DNA from: Candidatus Bathyarchaeia archaeon
GTDB lineage: Archaea; Thermoproteota; Bathyarchaeia; Bathyarchaeales; Bathycorpusculaceae
Assembly (NCBI GenBank): GCA_049521795.1
Contig: JBEKOM010000007.1
Coordinates: 1-64,000 of the forward strand
Reading direction: 5' to 3'
Length of the DNA: 64,000 nucleotides
Program-made: the position numbers and the translations under genes
Notes under the pieces: generated by a model
What the model saw: the letters and a program-made list of their open reading frames with translations, nothing else
Database searches by the model: none
What the model was told of the DNA's origin: nothing
In this document: one piece after another, positions 1-64,000 of the stretch
Position numbering within the stretch: the first letter of the stretch is position 1
Layout: every line of letters begins with the position of its first letter

Positions 1-2
1 TT

Positions 3-590
3 GTGGACGGTGGCAGTACAGATGAAACCGTCGAAGTGGCAAGGCAATATCGAGTTAGAGTGATTAGACAGAAGTTCGGGAGAGGTAAGGGTTGCGGTGT
101 AAGGACAGGGATGGAATTCTTTCTCAACAGTAAATACGACGTTTTGTGCATGATTGATGGCGATGGAAGCAATGATCCTGAGGAGTTATCAAAGATGATT
201 GAGGCTATGAAGGATGAAAAGGCGGAGGTTGTGCTTGGTTCAAGGGTAAGGGGGAAACGAGAAAAAGGCGCTATGACTCTGTTTACAATTTTTTCCAACG
301 TCATTGTGTCGCTGTTTCTTGGGTTGCGATTCTTGAGAATTTTTACAGATGTGCAAACAGGCTATTGGGCATTCAGCGGGAAAGCGGTTGAAACTCTTTA
401 CCCAAGGTTGAAAGCTAAGGGATTCGAGATAGAAATGCAGATTTTCGTGGTGACATTAGACGTTGGACTGAAATGCGTTGAAGTGCCCGTGGGATACAAG
501 AAACGATTGGGTAAAACGAAGTTTCGTCTTTTCTTACGTTTCAGGAATTTTGGCTACATGATTTACTACTGGTTACGTTCTTTCTTTTGA
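3..590 (+). CDS. Glycosyltransferase family 2 (Dol-P-Man synthase-like), 5' truncated by window edge
   Basis: DGGSTDET, GRGKGxG, IDGDGS (DxD), D-VQTGY and FEIE motifs typical of GT2/DPM1-like enzymes. Confidence 0.9.
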   Translation: MDGGSTDETVEVARQYRVRVIRQKFGRGKGCGVRTGMEFFLNSKYDVLCMIDGDGSNDPEELSKMIEAMKDEKAEVVLGSRVRGKREKGAMTLFTIFSNVIVSLFLGLRFLRIFTDVQTGYWAFSGKAVETLYPRLKAKGFEIEMQIFVVTLDVGLKCVEVPVGYKKRLGKTKFRLFLRFRNFGYMIYYWLRSFF

Positions 591-800
591 GTAGAAGAAT
601 GATGATAATCAATGTACTATTCAAGCGGGCATATGCCTCAAAGGTCTTATAAAAACTTAAATGATAATTGATCGTAGGAAAGAAACTGTAGCGCGCGCCC
701 ACTTTTGATAGTGCGCGCTTGTTCAATATCTGAGGAATGAAAAAGAAACATGGATTCCCAGAATCGCAAACCTAAGCTAAATTATGCCGCGCTACCTTTC

Positions 801-938
801 TTATTCTTTTTTCTCGATTCTTTTCTTTATTCCCTTCCCAAAGTCTTCTACGGCTTTAGCACCTTTCTTGAGGCCTTCCCCGACTGCTTCACCAGTTCTC
901 TCAGCAGCCCCTTCAACTTTTTTCTTCTTGTCCGGCAT
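801..938 (-). CDS. Small hydrophilic Lys/Glu/Gly-rich protein (45 aa, CsbD/hydrophilin-like)
   Basis: Read manually: MPDKKKKVEGAAERTGEAVGEGLKKGAKAVEDFGKGIKKRIEKKE*, with GAGGTGA SD at 950-944. Below ORF-track cutoff. Confidence 0.75.
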   Translation of the reverse strand: MPDKKKKVEGAAERTGEAVGEGLKKGAKAVEDFGKGIKKRIEKKE

Positions 939-1108
939 TCCTATCACCTCTATTTCCAAGTCAATATTTGCGTATTTAAGCGTATGTGACTGTGAGGCTA
1001 CAAAAGAGTCGTACGGTTCGAGCCGCTAGGGCATTCTATCAGGGGCACCTAGGCCCAAAAGCTTAAAGCATGTGCTTCGAATAACGTATTTTCAAAAAGG
1101 AGGGAAAA

Positions 1109-1405
1109 ATGAGTATGAAACCCAAAGAGTTTATGGACAAAGATGTTTATGCCAAAGACGAGAAAATAGGCAAAGTCAAAGAACTCAGAATAGATCCAGA
1201 AAGTTGGAAAGTAACTCATCTTGAAATCGAATTGACCAAGGATGTAGCTGAATCTGTGCTTGGCGCAAGGAAAGGTCATGTACGAAACATGTTGGACACT
1301 TCAGCCCTGGAGAGTGGGGTTGCACGCTGGACAGACAGAGGGCTAAACATAAGGGTCCCAAAAACAGAACTTCACGCGTACCTAAAACCAGTTGTTGAAA
1401 CTTAG
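1109..1405 (+). CDS. PRC-barrel domain protein
   Basis: KDVYAKDEKIGKVKELRIDPESWKVTHLEI pattern, with GGAGG SD. Confidence 0.85.
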   Translation: MSMKPKEFMDKDVYAKDEKIGKVKELRIDPESWKVTHLEIELTKDVAESVLGARKGHVRNMLDTSALESGVARWTDRGLNIRVPKTELHAYLKPVVET

Positions 1406-1537
1406 TTGGGCGCGTGCTTTCTTTCACATTCTCTCTCTTTCTGCCCATACAAACAAAAACAAACAAAGAGTGCAAAGCTTATATTGAAACGACTCTCTAA
1501 CTAGAAACCCTAGGAATCCTAAGAGGTGATTGAACAA

Positions 1538-1651
1538 ATGGGTCGCGCACGCGCGGGTAGTATCAGCGGATGGTTAATTTCTGCTATTGTCGTAGTGGTA
1601 TTAATAATAGTGTTTGTCGTTGTCCTCAGAATACTTCTTCACTTGATATAA
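1538..1651 (+). CDS. Small single-pass membrane protein (37 aa)
   Basis: MGRARAGSISGWLISAIVVVVLIIVFVVVLRILLHLI*, with GAGGTGA SD at 1523-1529 and a TATA-like CTTATAT upstream. Confidence 0.65.
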   Translation: MGRARAGSISGWLISAIVVVVLIIVFVVVLRILLHLI

Positions 1652-1939
1652 GACAAACTGAAAGAATCCTATGAGCAGAAAACTTGTACCTTTTTCTTCT
1701 TTTGTCATTCGCTTGGTCATGATTTAGTCGCGCGCTATGATTCGTCTCCAAAACGGAGAGTGCCAAGCAGCTCAGACAAGTTGTAATTGTCCACTGCCCA
1801 TTTAACGATTACTTTGACGCGTCACTGTCAACTCTAGTGTGCCCTATCGCGCGCGCGACAACCCTGCGGCAAAACGCTGCCGTGGTCCAGTGACAAGTTT
1901 TTAATAGAGCATTGACATGGTTATTTCGAAGTGAAGGTT

Positions 1940-2326
1940 ATGCCGGAGAATGAAGTGGTCCTTAAACCGGTTCCTAGAGAGAAGGCGTTTTATTTCTACA
2001 ACGACATAGGAAACTACACTGGTAAGAGTGCTGCTTCGCTGAAAGAGTTTGCCGAGAATGTTGAGGCTGTAGATGTGAAATCCCTGGCGTTTCATCTTCG
2101 GCGAGGGGACTTTGAAAACTGGATAACCGGAGTCCTGAAAGATGAAGAGTTGGCAAAACAAGTCAGGGATGAGTTACGAGCAACCAATTTGAAAGGCGAA
2201 GATCTTCGTAATCGACTTCACTCGATTGTTGCGACACGTCTGGAGCAATTGAAGCATACACCTGTTCCTGCGAAAATTCCTGACCCGAAGATGCAAGCCC
2301 GATGGGGAAAGAATGTGACGCGCTAA
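1940..2326 (+). CDS. DUF5752-like protein
   Basis: VPREKAFYFY...GKSAASLKEF...SLAFHLRRGDFENWI motif. Confidence 0.75.
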   Translation: MPENEVVLKPVPREKAFYFYNDIGNYTGKSAASLKEFAENVEAVDVKSLAFHLRRGDFENWITGVLKDEELAKQVRDELRATNLKGEDLRNRLHSIVATRLEQLKHTPVPAKIPDPKMQARWGKNVTR

Positions 2327-2585
2327 AGAGCGCGCGCGGCACTTGTCCTCCTAGTACCAGTTGTTCTTCTCTTACATGATTGATTCTTGTTTTCAAAAGG
2401 GTTCTTTGTCCAAGCGCGCGCTTTTTTCCCATGAGGCGTTGACGATATATCAAGACGAGGAATTAAACTGTCCAACCTCACGAGGCATGCGCTAAAAATA
2501 CAAAAACATCTCGGTTGGGTTAGTGCCTTGAAGGGTTCAGACTTCTATCGGACTAACACCGCCCGTACTAGAACCGAAATGGGAG

Positions 2586-2680
2586 TGGGCCCGCCCGGAC
2601 TCGAACCGGGGATCTTCGCCGCTTCCTCAGGCGAATCTGCCTTGTGAGGGCGACGTCCTACCAAACTAGACTACGAGCCC
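2586..2680 (-). tRNA. tRNA-Val(CAC) with ~21-nt intron in the anticodon loop
   Basis: Acceptor GGGCTCG/CGGGCCC, anticodon stem TCGCC/GGCGA, loop CT-CAC-A, T-arm CCCGG-TTCGAGT-CCGGG. 21 extra nt lie 3' of the anticodon. Confidence 0.9.
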
Positions 2681-3141
2681 TGTTTGTCCATACTTGTTTT
2701 TCCTCGCCAAGATTTGGAATACTTGTTTCAGCTTCATAAAGCCTTTCCCGAAGAAAGGTCCAAGAAAGTGCATAGGCGAGTGAAGTTGCAAGGTACCGAG
2801 GATGATGGCCATTTCAAAGAGGAAAAAGAGATCGATGCGATCTTGATCATCGTGCTCTTCTTAGCATGTGCCTTCGCTGGCTACGTTCTAACTCATCTGC
2901 TCTAACCGTCGTCGGCGTCGCGAGTCAAGCTTCCAGTGCGATTGCTTGTGAAACTTTGTTCCACAAAGCTTTTTTGGCGGTGCCACACCATTCAATTCGG
3001 GGTGCAAGCCTGGAGATTTATCCATTCTCTCTTCTCCTTTTGGCTTAATCTCCCATAAGCTGAAATCGTGCTTGCGCCCCAATTTCCAACATAACGCCCA
3101 GAAAACTTAAAAACACACCGTGCCACTTTTTGGATGTCAAT

Positions 3142-3246
3142 GCCGAGGTAGCTCAGCCTGGGAGAGCGCTCGTCTCGCTAACTTAAACAGCGAGGGCGAA
3201 GCTGAAGACCGAGTCGTCGCCGGTTCAAACCCGGCCCTCGGCACCA
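3142..3246 (+). tRNA. tRNA-Phe(GAA) with 28-nt intron at position 30/31 (3173-3200), CCA encoded
   Basis: Acceptor GCCGAGG/CCTCGGC. Removing 3173-3200 restores CTCGG-CTGAAGA-CCGAG. BHB-type motif at the junctions. Confidence 0.92.
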
Positions 3247-3771
3247 CAATGGACTTTTTCACAAGCCAAGGACGAGTTATTTACGCTTGCGGAAAAACTC
3301 GAGCTAGCGCGCGATAGTAAACGTACCTCAGATGGAACGTTATTAGCCCGCGGGTTGTCAGAAGTGGGCGGCCACTGGCGTAAATGATCATGAGCGGCTG
3401 AAGATGCTACTCCGAAAAACAGGAAGCATGAAGCTCGGCAAGCCTCAGAACTTGGTTCTTGATCGAAAGTCCAGCGACGCAGTTGAATTTCATTGGATTG
3501 AGCCAAGAAAAACTCGTGGAAAAAAATGTCGTGCACACTCTTCCTTCGATCGCGCTATTCGCTCTCTTCGCTTCTTCGTTGCATTATCCTTCGCACCATT
3601 CCACCCGCGTGCAAAGCGATCGATTCTTTGGAGCTCTACATCGGAAAACGTCAATGCGCCTGTCTGAAACGAGCTTTGTCCAATTCCTGCGCATCGTGTA
3701 TAGCCATGTCAGCCTTGCCCGGCTGTGTTTTCGGGTCTTCTGGTTGTCTGGGCGGTGGGTTTGAAGCAATG

Positions 3772-3822
3772 TTACCTATCGGTAAGGCTATATATTACCT
3801 AAAGGTAATTACTCTTTTGTAA
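3772..3822. promoter_or_regulatory. Three TTAC-N6-GTAA operator palindromes around the TATA box of the regulator-hsp20 operon
   Basis: TTACCTATCGGTAA (3772-3785), TTACCTAAAGGTAA (3795-3808), TTACTCTTTTGTAA (3809-3822), with TATATAT at ~3789. Confidence 0.7.
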
Positions 3823-3841
3823 TAAAGGAAGCGAATCACGG

Positions 3842-4261
3842 ATGAAGCTGAGACTTCAATTAGTGCGAGACGGAGAGACGCTGTTCGATGTTCCCCTTTC
3901 GCCGGAGGACTGGACGAAGAAGGATTTGGAAGAAGAGTTGAAGGAGACGGAGGAAAGTTTTGAGAGGTTCTCGAACATTTTTGATGTTCTCTCCCACGAG
4001 ACACGGCTGAGAATGATGATGCGACTCGTTGGAGCAGACGATCGCACATTGAGTTTTGCAGATTTCATGCAGGACCTGGACCTAAACCCGAAGATCGTCT
4101 GGGAGAACTCACTGAAGCTCGAGAAGGACGGCCTGTTGGAGAAGACTGGAAGGGGCAAGTACGTGTGTTCAGGGTTCGGGGAGACGTTCATGATGATAAG
4201 CCTGGCTTTGCGCCGTCTGATGGAGTCGTTGGAAGAAATGGAGCAACTTCAGGGGAGGTGA
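3842..4261 (+). CDS. ArsR-like winged-helix transcriptional regulator (probable heat-shock repressor)
   Basis: FDVLSHETRLRMM...LSFADF...LNPKIV..NSLKLEKDGLLEK wHTH pattern, directly upstream of hsp20. Confidence 0.75.
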   Translation: MKLRLQLVRDGETLFDVPLSPEDWTKKDLEEELKETEESFERFSNIFDVLSHETRLRMMMRLVGADDRTLSFADFMQDLDLNPKIVWENSLKLEKDGLLEKTGRGKYVCSGFGETFMMISLALRRLMESLEEMEQLQGR

Positions 4262-4267
4262 AAGAGC

Positions 4268-4840
4268 TTGTCGTTTGATGATGACTTTGACGATATTTTC
4301 GAAGACTTCGATATCTTCAAGCTGATGAGAAAGTCTCAGAACGAGCTGGAAAAGATGTTGAAAAGAATCCAGAGCGGAGAAATCAAGGGCTTATGGGAGA
4401 TAAGGCAAATCGATAAGCCTGACACAAAGGGATTCGAAATTCGAGGCCGCTTCGGGACAGAAGAGCCGCATCACTCGCTGGAACCACTCGAACCGTTCAA
4501 ACCTTCGAAGAGACGACCGTTGCGTGAAAGGCCCTTCGAAGTTCCGAAGACTGCGTTAAAGGAGATGCGTGAGCCACTAGTTGACATCTTCGAAGAAAAC
4601 AGTGCGGTGAAAGTGTACGTCGAGTTACCTGGTGTTGAAAAGGACGACATAAAGCTAAAAATCGGAGAAGGTTATATTGAAGTCAAGGCCAAAAACTTCT
4701 ACAAGACCATAGACTTAGCCACCAGACACATTGCAACGAACGGTGTTTCAACACAATACAAGAACGGAGTGCTTGAGATAACACTTCCAAAGATGAAAAA
4801 GCTGCGCGAAAAGGACGCAAAGAACCTGAAAGCAGCGTAG
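4268..4840 (+). CDS. hsp20: Hsp20/alpha-crystallin small heat shock protein
   Basis: EPLVDIFE, VELPGVEKDDI, YKNGVLEITLPK motifs, with GGAGGTGA SD. Confidence 0.93.
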   Translation: MSFDDDFDDIFEDFDIFKLMRKSQNELEKMLKRIQSGEIKGLWEIRQIDKPDTKGFEIRGRFGTEEPHHSLEPLEPFKPSKRRPLRERPFEVPKTALKEMREPLVDIFEENSAVKVYVELPGVEKDDIKLKIGEGYIEVKAKNFYKTIDLATRHIATNGVSTQYKNGVLEITLPKMKKLREKDAKNLKAA

Positions 4841-5003
4841 CATAAGTCAGCACTTCTCTTCTGCCTTAGTTTTGCTTCGGCCGAAAAGGGTTTGCAGAGT
4901 TTCTTTTTTCCAGTCTTTTTCCCAGCGTTGTCAGCACCTGAGATTTTGCTTGAGACGATACACTTAAAATGCCAAGCGGCGAGTAAGTGTAAACGGAGTT
5001 CGG

Positions 5004-5843
5004 TTGAGGACGAAGAACAGAGGAGCCTCACACAAAAGAAAGAAGGGAGACGAGCAACAGACCAGCGAAGGTCAAAGGCCGGAGAAACCGAACCCAAGAA
5101 AGCTGAAAGTAGCGTTAGTTGCCGCAGCTTCTATCATGCTTATCTTGTCCATCAGTTTATTTCTCTGGACCAGCTCCACCACGTCACCCCAGCCAGCACA
5201 GCAGACGACCATCGAAGTTCCGAAGGCTGCTATACTGGACGCTTTGTACGCCGGTTCTCAAGACTTGGCATATGAGCAGAGTCTGACGAACTATCTGTCA
5301 ATCGCGGGATACCGCGTTGATGTTTTCAGAGGGGAAAACGTCACCATCGACCTGCTCAGAAACGTAGGAGGATACAAGGTTCTGATCCTCAGGCTCCACA
5401 GTGCCATAGGTTCGGGCGGCGGTTTCCTCTATCTTTTCAGCGGAGAGAAGTACACTCAATCAAAATATGTTCAAGAGCAGCTTTCTGGAGCTGTTAGAGA
5501 AGCCATCACCTTTGACAACGTTTCGTATTTTGCCATTAACGCGGTTTTTCTCGGCGGAAACAACCCAACAGGCCTAAAGGATTCGACGATCATACTCATG
5601 GGATGCAATGGAACAGGAAGCTCATACTCGATTCAAAGACTCTTGGACAGGGGAGTCAAGGCTTACATTGCATGGACGGGTTACGTCGATTTGCCCTACT
5701 CAGATGAGACAACTCTAGCGTTAGTTAAGGCTCTGTACCTGGAGAGGTCAAGTGTACAAGCAGCTGTTGAAGAAGCGATGAAAGAAGCAGGCACGGAGCC
5801 ACTATACACCAGCGTTCTTGAATGCTATGCGCCCAATGGGTAG
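5004..5843 (+). CDS. Membrane-anchored hypothetical protein, possible clan CD (caspase/gingipain-like) fold
   Basis: N-terminal TM helix. VLILRLHS and IIILMGC strand-His / strand-Cys motifs. Confidence 0.6.
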   Translation: MRTKNRGASHKRKKGDEQQTSEGQRPEKPNPRKLKVALVAAASIMLILSISLFLWTSSTTSPQPAQQTTIEVPKAAILDALYAGSQDLAYEQSLTNYLSIAGYRVDVFRGENVTIDLLRNVGGYKVLILRLHSAIGSGGGFLYLFSGEKYTQSKYVQEQLSGAVREAITFDNVSYFAINAVFLGGNNPTGLKDSTIILMGCNGTGSSYSIQRLLDRGVKAYIAWTGYVDLPYSDETTLALVKALYLERSSVQAAVEEAMKEAGTEPLYTSVLECYAPNG

Positions 5844-5991
5844 GCGCCGCTCAGTCCAAAGCGGTCACTGACGAGAACAACGCCAAAAATGCCTGAACAA
5901 CGATTTTGGCGCAAAGAGTAGACTTAAATGCCGTGTTTAGAAAAGCAAAATAGGGACATCTGCGAAGTGTCCTCTGCGCTATGCGCAACTT

Positions 5992-6069
5992 GCGGGCGTA
6001 GTCTAGTTTGGTCTAGGACATCAGCCTGCCACGCTGACGACCCGGGTTCAAATCTCGGCGCCCGCACCA
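5992..6069 (+). tRNA. tRNA-Gly(GCC), CCA encoded
   Basis: GCGGGCG/CGCCCGC acceptor, TCAGC-CTGCCAC-GCTGA anticodon arm, GTTCAAAT T-loop. Confidence 0.95.
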
Positions 6070-6132
6070 CAGAACCCTTTTCTCCAGAGAAAGCGCGCGC
6101 TATTCTCAGTTCCTCAAAAGAAAAAAGGGATG

Positions 6133-7746
6133 CTACTTGCGTCGTCTCTTGAAGATTATGAGAGCTGCTACTGCCCCAACTGCTAGCAATGCTACCGAGT
6201 ATTTTGAGAGTGTGTCTTCAACGGCTGCGACCAAAATCGCTAGTGTGTTGACAGGCTCAACCCTTCCGCCAACAACGGGTTTCGGCGGAGTAGGCGTAGT
6301 TGGCGACAGCTTTATTGTTACGGCTGTGTTGCTGGTCACTGAAACTGTGATTGCTGATGGTGAATATCCTGACGCGCTGGCGTTAACCTGGTAACTGCCC
6401 GCTTGAACGCTGTTGAACGTTATCTGTCCGTTGCTTCCAGTGTTGCCCGAGTCGGTTTCTGGGCCAACAGCTTGGACGGCTGCACCTACAATTGGGTTGT
6501 TGTTGGTTGCGTCTTCTACTGTCACCGTAAGCGAGTAGGTGACCCTGACTGGAATGAACTCGAGAATAAGAACGGCAAAAGCAGTGCTTAGGTCTAGGGA
6601 GAAATTACTTGATTCATCCCAAGGGCTCCAATTGATCCAGTGACCATCAAGGCTCTGGTTCCCAACAAGTGAGTCTGCGTATTGGCCTGTGCCGTTATAC
6701 CACTCAACCCCGTTAGTACCGTCGTAGTTTGCTACGAACTGTATTGGTGGCGTCGCCTCCCTGAATGCTTTCATCGCAGCGTACATAGCATATAAGTTGC
6801 CAATGTTAACATTCCAACTAGCGTCGTTAACAAGCCACATCTTGTTAATGTAACCTTCAGCGGCTATGATACTAGCGTTAGTCGAGGGTGCGCCGATATA
6901 GGTCAATTGCAAGATTCCTGATGACGTGTCGGCAACACCGCCATAGACAACGTGGTCATAGTAGCCAAATGAACCGTACTGACTGTTTGAAGTTGAGTTT
7001 CCAGTAAGATCCTGGCACGTTGAAACCCAGTAATTCAGTTCGTTTGCAACAAATGGTGGCGCGTTTATTCCCCACAGTTCAGCCGCCATTAAACCTAGAA
7101 CAGGCCATGCAGTATTTGAATTGTCGGAGCTTCCTGAGTTCTCACTGTACCCCCATCCACCTCTAGCCGTGCCGCTGCTTGGGTCATTTTGGGCCCAGGA
7201 AATGTAGTCCACTATGTCAACCACGATGTCGTGGTACGTGCGGACACCCAAAGGTCCAGCGCTCGTGACGTTTGTTGGCGCATTAGAGCCCACTATAGCC
7301 ATGAGCACTATCGGAGTCTCATAGGTTGGGTAACCATCTGATTCCCAGGCTACTCCTATGCCGTTTCCGTTAGTGTCCGGGTTACCTGCTGTTTGGTTGC
7401 TTATCGTTATGTTTTCGCCATGTGCAAACAGAAAGTTTAATCCATTTTGGACGTTCGTACTGTAGGGATCTGTCGCGTTCCAACTGTAGTGGCCTTGGTT
7501 CTCGAAGGCTAGAACCGCCGTCGCTGTAGACGCTATTGGAAACAAACCGGCTCCCCAGGATCCGTCTATTTGAGATTGTGTGATGTTCAAGTATGCAAGG
7601 CCTTTTGTGATTGCTGTGTTTATGCTTATTTGAGAAGCTGCATTTGCTAGAGGCATTCTCACGTTCATCAGTAGTATTCCAGCGAGAATGAAAACAGCAA
7701 TTAGTTCCCTGATGTACACTTTCAATTTCCTTCCCCTATTTTGCAT
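6133..7746 (-). CDS. Secreted surface protein: prenyltransferase/squalene-cyclase-like alpha-alpha toroid, carboxypeptidase-regulatory-like Ig domain, C-terminal TM anchor
   Basis: Signal peptide, Q..DGSW/GGWGY repeats, TGSNGQITFNSVQAGSYQVNAS, VGG motif + TM + KRRRK. Confidence 0.75.
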   Translation of the reverse strand: MQNRGRKLKVYIRELIAVFILAGILLMNVRMPLANAASQISINTAITKGLAYLNITQSQIDGSWGAGLFPIASTATAVLAFENQGHYSWNATDPYSTNVQNGLNFLFAHGENITISNQTAGNPDTNGNGIGVAWESDGYPTYETPIVLMAIVGSNAPTNVTSAGPLGVRTYHDIVVDIVDYISWAQNDPSSGTARGGWGYSENSGSSDNSNTAWPVLGLMAAELWGINAPPFVANELNYWVSTCQDLTGNSTSNSQYGSFGYYDHVVYGGVADTSSGILQLTYIGAPSTNASIIAAEGYINKMWLVNDASWNVNIGNLYAMYAAMKAFREATPPIQFVANYDGTNGVEWYNGTGQYADSLVGNQSLDGHWINWSPWDESSNFSLDLSTAFAVLILEFIPVRVTYSLTVTVEDATNNNPIVGAAVQAVGPETDSGNTGSNGQITFNSVQAGSYQVNASASGYSPSAITVSVTSNTAVTIKLSPTTPTPPKPVVGGRVEPVNTLAILVAAVEDTLSKYSVALLAVGAVAALIIFKRRRK

Positions 7747-7870
7747 GGGTTGTTTATCCGTTTTAACTATTAAGCTTTGCAGTATTGCAAACAGGCCCGA
7801 AGAGCTGCGATCCAGAAAACTGCATGATTAGCGCGCGGCAGTATCTGGAGCTTCTGCTTGTGTGCGTGCG

Positions 7871-9424
7871 CTAGGGCTTGACAACTTCGGCGTTTTCGGT
7901 GCTGATCCCACGCCAGTTTATCTTGTATCCGAGTGCTTCTAAAACGCCTGTTGCGTCTTCTACTCCTTCCGTCTCAATCGTCTCAGCGGCTTCGGACAGG
8001 CTGATTCGCCCCTTCTGCCTGATTCGCTCATCGATTGTTCTCCCGATCTGTTCAAGCCGGTCTCTTCTGACCAGCTTGTCGGACATCGCAACGTAGTCCT
8101 GAGGAGGTTTTTCAGTCAGCGCTGCCTTGACAGCTTCTGAAGAAACCCCGATTCTCGCCGCCAACTCTTCAAAGTTCACGATGAGCTCAGTGAACACTAT
8201 GGGCAGTTCTCTGACGAGGCTAGTCTGCTTCGCTTTGACCTCTCGAAACGCGTGTTCCAAGTAGCGAAGAACCGGCGATAACGGGACTCTGTCTCGATAG
8301 TACATGACGTCCAATCTTCCCTGCTTACCCAGGTTGGACAGTTTTTCGCATGCCAGCTTCTGGTCGACGGCCACGAGCATGTCCACGTCGGTCTTCTTCA
8401 GTTTCTCAACCTTCCGCAGCAGGTACTCGACGGTCCAGAATCCAACGATCTCCAGGTACACTCTGGTCCCGTCTTTCTCAAGTGAGAAGTCGGGGATGAT
8501 AACTTGTCTGCCCGCCAGAACAGGCTCAGGTTCCCTCTTCAAAGTCCACCCGGATGTCAGGGCCTGAAAACGTGTGGCGAAATCTTCTTCAACAGTGCTG
8601 TCGAAGGACCATTGTGCTGGTTCTGTTTTCCTCATCAGAGCGCGGTGTTTCCAGCTTTCGATCTTGAAGTTGCATATCTCGTTGGTGTATTTCCACAGGA
8701 TCTTCGCCTCAACAGTCCATTCTGGGCTGGCAACTATGATGGGAACAAGTTTGGCTGTGGCCGTCCCGTACCTTCTGGTCAGCTTGAAGAGGCTTGCTGG
8801 ACCGTCTACCTTCACCCAAATGCGCTCGGCTTGATAGGCCTCGTAGATCAGCCCTAACCTCTTGATGGAACGGAAGATCTGCTGCCAGTTGCCCGACGAC
8901 GTGAACCTTACCTCGGTAGAGTCGAAAAGAAGCGTCTGCGTCAAGCTGAGGTTGTACTCTTGAAGCAGCTCTTGAGCAGACAAAGGTTCAAACTCCTCCA
9001 ACACCAGCTCAGTGTCCAAGTCGGCGTGGAAGAACTGCTCAACCGTCGCCGCGTCTATCTTCAATTCTGAGGCCACATCTTCAACTATTCGGGCTCTGTG
9101 TTCCTGCGTGGTGGGCAACCCGAGTCTTCCGGCTGTCTGAAAGATCCTCCTCCTCAGGTTCACGGCGTTGATCTTGTCGTCACAGCTGAAGCGGCTTCTC
9201 CTATCGAGAAGAAGGGACAGACCTCGAACGAAACGATAATCGTAGCCTTCATCCTCAAACCCGTCGACGAATTCCTTCACGACGCGCTTCTTCTCACCGA
9301 CGTGGCGCTTGTAGACTTCAACGAGACTGTTAGCGACTTCCAGCTTGTCGGCGGACAGCGCAGCGTAACGCGGCCAGACCGTGCCCTTTCTTCTCCAAAC
9401 AGCTAGAAGCTCGCTCGGAAGCAT
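7871..9424 (-). CDS. bax1: Bax1 / DUF790 family endonuclease
   Basis: YNLSLTQTLLF, VDGPASLFKLTRRYG, FDS.VE..F, IPDF..EIVGFWT (PD-(D/E)xK). Directly downstream of XPB. Confidence 0.9.
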   Translation of the reverse strand: MLPSELLAVWRRKGTVWPRYAALSADKLEVANSLVEVYKRHVGEKKRVVKEFVDGFEDEGYDYRFVRGLSLLLDRRSRFSCDDKINAVNLRRRIFQTAGRLGLPTTQEHRARIVEDVASELKIDAATVEQFFHADLDTELVLEEFEPLSAQELLQEYNLSLTQTLLFDSTEVRFTSSGNWQQIFRSIKRLGLIYEAYQAERIWVKVDGPASLFKLTRRYGTATAKLVPIIVASPEWTVEAKILWKYTNEICNFKIESWKHRALMRKTEPAQWSFDSTVEEDFATRFQALTSGWTLKREPEPVLAGRQVIIPDFSLEKDGTRVYLEIVGFWTVEYLLRKVEKLKKTDVDMLVAVDQKLACEKLSNLGKQGRLDVMYYRDRVPLSPVLRYLEHAFREVKAKQTSLVRELPIVFTELIVNFEELAARIGVSSEAVKAALTEKPPQDYVAMSDKLVRRDRLEQIGRTIDERIRQKGRISLSEAAETIETEGVEDATGVLEALGYKINWRGISTENAEVVKP

Positions 9425-9428
9425 GCTC

Positions 9429-10778
9429 TCATGCCTCCAAGCCCTGGTTCTGATGCCGTTTTCGGCTCATCCTCGCTTCCACGGTCTCCTTGGAGACCAT
9501 CTCAACAAGCCGCGCCTGCTTTCCCTCAACCTTTCTGAGCAGTCTTCCAAGCCTTTGAACGTACTCTCGTGCGCTTCCCGTTCCGCTGAGGATGAAGCCC
9601 AATGAAGCTTCAGGAACGTCCACGCCTTCATCGAGAACCTGAGAGGTCACTACCACCCTGTAGCTTCCGTTTCTGAAGTTTTCCAGGATCTCGCGGCGCT
9701 CCTGCTTCGGCGTTTGATAAGTCACGGCAGGAATCAGGAACCTGCGACTTATTCTGTAGACCAGGTCATTGTGCAGCGTGAAGATCAGCGTCCTCTCACC
9801 CTCGTGTGCTTCAAGCTGCTTGGCAAGCAGGTCCAGCTTTGCCTCGGAGTTCAAAGCCACTCTCACCGCGCGGTTTCTGGCCAGAAGAGCCTCTCGCGCC
9901 CGCTTGTCTCTTCCAGTGCTCATTATGAACCTCTGAAAGTCCTCAGCGTTCCTCAGAACGATCCCGTTCTCCCTCAGATAACCGTTGAAAACGCTCATTT
10001 CATCATCGTAGATCCGCTGCTCCTCAGGAGTCAGCTCAACGTAAACCTTCTCATACGTGTAGGGCGAAAGATGCTTTCCCGCCAACTCTTCGACGTCCAC
10101 GGTGTAGACGAGGTCGCCGACAAGGGCTGGAAGAAGCGAGTGCCTTTGGTCGCTTCTCTCGTACGTCGCCGTCAGACCCATACGGTAAGGCGCAATGTAC
10201 ATCTCAGCGATCTGCATGTAACCCGGCGAAGCCAAGTGGTGAACCTCATCGAACACCACGAACATGAACCTGTTGCCCAGCACGTCGGCCTGCAGATAAG
10301 CCGAATCGTACGTGGACACGGTCAGCATCCTCACCGTGGATTCGCCGCCGCCCATGGTTCCCGCTTCCACGCCGAAGCATTCTTGCACTCTTCTTTTCCA
10401 CTGGTCTATCAGGTCTAGCGTTGGAACAACGACCAGAGTCTGCGTCTTCAACAAGCTCATTGCCTTCAAAGCGATGAACGTCTTTCCAGCCGCGGTCGGT
10501 AGCACGAGAATTCCTCGCTTGCCGGCCCGTCGCCATCTAGACAAAGCCTCGCTCTGGTATGGACGCAGCTCAACCCCGCTGCCCAGAGGTTCGACGGGAG
10601 GGAGGTTCGGAACGCTGTCCCTAAACTGAAGCGTGCTTTCCCTCAGATAGGACAGCACGTCCCGGTAATGCGAGGCCTTGACCCTGTAGCACCCTACTCT
10701 TGGGTCCCACTTTCCGTAAGGAGTCCCAACGTCCCCTCGCAGCAGAAGGGTCCCCTTGTCAAACAACAAATCGATCAT
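9429..10778 (-). CDS. xpb: XPB/Rad25 SF2 helicase
   Basis: LRPYQ, LPTAAGKT, FDEVHH, GLTAT, VLDEGVDVP, QRLGRLLR. Confidence 0.93.
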   Translation of the reverse strand: MIDLLFDKGTLLLRGDVGTPYGKWDPRVGCYRVKASHYRDVLSYLRESTLQFRDSVPNLPPVEPLGSGVELRPYQSEALSRWRRAGKRGILVLPTAAGKTFIALKAMSLLKTQTLVVVPTLDLIDQWKRRVQECFGVEAGTMGGGESTVRMLTVSTYDSAYLQADVLGNRFMFVVFDEVHHLASPGYMQIAEMYIAPYRMGLTATYERSDQRHSLLPALVGDLVYTVDVEELAGKHLSPYTYEKVYVELTPEEQRIYDDEMSVFNGYLRENGIVLRNAEDFQRFIMSTGRDKRAREALLARNRAVRVALNSEAKLDLLAKQLEAHEGERTLIFTLHNDLVYRISRRFLIPAVTYQTPKQERREILENFRNGSYRVVVTSQVLDEGVDVPEASLGFILSGTGSAREYVQRLGRLLRKVEGKQARLVEMVSKETVEARMSRKRHQNQGLEA

Positions 10779-10794
10779 GCGTCAACGACGACCT

Positions 10795-10989
10795 TATTCT
10801 CGAATCGACTTCAAAACCCTTTTGCCGACATAAGTCACGTCATAAGCTTTCTTGCAGTTCTAAAGGGAAACCGAGATGCCGCTCCGTGTCAAGCTCTTCA
10901 GAAGACGTGACAAACATGTGTCGAGACTGCATTGAGGGGATGCCTTTACGAGTGTCGCCGAAGTCAAACAGAACATTCTTAACCTGCAT
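10795..10989 (-). pseudogene. HAD-superfamily hydrolase remnant (frameshift, internal TAG, 3' truncated)
   Basis: MQVKNVLFDFGDT, then shifted frame VKASPQCSLDTCLSRLLKSLTRSGISVSL*NCKKAY, similar to the N-terminus of the intact HAD at 14762-15520. Confidence 0.7.
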
Positions 10990-11026
10990 CTTCACGTACT
11001 CTCTTTCCAATTTACTAGTGGGCGTG

Positions 11027-11057
11027 GAGTAAAGTTTTGTCCCCAAACCCCAAACCT
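11027..11057. repeat. Dispersed core site copy A (GAGTAAAGTTTTGTCC) plus CCCCAAACCCCAAACCT arm
   Basis: 14/16 identical to the cores at 29028 and 31078. The arm is the reverse complement of the AGGTTTGGGG flank at 29021. Confidence 0.6.
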
Positions 11058-11194
11058 TTTAGAATTGTATTATGTTGCGATGTATTATTTTGCAATAGCG
11101 CGCGCGAGAGAATTTGGGTAAGATTCTGAAAAAGTCTTTTAAGGGTTTGTCTAGAGTCGCTATTCAACCTTAGGTGTCTCGGTGAGGCCTCACG

Positions 11195-12517
11195 GTGTTT
11201 AAAACTATGTTACTAAAATTCTCGGCTGTTCTCTCAGTTGCGATGTTGGTGGTTCAATGTATCGTCTGTTTCGGTGCTGTTCAGATGGTTTATCCTGTGG
11301 TGGGTGAGGGTTTCACTTCTCCATGCACAATTGACACGTACGGAAACGCTTGGGAGGGCAGTCTGACTTTCAGTTTGCTTCAGTACGATCCAAGAGGGCC
11401 AGCTCTTGCCAGCTATTTGGTGGTCATGAACGCTAGCGGTGAACTGCTTTATCTTCGGGAGTATAATGGTGGCTCCCTCAGCGGCATCACGAAGTACGTT
11501 TCAAACGACACGCTTATGTTTCAAGCAGGGTGGTCAACGCAATTCTTGAATTTCGACACGGGACAAACAACTGACTTCCCAAACGTTAACGACTACCACC
11601 ATGACATTGACTACGATCCTGTGACCGGCAACTTCCTCGTTCTGAGGAACTACGTGAGGAATGTCAACGGAACCGATGTGCTTTACGACACTATCGTCGA
11701 GCTTAATGCGACTGGCTCAGTGCTGTGGACATGGGACACCTATGACCACTTGCCTCTTAGCTGGGCTGACCCTTACAACCTAACAACAACAGTTAACGGC
11801 GAAATCGTTGAAGATTTCACTCATTGCAACGCCATCCAGTGGGATTATGACGAGAACGTTGTCTACCTCAACTCTCGCCACCTGGACACGTTCTTCAAGA
11901 TCAACATGACCTCGGGCGACATTATCTGGGGCTGCGGTCTACACGGCAACTTCACGCTGCTAGACGCAAACGGGACTAAGGTCCCCAGCCTGTGGTACCA
12001 TAGCCACGATACGGAGGAGATTGCGCCAGACGTGTTCATGATGTTCGACAACGACTACCACAATCAAACAAACCCAGACGATGCACATAGCAGGATATTG
12101 GAGCTCACGTTAGACGAGCAGAACATGACGGCCCAGGAGACTTGGAGCTGGGAAGCTCCTGAACAGTACTGGAGCTACTATTGGGGGGAAGCTGACGTGT
12201 TGCCCAACGGGGACAGAATCGGAACTTTCGGAACCCAGACTAAACCGTACAACAGCAGCATCGGCGCGGTAATTGTTGAAGTGAGCCCTCAGGGTCAGGT
12301 AGTGAGAACTTGGACTTTCCCAACAGACTGGGGAATTTACAGAGTCGTACCAGGAACACTGGTTCCAACAGGCTCGGGTATTTACCCCGAGATCCCGCAA
12401 ACAGGAATCGTCGGAGAGTACAATCCTACACAAGCGATCCTTGCTATGATCATAGCCACATCGATGATCCCCGTCGTGGTCTATGGCAGAAGACGTAAGC
12501 GCGCACGCTACACCTAG
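11195..12517 (+). CDS. Arylsulfotransferase (ASST)-like beta-propeller, secreted, C-terminal TM anchor
   Basis: YHHDI, DFTHCNAI, LNSRHLD, YHSHD, FDN, LPNGD motifs. Signal peptide and TM + RRRKR tail. Confidence 0.85.
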   Translation: MFKTMLLKFSAVLSVAMLVVQCIVCFGAVQMVYPVVGEGFTSPCTIDTYGNAWEGSLTFSLLQYDPRGPALASYLVVMNASGELLYLREYNGGSLSGITKYVSNDTLMFQAGWSTQFLNFDTGQTTDFPNVNDYHHDIDYDPVTGNFLVLRNYVRNVNGTDVLYDTIVELNATGSVLWTWDTYDHLPLSWADPYNLTTTVNGEIVEDFTHCNAIQWDYDENVVYLNSRHLDTFFKINMTSGDIIWGCGLHGNFTLLDANGTKVPSLWYHSHDTEEIAPDVFMMFDNDYHNQTNPDDAHSRILELTLDEQNMTAQETWSWEAPEQYWSYYWGEADVLPNGDRIGTFGTQTKPYNSSIGAVIVEVSPQGQVVRTWTFPTDWGIYRVVPGTLVPTGSGIYPEIPQTGIVGEYNPTQAILAMIIATSMIPVVVYGRRRKRARYT

Positions 12518-12831
12518 AATACTTCAACTGCAAAACACAAATGCCCCTTATTTGGATAGGCTGAAACGTGAACCAACCTGACAAACACTTTTAGCCCCTC
12601 TAACTTGAAGAAAGGGATGAGATGATGTTGCCTCCGAAAATGAAGCTTCTCCTGTCGATCATTCTCATTAGGGCACGCTAGTTTCCAATGCTGCGCACTA
12701 TATTGTGGGGCACGCTAACCCTTTCAATAAGCACATAGAACAGTTTGTCCTCGTTGTTGTCAGGTGTCTGCATCTAAGGTCACGTAAACCTTAAGCGCAG
12801 CAATTAGGCTCTGATCATCCGGTGAAAGGCT

Positions 12832-13542
12832 TTGACAAGAGCGTTATACTTGGAGGACAGTTACCTCAAAGAGTGCGAGGCTGTCGTCGCTTCTGTTAAA
12901 GACGGAAAATACGTGATACTGGATCAAACCGTGTTTTACCCAAAAGGCGGCGGCCAACCGTGCGACACCGGCAAAATCATCCGAGGAAACGAGGTTTACA
13001 AAATCGTTTACGTGGGCAAGTTCTCGGGTGAAATCAGTCATGAAGTCGACCATGCTGGTCTAAAACAGGGCGAAAGGGTTCAATGCATAATCGACTGGGA
13101 CCGCAGGTACAGACTCATGAGAAGCCACACTGCCGCCCACCTGTTCGCTTCGCTTCTGTGCAACGGTACAGGGGCCCTTGTCACAGGCAATCAACTTGAA
13201 ACCGACAAAATACGTTTCGACTTCAGCCTCGAGCAGTTCAATCCTGATCTCCTTCAAAAATACGTGGATGAAACAAATCAGCTTCTCTCAAAAGACGTAC
13301 CGGTCAAATCCTACGAGCTACCTCGAGAAGAAGCCCTCAAGATCCCCGGCGTCGTAAAAATGGCTGAAGCCTTTCCTCCTGACATCCCTAGGCTCCGCGT
13401 TGTAGAACTCGTCAACCTCGACAAACAGGCCGATGGAGGAACACACGTAAGAAACCTCAACGAAGTTGGCCGAATAACACTCCTCAAGACCGAAAACAAG
13501 GGAAAAAATAACCGAAGAATCTACTTCACCCTAACGCCTTAA
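12832..13542 (+). CDS. alaXM: Alanyl-tRNA editing protein AlaX-M
   Basis: LDQTVFYPKGGGQP, RSHTAAH, ADGGTHV. Confidence 0.93.
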   Translation: MTRALYLEDSYLKECEAVVASVKDGKYVILDQTVFYPKGGGQPCDTGKIIRGNEVYKIVYVGKFSGEISHEVDHAGLKQGERVQCIIDWDRRYRLMRSHTAAHLFASLLCNGTGALVTGNQLETDKIRFDFSLEQFNPDLLQKYVDETNQLLSKDVPVKSYELPREEALKIPGVVKMAEAFPPDIPRLRVVELVNLDKQADGGTHVRNLNEVGRITLLKTENKGKNNRRIYFTLTP

Positions 13543-13658
13543 CACAGCAGACTTTCCTAACCTGCAGAGTTGAGTCCACACACCTATAGCGCGCTTAAAC
13601 GAAGGGCCAAGCTCTAAACATAAAGCCCAGTACTCCCTAATCTGCAGAAGACAGGATC

Positions 13659-13757
13659 ATGGAGAAGAAGACTGTCCTTTTTGTTTGCGCTGGTAATTCT
13701 GGAAGAAGTCAAATGGCAGAGGCTTTTTTTCAACAAAAAGAGCAACCATATCTCTGA
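13659..13757 (+). pseudogene. Arsenate reductase ArsC / LMW-PTP 5' fragment
   Basis: MEKKTVLFVCAGNSGRSQMAEAFF P-loop motif, then a T7 run and a stop. No downstream homology in any frame. Confidence 0.8.
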
Positions 13758-13882
13758 TACAATAGTGGTTAGAGTTCCAAGACAGAGTGAGCGTTATAGC
13801 GTTTCAAAGCTGAACTGTTTCTTCACAGCTCAATTCTGCTAGGGAGCAATCTTGCTTCGAGCTCAAACGAAACTGCGCGTGA

Positions 13883-14215
13883 TCATCTTTTGTGTCGTTC
13901 GATTCTTTCGTGTTTCTGCGTTTTCCTGCGCCATTCCCGTTTTTTCTGTGTTTTTATGAGAGTTCTCCCGTGATATTGCTGAGTCTCCTCCGTCCTGTAC
14001 TGACTTATGTTTCTGTAGAAAGTCGGGCAGTCTATCTCATTTTTCTGAAGAGCGGTAATGTTCTGGTTCAATTGTTTTTTGGTTTCAGCACTCGTGGCCT
14101 TGTCATAAGTGGTCGAGTACGTGAGATAGGCAGCATGGAACTGAAAGTCAGACGGGTTGTCGATCAACAACTTTTCCGGCGAAGCCGATTCTTTAGCACT
14201 AGGTTCTTCGGTCAT
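13883..14215 (-). CDS. Hypothetical protein with basic C-terminus
   Basis: 110-aa ORF, GGAG SD, protein-like composition. Confidence 0.65.
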   Translation of the reverse strand: MTEEPSAKESASPEKLLIDNPSDFQFHAAYLTYSTTYDKATSAETKKQLNQNITALQKNEIDCPTFYRNISQYRTEETQQYHGRTLIKTQKKREWRRKTQKHERIERHKR

Positions 14216-14504
14216 GGTTCTCCGAGCTTACTGATAGTTCCGAATACTGCGTCTGCTTTTAAGGATAACGCACGTAACCACGGCAAGATGCACAGCGTGT
14301 GACTAGGACGTACGCGCTCTCGTTGGAAATGCAGGACGTAAAGAACAAAAACGAGAAAACAATGCGTAGCGCATGCGCGTGCGATAGGCGCGTCAGACCA
14401 GCGAAAAACGCGAAACATGAGAACATCAACGCGCGAAGATCGGCAAAACCTCGAACATCGAAATAAAAAAAAGAGAAAAAAGAGATATTATTTTGTTAGC
14501 AAGC

Positions 14505-14669
14505 CTAGATTTTTCTCTTGCCCAGAGTTGACCTGAAAGACTTTCCGCAGTGTTCGAAGAGTCCGATCGTGAGCTCCGTCTTCTTGCCGGCTTTGTCTGG
14601 TCTACCTGCCATCTTCCAAGACTTCTTAGGAGTGCTAACTTCTTTTCCACATACGGGACATTTAGCCAT
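14505..14669 (-). CDS. creN7: Cren7-like chromatin protein with putative Zn ligands (54 aa)
   Basis: GKEV..PKKSWKMA...IGLF...GKSFR..L aligns by eye to Cren7 (GKEA..PEKVWALA...IGLF...GKYFR..L). Carries CPVC and HC. Confidence 0.8.
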   Translation of the reverse strand: MAKCPVCGKEVSTPKKSWKMAGRPDKAGKKTELTIGLFEHCGKSFRSTLGKRKI

Positions 14670-14761
14670 GGAAATCCCTTTTGAATGATTACATGCCATG
14701 AGCATAAAACACTTTCCATTGCTCGCTAGCCATGACCTGCTCCGACGGGTCTACATGGTCC

Positions 14762-15520
14762 TCATTTTTTCGGCCGAATCTCTCCGGCAGACTCTGGAAA
14801 AACCCTGCATAATTCACAAATGTCCTTCACTATCAAGTCCGGTTTCGTGGGACTTTCATGCACGTTCTCAAGAGTGTAGAACTGTGAGGGGACAAAAATC
14901 GTTCTCATCCCAGCCGCAGCTGCGCCTACTATGTCTTCAACTGGGCTGTCCCCGACGTAAACCGTCTCTTGAGCCTTCGCTCCAAGTCTGCGCAACGCTT
15001 CTTGAAAGATCTTCCTGTTAGGCTTGCGCCAGCCAACGTCTTCCGACACCAAGACAGCACTGAAGAACCTGTTGATACCCAGTTTTCTCAAGGCAGCGTA
15101 GATCACCGGTGCATACGTGAAGTTGGAAACTAAACCCAGCTTGTAACGCTTCGAAAGTCGAACTAACATCCGCCTCGCGCAAGAGTTCAGCTCAAGCGAA
15201 CTCAAGTAGTCCTCGAAGAAAACGTTAACCGCGGTCTTCACACGTACATCCTCCGGGCTCGTCTTGAACCCCAGGCAGTTCAGCGCGTCCGAGATCCAGA
15301 CGCCGTTCGTGACCTCAACAAGCTCTTCATAGCGTATCAAACGGTATTTTTCGTGCGCACGGCTGTACGCCCTGAGAAAGTCTTCTTCATCCACGGTGAA
15401 GCCCGCTTCAACTAATGCTTTACTCAGCTTTAGCGTTGAAGCTTCTAGGCTATAGTTCTTGACGCTGGTCAAAGTGCCGATGAAGTCGAAGACGACCGCT
15501 TTGATGTCAGCCAATTCCAT
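14762..15520 (-). CDS. HAD-superfamily hydrolase
   Basis: FDFIGTL, LVSN, KP..IF, VGDS..DI.GA. Confidence 0.92.
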   Translation of the reverse strand: MELADIKAVVFDFIGTLTSVKNYSLEASTLKLSKALVEAGFTVDEEDFLRAYSRAHEKYRLIRYEELVEVTNGVWISDALNCLGFKTSPEDVRVKTAVNVFFEDYLSSLELNSCARRMLVRLSKRYKLGLVSNFTYAPVIYAALRKLGINRFFSAVLVSEDVGWRKPNRKIFQEALRRLGAKAQETVYVGDSPVEDIVGAAAAGMRTIFVPSQFYTLENVHESPTKPDLIVKDICELCRVFPESAGEIRPKK

Positions 15521-15622
15521 TCCTTCTTCGCTTGGGAGACCACTGATGCCTGTGGAATGCCGATTCTCAAATAATAAATTTCACCTGCACAAAGCACTAA
15601 GTAGACGACAAACCTTCGTGGA

Positions 15623-16306
15623 TCATTCAGGACCACGTTTCGGTTTCAACTCGCCATCCTGCATCGTGTAAACAAGGTCTGCCGCGTCGACTATCTTTTC
15701 GTCATGCGTTGCCACTACGACCGTCGTCTTCTCTAGATGGTTAATGTCCTGGAGCAGACTGATTATTTCTTTAGCTGTTGCCGAGTCGAGCTCCCCTGTG
15801 GGTTCGTCGGCAATGATTATTTCAGGCCTGTTCGCGAGAGCCCTTGCTATCGCCACGCGTTGCATCTCGCCCATGCTCAACTGTTTTGGCCTGTGGTCCT
15901 GTCTGTGTGTCAGTCCCACGGTTTCGAGAAGCTTCATTGCCCTTTCCCGCTGCTCTTCTTGGGACTTGTTGACCAGTGACATTGGCAACTCAACGTTCTC
16001 CAAAGCGCTGAGCGTGGGAAAAAGATTGAAAGTCTGAAAAACGAACCCGATGCGCGCACTGCGGATCTTTCTGCGCTCACTAGCGGATAGCTGTGAGGTG
16101 TCAGAATCATCGATGAAGACTTCCCCAGAAGTTGGATAATCATTCAAGCCGATTAGATTAAGCAGCGTAGACTTGCCTGAGCCCGAAGGTCCGATGACAG
16201 TGACCAGCTTCGGCTCATTGATTTCCAGGTTCGCAGCCTTAACGGCTGTTATTTCGGATGAGCCTACTCGAAACGATCTTGTCAGGTTCACTGTTCGAAT
16301 CTTCAT
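15623..16306 (-). CDS. ABC transporter ATP-binding protein (LolD/MacB-like)
   Basis: GPSGSGKST, LSMGEMQRVAIARAL, ADEPTGELD. TGATG overlap with the permease stop. Confidence 0.93.
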   Translation of the reverse strand: MKIRTVNLTRSFRVGSSEITAVKAANLEINEPKLVTVIGPSGSGKSTLLNLIGLNDYPTSGEVFIDDSDTSQLSASERRKIRSARIGFVFQTFNLFPTLSALENVELPMSLVNKSQEEQRERAMKLLETVGLTHRQDHRPKQLSMGEMQRVAIARALANRPEIIIADEPTGELDSATAKEIISLLQDINHLEKTTVVVATHDEKIVDAADLVYTMQDGELKPKRGPE

Positions 16307-17490
16307 CAGTATTCCGCTCTTAGAACTTCGGCTATCCTCATCCTCATGGCGTTTGCCGCCGGAATTATCCCGCCGACGCAGCATATGCCGACGATAGCTG
16401 CAAACATTTCCAGCATGTAAAAGGGTGGCACAATCTCAAAGATGCTGGGGAAGAAAAGTGTAACAGGAATGCTCGTGTAGAGGCTTGCCAAAACGATGGC
16501 CGCCAGTGAACCGAGGGCTATTCCGATGACGCCGCCTAGGATACCGATTAAGGAAGTTTCTATGATGACTACTCGAAACACGTAGCTTGTTGGAGCTCCC
16601 AAGGCGTCTAGGGTTGCGAAGTCGCGGCGTCTCTCTGACACACTCATGATTGTGACGGTCATGACGAGGATCAGACTGATGGTGAAGACCACTGCTTCGG
16701 TGCCGATGGTCCATGTCTGCAGCTGCTCTAGAATGGGCTGAATGATATCGTTCCTCTGAGTCTCCGTCAAAGCGTTGACGTAGGTCAAGTTTTCATCATC
16801 GTTTATGGTCTTAGTTAAGTTCTGCTCTGGCACGTCCTGAACAGGCTTGACTGCAATTATGTTCACGCTTCCAGGATAATTGTAAACGCTCTGCGCAAGT
16901 CTGAGAGGCATGACCAAACAGCGATTCAGCAGGGCCATCTTCGTGTCCAAAACGCCAGAAAGTCGCAATGCGTAGCCGTTCACTTGTATCTCCGTGCCCA
17001 CGGTCCAACCATACTGATCTGCTAAAGAAGCGCCGGCCACAATTTCGTTGCTCGAATCATTCGCTGGAAAATGTCCGTTCTCCCTCAGCGCTATGGGTCC
17101 GAGTGCAAGCTCCCAATCTTCAACCGGGATCCCCATCGTGAAGTTTACGGGCACAGGCTGAACCAGTGCCTGAGATCCCACCGATGTTACAAACAGGACT
17201 GGAGTGACAGCGCTCACCCCTGCAAGGGCTCTTATTCGTTCAACTGTTAGATCTTGGGGCAACATGCCCCCGCTGATGGGAATGGCCTGGATCACGATAG
17301 CATCGTGGCTTACCACCGTCACCTGCCCGTGGAAAAGCACGTTCATCTCCTGAATCACCGTCGCATATCGCATGCTGGTGGCGCCTACAGCGATCACGAA
17401 TGTTGCCGCAATCGCAACTCCTAATATGCATAGTGCTGTTCTGACTTTTCTTCGAAGGAGGTTTCTGAAGCAGAACGTGAGTAGCCGCGT
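16306..17490 (-). CDS. ABC transporter permease (FtsX/MacB family), apparent ACG start
   Basis: In-frame RNLLRRKVRTALCILGVAI lies upstream of the ORF-track start. SVSERRRDFATLDALGA motif. AGGTGA SD precedes ACG at 17490. Confidence 0.85.
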   Translation of the reverse strand, partial: TRLLTFCFRNLLRRKVRTALCILGVAIAATFVIAVGATSMRYATVIQEMNVLFHGQVTVVSHDAIVIQAIPISGGMLPQDLTVERIRALAGVSAVTPVLFVTSVGSQALVQPVPVNFTMGIPVEDWELALGPIALRENGHFPANDSSNEIVAGASLADQYGWTVGTEIQVNGYALRLSGVLDTKMALLNRCLVMPLRLAQSVYNYPGSVNIIAVKPVQDVPEQNLTKTINDDENLTYVNALTETQRNDIIQPILEQLQTWTIGTEAVVFTISLILVMTVTIMSVSERRRDFATLDALGAPTSYVFRVVIIETSLIGILGGVIGIALGSLAAIVLASLYTSIPVTLFFPSIFEIVPPFYMLEMFAAIVGICCVGGIIPAANAMRMRIAEVLRAEY

Positions 17491-17587
17491 TTACGGTCAC
17501 CTAGGCGGTTAGTCTTGCGTGAAAACTATATAAGCATTGACAACGGATGATTATACCGCTAAGTCAAATTGAAATGGAGAAGCAAGT

Positions 17588-20500
17588 ATGAAAATTACTA
17601 AGAGAATCTTGAGTCTATCGGTTTTGTTTCTCTTGCTGGTTTCAACGTTCACAGTGATATCTAGATCCAACATAGCTGCGCGGCTGATGCCTGAAGCGAC
17701 GTTGACTGGCACCATTTTTGACCATGGTGTTGACACTAATGGCAACGGCCTGTTTGATTACTTAGAGGTCGATGTGGAAATCAACGTGACTGTTGCAGGA
17801 AACTTCCAGGTGACAGTTGACGGGCTTTCGGACCAGTTTGGTCACTACACGTACGTTTACAGTAGTAGCCAAGGCGACCTTGAGGCTGGCATTCAATATC
17901 TAAACGTGTCCCTGTTCGGTCCAACCATCTTCAACTCCGGCTTAAATCCCCAAAAAATCAGTTATATCCAATTGTACACCGGAAACTACTATCTAGACGG
18001 CACGGGCAATGTATACTTGTCGAGAGTGTACAACTCTTCTGAATTTGATCCCCCTGGTGCCCTCTTGACGGGAAACATTTCGGACATGGGCGTTGACACT
18101 GATGGCGACCACCTCTTCAACTATCTTCAAGTCGGAATAGAAATCAACGTGACGGGAGCCGGAGAATACCAGGTCAGCGTAGAGGGGTTGATGGAAAACA
18201 ACACCATGACGAATTTCTTGTACGATTACGAGTATAAAACGGAAAGCTTTACTGTCGGCGTTCACATGGTCTACCTGAATTTTTCAGGTCCAGAAATCGC
18301 TTCTAACCACTTCAACCCGACGCATGTTTACTACATAAACATTTACGATAGCTTAAACAACTATGTGACAAGTCACCTTGATTCTGCACCTCTTTCAATG
18401 CGGTACAACTACACACTTTTCAACGCACCCACAAGAGACATTCAAGTCAACTTCAACGTCTACCCAAACGCGACGGTCGCAGTGGACGGAGCATTCAACT
18501 TCACACACATGTACCCAGAGAACACGAACACGCCACAAGAAAACGCCACGATGGGCTTTTCAACGAGCGGAAACCTGACAACAGAAACATCCAGTGGAAC
18601 TATTGTTTTCCCAGACAACCCATCTTTCAACTACAGCGCGACTGAAGCACACCTCCGCTCATCATACGCGAACGGCGTCGAAAGCGCCACTGTTAACGGC
18701 TCAACGCTCTTGCCTGCGGATGTGGCTGGGATCTACCCGTACAACGCGACGGACGTTAATCTTACCGCTGCATACACTCACGGCTTGTTTGACGTGGGCA
18801 TCATAGGGACAACGGTGATGCCGCCCAGTTACGTCAGCTCCACTTTGGGCACTATTTACAGCACTGTTCTTCCACTTAACGTGTCCGACGTCACGGTTCG
18901 TGCAGATTTCGACGGAACAAACATCATAGGAAACATCACTTTCCACTCGATCGGAGGATTTCCACTTGCCGATGTCAGGTTGGACTTCAGCGGCAGCAGA
19001 AGCAGCCTCTCCTTCACAGGCAACGTCAACGTCACTTACATGAACTATAACGGTTATGAATTAAACGAAACCACAGTGGACCAAGAAGTCAGCCTGATCA
19101 ACAACCTAACTGGGCAAGGGTCTGGTTCCCTCTTCGACATGACTGGGGGCTACCTAGAATGCACGCAGCTGAGCGTCACCAAGATTCCGTGGTCAGACCC
19201 AACGCTTGGCGCAGACATCACGTTCAGCGCCACCGTAGACGGAAGCTTCACAGGAGCTATAGCCTACGTGATGTTTCCGACGGGACTTACAGATGATTAT
19301 CTGCAGAACTTGGCACACGCTTCCTTGGGGTCAGTAGCCTCTTCGGTTAGAAACGCCTCTTTGACACTCAACTATTATCATAGCTCAGGAATAGCACAGA
19401 TGGACGTGCATTTGACGAGTGATGTGCAAGGCCTGTACAACAGTCTTCTTCTCTCAGTGCCCCCCGCGATACCCAGTGTTTGGGCTTCATATAAAACGCA
19501 GATCGAAACCTGGCTTAAGATCGCGAACGCTACGGCCTACACGCTTACGGACGCAGGTTTGAACGCTTCCTACTCGAGCGCCGAAGGCAAAGCATCTCTG
19601 AACGCGTGGCTCACAGCCAATGCAAGCCAGCTCAAAAACGACATCCTTCCATTTCTACCAGACGCGGTACCAACAAGTATGCATGACCTCTTCGAATCCT
19701 TCTTCAACACCACCCCGTACCTCACCTTGTCTTCTTCAACTGAAACGCTTGATATGGTTAATGGAGTAGCGACCTTTGGTACAACCGAGACTCTTCAAGG
19801 CGATTTCGAAGCTGAACTGAACCGCGACAAGAGTCTCTTGCTGGAAGCAACGAGTTCCTCGTATCCAACGACATTGCCATGGGATCTTCGTCTGCTCAAC
19901 GAGACCGATATAAACATCAACAACTTCCAAGTAGAATTCAAACTTGGACAAGACTGGATGAGCGGGAGCTTCAACGGGCTGATTCTTAAACCTCAGGCCG
20001 ACAACATAGATTCCGTAAGGTTCGAACTCAAAAAGTGGCTGAACCTGACGAATGACGTGGGGGCGCCGCCGCTTGAATTTGATAGACTTTCAGTCACAGT
20101 GACGGGAGAGTCAAGTGCCAACCAGACGGTTCTGCTCAGCCAGCCATCCGACGTGCCGAACCCGGACAGCATATCCGGAGACTATAGGAGCATGGCCTGG
20201 AACAACGTCTCTCTCAGCAGTCTGCAAGACCTGATGTTTCTCGAAGCCTATCAAGAAAAAGTCAGTTACCTCGGAGGAACGTTCCCCATTCCGATATTCA
20301 CAAACTCTACAGTAACCAACTTTGGCTTTGACCCCAGCGCCAAGCAGATAACGTTCAACGTCACAGGAGCAGCGGGCACCCTAGGTTTCTGCAACGTGAC
20401 CATTCCAAGAAACCTGCTCAACGCAAGCGCACTCAGTGACTGGGTCATAGTGCTCGATGGAAAAACCTTAACTTCGGCAGAGTTCAACATAACACAAAAC

Positions 20501-20728
20501 GCGGATTACGTGTTCGTGTACCTAAACTACACCCACTCACAACACGAAATATCCATCATCGGCACCAAAGTACTCGCAGAGTTTCAACCAGACATTCTTT
20601 CGCTTGTCCTGGTAATCTCAACCCTCATCGCAGCAATATTAACCGTCAAACAAAGAAGAAAACTTGAACCCTTGAAAGCCAAATGCCGTCAGGCACTGAG
20701 CATGGTTTCGTCAAAGCCGAGCAGCTGA
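17588..20728 (+). CDS. Large secreted, heavily N-glycosylatable surface/S-layer-like protein with PEF-CTERM-like anchor
   Basis: Signal peptide, two D.G.DT.G..LF.YL repeats, many NxS/T sequons, C-terminal LAEFQP + TM + basic tail. Confidence 0.75.
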   Translation: MKITKRILSLSVLFLLLVSTFTVISRSNIAARLMPEATLTGTIFDHGVDTNGNGLFDYLEVDVEINVTVAGNFQVTVDGLSDQFGHYTYVYSSSQGDLEAGIQYLNVSLFGPTIFNSGLNPQKISYIQLYTGNYYLDGTGNVYLSRVYNSSEFDPPGALLTGNISDMGVDTDGDHLFNYLQVGIEINVTGAGEYQVSVEGLMENNTMTNFLYDYEYKTESFTVGVHMVYLNFSGPEIASNHFNPTHVYYINIYDSLNNYVTSHLDSAPLSMRYNYTLFNAPTRDIQVNFNVYPNATVAVDGAFNFTHMYPENTNTPQENATMGFSTSGNLTTETSSGTIVFPDNPSFNYSATEAHLRSSYANGVESATVNGSTLLPADVAGIYPYNATDVNLTAAYTHGLFDVGIIGTTVMPPSYVSSTLGTIYSTVLPLNVSDVTVRADFDGTNIIGNITFHSIGGFPLADVRLDFSGSRSSLSFTGNVNVTYMNYNGYELNETTVDQEVSLINNLTGQGSGSLFDMTGGYLECTQLSVTKIPWSDPTLGADITFSATVDGSFTGAIAYVMFPTGLTDDYLQNLAHASLGSVASSVRNASLTLNYYHSSGIAQMDVHLTSDVQGLYNSLLLSVPPAIPSVWASYKTQIETWLKIANATAYTLTDAGLNASYSSAEGKASLNAWLTANASQLKNDILPFLPDAVPTSMHDLFESFFNTTPYLTLSSSTETLDMVNGVATFGTTETLQGDFEAELNRDKSLLLEATSSSYPTTLPWDLRLLNETDININNFQVEFKLGQDWMSGSFNGLILKPQADNIDSVRFELKKWLNLTNDVGAPPLEFDRLSVTVTGESSANQTVLLSQPSDVPNPDSISGDYRSMAWNNVSLSSLQDLMFLEAYQEKVSYLGGTFPIPIFTNSTVTNFGFDPSAKQITFNVTGAAGTLGFCNVTIPRNLLNASALSDWVIVLDGKTLTSAEFNITQNADYVFVYLNYTHSQHEISIIGTKVLAEFQPDILSLVLVISTLIAAILTVKQRRKLEPLKAKCRQALSMVSSKPSS

Positions 20729-20850
20729 CTCTTCTCTTCCCTCTTTTTGTCGCGCATGAACCTTATCCGATGCGCTTGATGACAGCATAATTCTTCAGCG
20801 CGCTACGGGCTGATTGTAAATTTGTTCTCGTCTCAGCGTGCAACGAGTCA

Positions 20851-21408
20851 CTAGCATGCGTTTTGAGACTGTCGTCCGAGGAGATATGCGTGTTTTCCCG
20901 TTCCATTGATGGTTTGCGTTTCTCTAAGTTTCAGCGCTAACTCCTTGCGTTTGGGCTCGACGAATCCTGCTTTTCTGTAGATATTTACGCCGTGTTCAGA
21001 AGCGTGAAGATGCAAGTATCTTAGCCCTAGTGTTTTGGAGTCCTTTATCAATTCTTTCAGCAATCGTGTGCAAACTCCGCTTCTTCGCGCTTCAGGAATC
21101 GTGTACATGTTGAGAACGTATCCGAGTCTTCCTGTTTCAAGTCCTCCGTACCTTCCTGGCATTTGCCACACAACCATTCCGCCTGTTCCAACTGTTTTGC
21201 CTTCGCGTTCTGCCAGCCAAGCGATGAAACTGCCCGAGGGGATTGCTTCAGAAAAATATTGGCGAAAGGATTTTCTCAGAATTTTTGTCTCGTCATTTTC
21301 TTGATGACCGTAAAGCTCGTTCAGGAACCGTACGCGCATGTCGATCAAGGTTTGAATGTCGTTGACTGTGGCCCGTCGAAATGTTATCTTGCCGTTTTCA
21401 GTTTTCAT
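20851..21408 (-). CDS. GNAT acetyltransferase
   Basis: NMYTIPEARRSGV motif A, G..IYRKAGF. Confidence 0.88.
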   Translation of the reverse strand: MKTENGKITFRRATVNDIQTLIDMRVRFLNELYGHQENDETKILRKSFRQYFSEAIPSGSFIAWLAEREGKTVGTGGMVVWQMPGRYGGLETGRLGYVLNMYTIPEARRSGVCTRLLKELIKDSKTLGLRYLHLHASEHGVNIYRKAGFVEPKRKELALKLRETQTINGTGKHAYLLGRQSQNAC

Positions 21409-22184
21409 ACTTTTCTTTTCCTGCCTTGCTGACCAGCTAGGTTAGTGCTTGCCTGGGTTTCTAGGATTCTTGAGCATAACCGCTTCACCTTATCGGCAAG
21501 TGCCGTTTGGAGAAGCTTGTCTGGGTCGCCTATCGCAGCTTCAACGTCTGAATCGTAGGAAATCTCTTCAAGAAACTTCAAGCCCAGCTTCTGAGTTTCC
21601 TGCTGTATCGTCTTTGAGTCGTTCATCTTCATGTTTTCCACGACGCCCAAGACAGGAACTCTGAGCGCCTGCAACAGGGTAACAAGCTTCTTGACCGTTT
21701 CAAAAGCCAACCTTGAAGGAGTCGTGACTATCAAGAATTCTGTGTTCTTTATGAACCTGACCGCGTCGAGCGTTGCGTCGCCGATTCCGGGCGGCATGTC
21801 CAAAATGAGGTAGCTCAGCTTTCCCCATTTGGTCGTTGCTAGCAGTTCCACGAGTGCGTTTGAAACGTCTGCACCCCTCAGCGGAGTGGCCAGGTCACGT
21901 GAATAGTAAGTTATCGACATGTACTTCAAGCCGTGAACCCTAGGCGGAACAATGCCCTTCTTCTCTTTCGGCCGCTCGTCTCTTATGCCCAAAATCGCAT
22001 GGGTGGACGGACTTGTGAAATCCAAATCGAAAAGACCAACGCTGTAGCCCTTTCTTGCGAGGCTAAGAGCAAGCGTTGACGCGATCAGGCTCTTGCCAAC
22101 TCCGCCTTTTCCGCTCGACACGGCGATGATCCTGTCTATATCCTTCATCCTCTCGTCTATGATGCTGATTCGCGGGTCAGCCAT
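21405..22184 (-). CDS. hypB: Mrp/MinD-type ATPase, ATP-dependent HypB of the Thermococcales type
   Basis: SGKGGVGKS, DLDF, TPLRG, DMPPG, VVENM. Lacks the Mrp CxxC. Adjacent to hypA. Confidence 0.75.
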   Translation of the reverse strand: MADPRISIIDERMKDIDRIIAVSSGKGGVGKSLIASTLALSLARKGYSVGLFDLDFTSPSTHAILGIRDERPKEKKGIVPPRVHGLKYMSITYYSRDLATPLRGADVSNALVELLATTKWGKLSYLILDMPPGIGDATLDAVRFIKNTEFLIVTTPSRLAFETVKKLVTLLQALRVPVLGVVENMKMNDSKTIQQETQKLGLKFLEEISYDSDVEAAIGDPDKLLQTALADKVKRLCSRILETQASTNLAGQQGRKRKV

Positions 22185-22185
22185 T

Positions 22186-22584
22186 CTACTTCACTCCTCT
22201 GACTGTTTGAAGCCACACTCCGCGCCCCTGCTCTATCTGAAAGTCTGGGCTCGCACAGTTTGGACACTTAACGTACGTGTGCGCGATCTCGGGAACAAAG
22301 TGAATTGCCTCCAAAGTGGCTTGGTCCAGGTTTCTCTGTCGAAAAACCCACGTGTGACCGCACACTCGACACCTCAACCGTGCCTTCTCGGTCTCCACCT
22401 CGAATTTCGCTCTCTTAAATCTTGGAGTCTTGAGCTGTAACAGGGCAAATTCCAGTATGCCTCTCTCCACCTGCTGCAGCTCGCCGACCCTTATCGTCAC
22501 CAGCGTGACCTGCTTAAGCCCCTCCCTCTCTGCCACCTCAGAGGCCGCCTTGATCACAGCTTCGGCCAACGCCCATTCATGCAT
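22186..22584 (-). CDS. hypA: Hydrogenase nickel incorporation protein HypA
   Basis: MHEWALA, GELQQ, CRVC...CPNC. Confidence 0.93.
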   Translation of the reverse strand: MHEWALAEAVIKAASEVAEREGLKQVTLVTIRVGELQQVERGILEFALLQLKTPRFKRAKFEVETEKARLRCRVCGHTWVFRQRNLDQATLEAIHFVPEIAHTYVKCPNCASPDFQIEQGRGVWLQTVRGVK

Positions 22585-22703
22585 AGAAGAGCCTTCACTG
22601 AAGGCTGATTTAAGAGTGTTGTAACCTGAAAAGCCCGCGAGCATACGCTCAAGCCGCTTTGAGATCAGATCAAATATATAGCCCAGGGTTTGAATGAGCC
22701 TCC

Positions 22704-23093
22704 ATGCGCAGGGAACGAAATGTTCCGGACAAGTCTTCTGAGCTCGAGTTCAGAGCATCAGTAGTGCGGCTGATCTTGAACGGGAAGGCTGAGGAAGCCT
22801 TGGGACAGCTTGCGGAACAGTACAACACCGATTTACCTCGGATAAGAGTGGGCCTACCTAGCCGCCACAGAAAAAACACTCTCGGCTGCTACACTGCAAA
22901 GAATCAGATTATAAGCGTTCTGAACAGTGACATGCTTAAAGAACCAGCTGTGATCTTGCACGAGTTTTATCATCATCTACGCACATCGATAGACAAGAAA
23001 CACAGGGGAACAGAAAAGTACGCAGGAGAATTCGCTAAAGAGTTCATAGAAGCTTACATGTCCTCCAACGCGGACAAGAGTCAGCGTGGATGA
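22704..23093 (+). CDS. Small zincin-like protein (HExxH)
   Basis: LGCY...VILHEFYHHL. Confidence 0.7.
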   Translation: MRRERNVPDKSSELEFRASVVRLILNGKAEEALGQLAEQYNTDLPRIRVGLPSRHRKNTLGCYTAKNQIISVLNSDMLKEPAVILHEFYHHLRTSIDKKHRGTEKYAGEFAKEFIEAYMSSNADKSQRG

Positions 23094-23326
23094 AGAGTGC
23101 TCAGAAAAAACGAGGCGTAACCTAAAGATATTTGGCGCATTGTTTGTGATGATGGGCTAGGGTCAGCGACTTGTCGCCGCAACGTGCACTAATGTCCGGC
23201 GCGCCACATACGAATATCTTGAAAAGCGCGATCACCATCATAACGGGGCGCAGCAGCATCTGACCTTAGAAAAGCTTTTCAGCGAAACCTGCGGGAATAA
23301 CATGCAATGAATTGAGGCTGCACACA

Positions 23327-23569
23327 ATGGATTTGGAGAAGGGTTTCCTAGGCGGTTTCCTCGTGCTAGGATTCGGCCTGTTCATCGTGGGTTTTCTCAC
23401 AGGAATGCTGGCTCTCGCCGTCTTGAACGTGACGCCTGACTTTGCAACGTTAGGATTCTTGATCTTCGCGGTCGGCTTCATCGTTGGAATGTTGACTATC
23501 GCGTTGACGCTCGTGGTCGTAAAGCTGACTAGAGCTTCACGTAACGTTGCTGATCACGATCGTTCTTGA
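23327..23569 (+). CDS. Small two-TM membrane protein
   Basis: Two hydrophobic helices, GAGG SD. Confidence 0.65.
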   Translation: MDLEKGFLGGFLVLGFGLFIVGFLTGMLALAVLNVTPDFATLGFLIFAVGFIVGMLTIALTLVVVKLTRASRNVADHDRS

Positions 23570-23662
23570 ACACTTTAAGCAACGGTCGACAAGAGTCTGA
23601 GTTAATATTAAAAACTAATTAGTCGGTAAAACCCTTTAGCAAAGCAACTGCCGAGTGGAAAG

Positions 23663-24142
23663 ATGAAAGGCAAAGTTGTCGTAATCATGGGTTCTGAACG
23701 GGACTTGGAGTTCTGCCGCGAAATCGGCAAGTTTCTCAAGGCCCTGGAACTGAACTTCTCGTTCCGCGTCGCTTCGGCTCACAAGACGCCGGAAAAAGTC
23801 TTGAAGACACTGAAAGAGTACGAGAAAGAAAGAGTCGTCTATATCACCGTCGCGGGAAGGTCCAACGCCCTCAGCGCCTTCGTCGACGCGAACACCACAA
23901 AGCCCGTTATCGCCTGTCCGCCGTACTCGGAAAAGTTCAGCGGCGTGGACATCTACTCGTCGCTGAGAGTTCCCAGCGGAGTGGCCTCTCTGGTGACGCT
24001 TGAGCCTGAAGGAGCCGCCATCGCCGCCGCCAAGATCCTCGCAGTTGAAGATCAGCAGCTGGAAAAGCGCGTGGAAGCCTATCAGCTGGCAAAGAAACGA
24101 GAAGTCGAAGAGGCTGACGAAAAGGTCAGTAGACTAAAGTAG
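23663..24142 (+). CDS. purE: AIR carboxylase PurE (class II-like signature)
   Basis: IMGSERD, SAHKTP, VAGRSNAL, PVIACPP. Confidence 0.92.
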   Translation: MKGKVVVIMGSERDLEFCREIGKFLKALELNFSFRVASAHKTPEKVLKTLKEYEKERVVYITVAGRSNALSAFVDANTTKPVIACPPYSEKFSGVDIYSSLRVPSGVASLVTLEPEGAAIAAAKILAVEDQQLEKRVEAYQLAKKREVEEADEKVSRLK

Positions 24143-24151
24143 TGCAGAAAG

Positions 24152-25207
24152 ATGGGCAGCGTAAAGGATTTAGAAACTATCAGAGAACCGACCCGGGACA
24201 GCATGGGGGTCGGGCATTTCATTTTCTCAGACAGGTACTCAGTCTTCGACTGGGGTGCGATGCCGGACCGTATCGACGGGAAAGGAGCAGCCCTATGTCT
24301 CATGGGAGCCTACTGTTTCGAAAGACTAGAGGAAAAGGGCATGAGGACTCATTATCGCGGCCTAATCGCTGACGACGGAAAAGTCGTAAAGCTCAAGGAG
24401 CTTAAGAGGCCTGCGAACACGATGGAGATAGAGTTGGTCAACGTGTACAAGCCAGACGCGCGGGTCAAGGATGGAAAACTACGCTACGACTACAGCCGGT
24501 ACACGGCGAGCCTCAAGAACTACCTGATCCCGCTTGAAATCATTTACCGAAACGGGCTCCCCGAAGGCTCCTCCGTGTTCAAACGGCTGGAGCAGGGCCA
24601 AATCACCGCTGAAGAGCTCGGACTGACTCGCTGCCCAAAACCCGGCGATAGGCTGTCGAAGCCGATTTTCGACGTGAGCACCAAGCTTGAAGAAAAGGAC
24701 CGTTACCTGCCGTGGAAGGAAGCGCAGGAAATCGCGGGTCTGACGGACGGGGAAGTAAGCGAAGTCAAGGACCTGCTCTTGAGGGTTAACAGATTGATTA
24801 CTCAGATCGCGTTGAGGGCTGAATTGGAGAACGAGGATGGTAAGATAGAGTTGGCCTTCAACCCTGAAAGAAGGCTCATGGTCGTCGATGTCGTGGGCAC
24901 GCTTGACGAGTGCAGGTTCACTTACGAAGGGCTTCATGTGAGCAAGGAGATCGCGAGGCAGTTCTACCGGAAGACAAGCTGGTTCAGAGACGTTGAGGAA
25001 GCGAAGAAAAGGGCTGAGGCTGAAGGAGTTGAAGACTGGAAGGCGCTGTGCAAGTCTAGCCCGCCTAAGCTGGACCCGGCGTTGAAGGGGATGATCGGGG
25101 AGATGTACATGGCGGTTTCAAACGAGGTGACGGAGCGGAGGATGTTCGATGTTCCAAGTCTTGCGGAAACGGTGAAAAAGTACAGGGATTACGTGGGCCG
25201 GACTTAG
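24152..25207 (+). CDS. purC: SAICAR synthetase PurC
   Basis: MGSVKD, FSDRYSVFDWG, IPLEIIYRN, STKLE, DGKIE, GTLDECRF. Confidence 0.93.
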   Translation: MGSVKDLETIREPTRDSMGVGHFIFSDRYSVFDWGAMPDRIDGKGAALCLMGAYCFERLEEKGMRTHYRGLIADDGKVVKLKELKRPANTMEIELVNVYKPDARVKDGKLRYDYSRYTASLKNYLIPLEIIYRNGLPEGSSVFKRLEQGQITAEELGLTRCPKPGDRLSKPIFDVSTKLEEKDRYLPWKEAQEIAGLTDGEVSEVKDLLLRVNRLITQIALRAELENEDGKIELAFNPERRLMVVDVVGTLDECRFTYEGLHVSKEIARQFYRKTSWFRDVEEAKKRAEAEGVEDWKALCKSSPPKLDPALKGMIGEMYMAVSNEVTERRMFDVPSLAETVKKYRDYVGRT

Positions 25208-26637
25208 GTTACGAGCTCGTGCAGTTGGCCCTTCTTTAAGGCTCTCTTCATTTCCAGGGCTATGCGGTCGCCGGTGCTCAGGCGCTTCATGTACTTCGCG
25301 TTGGCGTACTGTGAGCCCAACCCCATGTGCACGTTGGTTCCTCCCCCGTGTCTCAGGGCAACGTCCTGCGTTACTGGAATGTGCATGTACGGGTCCTTCT
25401 CGCCGTGGATGTCGTAGAGACCGTAGTCCGTCGTCTTCTTCGCCTCAGCGCCGCCGGTGAAGTCCAGTTTAGCCGTGGGCTTCAGCTCGTACTTTGAAAC
25501 TCTGTCCCACGTGATCAGGGTCTGCAGGCACCATGCTCCGATTATTCCTGGGCTCGCGTGTTCTCTGCAGGCAAGCAAGAATCGGTCCGCGTAGCGGTGC
25601 AGGTCCTTCAGCAAGGATTCTCTGAGGCTCAGGATAGCGTGCGCCGTGACCTCGAAAGATGGAACCCTCTTTATCTTCTCCTGAACGTCGGTGGGCAGCC
25701 TCTTGAGCCCGTCGAGAATTGTTTCTCTGCGCTCGTCTATCGAGAGGAACTGGTTGGCCAGGCAGATGCGGGCTTCTTCCATGCTCACGTTGTAGAGCTT
25801 CGCGAACCAGTCGTCAACGTCTCCCCACTCGCTCTTCGCGTCCAGCGGCGAGAAGAAAAAGTTGAAGTTCGCGTGGGGTCCGAGAACGATCTGCTCAACG
25901 CGGCCGTTCTCCATGGCCTCTTTGCTGAGGTTTCCAGCCTTGACTTCTCTCGCAACCTTCTCTTCCAAATCGTTCGAGTCAGAGGCGAAGATGAACTCTC
26001 GTTCGAAGGCTCGATGCGCGTGTTCAGCCTTGAGGATCATCGGTTCGTCAACAGGCTCCTTGAACTTTAATCCGCTTTTCTGCACTTGGTAACGATAAGA
26101 CTTAGGAGTTGGAATGCCGGCCTTTTCTGCAAACCAGTAGTAGTCCTTCTCGATTTCCCCCCTGTTCTCTATCTTCAGGAGGTTTCTCGAGCCGAGTATC
26201 GGCACGCCGTACTTGTTCTCGATCACGCTGCACCGCTCGTCTCCGCCCACGTAGACGGCGAAGGCCCTGTTAGTGATCTGCATGCACTCGAGGTCGACGA
26301 GCTCGTCGACGTACTTGACTATGTCAGAGTACTCGTCAAGTATGAGTATGACGCTTCTCCAGTCTCCGTTCTTCTTTATGTCCTTAGGGTCGTTGACGAC
26401 GCGCAAGTCACGCTTCACCAGGCCCGGCAGGTCTTCAACGGTCTCATCCGGCCTGCCGACCATGGGGTTCTGAAGGTAAATTCGCGCCCTTACAGGCGTC
26501 GTGTAAATTATGCTCCTCAAGCCGTAGTTGCGCTGGCCCTGCCAAGCGTCCAAAGCAGAATGGGACCCAAGGTTCAGCCCAACGGGCTCCCTGTACCTTC
26601 TAACTATCTCCTGCATCTCCTCTCTCTTTATGACCAT
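25204..26637 (-). CDS. purP: PurP-like ATP-grasp (DUF1246/DUF1297) FAICAR synthetase
   Basis: GSHSALD, SIDERRET, SLRESLL, PGIIGAWCLQ, RHGGGTN, STGDRIALE. Confidence 0.85.
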   Translation of the reverse strand: MVIKREEMQEIVRRYREPVGLNLGSHSALDAWQGQRNYGLRSIIYTTPVRARIYLQNPMVGRPDETVEDLPGLVKRDLRVVNDPKDIKKNGDWRSVILILDEYSDIVKYVDELVDLECMQITNRAFAVYVGGDERCSVIENKYGVPILGSRNLLKIENRGEIEKDYYWFAEKAGIPTPKSYRYQVQKSGLKFKEPVDEPMILKAEHAHRAFEREFIFASDSNDLEEKVAREVKAGNLSKEAMENGRVEQIVLGPHANFNFFFSPLDAKSEWGDVDDWFAKLYNVSMEEARICLANQFLSIDERRETILDGLKRLPTDVQEKIKRVPSFEVTAHAILSLRESLLKDLHRYADRFLLACREHASPGIIGAWCLQTLITWDRVSKYELKPTAKLDFTGGAEAKKTTDYGLYDIHGEKDPYMHIPVTQDVALRHGGGTNVHMGLGSQYANAKYMKRLSTGDRIALEMKRALKKGQLHELVT

Positions 26638-26838
26638 GAATTTCACCGTTACAGGTAGCAAGTTAGCTGTCAATCACATTTTAAATCTTTTCACAAAAGA
26701 CTGCAAAACCGTTGAAGGGCATGAAAGAACCGCAAAGTCCGCGTTAAACAGGTTTTTTCTAGAGATTTCTTCTATCTTATTCTTACATACGTGGTTATAA
26801 GAGATGAAAACGGCTTAATCATTTGCGGAGAAGGGAGA

Positions 26839-27024
26839 ATGGCCGAGTCTTGCGGCTGGGTTTTCGTTGACAACGTGCCCCTGCTGTACGACAAGACAAG
26901 AGTTGCGAGGCAGCTTCAGGTCGAAACCTGGCTAGAGCTTTCGCGGCTCGTGAAAGAGTTGAAGATGCTGGACCTAGAACACAACAAGTTGGGGGCACAG
27001 TCAACAGCAGGCTACATCGCCTAG
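26839..27024 (+). CDS. Small hypothetical protein
   Basis: GGGAG SD, 61 aa, convergent overlap with the kinase stop. Confidence 0.45.
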   Translation: MAESCGWVFVDNVPLLYDKTRVARQLQVETWLELSRLVKELKMLDLEHNKLGAQSTAGYIA

Positions 27025-27767
27025 AGGCCGCAGGACTCTAACACTTTCTCGAAATTCTCTCGGTCCACGTCCTTCTTGTAGTCTCTAAGCGCGCTGATCA
27101 CGGTCTTCCTGTTTCTATCGCCGAGTCTCTCAGCCACTTCATGCGAGAGCTCGCAGATGAACAAGAACTGGCAGATCGAGGTGACGTTGGACCGCCTTCG
27201 GTTCACGCTGGCCGACTCAAAATCAACAATGAACGCGCTGTCCTCCGCAGTCACGATCACGTGTTTCGGCGCATGGCTCAGTTCACCATGGTCCAAACCG
27301 GCCATGTCCAGCCTCCAACACTGTTCCAACACGTCGCGCAGAACCCTCCTTATCCGTGTCCTGCCAACCTTCTCTTCAAGCCAGTTTGGAAGCAATTCAC
27401 CCTCAACGAACTGCATCACGAGAAAGTCCTTGGTGACCCCCAAGAGTCTGGGCCCTACGCCCACCACGTTTGCCTCCGTGAGCAGTTCGCCTTCCCGTCG
27501 CATACTCGCTCTGTCAGCGTCCGTCCTCCTAATTTTCAGCGCCACCTTCTCACCGTCTTTGTGCGCAATGGTTACTAAGCCAACACAGCCCTTGCCCAGC
27601 ACGTGCACGTTGAGAACCTGCTTCTTCCCCGTGAACTCTAGGGCGACTATTCCCAGTTTTCTCAGCTCAACCAGACGCTTCCTCAGCTCCGCCTTGGCTA
27701 CCAAGGGATAGCACACTATCGACGCGTAGGGTTCTTCGATCAGCCTCTCGGTAGTTACTACTACCAT
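27021..27767 (-). CDS. RIO/Bud32-like Ser/Thr protein kinase
   Basis: LGKGCVG, VALKIRR, DHGELS, IVDFESA. Confidence 0.88.
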   Translation of the reverse strand: MVVVTTERLIEEPYASIVCYPLVAKAELRKRLVELRKLGIVALEFTGKKQVLNVHVLGKGCVGLVTIAHKDGEKVALKIRRTDADRASMRREGELLTEANVVGVGPRLLGVTKDFLVMQFVEGELLPNWLEEKVGRTRIRRVLRDVLEQCWRLDMAGLDHGELSHAPKHVIVTAEDSAFIVDFESASVNRRRSNVTSICQFLFICELSHEVAERLGDRNRKTVISALRDYKKDVDRENFEKVLESCGL

Positions 27768-27868
27768 CGCTATCCGTGCCTTTTTCCTTTTCAGCTTCGA
27801 TTTCGCTTCTCCCAAGTGCGATTTAAGTCTTGTTTGGTTGCGCGCACGCAAGAAAAGAAAAGAGGGAA

Positions 27869-28171
27869 CTATTTTTTAAGTTCGACAACTAAGAGGTCTA
27901 AATCGGTTTTCCCTGTGTTCTCAGCTTCGTGAGATTGAGCCTTAAGGAAAATTGCCTGACCAGTCTTCAAGTCTAATACATCTGTTTTTCCTGAAGATGT
28001 CAGCTTTGCCTTGCCACCTTTGAGAACATATACCACATGGTCTGGATGGTTATGCATTATCGCCTTGTCGCCTGGCTTAAACAGGGCTTCAAGTACACGC
28101 ACACGGTCGTTTTCCATTATGAACTTGTAGACGTTTTTGGCCACTTTAATTGGGTCTTGCGCTTTTTCCGT
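27869..28171 (-). CDS. Cupin domain protein, apparent ACG start
   Basis: ENDRVRV, MHNHPDHV, HEAENTG. GGAGGTG SD precedes ACG at 28171. Confidence 0.85.
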   Translation of the reverse strand, partial: TEKAQDPIKVAKNVYKFIMENDRVRVLEALFKPGDKAIMHNHPDHVVYVLKGGKAKLTSSGKTDVLDLKTGQAIFLKAQSHEAENTGKTDLDLLVVELKK

Positions 28172-28290
28172 TATTCCACCTCCAGTTTCCTCATTCCTTC
28201 TTACACTCTTTGCTTGCATACTTAAAAATATGTGACTGTAAGGGCGCGCTTCACCCCGAACCAAACGTTCTAGAAAGCCGTGCTGATTAT

Positions 28291-28929
28291 CTAGCCGTCG
28301 AGCTGTGGAATTCGCCGAGCCAGTTCGACCCAGTTTTCAGCAACGATCTTTCTTATTAGCGGTTTGAGACCAGCAAAAACCTGTGGCGGCATAAGAGTCA
28401 TCCAACCCTTTGTAATTACAACCCTGTCATCAAGGCTAAGCAAGGGGAACAGCCACTCAACTAGAGTTGGGAATCTTTCAGGCGGCACTTTTTTTGACAT
28501 GAGGCCAACAATGGAGGCCTGTTCGCTCTCTGTTGTTCGTTCTCTCAGGATCGGATACAGATGAGCGTCTTCTTTGTCCAAATGAATTCTCAGATGCGAA
28601 GCTAGGACTGCTGTCGCCCTCGCTGTTGTCAGAGGATCAGGTGCTCTTCGCATTGCTTCCAGCCCACTAACCATGGTGTCAAGCTCACGGTGATCCATGA
28701 AGTAAGCCTCCGCCACAAGAGGGGTTACATTGTCAACAGCGGGAAAAACCGCCGCCTCCTCGCCCCTAGCGTGATAGTCCAAAATCTCGCCCATAATATG
28801 AAGTCGATCCAAAACGGCAGTTAGATCCCCGCCACTACGTGCTATTTTGAAGACTGAATCATCAATCTGGAAAATATCACGACGAAACGCATTATGAATA
28901 GAGCGCACTATGTCAATCGGTCCAGACAA
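28291..28929 (-). CDS. Hemerythrin-like (HHE) domain protein
   Basis: HNAFRRD, HARGEE..VFP, DHREL, HLDKED..LYP. Confidence 0.88.
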   Translation of the reverse strand: MSGPIDIVRSIHNAFRRDIFQIDDSVFKIARSGGDLTAVLDRLHIMGEILDYHARGEEAAVFPAVDNVTPLVAEAYFMDHRELDTMVSGLEAMRRAPDPLTTARATAVLASHLRIHLDKEDAHLYPILRERTTESEQASIVGLMSKKVPPERFPTLVEWLFPLLSLDDRVVITKGWMTLMPPQVFAGLKPLIRKIVAENWVELARRIPQLDG

Positions 28930-29580
28930 AGATTCACACCCACATTTGAAAAGTCACGTCGAGTATAAAGATATGTTGCTGTAGTTCCACAGTCAGAAAA
29001 ATCGAATTTTTCTTAGTCTCAGGTTTGGGGTAAAGTTTTATCCAACCAACCAACCATTACGGACGACGACGGACGACGACGGGCCAACGACGGACGACGG
29101 AAACGATAAACGCACGACGGAGGATGGAAGGGAGGATGGAACAAAAGTGCTTTTCAACGTTAAGAAATGTATATCTTAAGCTCTTCTTAAGACGTACATT
29201 TCACAAACAGGGATGGACGGTGCTCTTACTTCATGTGCGAAAGTGTAAGAGAATTGAGTAAAAGGCTTTATGCCACTTGCCAATGAACTTCTGCCGATAG
29301 GAATGTGTCGCGCGCGCTTGAAGTCTATCTGGGATATGACCAAGAAGCACAAGATCAAGCAATGGAGATCAGTGAATGATTTCGCGCGCTAAAATTGCTG
29401 AAGCATCTTGCGCGCGCTAAAAGTCTACGGAGAGCAAATAGAGCATTTGAATCCAGAAGAGCTTGCCAATCTAGTCAAGATCTGCGGTTTTCTTATGCAG
29501 ACCAAAGTCTACCTATTCTGGAAGACCTGCGATAGGTAGTTTCCCGACCTCAGATACAACGTGTGCGGTCGCTCTTTGCT

Positions 29581-29754
29581 CTAGTCTATCTCGCCAGACC
29601 CCTCACATCTTGGGCAGGTAACTTCTCCAGAACCGCCACAACGACTGCATTGCTTTGTGTGGTCACTAAGCAAATCGACCTTCTCACCATATCCGCTGCA
29701 GCTCTTGCAGCTGACAGTCCCTTTGCCATCACAGCGAGGGCATGTTCTGACCAT
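29581..29754 (-). CDS. Stand-alone DnaJ-type CxxCxGxG zinc-finger protein (57 aa)
   Basis: MVRTCPRCDGKGTVSCKSCSGYG...CSRCGGSG..TCPRCEGSGEID*, with GGTGA SD. Below ORF-track cutoff. Confidence 0.85.
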   Translation of the reverse strand: MVRTCPRCDGKGTVSCKSCSGYGEKVDLLSDHTKQCSRCGGSGEVTCPRCEGSGEID

Positions 29755-29901
29755 TATCGTTCACCATGTCTACATTGGCATGCAGTATAACTGCATTTAT
29801 GATTTTCTATATTCCCAAGTATTGAGCTAGACACGTGGAAGAGCAGACATCAACGACCGATAGCGTGCGCGTTAACTTGACCAACTCTCTTTTCGGTAGC
29901 G

Positions 29902-30954
29902 CTAGCTGGTCAGTTCCTTGATTTTCTTGAAAATGTCTTGAGCATAAATCTTTGTTCCGCAATGATCACATCCAGTTTCATTTCCTTCACTTGGCATATT
30001 GACGGGTCCATTACAATGAGGACACCTCAGCGTTGTCAATACCATTCCTCCTTTCTCCATCAACGATCTAAGTGAAGAGAAATCCAGCACAATCGACTTT
30101 TTCTCCTTCTGTAGGATAATCTTGTCTCTAAAGTCCTTCTTAATAGATGACCCACCATCATATGTGTACTTCACATTGTCCGCATAGACATACACATTAT
30201 CGGATCCGTTGATGGCAAAATCCTGAATGGATTGCAGCGCAAATTCCCTCTCTGGCTTGATAGATTTGACTTCGGATAACTGGAGAGCAAAATCCAGCGC
30301 ATTTGGCATTGATCCATCCTTCTTCGCAAAAAACTCTCTTTTCAAAACAGCAAGCCTCTGATTGGTGAGAACATATATGCATTCGCCAGAATAGAATAGA
30401 TCGCCCTCGCCCTCATTTGCGGTCTTCACTATGTATTCTCCAGCTTTCAAGGCCACTTGGTCTCTCCATGGTGGAGGTGGCGGTCTAATGATCGTGCCGG
30501 GCGCACGCGGAGCAAGTCCATTCTCTTGTTTGTAGGCAGTTTCGAGGCTTTCGGCCAGCCTCTCTTCTGAAAAATCAGCAAAGGAAAGGCGTATTTCGTC
30601 AAACTTGCTGGTCTCACTATGAGGCCAGATCCGTATGAAGTCAGCGTGAATGTCCAATGGGATAATACTCGTTTCTCCAGGACCTAAGTCTGCTGTCCAA
30701 GAATTTTCCTTGTTCTTCCAGAACCGCAGATCTTCCCTCTTGTAGTTAAACTCGTAAATCTTGAGTTTGTAGCCAACTCCTTTGCAGAATTCGTTACAGA
30801 CTTTCTTGATGGTTCGACTGTATTGTCTGATCGCTTGGTTTTTCTTCTCGATCTCTTGTACCACTTTCTCTTCTTTTTCTCTTTCAAGCCTCTGCGCGTC
30901 TTCTTTGAGATTTCTGAGGCGGTCCCGAAAGCTCATTTCTTTCACTTCCATCAT
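29902..30954 (-). CDS. Hypothetical protein: coiled coil, Pro-rich linker, PH-like domain, C-terminal Zn ribbon
   Basis: Charged N-terminal helix, PPPPPW, YVLTNQRL (bPH-like), CPHC...CDHC. Confidence 0.7.
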   Translation of the reverse strand: MMEVKEMSFRDRLRNLKEDAQRLEREKEEKVVQEIEKKNQAIRQYSRTIKKVCNEFCKGVGYKLKIYEFNYKREDLRFWKNKENSWTADLGPGETSIIPLDIHADFIRIWPHSETSKFDEIRLSFADFSEERLAESLETAYKQENGLAPRAPGTIIRPPPPPWRDQVALKAGEYIVKTANEGEGDLFYSGECIYVLTNQRLAVLKREFFAKKDGSMPNALDFALQLSEVKSIKPEREFALQSIQDFAINGSDNVYVYADNVKYTYDGGSSIKKDFRDKIILQKEKKSIVLDFSSLRSLMEKGGMVLTTLRCPHCNGPVNMPSEGNETGCDHCGTKIYAQDIFKKIKELTS

Positions 30955-31126
30955 TCACGATATTCGACTGACGACTTATTTATTGTTAATGGAGGAGTTC
31001 AAAGCGCAGCGCGCGGTGCGCGCGCGATACCTGTCCACCAACCGTCCGTCGTGGTCGTCGTCGTCCGTCGTTGGTTGGGGTAAAGTTTTATCCTTACTCA
31101 GTGCACTTGTCGGGTAGGGATTTCAA

Positions 31127-31822
31127 GTGACCATGGAGATTTTTCCGTTTTCTCTTGGGTTTAATGATTGTTACGTTGTCCAGGATCAAGGCGTCATAAT
31201 GATTGATGCTGGTGTGCCTGGTAAAAAAACTGATTTCGTAAGAGCGATGAAGAATATTCGAATGGAACCCCAAGACATCAAGCTAATTGTTATTACGCAT
31301 GGGCACCCAGACCACATGGGTTCTGCCAAGGACATAAAAGAAATCACGGGAGCTAGAATCGCTATGCATCAACTGGACAAGGTGTGCCTCGAAACTGGAA
31401 CATGGAATACCACGGGACACAGGCTCAAGGGCACAGGTTTTTGGAGCTCGATAGCTGCAGGAATATCCAATTCATTTGTCGACCTGCGCCATTCCAAAGT
31501 TGCCGCTTGCGACGTAGAAGTCACCATTGATGACACAGGTGCGGACTTGGCAAATTATGGAATTCATGGGCAAGTGGTCTACACTCCTGGACACGCCGTA
31601 GGGTCACTTAGTGTGCTCTTGGATTCAGGAGAGGCTTTTGTCGGAGATCTTGCGATGAACAAGCTTCCGTTGAGACACAATCCAGGGCTACCGGTCTTAG
31701 CCGACGACATGGAGAAGGTAAGGGAAAGCTGGAGAAAATTGTTGAAACTCGGTGTTACAACGGTCTACCCTGGACATGGAAAACCCTTCTCAGTGGAAGT
31801 CATAGAAAAGGTTTTGAAGTAG
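31127..31822 (+). CDS. MBL-fold metallo-hydrolase
   Basis: IDAG, THGHPDHMG, TPGH, GD, PGHG. Confidence 0.92.
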   Translation: MTMEIFPFSLGFNDCYVVQDQGVIMIDAGVPGKKTDFVRAMKNIRMEPQDIKLIVITHGHPDHMGSAKDIKEITGARIAMHQLDKVCLETGTWNTTGHRLKGTGFWSSIAAGISNSFVDLRHSKVAACDVEVTIDDTGADLANYGIHGQVVYTPGHAVGSLSVLLDSGEAFVGDLAMNKLPLRHNPGLPVLADDMEKVRESWRKLLKLGVTTVYPGHGKPFSVEVIEKVLK

Positions 31823-32019
31823 CGCGCGCTTCGAGGGGTCGTGTGGAATCCAAATCGTATGAAGAATGTTGATGTGCTCTCCGTTTTTGGTCCTGGAAAC
31901 CCGCTGCCGTTCTTAGGCTCAATATTTCGGGTCAGTTCTGGCAATTCATAACGTTTTAGTGGCTCTGGCTCAGAAGTGAGTGCAGCGTTCGACGCGTTTG
32001 ACGAGAGAACCGTGATGGC

Positions 32020-32220
32020 ATGTTAAAAGTCAAAGTTAGCGGGAATTTCTTGAAGAAGCTTGTGAAGATCAGTTGCATAGTTCAGCTTGCAAACGCGTTC
32101 ATGGACTATTTTCTGTGGGTGACTGTTGGCTACCACGTTCCCTCTTGGACGCTTGCCACTTTAGTCGTCGGGTACAGTGTTCTGTTGTTGTCGTATGATA
32201 GACTGATATCCGAGGCTTAG
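32020..32220 (+). CDS. Small membrane protein
   Basis: 66 aa with two hydrophobic segments. Confidence 0.45.
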   Translation: MLKVKVSGNFLKKLVKISCIVQLANAFMDYFLWVTVGYHVPSWTLATLVVGYSVLLLSYDRLISEA

Positions 32221-32641
32221 CCTGCGGAGTTTCCGTCCGATTCTACTGACATGAAACCGCTCCAACTAGCATCTTTTACTAGTGGGCACGTTGCGGTCAG
32301 CTTGCCTTTCGTGCATCAAAACTGTTCTTAGGTGTTCGCGTTGCTGGAGAAGTTCCTCACTTAGCTTTAACAACTTCTTTGCTACAGATGGAGCACAAAT
32401 CGCAGTCCAGTATTTGAATGAGTTCGCAGGGCTCTAATTCGCGTCCACACCTATCGCAGAAGATCTTTCTAACCATGCATGTCATCAACCCAAACCGTCT
32501 GACAGGGACACTGAACAATCTTGGACGCCACGTTAAAAAGGCATATTCCCAAGCCGCAACATCTGAGTCAACATGGCCTCGTCATGTCTGAGTCAAATAG
32601 AAGATTGTTCCATAAGCTATAAGTGATCAAAACTGTACTAA

Positions 32642-32780
32642 GGAATGTAAATGAGGGAAATGGTCTGTCACTTCGATGGGAGAAAGGAGAGAAGGGAGCA
32701 GAAATTAATTCTTCCATTTCCCTCATTCACTTCCGCTACTTCATGCATATCTTGCTTTTAAATTTTTTGTCTGTTTTTTG
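32642..32780 (+). ncRNA. Candidate structured small RNA (terminal stem)
   Basis: 14-bp perfect inverted repeat 32650-32663/32714-32727, extendable to ~21 bp. TATA-like CTATAAG ~25 bp upstream and T-tract downstream. Confidence 0.35.
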
Positions 32781-32904
32781 AATTCTATTCTCAAAAAAAT
32801 GACAAGAAAGTGCTTTTAGCTCATGGTTTGCCCGGTTTCTTGTTTGAATTTCTCCTTTTCCATGAAAAATGCGTGTAGGCCATGCTTAAGACGGCCACGT
32901 AATC

Positions 32905-33462
32905 CTAACTGAATTCTCGTAGTATCTGCTCAACTGTCATTGTCTTCGCGTTGTAGATTTCTTTCAAGTATTTGAGTCCTTGTTCATGGTCTTCCTGGGT
33001 GAAGGCTTCGACTCCGTCTTCTGCGACTGTGATCTTGTATCCTCTGAAGAAAGCGTCCGCAGCTGTGTGTCTGACACATATGTTCGTGTGCAAGCCTGTG
33101 AGGATCACGGTCTTGACTCCTTCTCCGTGGTACAAGCCTCTCAGCAGCATGTCTAAGCCAGTTTCGTGGAAGCCGCTGTACGTTCTCTTTTCGACGACAT
33201 AATCCTTCTTGGTGGGTCTCAGCGCCGGAATCACTTCTGCTCCAGCAGTGCCCTTTATAGCGTGTTTTCCCCACTTCGCAACGACCTCCTCATCTAGGGG
33301 AAGATGCGCATCGTTGCTATAGATAATTGGCACTCCGTGTTTGCGGGCGGCCACGATAAGTCTTCTCAGGTCTGGAATTATGTGCAACGCTCTCTCGCAC
33401 TTTAAGTCTCCAGTGACGAAGTCGTTGAGCATGTCAAGAACTATTACGGTTTTTCTGTCCAA
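32905..33462 (-). CDS. Isochorismatase-family cysteine hydrolase
   Basis: DMLNDF, EKRTYSGF, GLHTNICVRHTA. Confidence 0.92.
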   Translation of the reverse strand: MDRKTVIVLDMLNDFVTGDLKCERALHIIPDLRRLIVAARKHGVPIIYSNDAHLPLDEEVVAKWGKHAIKGTAGAEVIPALRPTKKDYVVEKRTYSGFHETGLDMLLRGLYHGEGVKTVILTGLHTNICVRHTAADAFFRGYKITVAEDGVEAFTQEDHEQGLKYLKEIYNAKTMTVEQILREFS

Positions 33463-33522
33463 TAGAATCGTGCTCCTGAAACCATCTGAATGAAAAGGGA
33501 CGAAAAATAGTTTATGGTAGAC

Positions 33523-34596
33523 TCATCTTGCAGTCTCCAAACTGTAGAACCCATCAGTGAACTTCTCCGACACGCGTTGCTTCACAAGCACGCTGTCTTC
33601 GATTCGGACGCCTCCGAAACCTGGAATGTATATGCCCGGTTCGTCCGTTACTACGTTTCCCACGGCTAGCCTGTCCTTGCTGATCGGAGACAACCCTGGG
33701 CCTTCGTGAACCTCCAACCCTACTCCGTGACCCAATCCATGGTTGAAATACTCACCGTAACCTGCATCCTCTATTATCTTGCGGGCCGCTTGATCTACGT
33801 CTTTTCCTCGTGCTTTGGCCCTTATTGCCCGATAAGCCTCTTCTTCGGCTGCCTTCACGACCTCGTAGAGTTTCTCCTGCTTGTCTGATGGTTCGCCAGC
33901 GACGAAGGTCCTTGTCATGTCAGAACAGTAATACTCGTAAATTGCCCCGATGTCAACGACTACCAGATCGCCCTTGCGGATTTTTCTCTCAGCGCAGCCA
34001 CCGTGAGGGTATGCAGAGCGAATGCCCGAGGCCACGATCGTGTCAAACGCTGTTCCGTAGCCTCCTTTCTTCCGCATTGCGTACTCGATTTCGGCTGCGA
34101 CCTCGACCTCAGTCACGTCAGGCTTTATTGTTTCGTAAGCGGCTTTCATGCCTGCGACGGTTATTTCCCCAGCCTTTCGCATGCGGCTGAGTTCCTCGTT
34201 GTCCTTTACCTTACGCAGTCCGCGGACGAGGTCTCCTTGAGCTTTCAGTCTTGCGTGTCCACGAATGGCTTTTGCTAGGAGACGGTGGAGTTCGTAGCTG
34301 AGCGCGTCTGACGCGAGTTTCTTGACTTTCAACGCCTTGAGACCTGGGCCGATTTTCTCACCGAGTTTTTGGCCTCGTTTGAGGAGCTCAACCTCGAACC
34401 CTTTCGCTTCTGCCTTTGTCTGCTCGTAGTTGACGCCGTACACGTAGATCGTGTTTTCCCCTTTCTTCGGAATCACAAGGCACATTGCGCCGGGGGTTCC
34501 AGTTAAATACAGCAGATTAGACTCGTCTGCCACAAGAAATGCATCAAAATCTTTCTTTTCAAAGGCTAGTTCTTTAAGAGCATCGATCCTCTTCAA
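33523..34596 (-). CDS. Xaa-Pro aminopeptidase (M24B)
   Basis: [40 protein letters not shown]. Confidence 0.93.
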
Positions 34597-34659
34597 TGGT
34601 GCTCACCGCTATGAAAGAATCTCTTACTACAGGTTCTTGGCTAAAATGCTTTGCTCTTC

Positions 34660-34950
34660 TCAGCCGCCGCTGACCACCGGCATCAAGATAACGTGATCCC
34701 CGTTTTTGAGTTTAGTTTCAACGCCCTTTAGCTGGTTAAGGAGGAACCCGTTCACAGTGGCCATGAAGTTTGATTTCACGTCTGCGCCGCCAGATTCGTA
34801 GACAGCTTTCTTGAAGGGCTCCCCGTATTTTCCAGACAGCAACCCAAGCAGGTCGGCGATTGACGAGTCGTTTCTCATCTCAATTTCCTCTTGCCTCTTG
34901 TCGCCAGTCAGGTTCTTGATGTGTCCGAGGTATTCAACCTTGACTTTCAA
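34660..34950 (-). CDS. MoaD/SAMP ubiquitin-like sulfur carrier
   Basis: Beta-grasp pattern ending LKNGDHVILMPVVSGG. Confidence 0.9.
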   Translation of the reverse strand: MKVKVEYLGHIKNLTGDKRQEEIEMRNDSSIADLLGLLSGKYGEPFKKAVYESGGADVKSNFMATVNGFLLNQLKGVETKLKNGDHVILMPVVSGG

Positions 34951-35286
34951 CGCTGGACACCGATCTCTTCTATGCAATCCTAGAGTCAATATCGTTATAT
35001 ATTCGTTTCAGTCGTCGCCTCGCAGAGAGGTCGTGCGCAAAAGACCGCATTCAAAGACAAGCGACGGCCCCCTCCATCTTCCCAAGCCAAGTTGAACTTC
35101 TGACTTGAGAGCCTTCACCATAGGTGGGTAGATGAAATGGGAGGGAAACCGCCGAACACAGATATACGAGGAACATCTCAAGATACTTACCGTTAGCTGG
35201 GGTTCTTCTTTCGTCCATCAGGAACGTTCATTTAAACAATTCTTTTATGTTTGCCGAATAGTCTAGTTTCTAGGTGCCTTCGATTG

Positions 35287-36966
35287 ATGTTCAACAAGAA
35301 GAAACTGAATGACATTCAAAAACAGATGGAAAACTGGGAGAAGAAAACCGTCGTGAAGAGTTTCGACAGGCTTCCAGAAAGAGGCGAGTTGTCAACAGAC
35401 TCAGGAATCCCTGTCAATAGACTCTACACTCCAATTGACGTGGCAGAATTCGATTACATGAAACAGCAAGGTTTTCCAGGACAGTATCCGCTTACGCGTG
35501 GTGTCTACCCAACGATGTACCGAGCCCGCTTTTGGACCATGCGGCAGTATGCGGGTTTTGGTACGGCTGAACATACAAACAAGCGTTTCAGGTACTTGCT
35601 GGAACACGGACAAACTGGGTTGAGCGTTGCTTTCGACTTTCCCACGCAGGTTGGATACGACTGTGACCATCCCATGGCGCTCGGCGAGGTCGGAAAGGTC
35701 GGAGTCAGCGTGAGCACGCTGAGAGACATGGAGGTCCTCTTTAACCGAATCCCGCTTGACAAGGTAACAACGTCGATGACGATCAACGCCCCTGCAAATG
35801 TACTGCTTGCAATGTATGCCGCCGTAGGGGTCGAACAGGGTGTTAAACAATCGCTGCTTGGCGGTACAGTTCAGAACGATGTTCTGAAGGAATACGTGGC
35901 CCGAGGCATGTACATATTTCCGCCGAAACCTTCGATGCGAATGATTACGGACATCTTCGTTTACTGTAGCCAGAACATGCCGCAGTGGAACACCATAAGC
36001 GTGAGCGGCTATCACATACGCGAAGCCGGCTCCACTGCTGTTCAGGAAGTTGCTTTCACGTTGGCAAACGCCATTGCCTATGTACAGGCAGCCATTGACC
36101 GAGGCTTGGACGTGGACAAGTTTGCTGGAAGGTTGTCCTTCTTCTTCGCGGCCCACAGCAACTTCTTCGAAGAAGTTGCCAAGTTCAGGGCAGCACGCCG
36201 GCTGTGGGCGAAGATCATGCGAGAACGATTCAAAGCCAAGAATCTCAACTCGTGGATGCTTCGTTTCCACACTCAGACATCTGGAGTTTCACTCACGGCT
36301 CAGCAACCGTACAACAACGTTGTGCGCGTGGCGTTGCAGGCTTTGTCAGCAGTTCTGGGAGGAACTCAGTCTCTGCACACCAACTCGTTCGATGAAGCTT
36401 ATGCTTTGCCCAGTGAGCATGCTGTGACGGTTGCCTTGAGGACCCAGCAGATAATCGCCTATGAGAGCGGAGTCGTAGATACTGTTGACCCCTTGGCTGG
36501 TTCGTATTACATTGAGTACATGACGAATGAAATCGAAGAGAGGGCACGAAAGTACATTGACAGAATTGACAGTATGGGCGGCGCGGTCGCTGCGATTGAG
36601 AAGGGTTTCATGCAGCGTGAGATCACCGAGAGCGCTTATCGCTTCCAGAAGGAAGTCGAGGCCAAGAAGAGAATTGTTGTCGGCGTGAATGACTTCATCG
36701 GCGAAGAACAGGTTCCGATCAAGACCTTGCAGGTGGATCCGATTGTAGAAAAGACTCTTGTCGAACGGTTAAAGGAGATAAAAAACAAGAGAAACCAGTC
36801 GAAGGTTAGCGGGGCCCTAGACAGGTTGCGCGTTGCGGCTGAACGCGAAAACGAGAGTCTGATGCCCTTCATGCTTGAGGCCGTCAAGGAATATGCAACT
36901 TTAGGCGAAATATGCGACGCGCTACGCGAAGTTTTCGGTGAGTATAAACCGCCTTCCATCTTTTAG
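35287..36966 (+). CDS. Methylmalonyl-CoA mutase, large (substrate-binding) subunit
   Basis: [42 protein letters not shown]. No B12-binding domain in this ORF. Confidence 0.93.
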
Positions 36967-37517
36967 CCGACCAAGAGAAGCGGCTCTCCCTCGCTCACTG
37001 AGGAGCCATCAGAAACGTAGATTTCTTTCACCGCGCCGGCCTTGGACGCGGTTATTTCGTTTTCCATTTTCATGGCTTCGATGACACAGAGCACTTGGCC
37101 CGCCTTGACTTCGTCGCCCTTCTTCACGTTAACCTTAACTATCTTGCCCGTCATCGGCGCGGTTATGCCGCCTTCAACAGCCTGTCTGTTTGCAGCTGCT
37201 CTCTTTGTCGGCGTTGCCACAACCGGCTCAAACGCAGTTAGAGAAGCTTTTCTCGCAGGCACTTTGACCTCGGCTTTGAACGTTGCTTCCTCAACTCTCA
37301 CCGAGAACTCTTTCCCGCGATCTATTCTGGGCAATTCGACGTGGTAGTTCTTGTTATCTACTTTCAGAGTGAACGGTTTTTCGAAGTCCGGTGCGCTGGT
37401 CACGAATTCGACGCTGCGAGTCTTGCCGTCCACTCTGATACTGAAAGAGCTTTGGCCAGTTCTTGTCACCTCGACCTTTTTGGGCTTGTCGTCAATGAAA
37501 ACTTCGAGCTCTGGCAT
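36963..37517 (-). CDS. Biotin carboxyl carrier protein (1.3S-like)
   Basis: [16 protein letters not shown]. Confidence 0.92.
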
Positions 37518-37519
37518 CC

Positions 37520-39064
37520 TTATACACCGTGCTCTGCTTGGTTTTGGCGAGCAGCTAACACCCAGTATGAGTGCGTGTTTTTGGCTCTCTGCACCGTGAG
37601 TGCTTTTGTTCCTGACGAGCTTTGCAGATGGTTTGCAGCCGCCACTGAAAGAGCAGCTACTTCCTCGAGTTCTGCTAGCCTTTCTGGTTGTATTCCAGGC
37701 TTGGCTTCTTCTCGTCTTGTTTTTCTTTTCTTGAAGAATTCTAGAGCGGTTTGTGGGAACAGCACGTAGGTTAGCTTGTCTTCTTCAGATTCAATGAAGG
37801 GCATAACGTCTTCCGGGATCTTGCCAAGGGCTGGCTCAAGTAGGTCGGCAGGACGGCATGTGATGGTTTTTTCATCGCGGATAATTCTCTTCTTTATCTT
37901 CTCGTCGATAGGCACTGGAGGCTTGCCGTACAAGCCTTTCACATAATCTTTTATCTCTTTAGGGACGATGCTGTATCTCTTGCCCGAGATAACGTTCAAG
38001 ACGGCTTGTATCCCAACGAGTTGACTGGTCGGCGTGACGAGAGGCGGATAACCCAGCTCCTTTCTGACTTTCGGCACTTCTGCGAGCACCTCATTCAACC
38101 TGTCTGATGCTTTCTGTTCTCGCAGCTGTTCAAGCAGGTTTGAGAACATTCCACCCGGAATTTGGTGCACGATTATCGATGCGTCAACTCTTTCAGCCTT
38201 TGGGTCTATCAGTTTCAACGGGTCGTAGTACTTCTCGCGCAGTTCACGGAAGTACTGTGCTATATCGTTAAGCAGCTGGCTGTCCAGGCCCGTGTCGTAA
38301 GGCGTCCCTTTCAGGGCAGCGACGACTGATTCCACAGGCGGTTGTGATGTGCCCCACGCCAACGGGGAGAACGCCGTGTCCAAGATGTCCACGCCTGCTT
38401 GGCAAGCGTGAAAGTAGGTCATCATGACCATGCCGCTTGTGCTGTGACTGTGCAGGTGTATCGGTAGGCCCACTTCTTTTTTCAGGGCAGAAATGAGTTC
38501 GAAGGCCTGTTGGGGAGCGAGCATTCCGGCCATGTCCTTGATGCATATCGAATCGCAGTCTAATTCGAGAAGTTTCTTGGCAACCTCTACAAAGTATTCA
38601 ACCGTGTGGAACGGGCTGATAGTGTAGCTGATGGTGCCCTGAGCGTGTCCGCCCACTTTTTTGACCGTCTTGATGGCGACTTCCATGTTTCTTACGTCGT
38701 TTAACGCATCGAACACACGGAAAATGTCTATGCCGTTCTCAGCTGCTTTCTCCACGAATTTTATGACAACATCATCGGGATAGTTCCGGTAGCCAACAAT
38801 GTTTTGTCCCCGAAGAAGCATTTGAAGCGGTGTCCTCTTGACGTGACGTTTCAGCTGACGGATACGCTCCCACGGGTCCTCAGAAAGGTACCGGATGCTG
38901 ACGTCGAAAGTGGCTCCGCCCCACGCTTCAAGCGAGAAAAAGCCAACCTGGTCCATTTTCTCAGCTATAGGCAGCATCGTGTCCGTTCGCATTCTCGTTG
39001 CGATCAGGCTTTGATGCGCATCCCGGAAGGTCGTATCAGTGATTTTCACTGGTTTCGGAACCAA
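37520..39064 (-). CDS. Pyruvate/oxaloacetate carboxyltransferase (5S / PycB / OadA-like), no biotinyl domain
   Basis: RDAHQSL.ATR, WGGATFD, CIKDMAG, HSH, HQIPGGM, LVTPTSQ. Confidence 0.92.
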   Translation of the reverse strand: MVPKPVKITDTTFRDAHQSLIATRMRTDTMLPIAEKMDQVGFFSLEAWGGATFDVSIRYLSEDPWERIRQLKRHVKRTPLQMLLRGQNIVGYRNYPDDVVIKFVEKAAENGIDIFRVFDALNDVRNMEVAIKTVKKVGGHAQGTISYTISPFHTVEYFVEVAKKLLELDCDSICIKDMAGMLAPQQAFELISALKKEVGLPIHLHSHSTSGMVMMTYFHACQAGVDILDTAFSPLAWGTSQPPVESVVAALKGTPYDTGLDSQLLNDIAQYFRELREKYYDPLKLIDPKAERVDASIIVHQIPGGMFSNLLEQLREQKASDRLNEVLAEVPKVRKELGYPPLVTPTSQLVGIQAVLNVISGKRYSIVPKEIKDYVKGLYGKPPVPIDEKIKKRIIRDEKTITCRPADLLEPALGKIPEDVMPFIESEEDKLTYVLFPQTALEFFKKRKTRREEAKPGIQPERLAELEEVAALSVAAANHLQSSSGTKALTVQRAKNTHSYWVLAARQNQAEHGV

Positions 39065-39128
39065 CGCTGGCTACCTCTGCAGTCTGCTAGGACTAGGAAT
39101 GTGAAAAGTGAGTTGAAGGTGTATTAAT

Positions 39129-40697
39129 CTATAATGGTAAGTTTGAATGCTTTCGTGATGGTCTGGCTTCGCGTTTGGTAGCCAGACTTTCGAGGGCACT
39201 GATGAGTTTGGGTCGGGTTTCTGCCGGTTCGATCACTTCGTCTATGTAGCCTTTTTGTGCAGCTATGTATGGGCTTGCGAATTTTTGGCGGTATTCGCTA
39301 ACGAGTTCCCTGTGCTTCTGCTTCGGGTCCTTTGCTTCGGCTATTTCTTTTCTGAAGATGATGTTTATGGCACCTTGTGGTCCCATGACGGCTATTTCTG
39401 CTGTTGGCCAAGCGTAGTTTATGTCTGCGCCGCTGTGTTTAGAACCCATAACGTCGTAGGCTCCGCCGTAGTCTTTTCTCAGGATGACCGTGACTTTTGG
39501 CACGGTTGCTTCGCAGTAGGCGTAGAGCAATTTTGAGCCGTGTTTAATTATTCCGCCGTGTTCTTGTTCTATTCCCGGCAGGAATCCGGGCACGTCTACG
39601 AAGGTTACTATAGGGATGTTGAAGGCATCGCAGAACCGTACAAATCTTCCCGCTTTCATTGAACTGTTTATGTCCAGTGCGCCTGAGTAGTGAGCAGGCT
39701 GGTTAGCGACGATTCCCACTGTTCTGCCGTTTAAACGCGCAAAGCCTATCACTATGTTCTGCGCCCAGAGGGATTGAATCTCGAAGAACTCGTCGCTGTC
39801 CACGACACGGTGGATGACTTCTTTAACGTCGTATGGCTTGTCCGAGTCGTCAGGTAGGATTCTGGCCAAGGTTTCATCCGTGCGGTTCGGGTCGTCGCCT
39901 GTTTCAATAATAGGCGGGTCTTCCAAGTAGTTGCTGGGCAAGTAGCTCAAGAGTTTCTTGACGATCTGTACGCAATGCTGCTCGTCTCTTGCGATGAAGT
40001 GTGTCACTCCGCTGGTCTGGCTGTGAACCATCGCTCCGCCCAATTCTTCGAATGTCACTTCCTGTCCCAGAACGGTTTTAACAACGTCCGGACCCGTGAT
40101 GAACATGTGACTTGTCTTGTCAACCATTATTATGAAGTCCGTAAGCGCCGGGGAATACACGGCTCCTCCTGCACATGGCCCCATCACAGCGGAAATCTGC
40201 GGTATCACGCCTGAGCTTGTGACGTTTCGGAAGAAGATGTCTCCATATCCGGCGAGGCTTGCTACGCCTTCCTGTATGCGAGCGCCGCCGCTGTCGTTCA
40301 AGCCTATGACGGGTGCGCCTGTTTTTATGGCTAAATCCATCAGCTTGCAGACCTTCTTTGCGAACATCTCGCCTAATGAGCCTCCGAAGACCGTGAAGTC
40401 CTGAGAAAAAACGTAGACCAATCGACCATCAATCGTGCCGTAGCCGGTTACAACACCGTCTCCGAGGAACTTCTTTTCTCCCAAGCCGAATTCTGTGCTT
40501 TGGTGAACGACAAACCTGTCGATTTCATTGAAGCTTCCAGGGTCTAACAGTAGGTCAATGCGTTCTCTGGCCGCCAATTTGCCCTTAGCATGCTGTTCTT
40601 CGATCCGTTTTTGTCCACCGCCAAGCTCGGCCTGCTTCTCGAGTTCTTTCAGGTGCTTGATCTTCTCTTCGACTGTAGGTTCCTTCGTCGGGCTCAT
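39129..40697 (-). CDS. Acyl-CoA carboxyltransferase (12S / PccB / MmdA-like)
   Basis: [45 protein letters not shown]. Confidence 0.93.
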
Positions 40698-40782
40698 TCA
40701 ATCCCCCCCGTATTCTTGACTATAGTGTTGTGCATGTATTTAGAACGAACGGGAGTTTCATAGAACATCCACGTGGAAAGAA

Positions 40783-41187
40783 CTACGGTTTCTCAACAAG
40801 CTCAAGAAGAACGCCGCGAGTGCTTTTCGGATGGACGAAAGCGATCTTTGCTCCTTCTGCACCAGACCTCGGCTTCTCATCAATCAGTGTTAACCCCTTC
40901 TTCTTGAAATCTTCAAGCACAGCCTCGATGTTTTTGACCCTCAAAGCTAAATGTTGTATGCCCTCGCCTCGTGTTTCAAGGAACTTTGCAACCGGGCTGT
41001 CGCTGCCAAGAGGCTCCAACAGTTCTACGCGACTTTCCTTTCCAGCTGAAAAGAAGGCAACTCTTACCTTCCGCTCTTCCAACTTGTGGACTCCTTCAAG
41101 CCGAAGACCTAGAATGTCACGGTAGACACAGATTGCTTCATCCAGGTCTTTCACGGCGATCCCGATGTGGTCGATAGCTTCGATCAA
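40783..41187 (-). CDS. mce: Methylmalonyl-CoA epimerase
   Basis: IDHIGIAV, VELLEP, GEGIQHLAL, FVHPKSTRGVLLEL. Confidence 0.92.
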   Translation of the reverse strand: MIEAIDHIGIAVKDLDEAICVYRDILGLRLEGVHKLEERKVRVAFFSAGKESRVELLEPLGSDSPVAKFLETRGEGIQHLALRVKNIEAVLEDFKKKGLTLIDEKPRSGAEGAKIAFVHPKSTRGVLLELVEKP

Positions 41188-41285
41188 CGTGTATTCCTCT
41201 TCAATGACACCTTAGGCAAGTCAGCCACGTTATAAAAAAGTTTCCAGTCTATCTTTCAAGTGCTCTCACGGAACTGTTTCGAAGA

Positions 41286-44200
41286 TCATCTTTCTCCTTT
41301 GATCCAGCCCTTGATCCCCAACTCTTTGACTGTTATGCTAATCGGTTCCGGCTGGTGCGATTTGTATGTGCCGTTTTCGTCCAGATACAGTACAGTAGGT
41401 TTCAAAAAGAATTCTCCCTGAGCCTTTGACTTAATAGTGAGCCTCACCTCTTCCGTCTTCAACGGGTCAAGCCTCTTTCCCTTCATGTTGAGATAACTGT
41501 CTTCTACGCGGTAGATTTCAGGTTTTTCTGCAAGCTCAAAACCTGTGGGAATGACCTCCGTGATCTTAATGAGCTGGGCAGAGCTTTTTCCCGCGTTGAC
41601 AAGCTCTATCTCAAGATCCAGGTTTTCCCCGACTTTCAGTTGCTTCTGGCGTATAACGAGGTTTGCCTGTACATTCGCGTTTTCAAATTTCTCCAGGCCT
41701 ACCGCGTTTTCTTGGTTTGGTGTGGGCGTTGTGAAGGCGGAGGTTGTTGAAACAATCGACGGCGCGTGCAGTACCTCGCTGAGAGACAGGGCTAGTTCTC
41801 GTTCCTCCTTCACCCTCTCCAGTAGCCTTAGCACCTGTTCCCTTTTTTCCGGATGCTCCGCCTTCATAAACGAGCCTGCTGAGGTCTGCAGCACCTTTTC
41901 GGCCATCATGTAAAGTCTTGCTTTTTTCTCAGGATCGCTTTCTCCCTTAGCATTGTCCATGTGCATGTAGGCATCAAGGAGCAGTTCGGTTGCCTTGGCA
42001 TACTCTGATGCGTTCTGGAAGCCAGCTCTTACGTAGTGTTTGGCGGCGCTTTCCAGTTGCTGAATGGCGATCTTGTACAATTCCGCGTTTCCTGTGTCAG
42101 CGAATCTTGTTCCGGCTTCAAGCGCTCTGCAGAAGCGACTATGTCCCAAAGCTAACATTTTCGCCTTCTCGTTAGGACTGAACTCTTTGGCTTCCTCAAA
42201 GAGCTGGGACGCTTCTAGGTACAGGTCAGGGGATCCCTCAGCTTCTGCGCCAGTCATTTTTGCCCAAGCCTGAGAAAGAATCGTGATGAGTCTGAATTCC
42301 TTCTTTTCTTGTTCTGACTCTGTCGCCTTGGTTATTTTCTGAAGAGTCTCCGCCGCTGAACAGTATTTTTCTGAGCTGGCGTGGTGATCGCCTTCCTATC
42401 AAGGATTTTTGCCTCTTCGATGGCGATTCTCGCCAAGCAGTATTCGCGCCTTGAGTCCGTTGCATTGACCATTTGGGTGGCCATCTGCTTCTCGTCTGGG
42501 TCTTCAATCTTGGCAAGTCCATCCTGGATAGACTTCTTAGTTTCTTCAAAAAGTCTGGCTGCCTGTTCAAAGGCTTGGAGGGCTTCTTCGCTCTGGTCTT
42601 TTCTGCTAAACTCCTCCGCGTGCTCAACTTGGGCCCAGGCGAAGTAGTTTGGAGCTAGGTAACTCCATTGTTTCAACGATTTGTGCATGTTGGCGGCGTT
42701 CTGAAAGTGCTCCTCTGCTAAGCCACACTCTTGTCTTTCGTGATGATGTCTTGCCTTCTCGATTTGACTCCAAGCCTGCATGTAACACGCATGATCCTGA
42801 TAAAAGCCCTTGAGCTGAGGAATGTTTTCTGCGGCGGTCACGTAGTTGTCTGAGGCTGAGCCGAAGTATTGAGCCGCATTTGAATGTTCGCCCAGCGCAT
42901 CATAAGCTTGGGCGATCTTCCAGTGGCATTCAGCCATGCGGCTTCTAAGATTGAGCTTTCGAAATGATTCAGTCGCTTCTCTAAAGACTTCTATGGCCTT
43001 TTTCAAACACTCTCGGTTTTGAGTAAGGGCATATAGGCGGTTCAACACATTTCCATATTCAGATTGCGAATACCCAAGAACAGCAAATAGCGATGTTAAA
43101 CCTGGACGTTTGCCTTCAAAGAATGTCAATTCTTTAGCAAGAAGTTTCAAGGAATTCTCTCTGGATAACGCGACTTCCTGGAGCAGGTTCTTCCTGGTCT
43201 CGGGGTCATCTGATATCTCGGCAAGATCAGATTTTATCTTAGCCAAACTTTCCTGCGTTATACCACGGTTCCAGTAGAGAAGGGGCGTAAGCTGCTCAGT
43301 CATCGCAACAGATTCTTTCTTGTGTTGCAGAGCCTGTTCGAGAAGCTTCTTTTTCTCGTCGCAGTTGGTTTCTGTTTTGGCTAAAACAGAAATAATCGCG
43401 CCGACCATGCTATGTGCATACATAATTGCTTCTGGATACCCAGAATTCTCAGCCTTCTTCAGCATTTCCGGTGCGGCTTTCATGGCTTTTTCAATCAGAT
43501 CACGCTTTTTCTTCACGTCTACTTCCATACCAGCCAGCCACATGCTGGAATCAGCAGGAGACGCTTCGATCCAAGCAAGGTCTGCGCGTGGACTTATGAA
43601 CGCGATTTGAGAGAACTGTTCTCTGGCGTCTTGAATATACTCTATGACTGCTTTTGCGAGCTGAGCTATCTCGTCCTTGTCTTCAAGGCCGTTTGTCTTC
43701 CAAACAGTGTGATAGGTGAGCCAGTCCAATGCACATCCGATGAAGAATCTGTCTTTGGTTTTCTTAGCAGACTCCAATCCTTTCTTGCAGTTCGACAGGG
43801 CTTCGTCCGAACCTTCCAAGCCGAATATGGGTTGACCTCCAAACACTGGGAATAACGATTCAAGGGTGGCTGTCTCTTCGGAAAGCTCTTTAGCCTTGGC
43901 CCAGTAGTCCAGACCTTTTTGATAGGACTGTTCTCGCTCATGTCCGTCTTGGCAGTAGTAGCCGAACACTCCTAGACAGACAACCGTTTTTGCACAGGCT
44001 TTTGCGAGTTCGGGTACGTCCTCGGAATCGGAAAGGAACTTTACTGCCTTCTCTCCACACTCCACCGTTTCCTTCATGATCCTTACGCGCGCTTGAAAAT
44101 CCGACTCAAGTGTGAATTCAAAAATGGGGCCACTTGACAGCTGATTGTACGTCTTTCCATAATCCCAAGAGGCTTCAGCAGCTTCAAAAGCTTCTAGAGC

Positions 44201-44599
44201 AGCTTTTGTCATCCTCCAACAATCATCGAGTAGTTTTTTCTTCTCAGAAGCTTCTGTTGCAAGCCAGTCGCCCATGAGGGCCACCATGGCTTCGCATCGA
44301 AGCATCCTTGGCGCTTTTTCTACATTATTTGAACTGTCATAGAATTCCTTGGCCCTGTTATGGTTCGCGATTGCCTCGCGGATTCTTTCCTTAAACTCAT
44401 TGACGCTCTCAGCCTGCATGGCAGCTTTATAGGAAGCGTGACCCATTCGCTCGTAAGTGTCGCCGATGCTGAAGGTGTCTTGTTTAGAAAACAAGCCCGA
44501 CGCTTTCTTGTAAGATTCAGCTGCTCCCAGCCAGTCGTACTCTTTTTCCTGTTCCTTTGCTTGAACCAGAACTGCCTCAGCGCTTGACGCGTCTAACAT
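41286..44599 (-). pseudogene. ~1100-aa TPR-like alpha-solenoid with C-terminal Ig/BatD-like domain, split by a 1-nt frameshift near 42391
   Basis: Shifting frame at ...LDRK|GDHHASSEKY... joins ORF 42332-44599 to ORF 41286-42257 through an open 46-codon bridge. Confidence 0.75.
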
Positions 44600-44776
44600 G
44601 CCAGTGGACCACTACAAGAGTATTAACTGGTCTCTGAAATAACTTTTCATGAAACGTCAGCCAACCTAAACGAGGACAGTCATCAGGCCTAAAGCGCTGA
44701 TTGGCTTCTTGTTCATGGCTTTTGGTTCTTTGTAAACTTTATATGCAAAGCAGGGGCAAATTTGAGTTGATGGGAC

Positions 44777-46867
44777 ATGACTATCAAGAAGATCGTTAAG
44801 CGAGACGGCAGAGTAGTTGATTTTGATTCCAACAGGATTAGAGACGCTATTTACAAGGCTTTCATTGCCGTTGAGTTGGGGGACGGTAAGAAAGCTGAGA
44901 GCATATCGCGCGATGTAGTTAGGCTTCTGGAGGAAAGATTCGACGGAAGAACTCCTTCCGTTGAGGATGCGCAGGACCTCGTGATAGAGGTTCTGAAGAA
45001 AGAAGGTTTTGAAAGAGTTGCGCACGAATATGAAGTGTACAGGCAGAAGAAGCTCGAAATAAGGAAAATGACAGAGAAGCTGGGCATTGAAGCGCCCAAG
45101 CTGACTGTCAACGCTATGGAAGTTTTGAGGCAGAGGTACCTTCTGAGAGACGAGACTGAAAGACTCACTGAAACTCCTGCTCAGTTGTTCAAGAGAGTTG
45201 CAGGAGCGGTGGCGAAACCTGACGGAAAATATGGCGGAAGCACCGTTCAAAGTGAACAATCATTTTTTGAGATGATGGCGAAGCTCGAGTTTCTTCCGAA
45301 CACGCCGACGCTGTTCAACGCTGGAACAGAGCTTGGTCAACTGTCTGCGTGCTTCGTCCTTCCCGTTGAAGACTCGCTGGAGGGCATTTTCAACGCTGCA
45401 AAAGACATGGCGATCATCGAGAAGAGCGGCGGTGGAGTCGGCTTCGATTTCTCGAGGCTCAGACCTAAGGGAGACCTGGTCATGTCAACCAAGGGCGTAG
45501 CATCGGGCCCTGTTAGTTTCATGCGGATTTTTGACACTGGCACAGAGGTGATAAAGGCCGGTGGAAAGCGAAGAGGGGCGATGATGGCGATCCTGAGGGT
45601 TGACCATCCGGACATCCTTGAATTCATAACGTCAAAGCAGCAGCCTGGTTTCTTGTCCAACTTCAACATCTCAGTCGCCGCTACGGACGCCTTCATGAAG
45701 GCCGTGGAGGAAAACGGGGAATACTGGTTAGTTAACCCGAGAAGCAGAGAAAGAACGAGGAAACTCAACGCCAGAGACGTTTGGACTCAGATGGCAAGGT
45801 CCGCTTGGGCCAGCGGAGACCCAGGCGTGGTCTTCATAGACGAGATCAACAGATACAACCCCACGCCCCAAGTTGGCATGATGGAGTCAACCAACCCCTG
45901 CGGGGAGCAGCCGCTGCTTCCTTACGAGTCCTGCAACTTGGGCTCAATCAACCTTTCACACATTGTTGAGGATGGAAAAATAAACTTTGAGAAACTGAGG
46001 GAAACCGTGCGAAACGGGGTTCATTTCCTCGACAACGTGGTGGACGGGAACAGGTATCCTTTGAAAGAGACTGAGAAGATAACGAGGGCAAACAGGAAGA
46101 TAGGCTTAGGCGTGATGGGTTTTGCAGACATGCTGATAAAACTCGGAGTTCCCTACGATTCTGAAGAGGCCCTGAGCGTCGGCGAGAAGACAATGAAGTT
46201 CATCCAAGAGGAGGGACATAAGAAGTCCAATGAGCTGGGTGAGGAAAGAGGGTCATTTCCGAACTTTGAGGGAAGCATCTGGAAGGACAAGTACTCGGCC
46301 ATGAGGAACGCAACGGTAACGACCGTGGCGCCGACGGGCACCATAAGCATAATCGCCGGCTGCAGCTCAGGCATCGAGCCGATTTTCGCGATCTCCTTCA
46401 TACGCAACGTGCTGAGCGGGACCAGGCTCTTCGAAACGAACCCGCTGTTTGAGATGATGTCTAAGGAAAGAGGCTTCTACAGCGCCAAGCTTCTGGAAGA
46501 AATAGCGAAAACGGGCTCTGTTCAGAAGATCGAAGGAGTCCCGGAAGACATCAAGAGGCTTTTCGTAACAGCCCTGGACATCAAACCGGAATGGCACGTG
46601 AGAATGCAGGCCGCGTTTCAAAGGTACACGGATAACGCCGTGTCAAAGACCGTTAATCTGCCGACGGATGCAACGGTTGAAGATGTCAGGAAAATATATG
46701 ATTTGGCCTGGAAGCTGAAGTGCAAGGGAGTAACCGTGTTCAGGTACGGAAGCAAACCCGAGCAGGTGCTGTACATCGGCGAAATAAAAACCGAGAAGGG
46801 AAAATTCGTCGCCCTAGAACCGGAGTACGCCGGAGGCTGCCCAACCAAAAACTGCCCATTCCCCTAA
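44777..46867 (+). CDS. nrdJ: Class II (B12-dependent) ribonucleotide reductase with ATP-cone
   Basis: IVKRDG ATP cone, PNTPTL.NAG, SACFV, TNPCGEQPL, APTGTIS, KGVTVFR. Confidence 0.93.
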   Translation: MTIKKIVKRDGRVVDFDSNRIRDAIYKAFIAVELGDGKKAESISRDVVRLLEERFDGRTPSVEDAQDLVIEVLKKEGFERVAHEYEVYRQKKLEIRKMTEKLGIEAPKLTVNAMEVLRQRYLLRDETERLTETPAQLFKRVAGAVAKPDGKYGGSTVQSEQSFFEMMAKLEFLPNTPTLFNAGTELGQLSACFVLPVEDSLEGIFNAAKDMAIIEKSGGGVGFDFSRLRPKGDLVMSTKGVASGPVSFMRIFDTGTEVIKAGGKRRGAMMAILRVDHPDILEFITSKQQPGFLSNFNISVAATDAFMKAVEENGEYWLVNPRSRERTRKLNARDVWTQMARSAWASGDPGVVFIDEINRYNPTPQVGMMESTNPCGEQPLLPYESCNLGSINLSHIVEDGKINFEKLRETVRNGVHFLDNVVDGNRYPLKETEKITRANRKIGLGVMGFADMLIKLGVPYDSEEALSVGEKTMKFIQEEGHKKSNELGEERGSFPNFEGSIWKDKYSAMRNATVTTVAPTGTISIIAGCSSGIEPIFAISFIRNVLSGTRLFETNPLFEMMSKERGFYSAKLLEEIAKTGSVQKIEGVPEDIKRLFVTALDIKPEWHVRMQAAFQRYTDNAVSKTVNLPTDATVEDVRKIYDLAWKLKCKGVTVFRYGSKPEQVLYIGEIKTEKGKFVALEPEYAGGCPTKNCPFP

Positions 46868-46921
46868 GCGCGACAACGGTCAGCGTTCAGGCCGCGCGTC
46901 AGGTTTCACCGACAAAATTAA

Positions 46922-47797
46922 ATGCTCGGGTGTTCCATAATTGTCCTAGGGGTTTGCTTGAGAAAGGTTTTTGCGGCTGCGTTAATGCTTGCTCTATCGG
47001 CAAGCGTTCTTCTAATAGGTGGAACCGCGGCAAAGTACTACATGAACAATCGCACGACAGGGCAGATCGATTATCACGGTACGGAGGCTAGTGGGGTCAC
47101 AACCGCTACAAATGGAAACCAACCAAACCACCCCTCTCAAGCTACATCGGCGCCGCCTAAGACTGGTCTAAATCACACCAGAGTGATCGTCTACCCCAAA
47201 GGCAACCAAAGTGAAACAGTATCCACGAACATTTCAGTTGTACCGAACAATTTTGTCGTGTCTGTAAACCAGACGTTCAGCGTGGACGTGTGGATAAACC
47301 ACGTGACGGACATGGCGGGATGGGAAATCAACCTCTTGTGGAACAACAGTGTGCTCAAATGCGTATGGGCCCAGATAAACACTCCGCCTGAATGGGGAGG
47401 AGTAGCGTTTGATTTTTTCAACAAAACCGAAGCAGACGCGAATAAGATAGACCCAAATTCCGTGTACACCGCTTGGCTGTTTGGCTCAGGAATAGATAAC
47501 AATTTCAGCGCCACATACGGACAATACTGGAAAGCTGAAACTTATGGGCCGTACGGGAGTGGCTACGACAACACTTTCAACGGATCATATGCCATCGTAA
47601 CGCTTACCTTCAAGGCATTGCGAGCGGGATCAACATCCATGGACCTTTTGGAGGCCGAAAATCTGGAAATATCGTGCGTTTACGTGAACCAAATCTGCAA
47701 TGGATATGCAGAGCTAATAACGCACGTTGACTATGGCGGCTTCGTCGAAGTGCAAGATATGATGCCTTCTGAAGCTGCATCAGGTCCCCTTCAATAG
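46922..47797 (+). CDS. Secreted protein with cohesin-like domain
   Basis: Signal anchor, FSVDVWINHVTDMAGWEINLLWNNSVL, LTFKA...GST.MDL. Confidence 0.7.
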   Translation: MLGCSIIVLGVCLRKVFAAALMLALSASVLLIGGTAAKYYMNNRTTGQIDYHGTEASGVTTATNGNQPNHPSQATSAPPKTGLNHTRVIVYPKGNQSETVSTNISVVPNNFVVSVNQTFSVDVWINHVTDMAGWEINLLWNNSVLKCVWAQINTPPEWGGVAFDFFNKTEADANKIDPNSVYTAWLFGSGIDNNFSATYGQYWKAETYGPYGSGYDNTFNGSYAIVTLTFKALRAGSTSMDLLEAENLEISCVYVNQICNGYAELITHVDYGGFVEVQDMMPSEAASGPLQ

Positions 47798-48118
47798 ACT
47801 CGATACTGCGCGTGCGCTCAAAGTCGAAAACGCTGGAAGCCCGTATGTGCGCAGCCCCAAGCGATCAACAGATCGGTTCTCCGACGCGTGACATCCACGA
47901 TGGAACCGTTGACTCGACTAGCGCGCGCGACCCGTAAGACAACACAACACGCGGAAAGAGCGGAGCGGCATGGAATGATACGTTTGACAAGTACCAAGAC
48001 ATTACAGTCTAAGCTATGACAGGCTAGAGTTCAAATTTTTTGTACAGGCGTACAAAAGCGTAGAATTAAGTTTCTCGCTGACCATCTAATCTTTCAGCTG
48101 TGAGAGGGAAGGGAGACC

Positions 48119-48451
48119 GTGGAGACTCGGCTCAGGAAACGTGAAAGGGACAGAATAGCCATAGTTGCGGAGATTCTGGAGATGGCGCGTGGCGGAGTCT
48201 TGAAGAGCAACATTATGTGGAGAGCAGGGCTCAGTTATGATATGCTGAACGGGTACCTCGGGCTCATGATGAACGCCAGGTTGATGGATAAAGTGCTGAT
48301 GAAGAACAAGGTCGTGTTCAAGCCTACGGAGAGAGGCATCAAGTTCTTGTACCACTGCCGTGAAATCATGGAGCTGCTGGAAACTGAAGATGATGAACAC
48401 GAACCGTGCAGAAGGATTCAGCTTCTACCAACTAGTCTATCATATCACTAA
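48119..48451 (+). CDS. Winged-helix DNA-binding protein (HTH_45-like)
   Basis: RDRIAIVAEIL...KSNIMWRAGLS...YL..M...TERGIKFL. Confidence 0.85.
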   Translation: METRLRKRERDRIAIVAEILEMARGGVLKSNIMWRAGLSYDMLNGYLGLMMNARLMDKVLMKNKVVFKPTERGIKFLYHCREIMELLETEDDEHEPCRRIQLLPTSLSYH

Positions 48452-48600
48452 TCTGACTATCACGACTTAACGCATCGTTCAATCAACTCTAGAAGCCAGA
48501 CCGCCTGCTGTTTTTCGTCACCGTTTCCGTGGGTTCCTCATGAAAGCTCGCGTAGCGACGATCCAAAGGAGTGCAACCAAAAGCGAATATGAAAGCCGCA

Positions 48601-49017
48601 TTATTCCTTTGTGTTTCTCAGGTTGTACTTCATTTTGACTCCGGCTTTTTCAAAGAGTTTTCCAACGGGGCAGTTTCGCACGGTAAGTTCGTGTGCCCTT
48701 CGGAGTCTGTCCTTCGGCATGTCGGTTTCGACAAGAACATCCACGGTGGCTTCGGTTATCGTTCCCGCGGCTTCGGACTTCACGGCTTCCACGTTGATTT
48801 CCATGTTCTTGAGTGAGAACCTCATCTTCTTCGCCGTCAGGACGAAGATCGTCGCGTAGCAGCCTGCATAACTCATCAGACAGAGGTCCAGCGCTGAGGG
48901 GCCCATGTCAGTTCCATCCGGCGGAGGCTGGTCCAGGCATAGTGCGTGTGTCTTCTGGTCGTCAACGTCGATTCTGTAGTTCTCAACCAGCTTTGCTTTT
49001 GCACGAAGTTTTGTCAT
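48601..49017 (-). CDS. OsmC-family protein
   Basis: DQP..GTDMGPS, SYAGC, NCPV. Confidence 0.88.
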   Translation of the reverse strand: MTKLRAKAKLVENYRIDVDDQKTHALCLDQPPPDGTDMGPSALDLCLMSYAGCYATIFVLTAKKMRFSLKNMEINVEAVKSEAAGTITEATVDVLVETDMPKDRLRRAHELTVRNCPVGKLFEKAGVKMKYNLRNTKE

Positions 49018-49212
49018 AGCACTTCGCCTTCAACACAAGTGTGTAACTGAAAATGTGGAAGTTAAAGCTTCTTGCAGAAGGATCATTCCTTTTAGTCAAC
49101 GGCTATACGTTAATATTCTGGAAGGCGGGAACATTAGAAGGTGAAGAATCATCTACGTCGTGTTGATTCTGAAGGAACAAGTGTTCAACCGCAGTGCGGA
49201 TGGTGTGGCTGA

Positions 49213-49857
49213 ATGAGTCTGATACCTGATGAGCACAGGGAACAGATAAAGAATGAGCTTGCCGAGAACCTTGTGAACCCTGTGAGACTGATAATGTTCA
49301 CTGAACAGTTTGAATGCCAAATGTGCGTGCAGACCAAGCAGCTTGTGACGGAGATCGCCGCGTTGAACGATAAGATTCAAGTTGAGGTTCGTGACTTCGT
49401 CGCGGACGCTGAGTTGGCCAAGCAGTTCGGCGTGGACAAGATCCCGGCTGTCGTTCTTGTGGGACAGAAGGATTACGGCGTGAGGCTCTACGGGCTCCCG
49501 TACGGCTACGAGTTTCAAACTCTGATGTCAGCTTTAACCATCGTTTCCCAGGGCAGAACAGACCTGTTGGAAGAGACGAAGACGAAGCTTCAAGCGGTCA
49601 GAACGCCGGTTCACATTCAAGTCTTCGTGACGCTCACGTGTCCACACTGTCCAGCCGCGGCAAGCATGGCTCACAAGTTTGCCATCGAGAACGAGCTCAT
49701 AAAAGCGGACGTGATCGATGCAGGCGAGTTTCCGCAGTTGGCCTCGAAGTACGGGGTTATGGGCGTTCCGAAGATAGTGATAAACGAGCAGATAGAATTC
49801 GTCGGAGCCGTGCCGGAGAACGTTTTCTTAGACCACGTCTTGCTCGCTGCCCGCTAG
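49213..49857 (+). CDS. Protein disulfide oxidoreductase (PDO, two thioredoxin folds)
   Basis: CQMC and CPHC, GLPYGYEF, VMGVPK. Confidence 0.9.
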   Translation: MSLIPDEHREQIKNELAENLVNPVRLIMFTEQFECQMCVQTKQLVTEIAALNDKIQVEVRDFVADAELAKQFGVDKIPAVVLVGQKDYGVRLYGLPYGYEFQTLMSALTIVSQGRTDLLEETKTKLQAVRTPVHIQVFVTLTCPHCPAAASMAHKFAIENELIKADVIDAGEFPQLASKYGVMGVPKIVINEQIEFVGAVPENVFLDHVLLAAR

Positions 49858-49897
49858 ACCGTTTGTGCGGTGAAAGGCTTCGGAGGAGACTAGAGGC

Positions 49898-52066
49898 ATG
49901 AAAGAAAAGGAAGTGGTTCTTCAAATCCTCGGAATGCACTGCACGGCCTGCGCAACGGGCATCGAATCAGGCCTCAAGAGACTTGACGGCGTGATAGAGG
50001 CTGGGGTGAACTTCGCGACTAAGGAAGCCGTGGTGAAGTATGACGAGGACAAGGTAACTCTGGACAAGATCAAAGCAGCGGTCAAGAGAGGCGGGTACGA
50101 AGCGGTTGAACGGGTTGAGGACGTCAGCGAGAAGCGCAGAGAAGAAGTCCGGGAAAGAATGCTGCTCTTCTTCATCGGCCTGGCCCTCACGGTTCCGATC
50201 GTCATCATCACTTACTTCACGGCGTTTTCTCAGAAGAACATCGTGCTTCTGGCGTTGGCCACGCCTGTTCAGTTCATAGTTGGCTGGCACTTCTACAGAG
50301 GGGCTTACAGCTCGGTCAGAAACCGTTTCGCAGACATGAACGTGCTCGTGGCCTTGAGCTCCTCGGTCGCGTACGTCTACTCGGCCTACGTCACGTTCTT
50401 TGAGCCCGGCGAAATGGGCTTTTTTGAAGCTGCAGCCATCGTCGTGACAACGATAACGTTAGGCATGCTTCTTGAAGACATGGCTGTTGAGAGAACGGGC
50501 GACGCGATAAAGAAGCTCATGTCAATTCAGCCGAAAACGGCCACGGTCGTCCGAGACGGAGAGGAGAAGGAAGTCTCGGTCGATGACGTTCAGGTCGGTG
50601 ACACCGTCGTAGCCAAGCCTGGAAACAGAATTCCAGTCGATGGAACAGTCGTTGACGGCCACACGTACCTTGACGAGTCGATGGTAACGGGCGAATCGGT
50701 TCCTGTTGAGAAGAACGTCGGGGACACGGTCTTCAGCGGCACGATCAACAAGACGGGCACAGTGAAGTTTCAAGCAGAAAAAGTCGGCTTGGAGACGACT
50801 CTGGCTCAAATAGTGCGCTTAGCCCGTGAAGTGCAGGCAAGTAAGGCTCCGATTCAGAGGATCGCAGACAAGGTTGTCAACGTCTTCGTCCCCGTTGTCG
50901 TTGCAATATCGATTCTGACTTTCACCGTGTGGTTCTTCGTCTTCAAAGATCAGGCCTTGGCCCTGACCACGACGGTTGCTGTCTTGGCCATATCGTGCCC
51001 ATGCGCGTTAGGCATAGCAACGCCCGCTGCGATAATGATAGGCGTCGGCAAGGGAGCGGAGAACGGCGTCCTCATCAAGAACACTGCGGTTCTCGAGGTC
51101 GTGAAGAACCTTGACACGGTGGTTTTTGACAAGACAGGCACATTGACTAGAGGCAAGCTGGACGTGACAGACGTCGCAGCAGAGGACAAGAAGGGTCTTC
51201 TCATGGTTGCCGCGGTGGCTGAAAAATGGTCTGAACACCCCATAGGCCAGGCAATCGTCAAGAAAGCTGAGAGCGAAGGAATCAGCCTTTCCGAACCAGA
51301 AGCGTTTGAAGCATTGCCAGGCTTCGGCGTCACCGCACAAGTCAAAGGCAAAAAAGTGCTGATCGGAAATCGCGCCTTGATGAGAAACAACAACGTTTCA
51401 GTCACGCGGTTAGAAAGCGAAATCGAAAAGCTCGAAGGCGAAGGCAAAACCGTCCTCATAGTCGCGGTCGAAGGAGCAGCCGCAGGCGCATTAGCCGTGT
51501 CTGACACGGTGAAAGAACATTCAAAGGAAGCGATAAACACTCTGCAAGAGATGGGCTTGAAGGTTGCCATGCTCAGCGGCGACACGAAGAGAACCTCAGC
51601 AGCGATTGCCAAGCAGTTAGGCGTCGACACCGTCATCGCGGAAGTCGTGCCAGCCGAGAAGGTTGAGGAGATCAAGAAGCTTCAGGCCAAGGGACGCTTC
51701 GTCGCCATGGTCGGCGACGGAATAAACGATGCCCCCGCCATCACACAGGCAAACGTAGGCATAGCCATCGGCAGCGGAACCGACATCGCCATCGATTCAG
51801 GAGACATCGTCCTAATCAAGGATGACCCACGCGACGTTGCCACGAGCATAGAGCTGAGCAGAAAAACGCTGGCCAAGATAAGGCAGAACCTGTTCTGGGC
51901 CTTCTTCTACAACGTCATAATGATCCCCCTCGCCGCCGGCGTCCTGCACCCTTCACTCGGCGTTCTGATCCCGCCCGAAGCCGCTGCAACTTCGATGATA
52001 CTCAGCGACATCACCGTCGTCGGAAACTCGATGCTGCTGAGAAGGTTCAAACCTCAGAAAAAGTGA
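49898..52066 (+). CDS. copA: Cu(I)-transporting P1B-type ATPase
   Basis: GMHCTAC, TGES, CPC, DKTGT, SEHP, GDGINDAP, YN. Confidence 0.93.
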   Translation: MKEKEVVLQILGMHCTACATGIESGLKRLDGVIEAGVNFATKEAVVKYDEDKVTLDKIKAAVKRGGYEAVERVEDVSEKRREEVRERMLLFFIGLALTVPIVIITYFTAFSQKNIVLLALATPVQFIVGWHFYRGAYSSVRNRFADMNVLVALSSSVAYVYSAYVTFFEPGEMGFFEAAAIVVTTITLGMLLEDMAVERTGDAIKKLMSIQPKTATVVRDGEEKEVSVDDVQVGDTVVAKPGNRIPVDGTVVDGHTYLDESMVTGESVPVEKNVGDTVFSGTINKTGTVKFQAEKVGLETTLAQIVRLAREVQASKAPIQRIADKVVNVFVPVVVAISILTFTVWFFVFKDQALALTTTVAVLAISCPCALGIATPAAIMIGVGKGAENGVLIKNTAVLEVVKNLDTVVFDKTGTLTRGKLDVTDVAAEDKKGLLMVAAVAEKWSEHPIGQAIVKKAESEGISLSEPEAFEALPGFGVTAQVKGKKVLIGNRALMRNNNVSVTRLESEIEKLEGEGKTVLIVAVEGAAAGALAVSDTVKEHSKEAINTLQEMGLKVAMLSGDTKRTSAAIAKQLGVDTVIAEVVPAEKVEEIKKLQAKGRFVAMVGDGINDAPAITQANVGIAIGSGTDIAIDSGDIVLIKDDPRDVATSIELSRKTLAKIRQNLFWAFFYNVIMIPLAAGVLHPSLGVLIPPEAAATSMILSDITVVGNSMLLRRFKPQKK

Positions 52067-52130
52067 GACGCCCGCACGCGTTAAACACGTTAAAAATAAA
52101 AGAATAGCAAACAGTCAGAAGCTTCAGACT

Positions 52131-52280
52131 CTACTGTCCAGCAGCGTATCTTGAGGGGTTCTTGTCGAACGCTATATTGCAAGCCAGAGCACAGAAGTAG
52201 TAGGTCTTGCCCCTGTGCTGCGACTTAAACTTCGCAGTCTTCTCGTCCACCATCATCCCACAAACAGGATCCTTAACCAT
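52131..52280 (-). CDS. YHS/TRASH-domain metal chaperone (49 aa)
   Basis: MVKDPVCGM...GKTYYFCALAC..AFDKNPSRY, with GGAGGTGA SD. Convergent with copA. Confidence 0.9.
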   Translation of the reverse strand: MVKDPVCGMMVDEKTAKFKSQHRGKTYYFCALACNIAFDKNPSRYAAGQ

Positions 52281-52383
52281 GCACCGCTCACCTCCTCGAC
52301 TCTCATCTAAGGTCTGAAGTATTTAGGCATGTCCGCCGCGCGTGCTATGAGTGTATATGAGTTGAGTGTAAGAATGTTAAAGC

Positions 52384-52500
52384 GGGACCGTTTGGGTCTT
52401 GGGGTTTTGGGTGGTAAAGTTCTATCCAACCCACCAACAACGGACGACGACGGACTACGACGACCACGAACCACGACGACGACCACGACGGACGACGGTT
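52384..52500 (+). repeat. Dispersed core site copy D with G-rich left arm and CCAA/(GAC)n right arm
   Basis: TGGTAAAGTTCTATCC (52412-52427), then AACCCACCAACAACGGACGACGACGG... Confidence 0.7.
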
Positions 52501-52612
52501 AATGGGCAAGTATCCATATTCTTCCAATGGACGGCTAGGAAACCTATAGCCGCTTCAGGATACATCTGGATATTACTGGAACAGGATAAGGATAGGATAG
52601 CGAGTTGATGCC

Positions 52613-52705
52613 ACGAGGGGTCAGAAGAACACAAAGACTTACCCCTCATAATGAACCCAAGACTATACTACGAGGGGTAAAAAACATTCGAAAACTTACC
52701 CCTCA
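52613..52705. repeat. Tandem pair of GAGGGGTMA-N15-TTACCCCTC inverted repeats, 57-bp period
   Basis: Arms at 52615-52623/52639-52647 and 52672-52680/52696-52704. Confidence 0.75.
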
Positions 52706-52739
52706 ACAATGCGCGCGCGAAAGCTGAAGTTGATTCATA

Positions 52740-53513
52740 GTAATTAGTGTGAGTAAACAAGGTTCTTATGAGGCGAGCCGTCAAATGTGAAGCATGCGGA
52801 CCAATATTGTATATTCTTTCGTTATGGCACAGAATGTGAGCCTAAAAGCAAAATTGCAGAAACGAGACAGAAGCAAGTCGGTACTTGGACAAAGTTTCCG
52901 AGTTGTCCCTTTCAAGCTTTTGAAGGGTGTGTGCGATTTGGTTTGGGATACGTATTTGCTGGAGATATCCATATTCGAAATGAAGGTGCCATTAACGACG
53001 CTCAAGTGTCTATCTCGTAAGTACATTACTCGCAAGCATAATGGATATGCTTTGATTAGCAACGTTGAAGAGAGGATGCTCAGAGTGGCGTCAGTGAAGA
53101 AGATTTCAAATTATGTTTGTTTGTTGTTATCATATTTGTTTCAGGGCTTGAAAGAGGTCTGGGGTGCCTTGGTTGGTTCGTATGATCAGTATGGAATTGA
53201 AAAATCGCCTGATCAATCGATCGATCGATTTTTGTCACCGGACGAAGCTCCAGGTTAAGTCGTCGTTTGCCTTGAAAACTTGGGCAAGTTCGATCAATCT
53301 GACGAGTACGGTTTTTTCAAGTCCTGAAAAGATTTTTTCCAATTGCTGAAGGCTTCAGTTAAGGTCTGAATTAATTTTTTCAACTCGCTATTCCCTAGTT
53401 CAACTCTTGCAAGCCCATTTTTAAGTTCTAATCGATCTCTTGCACTTTTACCTGACTCTCTCTTCTCTCCAGAAATGTCGTGACAGCATCTCCCTTTTCT
53501 AGTTCTTCAACAA
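52740..53513 (-). pseudogene. Decayed gene of unknown family
   Basis: A protein-like frame (FVEELEKGDAVTTFLERRE...) begins without a start codon at the GCGC motif at 53514, followed by frameshifts and stops. Confidence 0.4.
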
Positions 53514-53565
53514 AGCGCGCGCTGAAGGCAAAAAACGGGCGCTAACCAGAATTGTTCTTTATTGA

Positions 53566-53940
53566 TTATTTCTTCGGTTCGGTCTTTGCTGGTTCTTTTT
53601 CTTCAACTGTCTTTAAAGCCCCTTTTAATTCGACTTTAATCTCCCTCAGCAGGTTGACGCCTAAGGATCCGATTTTTCCACCAGCCCACATGATGAAAAC
53701 CATGAGTACGAACCAAACAAGCATGCCGGCAGCCTTGTTCATGTCTTGGCCTGAAATCACCCGCGAACCGTTTGCGGAAATGTCTTGAAAACTGAACAGT
53801 TTCGGAGGAGCGTTCATGCCTGTGAAAACAAATATCATCTCAAAGACCGCGAAGAAAATCACAGCGACACCTACGGCCAACAAAACGTAGGCCACAGTCC
53901 TTCTGTTTTTCCAGTTCAACTTCACACGGTTCAGCCTCAC
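53566..53940 (-). CDS. Two-TM hypothetical membrane protein
   Basis: Two hydrophobic helices, charged tail. Confidence 0.7.
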   Translation of the reverse strand: MRLNRVKLNWKNRRTVAYVLLAVGVAVIFFAVFEMIFVFTGMNAPPKLFSFQDISANGSRVISGQDMNKAAGMLVWFVLMVFIMWAGGKIGSLGVNLLREIKVELKGALKTVEEKEPAKTEPKK

Positions 53941-54024
53941 AAACCACTACCAAGTCATTTACTATAAAAGTCTGCATGCAAAAACCTTAACACGCGCGTG
54001 CACGCAGCGCGTGCGCTCTGCGTC

Positions 54025-54630
54025 CTAATTGTGCTCAGCTCGAAGTTCAACAAACATGGAATATGCAAACAGACCCAGATAAAACAGGCTTGGAAGCACA
54101 AGAAGGGTTGGAAGAACATATTCTTGGCCTCGACCAACCGCGAGCAAAGGTCCGAGAACCGCACCTAGCGGGATTATTAGAGCCCAGTTCTTGTTATGCG
54201 GTTCCAAAAGAGTCTGCAAATCGCCCAGCTTGTACATGATCGGCAAGGTTGAAAAGAGAAGGATAAGCTCCGCAATGACGTTAGTTAGGCTAGTTACGTT
54301 GATGTTTAGAGCTCCGAACCAGCTCTGGGACAAAGGCCAGAACAGCTTGACTCCTCCGGTGAAAAAATCGCCTATGAGAATGTGAGAGAGCAAAGCCGCG
54401 TAATACGGGACTGCTTGCTTGCGATAAACAATAAAGAACGGAATCATCAGCACGGTTATGGTGATGAGTGAGTGCGTGGGTCCCCGATGCATGAGGAAGC
54501 GCAGTAGCAGATCAACGTCTGGAAGAACCGAAGCCGCAAAGAGAAGCGGCATGTTCGCTTTGACTTTAGCAAGCTTTGAAGAACCCTTTCCCGTTATGTA
54601 TCCCAAAGCAAAGTGGCCGATTGCGAACGT
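54025..54630 (-). CDS. Membrane-bound metal-dependent hydrolase (YdjM-like), apparent ACG start
   Basis: GH (upstream of the ORF-track TTG), LPDVD, HRGPTHS, SHILIGD. GAGGT SD precedes ACG at 54630. Confidence 0.85.
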   Translation of the reverse strand, partial: TFAIGHFALGYITGKGSSKLAKVKANMPLLFAASVLPDVDLLLRFLMHRGPTHSLITITVLMIPFFIVYRKQAVPYYAALLSHILIGDFFTGGVKLFWPLSQSWFGALNINVTSLTNVIAELILLFSTLPIMYKLGDLQTLLEPHNKNWALIIPLGAVLGPLLAVGRGQEYVLPTLLVLPSLFYLGLFAYSMFVELRAEHN

Positions 54631-54718
54631 TTAAGGAACCTCTTGAACACGTCGCAGATGCGAAAGGAACTTATTAAAGCCAACTCCGCCATTATCCATC
54701 CATTTGCTCTCTTGAGTG

Positions 54719-54773
54719 GATATTCATACGACTTGTGACCCTAAAACGTTAGCATCTGGTGCGAGTCTGTGCT
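54719..54773 (+). repeat. ~55-bp imperfect direct repeat, copy 1
   Basis: GATATTCATACGACTTGTGACCCTAAAACGTTAGCATCTGGTGCGAGTCTGTGCT versus the copy at 57542. Confidence 0.75.
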
Positions 54774-54820
54774 AGCGCGCGCTCTTAAACATTGAACAGA
54801 AAAAAAAAGAGGGATAGAAT

Positions 54821-56458
54821 TTACCAGCGTTTCTTGAACAGGCGTCGGGATGCAGCAATTGCAGATGCAGCGGCGAAGAGTCCTAGAGCAATCCATGGAG
54901 CCATCAGCTGAAGCGTGCCTATCGGACTGAGAGCCTGCATCGTAATCGGTGCCCATTCTCCGCCGACCGCAGGGGTAGTGTAGTGAGCCGTCGCGGTGTG
55001 CGGTGACATGTGCACGGTTATCGAGTTTACGCCAATACCCTGCGATGTGCCGTCAACGTCCCAGTACAAGAAGTTCCCAAACGTCCGAGTGGAAGGACTT
55101 TCCAAAGTAGGCGGCGCCGTGAGTGGCACAGCCGAACCTCCGTCGTACCAGCCCGCACCAGGAATCGTAGGGGTCAAACCCGATGGACTCGTCAGCACCG
55201 TCAAATAGTACTGGGTCGTCCAGACTGCAGTTGCGGTTTTGGGTCCGCTCATGATGATGCCAGCGCTCGTCAAACCTGTTCCTGAAGCGTCACCGCTCCA
55301 GCTGGTGAATACGTATCGGATTCCTGTACCGCCAGAGATCGGACCTCCGGATGAAAGTGTTGCGTAAGCTGTAGAACCACTGGGATACCATCCTCCGCCG
55401 CCCGGCGTGTCGTAAGGCGACGTAACGGTCAAGAGGTACTGCGTCTGCCAGGTTGCTGTCTCTGTTATCGGGTTGCTCATAGTCACTGTGGAAGACGATG
55501 CTGAACCCGTGTATCCGCCAGTGTCGCTGCTTGTCCATCCTGTGAACACGTATTGGATTCCCGTTCCTCCAGAAACCGTTGTCGGGCTGACACTGAAGGG
55601 CACTCCGGTGGTGCCATCATTATACCAGCCTGCGCCTAAAGCTGTGCCGTACGCGCTATTTACAGTCAGTTGGTACTGCGTCTGCCAGTTCGCTGTCTCT
55701 GTTATGTTGTTGTTCATTATTACCGAATTAGTCGATAACGGACCAGTGTATCCTCCCGTGTCACTGCTTGACCATCCGGTGAAGATGTACTGGACGCCCG
55801 TTCCACCGCTCACTGTAGTCGGAGTTATGCCGAAGGTTGCTGAGGACCCAGCGGGATACGAGCCCTGACCACTAGCTGTACCGTGGCCTCCGTTGTTAAC
55901 AGTTAGCTGAGCTGGCACGACGACTGCGATGAAAGTGGTCTGATACGTCTCTTTCCAGACGACTACGGCCAATAACTGGCCTGGGGCTGGCTCGAAACCG
56001 CCGCCGTAAGCAGTTGCGTCGTTTACCATGGCTTTACCAGCCGCGGACGAGGGCATAGCATGCCCATCAATATAGTACCATATCGCGTCTTGAACGTCTG
56101 TCCAAAGGCCCTGTGGGTGGTTTATTATGTAGTTTACTCTGTTCCAGTCACCTGGGTACACAGTTTGGGCATAACTGGAGTATAACGTGACGCCGTCGAG
56201 GGTTTCGCCGCTACTTATGAAGTGACTTTCATCGTTGCACCACCCGGTGTAAGCTTCGTTGGTGACGTCGTAGCCTAGAGGCACGTAGGAGAGCGTTATA
56301 GTCCAATAGCTGTTAGATCCAGGGTAATCGAACTTCGCGCTCACTGTCCCTGGCGGCAGGTTTATGGAAGGACCTGCTGCTCTTGCAAAGCGAGTGATTG
56401 ACAGGATGAACATCAGTGTGAGCAACGCGATCAGTGTGTTTCTTGCGTGGTTTTTCAT
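54821..56458 (-). CDS. Surface adhesin-like protein: putative thioester domain, 4 InlB-B/Flg_new-like repeats, VGG motif, TM anchor
   Basis: GWCND...VQDAIWYY, repeated Y.FTGW..TA.W.TQY.LTV units, TM + RRLFKKRW. Confidence 0.75.
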   Translation of the reverse strand: MKNHARNTLIALLTLMFILSITRFARAAGPSINLPPGTVSAKFDYPGSNSYWTITLSYVPLGYDVTNEAYTGWCNDESHFISSGETLDGVTLYSSYAQTVYPGDWNRVNYIINHPQGLWTDVQDAIWYYIDGHAMPSSAAGKAMVNDATAYGGGFEPAPGQLLAVVVWKETYQTTFIAVVVPAQLTVNNGGHGTASGQGSYPAGSSATFGITPTTVSGGTGVQYIFTGWSSSDTGGYTGPLSTNSVIMNNNITETANWQTQYQLTVNSAYGTALGAGWYNDGTTGVPFSVSPTTVSGGTGIQYVFTGWTSSDTGGYTGSASSSTVTMSNPITETATWQTQYLLTVTSPYDTPGGGGWYPSGSTAYATLSSGGPISGGTGIRYVFTSWSGDASGTGLTSAGIIMSGPKTATAVWTTQYYLTVLTSPSGLTPTIPGAGWYDGGSAVPLTAPPTLESPSTRTFGNFLYWDVDGTSQGIGVNSITVHMSPHTATAHYTTPAVGGEWAPITMQALSPIGTLQLMAPWIALGLFAAASAIAASRRLFKKRW

Positions 56459-56625
56459 ATTCTCTCTTTCTCCCTTCTCCTTCACTTTTCGCTAATCAAT
56501 TACCTATTGATATAGCTATTAAATTTTATGGAACGCTCTTCTATTTGTCGTGAGCGGAAGCGAACAACACCGCAGATGTATCACACGCAAACTTCGGCCA
56601 GTCAACTGATGTTTCACCCGCGCGC

Positions 56626-56744
56626 TACAAGGTCTCGCTTGGGATCTAGTCTTGCTCGCACAAGCCTACGGCTCCAGACTAGGAAACGCAAATTGGAATC
56701 CAAATGCGGATATTGACGGCAACAACGTCGTAGACCTATCAGAA
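56626..56744 (+). pseudogene. Dockerin-domain gene scrap
   Basis: KVSL/DLVLLAQAYGSRLGNANWNPNADIDGNNVVDLS. No start codon. Bounded by CGCGCG motifs. Confidence 0.75.
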
Positions 56745-56769
56745 CGCGCGCATCAAATATAGGTGAATG

Positions 56770-57471
56770 TCAGATGCACTTCACTTCACCTATTGGCTTT
56801 CCTTCCAGCTTCACAATTCCATTATCAACTTTTATGTGAAACATTAGAGAATCCCAAAGCAGCCCAATCATGCTTAACTTTGTTCCATCGTGAAGTTGAT
56901 AAGACCCACTTGGGTCTACTTCAAACTTGATTTTTCCATACTCTGACCAACCTAAATCGCTGGAGTATACCGACTTCTTTGGGAACCAGTAAGTCTTCCA
57001 TCCACTACTGCTGGTGTATTCCGAGTATTCGATCGGGAGGATCTCAGGAGGGGCTGCAAGAGAGGATTCGATGTTTCTTTTGGCATAACAGGGCATCACG
57101 AACCATTCTTCACAGGTGTGATAGAGTAGTCCCACGTTGAGACTGGATAACAGAGTGTCAATGTTAAACAGTGGAAAAGGTGAAAACGAACAGAGATGAA
57201 CATGGTTGAAATCAATCTTGGAGATTTCTCTTGCACATCCTTCTCTCAGTATGAAACCCACGTCTTCCAAAACCTTCGGAACCACCTTGTTCTCAACCTT
57301 CAGGGATAACAGCTTCTCATGTTTCAGTAAGAAGATCTCCTGAGCAAATCCTGGGTCGGAAAACTGTCTCTCGTCTAACTGCTGGAGTCTGCTCAACACA
57401 TATTCCATCAGTGCCTGCTCACCTGGGCGTATGTGTCTCTTCTCAATCGAGAACTCCAAGCTCATCATCAC
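56770..57471 (-). CDS. Hypothetical protein
   Basis: 233-aa ORF, no motif recognised. Confidence 0.65.
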   Translation of the reverse strand: MMMSLEFSIEKRHIRPGEQALMEYVLSRLQQLDERQFSDPGFAQEIFLLKHEKLLSLKVENKVVPKVLEDVGFILREGCAREISKIDFNHVHLCSFSPFPLFNIDTLLSSLNVGLLYHTCEEWFVMPCYAKRNIESSLAAPPEILPIEYSEYTSSSGWKTYWFPKKSVYSSDLGWSEYGKIKFEVDPSGSYQLHDGTKLSMIGLLWDSLMFHIKVDNGIVKLEGKPIGEVKCI

Positions 57472-57541
57472 TCAAGTCGTACGCGTCAAATCACAAGGTG
57501 TGTTGTGTTCATGCTCTGATTATTATGACTTGTGCGCGCTA

Positions 57542-57597
57542 GATACTCATGTGGCTTGTGACCCCAAAACGTTAGCGTCTCAGTGCAAGTCTACGCT
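57542..57597 (+). repeat. ~55-bp imperfect direct repeat, copy 2
   Basis: GATACTCATGTGGCTTGTGACCCCAAAACGTTAGCGTCTCAGTGCAAGTCTACGCT. Confidence 0.75.
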
Positions 57598-57700
57598 TCA
57601 GGAAAACTTTCACCTGCATCAGTTTTCAAAGTCCTCCCTTTCTGGTGACGCGCGCGCTAAGCCTGCGCGCTACGACCAATTGAATTTCGAGTGGTAGTTC

Positions 57701-58135
57701 TCATGGTTTTGGTTTTAGCAGTCTTGAGTTAATGATTTTGTTTGCTGTGTTGTGGAGTTTTTGATCTGCAGTGTACAGTGTGCCGTTCAGTTTCTGCGTT
57801 GCTGCCACGTAGAGTGAGTCGTAGATTGTTATGTTTTGGGTTAAGGCTATTTCTGTTGTTGCCTCTTTGAGTTCACGCGTTGTAAGAATGCCAAGTCCGT
57901 CGTATATTTTGGTGAGGTCGTCTATCGTGGGGTTTGTTTCTTCTGGTCTTAGGTCTTTGTGTATGTTTGTATGTTTCCATATGGCGTTTAGGCCTCCGGC
58001 TAAGGCAATGTCTACTGTGTAGAGGGTGTAGCCTTTTTTCAGTAGGTTGGTGATGGTTGCTCTGGCTCGTTTAGAGCCGGGTTCGTTCATGACGAGTTTT
58101 ATGATTATGTTGGAGTCGAGGATCAGCTTCGGCGT
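57701..58135 (-). CDS. vapC: VapC-like PIN-domain toxin, non-canonical start (ACG at 58135 or CTG at 58126)
   Basis: LILDSN, IYDSLYVA, LYTADQKL. The second conserved acidic position appears to be Gly (ALAGGLNAIW). Confidence 0.85.
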   Translation of the reverse strand, partial: TPKLILDSNIIIKLVMNEPGSKRARATITNLLKKGYTLYTVDIALAGGLNAIWKHTNIHKDLRPEETNPTIDDLTKIYDGLGILTTRELKEATTEIALTQNITIYDSLYVAATQKLNGTLYTADQKLHNTANKIINSRLLKPKP

Positions 58136-58344
58136 TCTCTGTCCTCCCTGATGAGGATTGTTGAGTCTGTTTTTGTTTCCCTCTTTTGTGTTCTTGATTC
58201 TATTTCTTGAAGTGTTTTTATCAGTTCCATTTGCCTGACTCTTTCTTCGAGAAAATTCCTGATTTCTTGGCTCCATTCTGCTGGGTTTTTTTCCATTTTT
58301 TCTTTGAGTTCACGCGTTAAGCGTATTGTGAACGTTGTGGACAT
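58123..58344 (-). CDS. VapB-like RHH antitoxin
   Basis: STTFTIRLTRELKEKM...WSQEIRNFL...LIREDRE, overlapping the PIN gene. Confidence 0.82.
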   Translation of the reverse strand: MSTTFTIRLTRELKEKMEKNPAEWSQEIRNFLEERVRQMELIKTLQEIESRTQKRETKTDSTILIREDRERRS

Positions 58345-58436
58345 GGGTGTTTTCACTGTTTCTTATTGTTTGTACTGCAAACTTAAAAACATTATTGTCC
58401 TACAAACTTGTAAGACTGAGATCTGAGCAGCGCACG

Positions 58437-58451
58437 CTAGTTTCTTCTCAT
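58437..58451 (-). pseudogene. Probable HEPN (DUF86) partner stub, M-R-R-N-stop
   Basis: ATGA overlap with the MNT stop, ending at TAGCGTGCGCT. Confidence 0.5.
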
Positions 58452-58741
58452 ATAGAGACAACTTCTTTTAAGACTGATTCTTTAATCTCTGCTCTTAAGG
58501 CCCTTTTTGGAACAACATCCACCTTCTGTTTCAATCTTCTCTCTAAAAACAGGGAAAGCCCCACTAGGTCAAAAAGGTCTGCTCCCTCTTCAAAATCAAC
58601 AAGAATATCAATATCGCTTCTTCTCTTCCTCTCTCCTCTGACGGTGGAGCCGAAAATCCCTATTTCTTTTACTTTAAACCTCCCTCTGATTTCTCCTTTG
58701 TGTTCCATTAATGCCTCTTTCAGTTCTTCAATTGTTTTCAT
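58448..58741 (-). CDS. Minimal nucleotidyltransferase (MNT antitoxin)
   Basis: IFGSTVRGE...SDIDILVDF...KVDVV. Confidence 0.9.
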   Translation of the reverse strand: MKTIEELKEALMEHKGEIRGRFKVKEIGIFGSTVRGERKRRSDIDILVDFEEGADLFDLVGLSLFLERRLKQKVDVVPKRALRAEIKESVLKEVVSI

Positions 58742-58962
58742 ATTTTTCCCATAAGATTAAATGCCTTGACCTTTTTAAGGATGCTTTAGCGCGCGCGTAG
58801 AACGATAGAAGCAGGGGATCGGAAGTTTTTGGAAAGTGTGGCTGGCAAAGTTCGCCGTTTCCCAAGTTGAAGACTGAAGAATGGATAGTTAATGGGGGTT
58901 GGGTTATTGCATCGCAGAAGGGGCTTGTCAGAGAGCGCTATTCTGTTTAGAAATCGTGCTGC

Positions 58963-59304
58963 TCATTGGGGTTTTATGCATATTTCGTCGTTTTGGAGCC
59001 ACAGTCTTACTTTTCTTCCTTGCTTGATGCCTAGTGTTTTTTCGATTTCTTTTGGTATGTACACAGCTAGGTTGTTTCCGCTTTTTGTGATTGTTCTAGT
59101 TAGGTAGTTGGCTTCTCCGAAGAGTCCTAGGCTTTCGGCTTGTTCCTGTACTCTTTTTGCTTCTTCCAGTGGGATGAGCTCGTTGAGGCAGTTGGGGCAT
59201 CTGTATCCTCTTGTTGGGAGTTGTCCTTTTGGGAAATGGGTGTAGAGGATGTCTGGTTTCATGTCTACGTTGCAGCGGTGGCATTTGGGGTTTGGATTTT
59301 CCAT
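58963..59304 (-). CDS. Zn-ribbon (YgiT/MqsA-like) plus AbrB/MazE-like antitoxin
   Basis: CHRC...CPNC, ITKSGNNLAVYIPKEI...GIKQG. Confidence 0.82.
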   Translation of the reverse strand: MENPNPKCHRCNVDMKPDILYTHFPKGQLPTRGYRCPNCLNELIPLEEAKRVQEQAESLGLFGEANYLTRTITKSGNNLAVYIPKEIEKTLGIKQGRKVRLWLQNDEICIKPQ

Positions 59305-59315
59305 TTTTTCACCTT

Positions 59316-59555
59316 TTAGTCGATTTTCCTTCTAGTGGCCGACACGCCGCGGACTTCTATGTAGTCGTCATGTTCGGTTATATAGGCGATTATGGTTCTA
59401 TTTGCTATCCATTTTCTGTACTGGTCTCCTTCAAATCGGTCTGGGTTTTGAAGAGTTTCTTCCAAGTGTTCTATCTTTATTGGTGGGATTTCGCTGTTCA
59501 TTCCGTCGAAAGCGTGTCTGTTTACCATGACTGGTTTCCCCTTCAATCTAAACAA
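59316..59555 (-). CDS. Probable RelE/DUF4258-like toxin
   Basis: HAFDGM...LEETLQNPD, small, directly upstream of the antitoxin. Confidence 0.6.
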   Translation of the reverse strand: MFRLKGKPVMVNRHAFDGMNSEIPPIKIEHLEETLQNPDRFEGDQYRKWIANRTIIAYITEHDDYIEVRGVSATRRKID

Positions 59556-59907
59556 TGGAGTTCGCCATTTATAAGTATATCGTACTTACTTGTACTTATG
59601 ATTTGCTCCCAGCTGCTTGTGAGCGCGCGCGCACGCTGGGAGCAGAGCGATCATGCGGAGCAATGCGTGAATTGTTACGTGTTTGAGGCGTCTCGTTTTT
59701 CGCGCGAGTTGGGAGAGCTGTGTGGAGACGATCTTGAGGCCTGCGCGGGTTCAATAGGCTTGTGAATTTGGAACCAGCAGCTTTGCATGTTCTGGCTCTT
59801 GAGTGAATTTGCTGTCGGGTCGTGCATGGTGTTTGGGAAGTTCTGCCAGTTGGATGATTTGCTTTTTGTTAGAGTCTGTCTGATGCGGGATTCGTTCCGG
59901 AGCCTGC

Positions 59908-60474
59908 TCACTTGAATATCTTCTCCACTTGCTCTCCGATTCGCTGGGAGAGTCTGTCGATTGCCTTGAGTCCCGCCTCAGTAATGTGTGGAATCAGTTC
60001 GATCTTTTCCATTTGCCAGTGCGTCTTGGCCAGTCTCGCGAGATCCAATGTGTTCTGATCGCAATTGCCACTGAGCACGGCGTCGCAGAGCATCAAAGAA
60101 GAATTAACTTCAGCCGTCCTTTTCATCAACGCGGCTGTGGTTGGCTTTTGCTCAACAGCCTGAGCCTGTTTTGCCTGATCTCTTCTGAAAGTTCCCGGAA
60201 GTCGCTCTTTAGACTCTGTTTCTTTTCTTGCGACGATTATTCTGCATCTCCTCTTTCCCTTCTCTGTTATCCTGTAGAAGTGTTTACGTCCTGTTTTTTC
60301 GACTGAAACGAGACCCTGTTGCGCGCATCTCCGAAGATTCTTCCATAGAGCATCTGCGTTTGGTTTCAGGCCAAAATCTTTCTGCAGCATGATCGCGATC
60401 CGGCTAAGGTCCGTCCATGCGCCATTGTCGAGGATAGCCAAAATATGCATTTTTTCAGTCTTTTCCTTTTCCAT
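59908..60474 (-). CDS. Winged-helix (PadR-like) domain protein
   Basis: ILAIL...LWKNLRRCAQQGLV...YRITEKG. Confidence 0.7.
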   Translation of the reverse strand: MEKEKTEKMHILAILDNGAWTDLSRIAIMLQKDFGLKPNADALWKNLRRCAQQGLVSVEKTGRKHFYRITEKGKRRCRIIVARKETESKERLPGTFRRDQAKQAQAVEQKPTTAALMKRTAEVNSSLMLCDAVLSGNCDQNTLDLARLAKTHWQMEKIELIPHITEAGLKAIDRLSQRIGEQVEKIFK

Positions 60475-60795
60475 TTTTGTCAGCCCTGTATTCTCTTGTT
60501 AAGGCTTACGAGCCTTAAAAGGTGGACATCTAGATGTCCACTTTGTTCCTTGCTTTCCCATGCCAAGAGCGATGAAGCCTCTCTACCTGGTAGAGAGACT
60601 TGTCCAGTGAGCTGTTGACAAGAGCCTTGCAGGGCGACCGCCTTCTGGTTCGCTATTCGTCGCTGCCAACCAATAAGAACGAACTCGTCTGGTTGCAAAG
60701 GATTTAAACAACACGACCCAGCACAGTGACCCATTCACCCAAGGTGACGGACTGCGTCAAAATCCAGACTCAAGAAGCTCCTTGCAAAGGTTCGC

Positions 60796-61386
60796 ATGTT
60801 TCTCAAAGGTTTCTATGAAGCGCTCTACGGCCTGGTCCTGCACACCTTCAAAAACATCAACCGCAGAATCAAATCTAGATTTCCCCTTTACCGCATGCAC
60901 GAGGAAACGACAGAGCATGTTCAACACGCCCTCCAAGTGTTCGTATGGCTAATCCTGCCTCTCGGCCTCGTTTACCTGTTTGGAAGCCAATTTCTCTTCC
61001 ACCAAAACCTTTGGGGCTCAATGCTCTGGGGAACAGCCGTCTACTTCTACAGCAACTTCCTCCCCGATCTTCCTGCAATCAACAGAAAACAGAAACGCCA
61101 CCCAGAAGCCCCCGATCTTCCATGGTACAAAAAATATGCTCTGTTGCTCTTTGCACCACTTTTTGTGTGGCTGCTTTTTTCCGATGTGCGACTAGACTGG
61201 AGAACCGAAGAAACATACCACAACTTCACATCCCTAGCTGTTTACGGAATGTTCCTCTTCGCTGTCAGCCTCCTCGCTTTTGCCAGCATACCCTTGACAA
61301 TTCCAAGCCTGCTCGAAGCTCTTTTTCTATTGTTCAGCGGCCTAACAGGCTTTTTGACCCATCTGAAGGTTGACAAAATCTGGTGA
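60796..61386 (+). CDS. Membrane protein, metal-binding hydrolase-like
   Basis: 4-5 TM helices, FLPDL, YHNF, THLKVD. Confidence 0.65.
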   Translation: MFLKGFYEALYGLVLHTFKNINRRIKSRFPLYRMHEETTEHVQHALQVFVWLILPLGLVYLFGSQFLFHQNLWGSMLWGTAVYFYSNFLPDLPAINRKQKRHPEAPDLPWYKKYALLLFAPLFVWLLFSDVRLDWRTEETYHNFTSLAVYGMFLFAVSLLAFASIPLTIPSLLEALFLLFSGLTGFLTHLKVDKIW

Positions 61387-61457
61387 CAACGCCTCTGAAA
61401 AACAGGAACAAATCCTTAAAGCCGAAATGCACACTTTAGTTAGAGCCGTGCCCTCGT

Positions 61458-62699
61458 TTGTTTGACCCCGTCACACTAGCGCTCATAATCGCCGGAGCCA
61501 TCATCATAATAGGCTTTCTCAGCAACTACCTGCTCGAACGCAAGGGTCTACCAGACATGCTTTTCCTCATCGTCCTAGGCATACTGGTCGGACCTGCAAC
61601 AGGATTGGTAGACGCAAGCACAATCATGGGCTTTGCCCCCTACTTGGCTGTTCTGGCCCTGGTCTTCATACTGTTTGACGGCGGAATGGCAATGAACATC
61701 TACCACGTCTTCTCCGAAACCCTCAGAGCAGCCGTCCTGGCCACAGCAGGCTTCACACTAAGCACAATCGCTTCAAGCCTGCTCATCTACTTCCTGCTAA
61801 TTCCAAGTTTCCCGTTTCTTTACGCCTTGTTGTTCGGAACAATTGTCGGAGGCAGCAGTAGCATAATCGTCATGTCCTTGGTATCAAGAATCAAACTCAG
61901 CGAAAAGGGCTCAACACTCCTACGCCTAGAATCAGCCCTCAACGACATATTATGCATCGTGCTGTCCCTCGTCATAATCGAAATAATAACACTTGGCGGA
62001 GCCGTCGACATACCGACGATCGCTAGGTCACTGGCAAGCCGTTTCAGCATAGGCGCCATGCTGGGAATAGTCATCGGCGTCGGTTGGCTCGCCATACTCA
62101 AAAGAATAGTCAAAGCGTCCTACTCCTACATGCTGACGCTTGGGATTGCACTCCTCGCATACGCGCTGTCTGAAACCCTGGGAGGAAGCGGACCATTGTG
62201 TTCACTGCTCTTCGGCATGATGCTGGGAAACGAGAAAGCAATCTACGGAATCCTCAGAATGAAAAAACCACGGGACCAAGTCGTTGACCCTGGATTGAAA
62301 CGGTTCGAATCCGAAATAGCCTTCCTGCTCAGAGCATTCTTCTTCGTTTACATAGGTCTCATCGTCACACTGCCCAGAGTCGCCACAGTTGTGGTTGGAG
62401 CAGCACTTGCTCTGTTCCTGCTTCTGATTAGATACGGCGTCGTCAACCTTGCAACCGTCAAGAGCAAGCTGACCGAAGAACGAGGAATAATGAGTGTGCT
62501 GCTTACAAGAGGCTTAGCATCAGCCGTACTGGCGACACTGACCCTGCAATACGCTGACCCCGTGAAATATCCGGGCGTTGGAGCCCTCTTCCAGCAGTTG
62601 TACCCGCTCTACATCAGCATGACCGTCGTCGTGATACTGGCAACGGCGCTGATCGCAACTGTGGGAATTCCAGTCCTTCAATGGAGAACAAAGCAATAG
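61458..62699 (+). CDS. Cation:proton antiporter (CPA1/NhaP-like)
   Basis: ILFDGG, LESALND, FFFVYIG, RGLASAVLA. Confidence 0.9.
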   Translation: MFDPVTLALIIAGAIIIIGFLSNYLLERKGLPDMLFLIVLGILVGPATGLVDASTIMGFAPYLAVLALVFILFDGGMAMNIYHVFSETLRAAVLATAGFTLSTIASSLLIYFLLIPSFPFLYALLFGTIVGGSSSIIVMSLVSRIKLSEKGSTLLRLESALNDILCIVLSLVIIEIITLGGAVDIPTIARSLASRFSIGAMLGIVIGVGWLAILKRIVKASYSYMLTLGIALLAYALSETLGGSGPLCSLLFGMMLGNEKAIYGILRMKKPRDQVVDPGLKRFESEIAFLLRAFFFVYIGLIVTLPRVATVVVGAALALFLLLIRYGVVNLATVKSKLTEERGIMSVLLTRGLASAVLATLTLQYADPVKYPGVGALFQQLYPLYISMTVVVILATALIATVGIPVLQWRTKQ

Positions 62700-62729
62700 C
62701 TCGGCGCGCGCTAGGATATTCTGAAACAA

Positions 62730-63242
62730 ATGTTAAATTCTCCAAGTTTCATACGTATGGAAATGTCCGACATGATGTTGCAAATGGATTCCAGTCAAGA
62801 AGAGACGTTCCGTCTGTTGACGCATTATTTTGCCGTTAGGCGCGAAGAAATATTGGGTTCCAACCCACCTTCATACGTCAAAGCAATAGTTCCAAGGGTC
62901 CTGTCGCCCCTCTCAGAAGGCAAGGCCGAAGCGACTATAACAAGAAGGGATGGTGGGAGTTATGTTAACATCAATTTTGACTTCAGAAAGGGATATGTCG
63001 AAACTTTTGTTTTGGCAATCGCCATATTTGTCGCCCCGATCCTTTCTCTCGTTACATATTTCACATCAAGCGATTATTACGTGTTATTTGTTGATCTCCT
63101 AGTCGTCCTAGCGGGCGTTGCTGGCGCTATGGCGCTTGAAGGTTACAATGTCCACATCACAAAAAAAAGGCTCATAGATGAATTGCGGCTTATCAACGAA
63201 TTCATCAAGTTTGCCCAACCACAACCCCCGCCGCCTGACTAG
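62730..63242 (+). CDS. Two-TM hypothetical protein
   Basis: Soluble N-domain, 2 TM helices, Pro-rich end. Confidence 0.6.
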   Translation: MLNSPSFIRMEMSDMMLQMDSSQEETFRLLTHYFAVRREEILGSNPPSYVKAIVPRVLSPLSEGKAEATITRRDGGSYVNINFDFRKGYVETFVLAIAIFVAPILSLVTYFTSSDYYVLFVDLLVVLAGVAGAMALEGYNVHITKKRLIDELRLINEFIKFAQPQPPPPD

Positions 63243-63270
63243 CGCGCGCGGCGCGCGGGATCTCGCTAGT

Positions 63271-63780
63271 CTACCTTTTTCTCTTGATGTAAATACCTAG
63301 TCCCAAGAGCATTGCTGCCAGCGGTCCCACGGTGCCTACCACTGGAAAGTCGGGTATTACGAAGAACGATGTTGCTTTGGTTGATATCACGAAGTCTACC
63401 TCTTCTTTTGTCTTGCCATCTGGGCTTTGGAACAGTGCTTGTACTCCCCAGTCTCCGACTGCGGAGACGGAGTGGGTCGAGCTGAAAGTGTTCACTGGGT
63501 TGCCTTTGTACAGCGCGCCTGCAACGGGTGTGCTGTCGACTTCAGGGCCGAATGCTATGCCTTGGTTGGGGTATTTCCATATGAAGGTTACTTGATACAC
63601 ATCCATGTCTGTTGTATATGCAGTGACGACCACGTTGGAGCCTGGTGGAACATTGATTCCATGAAAGTTGCTGTCGACTGCGTAACCGGACGCTAGGCTT
63701 GGGTAAGCTGCATAGGCTACTGTTAGTGCGCTAAGCATCAGAACACCTGCTATGATGAGTATTGCAGTTATTTTCTTCAT
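63271..63780 (-). CDS. Secreted Ig-like protein with PEF-CTERM-like anchor
   Basis: Signal peptide, FFVIPDFP + TM + KRKR. Confidence 0.75.
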   Translation of the reverse strand: MKKITAILIIAGVLMLSALTVAYAAYPSLASGYAVDSNFHGINVPPGSNVVVTAYTTDMDVYQVTFIWKYPNQGIAFGPEVDSTPVAGALYKGNPVNTFSSTHSVSAVGDWGVQALFQSPDGKTKEEVDFVISTKATSFFVIPDFPVVGTVGPLAAMLLGLGIYIKRKR

Positions 63781-64000
63781 CCCTATCTCCTTTAGATTAG
63801 AGTGGAGTCTCAACTTTATAATCCTATATAGAGGATAGTTCTAGCATGCACGCTCAAACGCAAGAAAGTCTGAACAGGCGCATACTGTTGAAAGTGCTCG
63901 GCGCACCTCAAATGCGCCAAACATTTCTTATTTGTAAATGGTTTATATTCTGCCTAATTCTGATAGGGCGCGCTATTCATCGCGCGCGCGTGTAGGGCGC

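Follow-up and report, generated by a model that had tools for sequence, protein, structure and literature searches.

Short palindromes of alternating C and G lie between the genes of this archaeal genome (G000) in such numbers that one has to ask whether they are a signal maintained by the organism or the residue of some process acting on its DNA. An earlier note on the stretch analysed here (the window, 64,000 nucleotides) had taken the first view and proposed a HIP1-like or att-like site, a pre-existing recombination or cleavage signal through which genes would be swapped as modules.

Abundance and form of the palindrome

In the window, GCGCGC occurs 64 times (17.3 +/- 4.4 in shuffles) and CGCGCG 52 times (15.9 +/- 4.2), counts that were reached by 0 of 100 shuffles in either case. 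The maximal alternating-CG runs of at least 6 nt number 52, which by the crude gene calls made for the analysis comprise 40 intergenic, 2 overlapping a gene end and 10 coding, where ~40 and ~6 had been estimated before between and within genes. Markov-corrected counts extend this excess to the whole genome: across 2.44 Mb, no other 8-mer exceeds its order-1 expectation as strongly as GCGCGCGC (834 versus 69 expected, both strands), which has 364 intergenic copies against 5.5 expected (~66x) and 45 coding copies against 28.8 (~1.6x). For GCGCGC the genome-wide figures are 981 intergenic (10.4x) and 353 coding (0.75x), and the same counts revealed no comparable enrichment of other dinucleotide repeats or other 6-bp palindromes. 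The intergenic bias recurs in another genome of the genus, a complete one (417 versus 47).

The logo of the GCGCGCGC sites, t(40%)A(67%)-GCGCGCGC-T(74%)a(43%), gives the consensus tA-GCGCGCGC-Ta, with no conserved position outside this 12-bp core. In solo runs, the flank on one side is statistically independent of that on the other, so that a long target duplication is absent. Runs rarely exceed ~10 nt, the lengths in G000 being distributed as 543 (6 nt), 198 (7), 219 (8), 107 (9), 56 (10) and 7 (11 or more), and those of even length favour a G start and a C end (191 versus 28 among 8-mers, 45 versus 11 among 10-mers).

Contacts with stop codons, previously listed at 2330, 7871, 29902, 31820, 46865, 62704 and 63240, can all be read in the sequence. 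A 9-nt run (2330-2338) lies 3 nt past the TAA stop of ORF 1931-2326; the transition variant GCGTGCGC abuts the stop of a DUF790/Bax1-like gene (7871-9424, minus strand; TAG-CGCACGC at 7871), downstream of which there is also a taGCGCGCG run (7831-7837); ORF 29902-30954(-) ends in minus-strand TAG-CGCTA at 29902; the run at 31822-31829 is fused to the TAG stop (TAG-CGCGCGCT, 31820) of the metallo-beta-lactamase-fold ORF 31127-31822; and TAA-GCGCG is found at 46865. Towards the right end, a GCGCGCGC-ta run (62704-62711) sits 4 nt past the TAG stop of the Na+/H+ exchanger ORF 61458-62699, and two abutting runs, GCGCGCGCG and GCGCGCG (63242-63257), are fused to the TAG stop (63240) of ORF 62757-63242 in a convergent gap. 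Near further stops we find aGCGCGCGCt at 6093-6100, between tRNA-Gly (5992-6069) and the end of ORF 6133-7719(-), and at 53515-53522, beside ORF 53566-53925(-); taGCGCGCGCt at 54775-54782, past ORF 54821-56485(-); and two CGCGCGC runs at 56619-56625 and 56745-56751, of which the latter is separated by 19 nt from the stop of ORF 56770-57471(-), with three more (57534-57539, 57649-57657, 57665-57670) between this ORF and the PIN-domain ORF 57701-58276(-). Other sites are GCGCGCGC followed by TTTTTT (2414-2421), taGCGCGCGCG in the divergent gap 10778-11285 (11098-11106), two adjacent runs (GCGCGCG gt GCGCGCGCG, 31009-31026) between ORFs 29902-30954(-) and 31127-31822(+), taGCGCGCGCGta (58789-58797), a 10-nt run within a longer local palindrome (ctcccagc...gctgggag; 59623-59632), and GCGCGC plus a 10-nt run 7 nt apart (63968-63990).

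Placement, conservation and break-points

Runs are most frequent 0-50 nt past stop codons and their density falls from convergent (2.06/kb) to tandem (1.62/kb) and divergent gaps (1.13/kb). For an intergenic palindrome of 10-12 bp, such a distribution would suit a selected cis-element, whether a terminator or other 3'-end signal, a site for a dimeric protein acting in chromatin or as an insulator, or a sink for supercoils in Z-DNA form. We give this reading hardly any credence: runs also occur in divergent gaps, and oligo-T tracts (T5+) downstream of genes are unlinked to them (23% with a run, 25% without), which speaks against the terminator alternative raised before. Variants that keep the purine-pyrimidine alternation are what ordinary transition bias would produce. 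Where the flanks are at least 90% identical between two congeners, the identity of runs is 86.9% and their fully conserved share 45%, compared with 92.6% and 60% for control 8-mers; single run sites show no conservation beyond the control level, and purifying selection on runs is absent. The suggested involvement of 5mC fared no better, with 34 transitions against 30 transversions inside runs, no transition excess, and a C5-methylase in 2 of 11 genus genomes, not co-distributed with the motif.

The motif does concentrate in variable, accessory DNA, as had been proposed. Comparing G000 with its congener G001, intergenic run density is 2.65/kb where unaligned and 0.61/kb where aligned, and runs of at least 8 nt, at 1.48/kb in variable intergenic DNA, drop to 0.18/kb in conserved gaps, a further argument against a selected element. 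Window sites without alignment to G001 include an intergenic GCGCGCGC run (taGCGCGCGCcc, 691-698) with a second GCGCGC at 713-718, an intergenic 10-nt run (1848-1857), and a cluster of three (29309-29317, 29383-29389, 29410-29417) in a ~1.1-kb gene-free stretch. The gaps of the housekeeping block at 33-46 kb are indeed empty, the only two runs of the 33-46.8 kb interval (44086, 44907) being coding.

Break-points between congeners coincide with the motif, again in line with the earlier expectation. Homology ends within 5 nt of a run 120 times versus 30.6 expected (ratio 3.9; 1.2-2.0 for control words), and among 124 indels of at least 100 nt, 28 carry a run at the junction of the short allele, the chance rate being 3.2%. 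In the window, CGCGCG runs at 46893-46898, 52337-52342 and 53993-53998 are found 2, 6 and 3 nt from the ends of homology blocks with G001 (of 11.7 kb and 205 nt for the first two), the last being followed by the variants GCACGC and GCGCGTGCGC; taGCGCGCGCG (47921-47929), past ORF 46985-47797, lies in the gap between two blocks; and a 132-nt stretch (48450-48583) is missing from G001, which has ...attaGCGCGCGCtac... there (junction G001:2088820). For a dispersed repeat (52555-52719) with further copies on contigs C10, C11 and C4, homology stops at a CG run each time; in the window this run is GCGCGCGCG at 52711-52719.

Such coincidence is what module swapping at pre-existing sites would predict, and some junctions fit it well: in 10 of the 28 run-bearing indels the long allele has a run at its boundary, with clean cases of two runs versus one at G001:1252997 and G001:1559002, and of 963 dispersed repeats other than MITEs, 13 are bounded by runs on both sides (3.4 expected), one of them a 585-bp, 100%-identical cassette with a YhbY-domain gene at two loci. 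Part of the module idea thus stands, since some run-bounded gene segments are duplicated elsewhere in the genome. The run as a pre-existing, maintained signal is not supported, given that its sites are not conserved and that the longer allele lacks a run at either boundary, and any IS or MITE there, in 18 of the 28 junctions. Moreover, conservation ends at 12 bp, too little for recombinase binding, and the one enzyme class examined, the C5-methylase, is not co-distributed; we therefore regard swapping at pre-existing sites as distinctly unlikely. At the junctions whose longer allele has none, runs look newly made with the deletion; together with the boundaries that cut a gene (11 of 28), these run-free alleles indicate that run and deletion appear together.

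New runs at joints might also be made by repair itself, with a LigD-type primase-polymerase or another polymerase tailing broken ends with alternating G and C, so that annealed and ligated tails leave a (GC)n joint at any deletion or captured fragment and the IS and MITE ends are old joints. The run-free junctions and cut genes just described would follow directly, as would two deletions polarised by a third genome, whose removed segment of ~1 kb has no run in either of the other two genomes, a polarised 325-nt insertion that starts with a run, and a joint at G001:1768847 with 12 extra nt copied from nearby sequence. A review ascribes terminal-transferase activity to LigD POL (PMC8656161). A full end-joining operon also co-occurs with the trait: G000 encodes a PolDom protein (288 aa), Ku (281 aa) and a ligase-PE fusion (464 aa) at C5:41155-44209, and in the only genus of our genome panel that is rich in the motif, Ku is present in 8 of 11 genomes and PolDom in 9 of 11, as opposed to 2 of 30 each outside it at the family cut-off. 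Two outsiders with both genes, G016 and G040, nevertheless hold 1 and 0 copies of the motif, and the co-occurrence within one genus is therefore a single phylogenetic event. Addition of (GC)n by such polymerases was not found in the partial texts covered by our literature search. As this explanation also leaves unexplained the regularities of the mobile elements described below, we see it as rather unlikely.

An IS5-family element with the palindrome at its ends

An IS5-family insertion sequence and its ~190-nt MITEs terminate in the GCGCGC hexamer, which provides the palindrome with an ordinary source. In G001, a 1080-bp copy (L030:9080-10159) flanked by TA...TA has 24-bp terminal inverted repeats (TIRs) beginning with GCGCGC and a transposase (DUF772 + DDE_Tnp_1) split over two ORFs, while G009 has an intact 328-aa transposase copy at the end of a contig, with TA-GCGCGC as its flank. 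The TIR core has 51 matches in G001 and 22 in G000, and the hexamer keeps a fixed 6-nt distance from it at both ends of nearly every IS or MITE copy, a regularity that polymerase tailing does not account for. In a hand count over 25 paired MITEs, the run is preceded by A in 15 and by TA in 10, and followed by T at 17 of 23 scorable ends; solo GCGCGCGC runs resemble these flanks (A 67%, T at minus 2 40%, T after 74%).

Four sites (idx37, idx689, G001:1343061, G001:1534856) have a MITE or TIR element in one genome and a solo run in the other. Two of them, idx37 and idx689, show a run of 8-10 nt where the site is empty and CG on either side of the MITE where it is filled, as if palindromes of other origin were merely the target of the IS and its terminal GCGCGC a duplicated target; some IS do target sequences resembling their own ends. 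However, at idx217 and idx827 the MITE faces a virgin site without any run. The run is therefore part of the element, not of the target, and arrives with the insertion in a way that tailing of broken ends would not explain either. In addition, the terminal run of IS and MITEs is nearly always exactly 6 nt regardless of the site, while solo runs range from 6 to 10 nt, and targeting leaves the origin of ~1100 runs per genome unexplained, which makes it in our opinion highly improbable.

The TIR was found in the genus only. MITE copies in G001 are ~81% identical among themselves and therefore not young, live element ends account for only 20 of the 1130 G000 runs and 49 of the 1151 G001 runs, and TA flanks occur at only ~40% of ends, three observations that we count against excision as the source of the runs. 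Further points on that side are that G000 has the transposase as fragments only, none of its 138 contig ends having a TIR nearby, that G005 (39 motif copies; no TIR, no DDE_Tnp_1 match) and G008 (56 copies; no TIR) lack the repeat, and that end-joining-positive outsiders are motif-poor.

Proposed excision scars and their known relatives

Altogether, we find it somewhat probable that the palindromes are no maintained cis-signal but scars, left where a transposase cut the DNA and end joining closed the gap. Their source would be the terminal nucleotides of the genus-specific IS5-family IS and its MITE derivatives: the DDE transposase would excise the element, leaving a few terminal nucleotides (up to ~5) on each chromosomal flank, and a larger stretch between two element ends or pseudo-ends might be excised likewise. 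Being self-complementary, the (GC)n overhangs would anneal over 4, 2 or 0 nt and be sealed by the Ku, LigD-type polymerase and ligase-phosphoesterase kit of the genus, giving (T)A-GCGCGC / GCGCGCGC / GCGCGCGCGC-T(A). The run-length law fits two ends of at most 5 nt joined with these overlaps. The confinement of TIR and motif richness to the genus, where end-joining genes are also frequent, counts for this reading too. Polarised element-to-scar changes number zero, the four MITE/run polymorphisms being equally readable as insertions into older scars, and the 18 longer alleles free of runs and elements, with the two polarised deletions, mean that excision needs extra unseen steps, namely insertion followed by composite or pseudo-end excision.

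TA-targeting cut-and-paste DDE transposons of the Tc1/mariner type, such as Sleeping Beauty, leave excision footprints of comparable build (target TA, a few left-end nucleotides, a few right-end nucleotides, TA), which are likewise sealed by end joining, non-functional and subject to neutral decay. The archaeal element differs in belonging to the IS5 family and in its self-complementary (GC)n termini, with an excision that we infer; its runs outnumber live element ends roughly 20-50 to 1, and the putative scars are the most over-represented word of the genome. To our knowledge, excision that leaves a footprint has been documented in Tc1/mariner-type elements but not in IS5-family IS, and our literature search found no prokaryotic case.

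HIP1 (GCGATCGC) is also a hyper-abundant GC-rich 8-bp palindrome limited to one lineage, the cyanobacteria, and is described as conserved within and between ORFs, maintained by selection and served by cognate methylases (PMC5861425); the archaeal motif is depleted or near-neutral in ORFs. REPs are 20-40 nt long, conserved in sequence and mobilised as units by Y1 transposases. As with REP/REPIN and RAYT, our sites are short extragenic palindromes, often past stops and linked to a transposase, but they share only 10-12 bp and are associated with a DDE transposase. Archaeo-prokaryotic NHEJ, for which Methanocella paludicola is the model, consists of Ku, Pol, Lig and PE, and G000 encodes the four activities next to one another; we know of no (GC)n junction signature reported for this system, nor did our literature search turn one up. 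A further parallel is the IS-excision enhancer (IEE) of E. coli O157, an AEP-helicase fusion acting with IS629, which is described as an archaeo-eukaryotic-primase-type polymerase with microhomology end-joining activity, linked to IS excision and genomic deletions (PMC9943667). The archaeal candidate, in contrast, is a LigD-type PolDom that forms a protein of its own, has Ku and Lig-PE as gene neighbours, and has a putative link to the IS.

If the runs are such scars, they would accumulate where indels are tolerated, in intergenic DNA, chiefly just past stops, and in variable regions, and would then decay neutrally. Existing scars may in turn act as GC-rich microhomologies or pseudo-ends, leading to more deletions and cassette moves.

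An over-represented GC palindrome between genes

The source genome (GCA_049521795.1, G000) amounts to 2.44 Mb in 69 contigs with 48.6% G+C, on which our own crude caller placed 2422 genes (81% coding). In the window, GCGCGC is found 64 times and CGCGCG 52 times, against 17.3 ± 4.4 and 15.9 ± 4.2 copies in dinucleotide-preserving shuffles. An earlier note on this DNA had counted about 40 alternating-CG stretches of at least 6 nt (hereafter, runs) between genes and about 6 inside them, and our gene calls agree with this picture: 40 of the 52 maximal runs are intergenic, 10 lie in coding DNA and two extend over a gene end. All the stop-codon contacts that it listed can be seen in the sequence, and the intergenic gaps at 33-46.8 kb are indeed free of runs. 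The same bias persists genome-wide after Markov correction, with GCGCGC 10.4-fold over-represented between genes and at 0.75 of expectation within them (353 copies versus 470). The top over-represented 8-mer of the genome under an order-1 Markov model is GCGCGCGC (12-fold overall, 66-fold between genes), with 364 copies in 466 kb of intergenic DNA, where 5.5 were expected, and 45 in 1.97 Mb of coding DNA, where 28.8 were expected. No comparable enrichment was seen in this genome for (AT)n, (AC)n, (AG)n or other 6-bp palindromes. PMC4060949 describes alternating-CG words as generally under-represented in prokaryotes, and our literature searches retrieved no earlier description of this motif. 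Other genes of the window include tRNAs matched by Rfam at 2586-2680 (-, 95 nt), 3142-3243 (+, 102 nt, missed by ARAGORN) and 5992-6069 (+), the first two being probably intron-bearing archaeal tRNAs, and, at 7871-10778 (-), a DUF790 (Bax1-like nuclease) gene directly downstream of an XPB-type helicase gene, which we take to be the usual archaeal XPB-Bax1 pair.

The runs have a defined shape. Solo runs, i.e., those outside mobile elements, follow the logo t(40%)A(67%)-GCGCGCGC-T(74%)a(43%), in which conservation ends 2 nt out on either side and no further enrichment in T is seen. The lengths of all runs in G000 are distributed as 543 runs of 6 nt, 198 of 7, 219 of 8, 107 of 9, 56 of 10 and only 7 of 11 nt or more, and those of even length favour the phase that starts with G and ends with C (191 versus 28 for the 8-mers). 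This phase preference, the length cap and the lack of enrichment of any other dinucleotide repeat rule out microsatellite slippage as the main source, although length changes of 2 nt do occur in gaps aligned between G000 and the complete genome of a congener (G001). Runs are present in all types of gaps (convergent, 2.06 per kb; tandem, 1.62; divergent, 1.13), are densest between -1 and +50 nt after stop codons and lie within 100 nt past the stop of 325 of the 2422 genes. Most of them are solo and not part of a longer repeat: both flanks are unique in 494 of 676 intergenic runs (73%), which led us to reject membership in longer repeats, and repeated flanks accompany 16% of runs versus 11% of controls. 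REP/RAYT sequences differ in this regard, as they are conserved imperfect palindromes of 20-40 nt, whereas conservation here stops 2 nt from the run.

Several readings of the runs as a selected signal were weighed. Out of 925 gene adjacencies kept in G000 and G001, 810 have no run in either genome; 46 have one in both, 45 in G001 alone and 24 in G000 alone. In aligned gaps, runs with flanks of at least 90% identity are themselves 86.9% identical, and 45% of them are fully conserved, versus 92.6% and 60% for control 8-mers of the same gaps. The cyanobacterial HIP1, to which the earlier note had likened the motif, behaves otherwise, its sites being more conserved in related genomes than neutrality would predict (PMC5861425). 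The likeness stands for an octamer palindrome that exceeds its expected number by one to two orders of magnitude, and it fails both for site conservation and for the abundance within ORFs that HIP1 also shows. The same note listed variants keeping the purine-pyrimidine alternation and brought up CpG>TpG change as the signature of 5-methylcytosine decay. The one-mismatch variants are as expected from ordinary transition bias, and differences within runs showed no transition excess over background (34 transitions, 30 transversions). Moreover, a C5-methylase (PF00145) occurs in two of the 11 sampled genomes of the genus and is absent from the complete G001, which discards it as the cause of the motif. 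One of them lies in G000 contig C6 (18719-19702), as a C5 cytosine methyltransferase domain within an open frame of 683 aa; as only two genomes of the genus have such a gene, it probably belongs to a mobile restriction-modification unit. A role as terminator fares no better: archaeal intrinsic terminators have a 3′ oligo-T tract, a link that runs do not show, as tracts of at least five T within 100 nt downstream follow 23.2% of genes with a run and 24.8% of those without. Altogether, poor conservation, the rare C5-methylase and equal oligo-T frequencies argue against a selected signal, a 5-methylcytosine story and a terminator.

The motif is largely a trait of the genus. The word AGCGCGCGCT has 92 copies in G000 and from 7 to 114 in each of the 10 other sampled genomes of the genus, whereas the 30 genomes sampled from other genera in the family and order have 0-1 copies, apart from two that reach 5 and 9. 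As a control, the word read in reverse has 0-4 copies. In the single contig of the complete G001, GCGCGCGC is found 417 times between genes and 47 in coding DNA, the same bias as in G000.

Runs sit at new junctions

The full comparison was done with one genome pair, G000 and G001, which share 1592 reciprocal best hits with a median amino-acid identity of 92%. Divergent gaps of G001 flanked by orthologues that are not adjacent in G000 hold 1.56 runs per kb versus 0.35 for conserved adjacencies (48% versus 8% of gaps), and the same excess in broken adjacencies was observed for tandem (1.96 versus 0.92) and convergent gaps (2.26 versus 1.40), as well as within most gap-length classes. In this line, the density in G001 intergenic DNA that does not align to G000 is 2.65 per kb (1.48 if only runs of at least 8 nt are counted), versus 0.61 (0.18) in aligned intergenic DNA, and 37 of the 42 non-coding runs of the window lie in DNA unaligned to G001. 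The earlier idea that break-points in relatives coincide with the motif is borne out by the 384 ends of G001-G000 homology blocks found in run-holding gaps, where break-points taken from BLAST block ends are approximate: 120 of them fall within 5 nt of a run, versus 30.6 upon random placement in the same gap. This ratio of 3.9 drops to around 2 when decayed variants are tested in the same way, and to 1.2-1.3 with A6/T6, G5/C5 or all-GC palindromes of other kinds. Ends of dispersed repeats in G001 also coincide with runs (10.7-18.8% versus a background of 2.9%), and the repeat at 52555-52719 of the window ends at a run in all four copies. A low-complexity stretch rich in CGACGA/CCACGA units (52430-52500) lies in the window between two dispersed repeats.

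Simple indels of at least 100 nt between G000 and G001 gave a similar view, with a run at the joint of the short allele in 28 of 124 cases, for a chance rate of ~3.2%. In 18 of these 28 neither boundary of the long allele has a run within 10 nt, so that the run looks newly made at the junction. In 11 of the 28 a boundary falls inside a called gene, and the short allele is therefore a deletion that left a gene remnant. Four events could be polarised with 392 kb of a third genome (contig C1 of G002): a ~1-kb deletion in G001 with the joint GCGCGCGCG, a 1.1-kb deletion in G000 with the joint GCGCGCGC and a gene fragment left behind, a 325-nt insertion in G000 starting with GCGCGCGC, and a 2.3-kb insertion in G001 bounded by runs on either side. 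At least one of the two deletions is certainly a true one, because the root of three genomes cannot sit on both odd branches at once. No target-site duplication of 3 nt or more was seen around solo runs. Beside the GCGCGCGCG joint of a 1-kb deletion (G001:1768847) there are 12 extra nt repeating a nearby sequence (…ttggaaaatc / …ttgaaaatc), an addition that resembles the kind of templated insertion made by polymerase-assisted end joining.

Element ends and end-joining genes

The indel analysis also brought out a family of MITEs of ~190 nt, with the terminal inverted repeat (TIR) GCGCGC-WWGCNT-GTYCCTRAATTC. Seven of the 11 genus genomes sampled contain this TIR (74, 53, 22, 13, 4, 1 and 1 matches), and none of the 30 outside the genus does. 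The parent IS was reached through Pfam genome searches: in G001 (L030:9080-10159) it measures 1080 bp, with TA on both flanks, 24-nt TIRs at 9080-9103 (+) and 10136-10159 (-) that begin with GCGCGC and differ at 3 positions, and a transposase split into two ORFs with DUF772 (PF05598, 7.6e-11) and DDE_Tnp_1 (PF01609, 1.1e-11) domains, as in the IS5 family. A copy of the element in genome G009 (L153:313-1382), preceded by TA-GCGCGC, encodes an intact transposase of 328 aa (L153:388-1374); the contig ends inside the element, which suggests extra unassembled copies in that genome. In G000 only transposase fragments were detected. Self-BLAST of our own gene calls revealed no multi-copy transposase in G000 or G001, the Pfam genome search gave no match for DDE_3 (IS630-type) and no TnpB above the cut-off, and one MITE had no match in Rfam.

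The palindrome is the terminus of this IS and of its MITEs. Two MITE insertions face empty sites without a CG run, so that the GCGCGC hexamer belongs to the element, and in 25 paired MITEs an A precedes the run in 15, TA in 10, and a T follows in 17 of 23, matching the flanks of solo runs. The layout of the latter, tA-GCGCGCGC-Ta, likewise matches element ends brought together (TA-GCGCGC...GCGCGC-TA). TA stands on both sides of the one complete IS, and two virgin sites give no clear duplication. At four sites one genome has an element and the other a solo run; the same 392 kb of G002 polarised none of the four. Live element ends make up only 20 of the 1130 runs of G000 and 49 of the 1151 of G001. 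Collapsed MITEs as the only source of runs are a weakened explanation: the 16 aligned G001 copies (~140-210 nt; e.g., L012:7096-7312), with a conserved interior (a C-run, GGGTATCCTATATGATCCAAATATG...), are ~81% identical to each other and must therefore be long-lived. Larger inserts bounded by runs or TIRs carry ordinary gene cargo and no transposase. Among public viral contigs, the TIR was found at two loci, one of which (L151, 9 kb) contains a large-terminase gene, one MITE (~314-486) and 7 GCGCGC in gene gaps (0.96 expected), with no transposase; it probably represents the provirus region of some related genome, where the same scars gather.

[quoted passage not shown] In the archaeal model from Methanocella, Ku, an AEP-type polymerase, an ATP-dependent ligase and a phosphoesterase are encoded together. 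In G000, a LigD-type primase-polymerase (288 aa; PF21686, 1.7e-85) and Ku (281 aa; PF02735, 6.6e-41) are adjacent at C5:41155-44209 (L149/L150), and a third ORF of the operon (464 aa), read by eye, is a putative ligase plus PE. Ku is present in 8 and the polymerase in 9 of the 11 genomes, and the genomes that lack them are 65-89% complete. Beyond the genus, only 2 of 30 genomes have both genes, and these two hold 1 and 0 copies of the motif. Since the genomes are related, such co-occurrences at the genus level count as a single event. The PolX palm domain is absent from the genomes searched, and the many metagenomic homologues of the polymerase domain, labelled LigD, were uninformative on taxonomy. 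In two genomes (G001:957247-957985 and G005:C10:254436-255177) the LigD-type polymerase match is split into two adjacent pieces, which points to a frameshift, to loss of the gene's function or to an error in the sequencing. In E. coli, an AEP-type polymerase with microhomology end joining has been linked to IS excision and deletions (PMC9943667).

From proposed scars to possible swappable cassettes

How could the end of an element turn into a solo run? Excision footprints are well known for Tc1/mariner-type transposons. In the reading that we favour with some reserve, where runs are scars of transposase cutting sealed by end joining, the transposase would leave up to ~5 terminal nt on each flank, and these self-complementary overhangs would pair with an overlap of 4, 2 or 0 nt before being sealed. 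Such a process would yield joints starting with G and ending with C of 6, 8 or 10 nt, with a hard cap near 10, and odd lengths would come from a flank that by chance prolongs the run. The accumulation past stop codons, and the TAG made of TA and a G, would reflect the places that tolerate a joint. This reading is weakest in that the longer allele of most run-bearing deletions has no element, which would imply either unseen intermediate steps, such as composite or pseudo-end excision, or a bolder and less probable rival, in which the (GC)n joint is written by the polymerase of the NHEJ pathway.

Under the scar reading, the runs may not be inert. Each solo palindrome still has the two terminal pentamers of the IS, and could act as a pseudo-end, so that stretches from run to run, or from run to IS or MITE, would be cut and pasted by the transposase while Ku/LigD seals the donor, in a self-extending shuffling of ordinary genes as cassettes. 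Although we consider this extension rather improbable, it is essentially the system of swappable modules advanced in the earlier note, now driven by a transposase and archaeal NHEJ. In its favour, 13 of 963 non-MITE dispersed repeats of G001 have runs at both ends (3.4 expected), and scars may therefore be re-used as ends, allowing run-bounded segments to move. One of these repeats, at G001:715099-715683 (L046:15099-15683) and 1421017-1421601, covers 585 bp with a CRS1/YhbY-domain gene, is 100% identical in both places and has CG runs at both ends in each of them, which looks like a cassette recently moved or copied. Genes found in other run-bounded repeats are one with an Lrp/AsnC ligand domain and one of CxxCxxCC type.

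A practical warning is that an intergenic palindrome, however striking, does not necessarily serve as a signal for regulation or recombination. The genus is an outlier among prokaryotes for alternating-CG words, and probably one with a mechanistic cause. If the scar reading is true, these genomes would be a ledger of cut-and-rejoin events, where ~1100 tagged junctions per 2.4-Mb genome mark genes lost, gained or moved, and the rates and places of gene turnover would be directly measurable in an uncultured archaeal genus. To our knowledge, this would be the first prokaryote with an oligonucleotide spectrum dominated by transposon footprints, which would also offer indirect in vivo evidence that the rare archaeal Ku/LigD pathway is active.

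Follow-up and report, generated by a model that had tools for sequence, protein, structure and literature searches.

ACG as a probable translation start codon of an ABC permease gene and of further genes in Bathyarchaeia

Non-canonical initiation in described systems

The start codons admitted by NCBI translation table 11 are AUG, GUG and UUG, together with the rare CUG, AUU, AUC and AUA; ACG, TCG and GCG are absent from it. The genes considered here resemble this set in that their mRNAs are led by a Shine-Dalgarno (SD) sequence and first-position wobble appears to be tolerated, the CTG starts that we found (Rpo7 and AOR) lying within the list, whereas the proposed ACG, TCG and GCG starts of Bathyarchaeia alter the middle base. 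A bacterial precedent for a rare regulatory start is the AUU of infC, a single autoregulated gene. The Bathyarchaeia codon would likewise be a weak start kept by selection, plausibly for a low or regulated rate of translation, but it is ACG and occurs in many unrelated genes and many lineages.

In eukaryotic and viral systems, the initiator Met-tRNA can initiate at the near-cognate codons ACG or CUG, as in AAV VP2 and the C' protein of Sendai virus. The Bathyarchaeia case is similar in that the codon is one base off AUG, stands at the initiation position and would need a favourable context, and in that ACG and CUG are favoured among non-canonical codons. It differs in that the context is SD pairing rather than scanning with a Kozak sequence, in that ACG would be the sole start of housekeeping or essential genes throughout families instead of yielding a minor isoform, and in that TCG and GCG also occur. 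Plant organelles offer another parallel, since C-to-U editing of chloroplast and mitochondrial transcripts makes AUG from genomic ACG starts (ndhD, psbL), the PPR-type editing factors being a plant feature. Common to both cases are a lineage-conserved genomic ACG where homologues have ATG and non-canonical codons that lie one C-to-U change from a canonical one; the Bathyarchaeia case differs in being known from DNA alone and in having an archaeon as its host.

For archaea, one review names only AUG, GUG and UUG where it deals with start codons, and describes archaeal aIF1 and aIF2 as homologues of eukaryotic fidelity factors (PMC4705826). Our literature searches found no paper describing an ACG start codon in archaea.

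The permease start and its conservation

The window, by which we mean the whole 64,000-nucleotide stretch of contig JBEKOM010000007.1 (assembly GCA_049521795.1) that was analyzed, contains a permease gene for which a preliminary description had proposed initiation at ACG (Table 1). Reading of the minus strand confirmed the order AGGTGA, CCG, TAA, ACG, with the SD motif, the closing stop and the ACG placed as that description had them. The ACG is followed by CGG CTA CTC ACG TTC TGC TTC AGA AAC CTC CTT CGA AGA AAA GTC AGA ACA GCA CTA, and translation from it gives the N-terminus TRLLTFCFRNLLRRKVRTAL. The product has the architecture of a MacB/FtsX-type transporter, with an N-terminal helix, a MacB periplasmic core (MacB_PCD, residues 18-217, E = 4.9e-12), a C-terminal FtsX domain (residues 267-384, E = 1.2e-15) and an adjacent ABC ATPase gene directly downstream. 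Because position 1 of the MacB_PCD profile aligns to residue 18, the N-terminus of the family lies upstream of the first in-frame ATG, GTG or TTG, which is a GTG (17397) at codon 32; this part of the original claim thus stands. The resemblance in SD spacing to canonical genes was also borne out, the 6-nt spacer of the permease matching the GGTGA consensus that ends at -7 among 389 confident ATG starts. The 3' end of the 16S rRNA reads GGATCACCTCCT. From the known layout of archaeal promoters, the TATA-box-like TTATATAG is a putative permease promoter, which would imply a short SD-bearing leader.

Table 1. Features of the permease locus and of the three other ACG sites in the window
Feature	Coordinates	Strand	Remarks
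Permease CDS, MacB/FtsX-type ABC transporter	16306..17490	-	394 codons counted from ACG, plus stop
ACG, proposed permease initiation codon	17488..17490	-	Start column of 17 orthologues
In-frame TAA immediately 5' of permease ACG	17491..17493	-	TAA/TAG at the same place in G001 and G002
SD motif AGGTGA, 6 nt ahead of permease ACG	17497..17502	-	Duplex energy -9.7 kcal/mol
TTATATAG, resembling a TATA box, some 39 nt 5' of permease ACG	17526..17533	-	gcTTATATA in most orthologues
GTG, permease codon 32, earliest canonical start, rejected	17395..17397	-	Within first membrane helix
ABC ATPase gene, same operon as permease	15623..16384	-	Canonical ATG overlaps permease stop
Cupin gene, probable ACG start	27869..28171	-	ACG 28171-28169; GGAGGTGG 28183-28176
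YdjM-like membrane hydrolase gene	54025..54630	-	ACG 54630-54628; TAA 54633-54631; AGAGGT 54643-54638
PIN-domain gene	57701..58135	-	ACG 58135-58133; GGGAGGA 58148-58142, 6 nt upstream

The conservation check that had been proposed was carried out on 17 permease orthologues from other Bathyarchaeia (44-89% identity), all of them full-length open frames free of internal stops. ACG occupied the start column in 14 of the 17, the remaining three having GTG (L134), GCG and ATG (G025), so that the codon is conserved across genus, family and order at the position aligned with Met1. A stop directly precedes it in three genomes (G000, G001 and G002), and an SD-like GGGGAT or GGAGAT is kept, ACG and SD being conserved together down to 47% protein identity. 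The codons that follow are freer: codons 2-5 vary synonymously among the orthologues (CGG/AGA/AGG/CGA; CTA/CTG/CTC/TTG), and within codons 2-31 G000 differs from G001 at eight nucleotides, six of the changes being synonymous, which marks this stretch as coding. The third base of the start triplet is invariant, with no ACA, ACC or ACT in the column. Every threonine-type codon in the start columns is ACG for both the permease (14/14) and Rpo7 (17/17), while ACG makes up 32% of threonine codons inside genes, although the lineages are related and the counts are not independent draws. These two columns indicate that the ACG triplet itself is under selection, beyond the amino acid that it would encode.

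The ACG might nevertheless be unused, with translation beginning at a downstream canonical codon and yielding a shortened protein, or the gene might be decaying after loss of its start. In support of this, no canonical codon of the permease frame precedes GTG 17397, and several of our other ACG candidates are followed, 3-12 codons on, by a canonical codon to which the start could have shifted; an ATG also lies 4-5 codons downstream of the permease start column in two of the 17 orthologues (G011 and G024). However, GTG 17397 falls inside the first transmembrane helix, beyond the conserved motif RNLLRRK, and lacks an SD (-2.7 kcal/mol). The 31 codons upstream of it are conserved in the 17 orthologues, where most of the changes are synonymous, and the ACG triplet and its SD are themselves conserved. 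In DnaG, another gene assigned an ACG start, family profile NF003108 aligns from its position 1 at residue 10, and the next canonical codon, 78 codons after the ACG, falls within the stretch that this profile matches. ATG in close relatives combined with relaxed selection had been named as grounds for abandoning the ACG start; close relatives keep ACG and change the following codons synonymously. We regard use of a downstream start, or decay of the gene, as very improbable.

Still less credible, to the point of being negligible, are a start in another frame followed by a frameshift and an ACG that is an assembly error. The out-of-frame GTG 17500 begins an ORF of 86 codons, and a programmed frameshift or a sequencing error could join it to the permease, but this GTG lacks conservation, with GGGGATCGTAA/G at its place in G001 and G002, and none of the 17 orthologues requires an indel. 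As for an assembly error replacing ATG, which the preliminary description had raised against itself, ACG is read in independent assemblies made by different methods. In a check of contigs from four DNA runs, contig X2 from an independent sample (1115 nt, 17410-18524) spans the permease start with 0 differences. On the comparative evidence, the permease ACG is very probably a real start codon, and the claim that it is used and selected, and is not a chance loss of a start, is supported by its conservation at the Met1-aligned position and by its interchange with canonical starts.

Recurrence in the window, the genome and the class

Three other genes of the window had been described as sharing the arrangement of stop, SD and ACG. 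This holds at 54630 and 58135, and the SD is present at 28171, but the in-frame codon before that ACG is ATA and not a stop. For the YdjM-like gene, where AGAGGT lies 7 nt upstream and TAA directly adjoins the ACG, position 4 of the Pfam YdjM profile aligns to residue 4, and the start column across 30 genomes holds ATG in 14, TTG in 5, ACG in 4 and TCG in 7; initiation at this ACG is strongly supported by these alignments. The ACG of the PIN-domain gene is well supported as a candidate start, its column in five orthologues having ACG in three and GCG in two behind an invariant AGGGAGGA; in one relative (G018), the 12 codons from ACG, which reach past the N-terminal LDSN motif of the PIN domain, contain no canonical start. 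Support for the cupin start is moderate: GGAGGTGG lies 4 nt upstream, a canonical GTG follows 9 codons downstream, and two homologues among 101 genomes were informative on the start. Duplex energies with the anti-SD were -9.7 kcal/mol for the permease, -14.0 for the cupin gene and -8.8 and -10.0 for the other two ACG sites, and only 17.7% of the 389 confident ATG starts reach -8.

The genome-wide tally of codons behind SD motifs that had been called for placed ACG first in two genomes, G000 and G001. With the test limited to orthologue-supported ORFs, and in them to codons lying 4 or more codons ahead of the first canonical start, and with a strong SD defined as E <= -8, ACG had the highest strong-SD rate of all codons in both: 11/151 ACG against 327/11481 overall in G000 (p = 0.004), and 12/169 against 294/11560 in G001 (p = 0.0014). 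Pooled, 23 of 320 ACG codons had a strong SD compared with 2.7% (p = 2.6e-5); all of these p-values assume independent sites, and G000 is closely related to G001. Other threonine codons were not enriched behind strong SDs (8/489 in G000). The ACG enrichment appears only once codons next to canonical starts are excluded. A tally of duplex energy over all N-terminal codons and one exact tally of SD 5-mers and 6-mers gave no clear ACG signal, and one exact-match tally again gave ACG the top rate (20/1055, about twice the others); such crude tallies are low in power, given modest SD use and a background inflated by codons beside true starts. The results suggest about 7 to 40 ACG-start genes per genome among the 1549 ORFs tested. 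The statement that four in some 55 genes amounted to routine ACG initiation thus holds for the use of ACG, but "routine" was too strong, the window lying above the average.

Between G000 and G001, ATG/ACG was the commonest canonical-to-non-canonical change of start codon (17 pairs), with ATG/ATA found in 9; among changes with an SD in both genomes, ATG/ACG accounted for 3 of 16, a small number. In 431 of 1593 pairs, the BLAST alignment ran 8 codons or more upstream past the first canonical start, but the two genomes are too close for this extent to mark protein N-termini. Substitution rates by codon position (0.078, 0.063 and 0.173 in coding sequence, compared with about 0.105 in non-coding) were too weak a signal for single genes.

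Across the class, ACG start use appears to be a feature of Bathyarchaeia as a whole, extending to some essential genes (Rpo7, RpoK and DnaG). Curated family profiles for four of the proteins with non-canonical starts (DnaG, oxidoreductase gamma, Rpo7 and AOR) begin no later than the residues just after the proposed start, position 1 of the Rpo7 profile NF006333 falling on residue 1. The Rpo7 start column holds ATG in 71 of 110 genomes, TTG in 15, ACG in 17, GTG in 4, CTG in 2 and TCG in 1, and ACG is present in every genome sampled of three families (f11, 6/6; f20, 5/5 examined; f23, 3/3). Outside Bathyarchaeia, none of 10 inspected Rpo7 matches from 8 families had ACG, all being GTG or ATG; these were the 10 of 24 matches from non-Bathyarchaeia Thermoproteota whose profile alignment began at position 2. 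Further ACG starts in the source genome were seen in DnaG, RpoK and the gamma subunit of a 2-oxoacid oxidoreductase (profile NF006323, position 2 at residue 4). DnaG has ACG in all four genera of the family and ATG in the same column of G027. ACG thus interchanges with ATG, TTG or GTG within one column in three unrelated genes (the YdjM-like gene, Rpo7 and DnaG), and with GCG in the PIN gene. The non-canonical repertoire also includes CTG in the source genome, as in AOR (profile NF007354, position 4 at residue 3), and TCG and GCG in relatives.

Neighbouring genes retained canonical starts. Orthologues of the ABC ATPase had one in 24 of 24 alignable cases, at or within 3 codons of its ATG column, and canonical starts were found for S24e in 23 of 25 (plus 1 CTT and 1 N) and for Spt4 in 12 of 12. 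These columns were read by eye, as automatic calling mistook internal Met columns for starts. Isolated ATC, ATT/ATA and GTC cases were met in the start columns of two other genes.

Proposed decoding of ACG and its consequences

The initiator tRNA and aIF1, whose inspection had been proposed, were both found: the initiator tRNA gene has a normal CAT anticodon (CAU in the tRNA) and an anticodon stem with the customary three G-C pairs, and aIF1 is present (SUI1 match, 77.9 bits), so that its loss is ruled out as a cause. A special initiator tRNA was sought among two extra "Thr CGT" tRNAs called by ARAGORN in intron mode and was rejected, neither having the AGCGGGG initiator acceptor end; at least the call on C12 is a misreading, with a CAT anticodon arm within the supposed intron. 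Reassignment of ACG to methionine was likewise rejected. ACG is the commonest threonine codon inside genes (6837/21129) and a tRNA-Thr CGT is present; since ACG is an ordinary threonine codon there, no change of the genetic code is involved.

Our explanation, which as a whole we consider likely, is that the permease ACG is a genuine start read directly by the initiator tRNA and that this is a class-wide habit of Bathyarchaeia. In this scenario, a short leader transcribed from the TATA-like promoter would carry the SD, pairing of the SD with the 16S 3' end would set ACG in the ribosomal P site, and the ordinary initiator Met-tRNA (CAU) would most likely accept it with a C-A mismatch in the middle of the codon, and probably with lower efficiency. 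SD-led genes of the class would accordingly use ACG, less often CTG, and in some lineages TCG or GCG, beside ATG, GTG and TTG. The analysis shows where the ACG lies, how it is conserved, that it exchanges with canonical starts and that it is associated with SDs; we infer the three further elements of this account, namely that the ribosome starts at ACG, which residue it inserts, and that direct decoding applies rather than RNA editing. In E. coli, ACG is reported to initiate at only 0.1-1% of the AUG level (10.1101/063800), and an essential gene that begins with ACG would for this reason imply an adapted apparatus.

Editing of the mRNA from C to U would convert ACG to AUG, TCG to UUG, GCG to GUG and CTG to UUG, leaving the ribosome to meet canonical starts only. 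The codons fit this scheme well, as every non-canonical one in the start columns (ACG, TCG, GCG and CTG) is a single C-to-U change from ATG, TTG, GTG or TTG, respectively, and codons that such editing would not mend (ATA, ATT, ATC, AAG and AGG) occur at 0/110 Rpo7, 0/30 YdjM-like and 0/17 permease starts, with no enrichment of unmendable near-cognates behind SD sites. The third base of ACG and the CG context are invariant, and TCG and GCG form two mismatches with the CAU anticodon, so that direct decoding suits these two less well than editing does. On the other hand, alignments of the permease, YdjM-like and Rpo7 genes have no shared motif around the edited C save the SD, an enzyme would have to act at codon position 1 (CTG) or 2 (ACG), and T-to-C transitions from canonical starts give the same codons provided that decoding tolerates a C-A pair and wobble at the first position. 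Archaea have no known C-to-U editing of mRNA, and our literature searches found no paper on it. Direct reading of ACG by the initiator tRNA is favoured, and we judge editing to be unlikely.

A broader proposal, which we advance tentatively and consider possible but doubtful, is that Bathyarchaeia have an N-Y-G start repertoire (ATG, GTG, TTG, CTG, ACG, TCG and GCG) maintained by a dedicated mechanism that serves essential genes across whole families. Such a mechanism may be C-to-U editing of mRNA; alternatively, the initiator tRNA or the aIF1/aIF2 check of the P site may be altered so as to accept a middle pyrimidine.

If essential genes of the class do have no start other than ACG, the prokaryotic start repertoire would gain a middle-base mismatch, a concrete question would arise as to how the eukaryote-like initiation apparatus of archaea checks the P-site codon, and mRNA editing in archaea would become a testable possibility. 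Standard gene callers are not known to consider codons other than ATG, GTG and TTG, and they would then truncate or miss ACG-start proteins in every Bathyarchaeia genome; the expected loss is 31 residues from the permease, including most of its first membrane helix, and 78 residues from DnaG. For the class, such truncation would be expected to bias protein sets in public databases, the annotation of domains and the prediction of structures. Because all class members in our data set are metagenome-assembled, comparative evidence is the main current handle on these starts. The source organism is an uncultured peat archaeon, and its class is globally abundant in sediment and peat.

ACG as the probable start of the permease gene

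The preliminary description had placed the start of the MacB/FtsX-type ABC permease at an ACG codon lying behind a Shine-Dalgarno (SD) motif and an in-frame stop, ahead of the first canonical start codon (ATG, GTG or TTG), and this arrangement was confirmed (table below). The codons following ACG, CGG CTA CTC ACG TTC TGC TTC AGA AAC CTC CTT CGA AGA AAA GTC AGA ACA GCA CTA, encode TRLLTFCFRNLLRRKVRTAL. In Pfam, position 1 of the MacB periplasmic core profile corresponds to residue 18, and the FtsX domain spans residues 267-384; because the MacB profile begins at residue 18, the conserved N-terminus lies upstream of every canonical start. A frameshift origin from the out-of-frame GTG at 17500 was rejected, since this GTG is not conserved. 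Against an assembly error, a contig of an independent sample (X2, 17410-18524) reads the site with 0 differences.

Features at the permease start, apparent CTG starts and further loci of the genome under study (2.44 Mb, 69 contigs; the window is C7:1-64000; positions without a contig are in the window)
Feature	Position	Strand	Remark
SD-like AGGTGA	17502-17497	-	read from sequence; CCG codon next
In-frame TAA	17493-17491	-	one codon before ACG; closes the frame
ACG, proposed permease start	17490-17488	-	read from sequence
GTG, first in-frame ATG/GTG/TTG of permease	17397	-	codon 32
Rpo7	C1 341304-341900	-	apparent CTG start; profile position 1 at residue 1
Aldehyde:ferredoxin oxidoreductase	C2 124386-126350	+	apparent CTG start; profile position 4 at residue 3
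Response regulator	C5 10254-10706	+	apparent CTG start; ATG at that place in G001
Methyltransferase	C4 22740-23216	+	apparent CTG start
Cupin paralogue	C14 15844-16140	+	76% identity to window copy
ORF with late canonical start	41286-42395	-	first canonical start at codon 46
Initiator tRNA	C1 163271-163392	+	anticodon CAT
tRNA-Val (CAC)	2585-2680	-	
tRNA-Gly (GCC)	5992-6069	+	

Close relatives do not carry ATG at this position. Permease orthologues were searched for in 31 related genomes, and those of both G001 (89% identity) and G002 (88%) keep the stop followed by ACG; 6 of the 8 differences from G001 in codons 2-31 are synonymous. The start column, that is, the alignment position of the homologues' Met1, also holds ACG in G011, which belongs to a different genus (61%), and in G024, from a different family (47%), and ATG in G025 (44%; N-terminus MRLTHMCLRN). 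A second scan with one genome per species yielded 17 loci, two of them without an N-terminus at a contig end; the remaining 15 comprised ACG (13), GTG (1) and GCG (1). As three of these repeat G001, G002 and G011, the combined set holds 17 distinct orthologues: 14 with ACG and one each with GTG, GCG and ATG. Codons 2-5 change synonymously among orthologues and ACA, ACC or ACT never replaces the start ACG, although ACG accounts for just 32% of the Thr codons within genes. Conserved 5′ of the start column are an SD-like GGGGAT or GGAGAT (5-6 nt) and a TTATATA box (~35-39 nt).

The other three sites in the window

Four ACG starts had been claimed in the window; orthologue start columns support those at 17490, 54630 and 58135, and support for the fourth, at 28171, is moderate. 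The gene at 54630 encodes a YdjM-like membrane hydrolase in which position 4 of Pfam YdjM falls on residue 4 and TAA lies directly 5′ of ACG. Across 30 genomes of the order its start column holds ATG (14), TTG (5), ACG (4) or TCG (7), and each TCG has GGAGG ahead of it and no canonical codon in the next 13 codons shown. The PIN-domain gene at 58135 has ACG in three and GCG in two of five orthologues, always behind the same AGGGAGGA at a spacing of 6 nt; the orthologue in G018, a different genus (75% identity), has no canonical codon in the displayed 12-codon stretch beginning with ACG, which extends beyond the PIN N-terminal LDSN motif. At 28171, a cupin gene, GGAGGTGG stands 4 nt 5′ of ACG (duplex energy, -14.0 kcal/mol), a GTG follows 9 codons 3′, and only two homologues are informative; the one in G101 starts one codon past the ACG column.

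The cupin paralogue on C14 has ATC in the ACG column of the window copy, with GGAGGTGGAA ahead of it as in that copy, and its first canonical codon, TTG, comes 7 codons on. Separately, three further DNA runs, from peat metagenomes, gave contigs in which the stretch 27343-29343, containing the cupin and the adjacent gene (28291-28953), had a summed depth of 25 to 517 versus 1-10 elsewhere and differed at many letters; other organisms in these samples apparently carry related sequence in abundance.

Non-canonical starts across the genome and the class

Stop-to-stop ORFs of this genome and G001, a relative with a complete single-contig genome, were paired by BLASTP, keeping 1549 pairs of at least 70% identity. 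The 16S 3′ end is GGATCACCTCCT, and across 389 confidently assigned ATG starts the last base of the SD consensus GGTGA is at -7. Codons located 4 or more codons 5′ of the first canonical start were scored for a strong SD ahead of them, defined by a duplex energy ≤ -8 kcal/mol. Such an SD preceded 11/151 ACG and 327/11481 of all codons in this genome (p = 0.004), and 12/169 and 294/11560 in G001 (p = 0.0014), ACG having the highest rate of any codon in both; the other Thr codons (ACA, ACC and ACT) reached 8/489 in this genome. When the genomes were pooled, the values were 23/320 for ACG (p = 2.6e-5) and 20/366 for CTG (p = 0.003), third behind GAA. All these p-values overstate, because the two genomes are close kin and the sites are not independent. 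No comparable excess was found in the pooled test for TCG, GCG, ATA, ATT, ATC, AAG or AGG, and the ACG signal was absent from cruder tallies of SD before codons. At this energy cutoff the ACG excess amounts to ~7 sites per genome; as the cutoff is reached by just 17.7% of the confident ATG starts, the total may be as high as ~40 of 1549 ORFs. The proposed reading of ACG as a start codon is supported, at a lower frequency than 'routine' suggests, and four such starts in 64 kb exceed the estimated genome-wide average.

Elsewhere in this genome, ACG starts a DnaG-type protein behind AGGAGGTG; residue 10 of this protein matches NCBIfam DnaG position 1, and its next canonical codon lies 78 codons 3′. 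ACG also starts RpoK, the gamma subunit of 2-oxoacid:ferredoxin oxidoreductase, whose residue 4 matches profile position 2, and HflX, whose residue 5 matches profile position 4. In several genes, this genome or G001 has ACG where the other has ATG or GTG, with the same SD ahead of both. The window ORF with a late canonical start matches G001 from codon 1 onward and has GGCGATCACC (-12.1 kcal/mol) ahead of codon 5 (GCC).

DnaG starts with ACG in 4/4 genera of the family to which the window belongs, with ATG in the same column of G027 and probably with CTG in G047, and RpoK starts with ACG in three genera each of families f1 and f11. Rpo7 was matched in 113 Bathyarchaeia genomes, 110 of them with a readable start column: ATG 71, TTG 15, ACG 17, GTG 4, CTG 2 and TCG 1, and none with ATA, ATT, ATC, AAG or AGG. 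ACG is fixed in families f11 (6/6), f20 (5/5 examined) and f23 (3/3), and occurs in f31 (2/9) and f18 (1/1). Neighboring genes not chosen for odd starts were canonical (ABC ATPase, 24/24; S24e, 23/24 readable; Spt4, 12/12). Outside Bathyarchaeia, 24 Rpo7 matches in Thermoproteota had a profile alignment beginning at position 2; the 10 inspected had GTG or ATG and none had ACG. The ACG reading holds within a repertoire wider than was described, with CTG, TCG and GCG also used.

TCG or GCG fills the start column behind a strong SD in other Bathyarchaeia genera, in the YdjM-like gene (L159, L164, L167, L170, L173, L175 and L176), Rpo7 of G037 (L201), the permease (L135) and the PIN gene (L395 and L397); neither codon is enriched in this genome or G001. 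In the gene 3′ of Rpo7, where relatives have GTG or ATG and the N-terminus MAVxYxLTPELR, loci L195 (G044) and L197 (G035) read GTC ACC ATT ATA directly after the TAG of the preceding gene (locus position ~2288), which may be a further odd start or re-initiation after termination; L196 and L209 have only ATT or ATA.

Proposed decoding of the ACG starts

The archaeal start codons given in a review are AUG, GUG and UUG (PMC4705826), and we found no description of ACG starts in archaea in the full-text literature covered, subscription journals lying outside it. In E. coli, ACG is one of a set of codons at which initiation amounts to 0.1-1% of that at AUG; products had N-terminal Met and, in one culture, Thr (10.1101/063800).

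The genetic code is unchanged, as ACG commonly encodes Thr. SD was present at every ACG case seen, aIF1 is encoded, and the initiator tRNA gene has introns and a G-C rich anticodon stem of the usual kind. From these sequences we favor direct reading, in which SD would anchor initiation and Met-tRNAi would take a C-A mismatch at the middle codon position, first-position wobble already admitting G, U and, here, C. The less probable rival is C-to-U editing. It is supported mainly by the fact that all non-canonical starts seen (ACG, TCG, GCG and CTG) are one such change from a canonical codon, and by TCG and GCG being double mismatches to the initiator anticodon. Among sequencing runs containing this DNA, none was an RNA run.

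The initiator tRNA gene apparently has two introns, one following the anticodon loop and the other close to the variable region or T arm. ARAGORN misplaces both, and also mistakes a C12 tRNA that has an intron and the anticodon CAT for Thr (CGT).

Follow-up and report, generated by a model that had tools for sequence, protein, structure and literature searches.

A promoter-like intergenic repeat as a probable junction of gene modules in peat Bathyarchaeia

Organization of the 2-kb unit and its neighbourhood

The window analyzed here is a stretch of 64,000 nt of Bathyarchaeia DNA (genome G000, 2.44 Mb), in which a unit of 2 kb (29027-31093) is enclosed by two junction repeats. The left copy was found by repeat analysis and core search and spans 29025-29043 on the plus strand, with a 17-nt core at 29027-29043. 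The right copy, found by repeat analysis, lies at 31075-31093 on the same strand. A preliminary description of this DNA had reported an exact duplication at 29027 and 31077; the duplication is indeed exact and comprises 19 nt (TTGGGGTAAAGTTTTATCC). On the outer flank of the left copy, the usual G/T tract is reduced to GGTTT. The left arm (29044-29125, plus strand) comprises (AACC)3 and, after it, a (GAC)n tract that has a periodicity of about 10 nt (spacing 10, 10, and 11); the arm contains 4.9% T. The right arm (31036-31076, plus strand) contains 7.3% A and is the left arm inverted, with (CGT/GTC)n followed by GGTTGGTT. Two pairs of 16-nt inverted arms are 100% complementary (29066-29081/31056-31071 and 29084-29099/31059-31074) and a 25-nt pair is 76% complementary (29046-29070/31054-31078). 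The inverted AACC/(GAC)n ends inside the repeats and the T-poor, strand-asymmetric tracts noticed earlier are thus both present. The unit has an identical core at both ends and arm sequences on the inner side only, a geometry shared with a module in the sister species G001 (L257).

The 17-mer has four matches at up to three mismatches in the window, where shuffled sequences let expect 0.09 and none of 100 shuffles gave four. The two further family members, both on the plus strand and with two mismatches, are found at 11026-11042, followed by a CCCAAA-type tract, and at 52411-52427, followed by an AACC/(GAC)n arm as in the 2-kb unit. The preliminary description had not connected these two members to the repeat pair.

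The 2-kb unit is mosaic in composition and combines a scrap of a provirus gene with two orphan genes. An 87-nt segment (29114-29200, plus strand), with a hairpin at 29164-29202 (17-nt arms), is 95% identical to G000 C3:185885-185971. The left arm and this segment recur together at C3:185825-185971, in a gene-less core-to-core unit of 300 nt (C3:185808-186143) that has the same arms as the 2-kb unit but whose flanking cores are inverted instead of direct, one of them being a variant. The scrap (29423-29524, plus strand) encodes the C-terminal 34 aa of an ABC-type ATPase (59% identity). The matching ATPase gene belongs to a head-tailed provirus (G000 C7:76422-77882), and the G001 provirus contains a homologue of it. 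The left core faces gene scraps and not a gene.

The two orphan genes are encoded on the minus strand. The first (29581-29754, 57 aa) had been described as a DnaJ-type zinc finger. It does carry the CXXCXGXG motif, but its match to DnaJ_CXXCXGXG (26.7 bits) stays below the cut-off of 32.7. The second (29902-30954, 350 aa) had been called a PH/Zn-ribbon protein. A C-terminal zinc ribbon is indicated by weak matches; the PH label was not confirmed, and no Pfam family was matched at an E-value of 0.01. The N-terminal half of this protein has no relative within the genus, and no homologue occurs in the viral loci examined. A search against 5.8 billion clusters returned seven matches, one of which is its own sequence, whereas the other six (proteins of 192-224 aa) cover at most 54% of the query. 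A TATA-like AATAAATAA was seen by eye about 30 nt upstream of its start. An Rfam search gave two sub-threshold chance matches only. No recombinase ORF lies within 29027-31093, in agreement with the claim that the unit contains no transposase or integrase. The GCGC motifs said to separate the cargo do exist as a cluster of (GC)n runs at 31004-31026 and further runs at 29309-29317, 29383-29389, and 29410-29417; they are not particular to the unit, since GC runs are a genome-wide feature.

The unit is flanked on its outer left side by a hemerythrin-domain gene (28291-28929, minus strand), the protein of which is 90.5% identical to that of G005, and on its right side by a metallo-beta-lactamase-fold (MBL) gene (31127-31822, plus strand). 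In G005, the hemerythrin and MBL genes form a tandem pair without a core in a different neighbourhood. MBL homologues in three relatives (L037, L038, and G002) each retain a core 34-73 nt upstream, next to differing upstream neighbours. The strain contig L037 (98.5% identical) carries the same 2-kb unit and spans its right junction; its homology stops at a (GC)4 run over the MBL stop codon (31822-31829). At the same core, the 92% relative L038 carries another module. The interval adjacent to the RIO kinase gene has differing, unrelated content in G001 (a provirus), G002, G005, and G006.

We also compared the locus with contigs of four DNA metagenome runs, which may include the source sample. 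One record spans 28681-29148 (run X3, record 19) and another 29143-31163 (run X1, record 5), both without difference. In peat metagenomes, the core region is covered to a very high depth, and contigs end in it. The circular junctions suggested earlier were not encountered: no circle or excision junction was seen in the contigs of the four runs, and the sides of the seven skip joints all measure 20-25 nt and derive from the high-depth repeat or from other organisms. One type of metagenome contig contains two cores 14 nt apart. In run X4, contigs of a relative include the cupin, hemerythrin, and MBL genes but lack 29564-31033; as no contig bridges that stretch, this relative was left out of the evidence.

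The core as a genus-wide, promoter-like repeat family

The core has eight exact copies in the G000 genome, 23 at up to one mismatch, 35 at up to two, and 53 at up to three, the last against a chance expectation of about 5.6 by our own arithmetic. It was found in all ten other genomes of the genus that were searched. A 15-mer at up to one mismatch occurs 21-41 times in each of the seven genus genomes of at least 1.8 Mb (G000 included) and 2-4 times in each of four fragmentary ones; 30 genomes of other genera have 0-2 copies, except for one with six, and a reversed-pattern control gave 0-3 copies. The core is invariant across the 11 genus genomes, whose proteins are 57-95% identical. In a scan of genome contigs (at least 117 stretches), 68 of the 80 matches listed and every multi-copy match listed have titles of Bathyarchaeia or Bathyarchaeota. 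A search in the full text of articles listed none that describes an element of this kind in Bathyarchaeia.

Every copy lies in a compositional palindrome of about 40 bp, which forms the complete element around the 17-nt core GGGGTAAAGTTTTATCC. The core is preceded by about 11 nt that are G/T-rich and C-poor and followed by about 10 nt that are C/A-rich and G-poor (a logo of 77 sites has 1-13% C at -11 to -1 and 1-10% G at +17 to +26). These flanks are often lengthened by low-complexity tracts such as (GAC)n, (TC)n, or (CCCAAA)n, and 6 of 22 G-less and 9 of 20 C-less runs of at least 45 nt are located within 150 nt of a core. By eye, 14 of 18 core positions are palindromic. Folding was better than that of shuffled sequences at one of five sites, the two sites of the 2-kb unit having z-scores of +0.6 and +0.9. 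Elsewhere in G000 there are units whose two ends differ in arm type, there are local sub-families of core variants (C5:7607-9578 and C3:185058/186127), and tandem cores 10-14 nt apart exist.

The general promoter logo of G000 shows AAA at -5 to -3 before TTTA[TA], with TATA starts peaking 45-40 nt before start codons. The core fits this logo: it reads AAAGT-TTTAT, and the 77-site logo has an A-rich BRE directly before a TTTAWW box. The TTTAT of the right core starts 40-46 nt before the GTG/ATG of the MBL gene, and the right core is the probable BRE/TATA of that gene. Judged from these motifs, transcription of the adjoining gene is most likely initiated by the core. Downstream genes of at least 100 aa are co-oriented with the core in 21 versus 8 cases at up to two mismatches (p = 0.024); the counts at up to one (10 versus 7) and up to three mismatches (27 versus 16) are not significant. 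A first count by eye, with about 33 of 41 downstream genes co-oriented (ORFs of at least 70 aa), was not upheld with genes of at least 100 aa. With crude ORF calls, 8 of 41 cores lie between convergent genes, compared to 518 of 2573 in the background. There is thus no depletion at such places, where a pure promoter is not expected.

The core is also present in viruses. Seven of 11 matches in IMG/VR have a core with typical flanks, and two of these seven viral contigs (L246 and L247), like the G001 provirus, were confirmed to carry genes for terminase, portal, and tape-measure proteins. The idea of the core as a viral att site was not borne out: the G001 provirus has a core at its left edge only, with none at up to four mismatches at its right edge, and the corresponding empty place in G002 has no core.

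Seams between sister species

Three core-to-core blocks were found in a new neighbourhood in a sister species, with both ends in cores in both genomes compared: G000 C1:552666-553278 corresponds to G002 L031:2275-2887 (92% identity), G000 C3:179598-180255 to G002 L031:13380-14041 (95%), and G001 L256:4044-4483 to G000 C1:552257-552689 (89%). The preliminary description had predicted empty single-core sites in relatives, and for the repeat family two such pairs exist. A single core at G000 C2:12475 stands opposite 3.8 kb between cores in G002 L036, and a single core at G000 C6:85975 stands opposite a G001 L257 module that is about 1 kb long and has a G-less start and a C-less end. The latter site is in a third state in G002, resulting in three states in three species. 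For the 2-kb unit itself, no empty site was found in the synteny of G001, G002, G005, and G006 or in one metagenome scan, and L037 and L038 have the same unit and another module, respectively. The predicted pairing of ends around variable cargo likewise holds for the core family, in which arms move with the cargo. Both direct and inverted core pairs occur, and an inversion was seen beside a core in L028.

Eighteen of 86 block ends are located within 30 nt of a G002 core (versus 1.9% of positions) and 9 of 91 within 20 nt of a G001 core (versus 0.9%); since about 14% of the genome is intergenic and block ends are expected there anyway, this enrichment is modest against the intergenic baseline. 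Because the cores are all alike, an alignment always crosses the core, and a break cannot be located more precisely than within the core or next to it. GC runs were considered as seams and rejected: 18 of the 86 block ends have a run no more than 20 nt away, which is about the intergenic expectation, and only the seven ends at a distance of at most 1 in both genomes are suggestive. As comparisons between species with 6-15% nucleotide divergence, these data show states, and not the order or direction of events. They show that the repeat marks seams at which units appear to have been deleted, inserted, moved, and inverted. The differences in modules may have arisen by differential deletion from long ancestral arrays.

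Interpretation and comparison to known systems

We consider it likely that the core is a promoter-like, genus-wide intergenic junction repeat at which gene modules of peat Bathyarchaeia recombine. In flexible islands, and also in the head-tailed viruses of this lineage, about 40 single-gene units would begin with the same core, which would therefore also serve as a seam. Recombination at the cores could be driven by homology or by a site-specific enzyme. The 2-kb unit would be one core-to-core segment in a hypervariable spot beside the RIO kinase gene, composed of a repeated unit (left arm and 87-nt segment), the provirus ATPase scrap, and two orphan genes presumably read leftward from their own upstream region, while the right core would serve the MBL gene outside the unit.

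A dedicated, integron-like cassette system, in which a site-specific recombinase encoded at another locus would use the core for crossover, is possible but doubtful. Circles with an arm-core-arm arrangement would leave and enter other cores, and the promoter likeness would provide each gene with its own expression signal. The direct cores and inner low-complexity arms of the 2-kb unit and of the G001 L257 module correspond to the geometry expected of a circle that integrated into a bare core. The three states at C6:85975, the direct and inverted core pairs with the inversion in L028, the invariance of the core among divergent genomes, the local variant sub-families, and the presence of the core in viruses also agree with such a system. 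However, among the families searched we found no recombinase that tracks the cores. G000 has ten tyrosine recombinase matches, none inside the 2-kb unit. Two of them, beside the C7 array, belong to a provirus-linked family of 493 aa that was not found in G001, G008, and G009, each with 27-37 cores, and the XerA-like pair has homologues in G026 only among 40 relatives searched. No serine recombinase was found, and the Y1 transposase (PF01797) has no match in G000, the control being positive in 6 of 14 genomes. Cas1 is represented by three fragments only (open frames of 39-90 aa). The lack of circle or excision junctions in the contigs also speaks against this system, as do the tandem cores 10-14 nt apart, which are unlike products of core-by-core excision. 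That the genus and its head-tailed viruses share a cassette platform unrelated to IntI/attC, in which single genes with promoter-bearing 17-bp cores and strand-asymmetric low-complexity arms would leave as circles and be captured at other cores by a recombinase, is a speculative proposal that we hold with little confidence. Such a platform would shuffle genes in the manner of integrons and exchange them between virus and host.

It is unlikely that the core acts only as the promoter/operator of a regulon, i.e., a BRE/TATA that overlaps with a palindromic site for a regulator specific to the genus, without a role in recombination. Islands would then rearrange in intergenic DNA anyway, with every module beginning with its promoter. 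Such a role would fit the promoter logo, the palindromic positions, the stable copy number across the genus, the association of the core with the MBL gene in four contexts, and the modest enrichment of block ends. It is contradicted by the three blocks that end in cores on both sides in both genomes and by the two insertions with direct core copies opposite a single core. Neither the chance rate of cores between convergent genes nor cores beside gene-less units such as C3:185808-186143 would be expected, and the strand-asymmetric tracts on both sides are left unexplained.

The casposon-like geometry initially proposed, a non-autonomous element with (AACC)(GAC)n TIRs and a target duplication of 17-19 nt, is very improbable. 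The inverted arms inside a flanking direct repeat do resemble it, and the gene-less C3 unit with the same arms recalls a MITE beside a longer relative. Yet the repeat is a pre-existing sequence (eight exact and 35 near-exact sites in G000), one fixed sequence at no fewer than 35 sites and in every genus genome; the C3 cores are inverted with one variant, other units have unlike arm types at their ends, and there is no transposase and no Cas1 beyond fragments. An assembly artefact, in which contigs of a metagenome bin were misjoined at a short repeat, might be suspected from the high depth and contig breaks at the core but is hardly credible, since contigs of other runs span both junctions (L037 the right one), G001, which consists of one contig of 2.35 Mb, shows the same architecture, and the repeat is just 17-40 nt long.

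A promoter-like junction repeat of this kind shares traits with several known systems. Similar to integron gene cassettes (attC/attI and IntI), among them those described for archaea by Ghaly et al. (2022; PMC9668308), single-gene modules are split by a recurring short site in arrays spaced 0.4-2 kb, the same module is found in different neighbourhoods, and a lone site in one genome corresponds to an occupied one in a relative. Unlike in integrons, the 17-nt core is conserved in sequence and not in folded structure (one of five sites folding better than shuffles), and it is promoter-like and located 5' of genes; integron cassettes, in contrast, generally lack a promoter and carry attC at their 3' end. 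In addition, modules occur in both orientations and no linked integrase was found. The attC site is an imperfect palindrome with R''/R' boxes (RYYYAAC/GTTRRRY), and inspection of the core sites revealed no such boxes.

The pdif modules of Acinetobacter plasmids, discrete gene modules flanked by XerC/XerD sites, are likewise bounded by numerous copies of a single short quasi-palindromic site, are found repeatedly in varying contexts, and contain no recombinase. Xer/dif sites have two Xer arms of about 11 bp around a spacer of 6-8 bp; such an 11-6-11 architecture is not evident in the core, and the XerA-like genes of G000 lack conservation across the genus. The units described here differ further in being archaeal and both chromosomal and viral, and in having low-complexity arms without counterpart in pdif modules. 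REP/BIME elements with RAYT are comparable as dozens of short palindromic intergenic repeats, often paired, but G000 has no Y1 transposase, and the core has an AT-rich TATA-like centre instead of a GC-rich stem and is mostly positioned at the 5' sides of genes. Integrative elements with attL/attR share the identical end cores with arms on the element side only (2-kb unit and G001 L257), yet no integrase is encoded in 29027-31093 and no recombinase family follows the cores. Casposons and other TIR-TSD transposons are also bounded by a direct repeat of about 15-19 nt that encloses inverted ends, but in their case the repeat is a varied target duplication. The promoter-bearing intergenic repeats of 29 and 58 bp reported for the haloarchaeal virus HF2 (PMC8707807) are similar in having an AT-rich promoter-like centre before many genes of an archaeal replicon. 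Compared with that account of a virus genome, the core is common to host chromosome and viruses across a genus, has strand-asymmetric low-complexity flanks, and coincides with rearrangement seams.

Bathyarchaeia are uncultured and among the most abundant archaea of sediment and peat, and to our knowledge next to nothing has been established about the construction of their flexible genomes. If confirmed, the core would be a ready marker for the accessory-gene islands of this lineage and a candidate strong promoter for future genetics in Bathyarchaeia. It would also represent a test case for promoter repeats that replace dedicated recombination sites in the evolution of gene cassettes. If a dedicated enzyme does exist, the integron principle would have been invented a second time, independently.

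The 2-kb unit and the repeat family at its ends

The 2-kb unit (29027-31093) is bounded by the direct repeat TTGGGGTAAAGTTTTATCC, which is exact over 19 nt (29025-29043 and 31075-31093) and whose 17-nt centre is referred to here as the core. Inverted arms adjoin the repeat copies on the inner sides of the unit, the left arm reading AACCAACCAACC followed by a (GAC)n tract and the right arm being its complement (4.9% T in the left arm, 7.3% A in the right arm). Between the arms, 29126-29560 lacks a convincing gene and is followed by a 57-aa CXXCXGXG zinc-finger ORF and a 350-aa ORF, both on the minus strand; no recombinase gene was found among the ORFs of the unit. The perfect direct repeats, the inverted AACCAAC-(GAC)n ends and the lack of a recombinase, as stated in the preliminary description, are thus all borne out. 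Both ORFs are orphans; relatives within the genus match only the C-terminal part of the 350-aa protein, which has seven matches among 5.8 billion protein clusters, one of them its own sequence. Positions 29423-29524 encode a C-terminal scrap (34 aa, 59% identity) of an ABC-type ATPase gene, present in full length at C7:76422-77882 (C numbers denote contigs of the source genome) in a head-tailed provirus of the window's own contig, with a homologue in a provirus of the related single-contig genome G001. On contig C32 of the relative G002, the scrap has such an arm-plus-core on one side and a recombinase gene on the other.

The left arm and the next 87 nt (29044-29200) are repeated with 95% identity at C3:185825-185971, in a 300-nt gene-less unit between a core and a variant core with the same two arms. 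The 87-nt segment (29114-29202; C3:185885-185971) is 95% identical and core-adjacent at both loci. It contains GGAGGATGG twice, along with a short ORF that is 45 aa long in the window and, as read by hand, 28 aa at C3, and a hairpin with 17-nt arms, where an A-C mismatch of one copy is a G-C pair in the other. The segment could represent a small RNA or a terminator.

The repeat had been proposed to be a target-site duplication, a reading that does not hold: the core is a family of repeats found throughout the genus. The 17-mer has four matches in the window at up to three mismatches (0.09 expected). The source genome (2.44 Mb, 69 contigs) contains 8 exact copies, 23 at up to one mismatch, 35 at up to two and 53 at up to three, with a chance expectation of about 5.6 at three mismatches by our own arithmetic, and all real-looking copies are intergenic. 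Its inner 15-mer (at most one mismatch) occurs 32 times in the source genome and, among 40 relatives searched, 21-41 times in six genus genomes of at least 1.8 Mb, two to four times in four fragmentary genus genomes and zero to two times in other genera, where one genome has six copies; a control with the reversed pattern gave zero to three matches. When one genome of each prokaryote species was scanned, at least 117 stretches had a core match. Among the 80 matches listed, 68 are titled Bathyarchaeia or Bathyarchaeota, including every multi-copy row, and the other 12 are single matches in unrelated organisms. Metagenome runs containing the window's sequence come from peat, soil and wetland.

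A logo of 77 sites (source genome and G002 loci, at most two mismatches) revealed about 11 nearly C-free positions upstream of the core and about 10 nearly G-free positions downstream, and the element as a whole thus forms a compositional palindrome with a quasi-palindromic core at its centre. At many sites the flanks lengthen into low-complexity tracts of several types, with (TTTGGG)n, (GGTT)n, (GA)n, (GAA)n or (GT)n upstream, their complements downstream and often (CGT)n or (GAC)n as an additional layer. Six of the 22 G-less and nine of the 20 C-less runs of at least 45 nt in the source genome lie within 150 nt of a core. Within this pattern, the AACCAAC-(GAC)n ends represent one type of arm, also seen at window position 52411, C3:185808, C11:102113 and C11:103123. 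Single-strand hairpin folding was better than in shuffles at one of five sites tried, and at neither site of the unit. Some core pairs are merely 10-14 nt apart with only flank repeats between them (C2:12440-12491; metagenome contigs of two runs), an arrangement whose origin none of the models considered accounts for.

Neighboring genes and promoter likeness

The interval beside the RIO kinase gene differs in content in every species compared: G001 has a 33-kb provirus there, G002 has regulators, and the relatives G005 and G006 have aEF2-like, glycosylase-like and flavodoxin genes (all three named by eye). The hemerythrin-domain gene (28291-28929) shares 90.5% protein identity with its G005 homologue and the neighboring housekeeping genes (RIO, isochorismatase-family and Xaa-Pro peptidase) are 61-74.5% identical, so that the former is probably a recent arrival; these identities suggest that it passed recently from one species of the genus to another. 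Its partner in G005 is the metallo-beta-lactamase-fold (MBL) gene, which here lies across the unit in opposite orientation. A tRNA-Val(CAC) gene (2585-2680), called at 96 nt and longer than usual, may hold an intron.

The unit and its right junction are both shared with L037, a metagenome contig of a 98.5%-identical strain, from which the source genome diverges directly after the MBL stop codon, within a (GC)4 run. A further core in opposite orientation lies 3' of the MBL gene in L037 and in L038, a 92% relative. Runs of (GC)n are strongly over-represented genome-wide (in the window for example at 29309-29317, 29410-29417, 31004-31026 and 31822-31829): GCGCGCGC occurs 417 times versus 29.5 expected, and 491 of 935 GCGCGC occurrences fall in the intergenic 14% of the genome. 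They accumulate just past stop codons, with 158 of 549 no farther than 30 nt from a 3' end compared with 48 of 507 for 5' ends, and seven homology-block ends between the source genome and G002 lie within 1 nt of such a run in both genomes. These runs may act as a signal at 3' ends or form a second type of seam.

The genome's promoter logo, built from the upstream regions of 846 genes, has AAA at -5 to -3 before TTTA[TA], with the box most often beginning 45-40 nt ahead of the start codon. The core in plus orientation reads AAAGT-TTTAT, and this TTTAT precedes the start of the MBL gene by 40 nt (GTG) or 46 nt (ATG). A core also lies 34-73 nt upstream of the MBL homologues in L037, L038 and G002 (64% protein identity in the latter), with different upstream neighbors. 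We infer that the core can work as a promoter. The downstream gene is co-oriented in 21 versus 8 cases at up to two mismatches, 10 versus 7 at up to one and 27 versus 16 at up to three (genes of at least 100 aa, crude ORF calls), and cores occur between convergent genes at chance level (8 of 41 versus a background of 518 of 2573, likewise from crude ORF calls). Both observations speak against a simple promoter.

Recombinases, viruses and other repeats

No enzyme tied to the cores was found among the tyrosine recombinases, Y1 transposases, serine recombinases and Cas1 examined. Two of the ten tyrosine recombinase matches in the source genome are XerA-like proteins, 53% identical to each other, with homologues in one of 40 relatives. 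One of their genes adjoins the variant core GGGGGCAAACTTTACATC (C1:608926-609059, locus L234), which lies about 300 nt downstream of this integrase gene, itself not conserved in the genus, and has unusually long tracts, a C-free one of 61 nt followed by a G-free one of 73 nt. A recombinase pair of 421 and 493 aa adjoins the core array on C7 and belongs to a provirus-linked family detected in three of ten genus genomes and not found in the core-rich G001, G008 and G009. Neither a canonical integron, a casposon nor a REP/RAYT system is supported as a reading of the cores. Archaeal integrons, in the account of PMC9668308, use canonical attC sites. Cas1 occurs in the source genome only as fragments, and no Y1 transposase or serine recombinase was found there. 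The three Cas1 fragments (open frames of 39-90 aa) are located at C10:61693-61890, C2:288413-288541 and C1:550689-550805, two of them within 2 kb of cores. Full-text literature searches of main articles turned up no account of an element of this kind in Bathyarchaeia.

Eleven IMG/VR contigs contain the exact 17-mer. Seven have typical flanks and 44-53% GC, among them L246 with a large terminase and portal protein and L247 with a tape-measure protein; the other four have 30-37% GC, lack typical flanks and were taken for chance matches. The G001 provirus also encodes a large terminase and portal protein. Just past the window's end, C7:73642-79986 (L236 9642-15986) is part of a head-tailed provirus, directly adjoined by the core array (C7:65338-72854) and related to the 33-kb provirus of G001. 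It encodes the two recombinases (tandem, 46% identical) adjoining the gene of a 487-aa ABC-ATPase with a GNAT-like part, and close to the latter a 481-aa tail-fibre-like protein.

The source genome and G002 share at least two MITE-like repeat families of about 180-210 nt (ten or more copies each, 72-89% identity), which some cores adjoin; examples are C1:546650-546848, C9:9684-9909, C5:49192-49416, C2:171675-171866 and C1:301524-301705. GNAT acetyltransferase genes form an expanded family (products of about 180 aa; nucleotide identity to the contig L038, 69-89%), with members at C10:300-935, C15:354-986, C7:71250-71857, C3:59206-59805, C12:43527-44066 and C14:20806-21366. At least the C7 gene lies behind a core (C7:71135), and in L038 one lies upstream of the MBL core.

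Cores as seams between modules

Core neighborhoods of the source genome were compared with those of G002 (18 loci, 46 cores at up to three mismatches) and G001 (17 loci, 34 matches at the same threshold, one palindromic site counting on both strands). Complete core-to-core blocks were found again in other neighborhoods: C1:552666-553278 corresponds to L031:2275-2887 in G002 (92%), where it abuts a block that lies on C6 in the source genome, C3:179598-180255 to L031:13380-14041 (95%), and G001 L256:4044-4483 to C1:552257-552689 (89%), with a different right neighbor. Of 86 internal block ends, 18 are no more than 30 nt from a G002 core (1.9% of positions are so near), and 9 of 91 are no more than 20 nt from a G001 core (0.9%). 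These baselines should be read knowing that block ends fall outside genes in any case and that intergenic DNA makes up about 14% of the genome. Since all cores are alike, alignments pass through any of them.

Two presence/absence pairs were checked base by base. At C2:12475, two flanks are joined by one core that follows a decayed core and 10 nt; in G002 (L036) the same flanks lie at cores 7190 and 3362, separated by 3.8 kb that contain another core. At C6:85975, two flanks meet at one variant core; in G001 (L257) these flanks enclose a roughly 1-kb module that is flanked by core copies and has a G-less tract at its start and a C-less tract at its end; G002 has yet another module at this site. 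The geometry of these pairs is that of the 2-kb unit. The proposed comparison of empty and occupied sites thus succeeded for the repeat family, with single-core versus core-flanked states at both positions; no empty site for the unit was found in the relatives and metagenome strains compared.

The core is a genus-wide junction repeat with a fixed centre and strand-asymmetric flanks that bounds modules. These block comparisons between different species show gain, loss and relocation of core-bounded modules among sister species, the breaks falling within the core or next to it. Recombination at the cores, either via short homology or via a putative site-specific enzyme, would produce these differences. 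The candidate new mobile element of the preliminary description was a real observation and a partly right idea, except that the unit is not a lone new transposon: it belongs to a system that is larger and more interesting.
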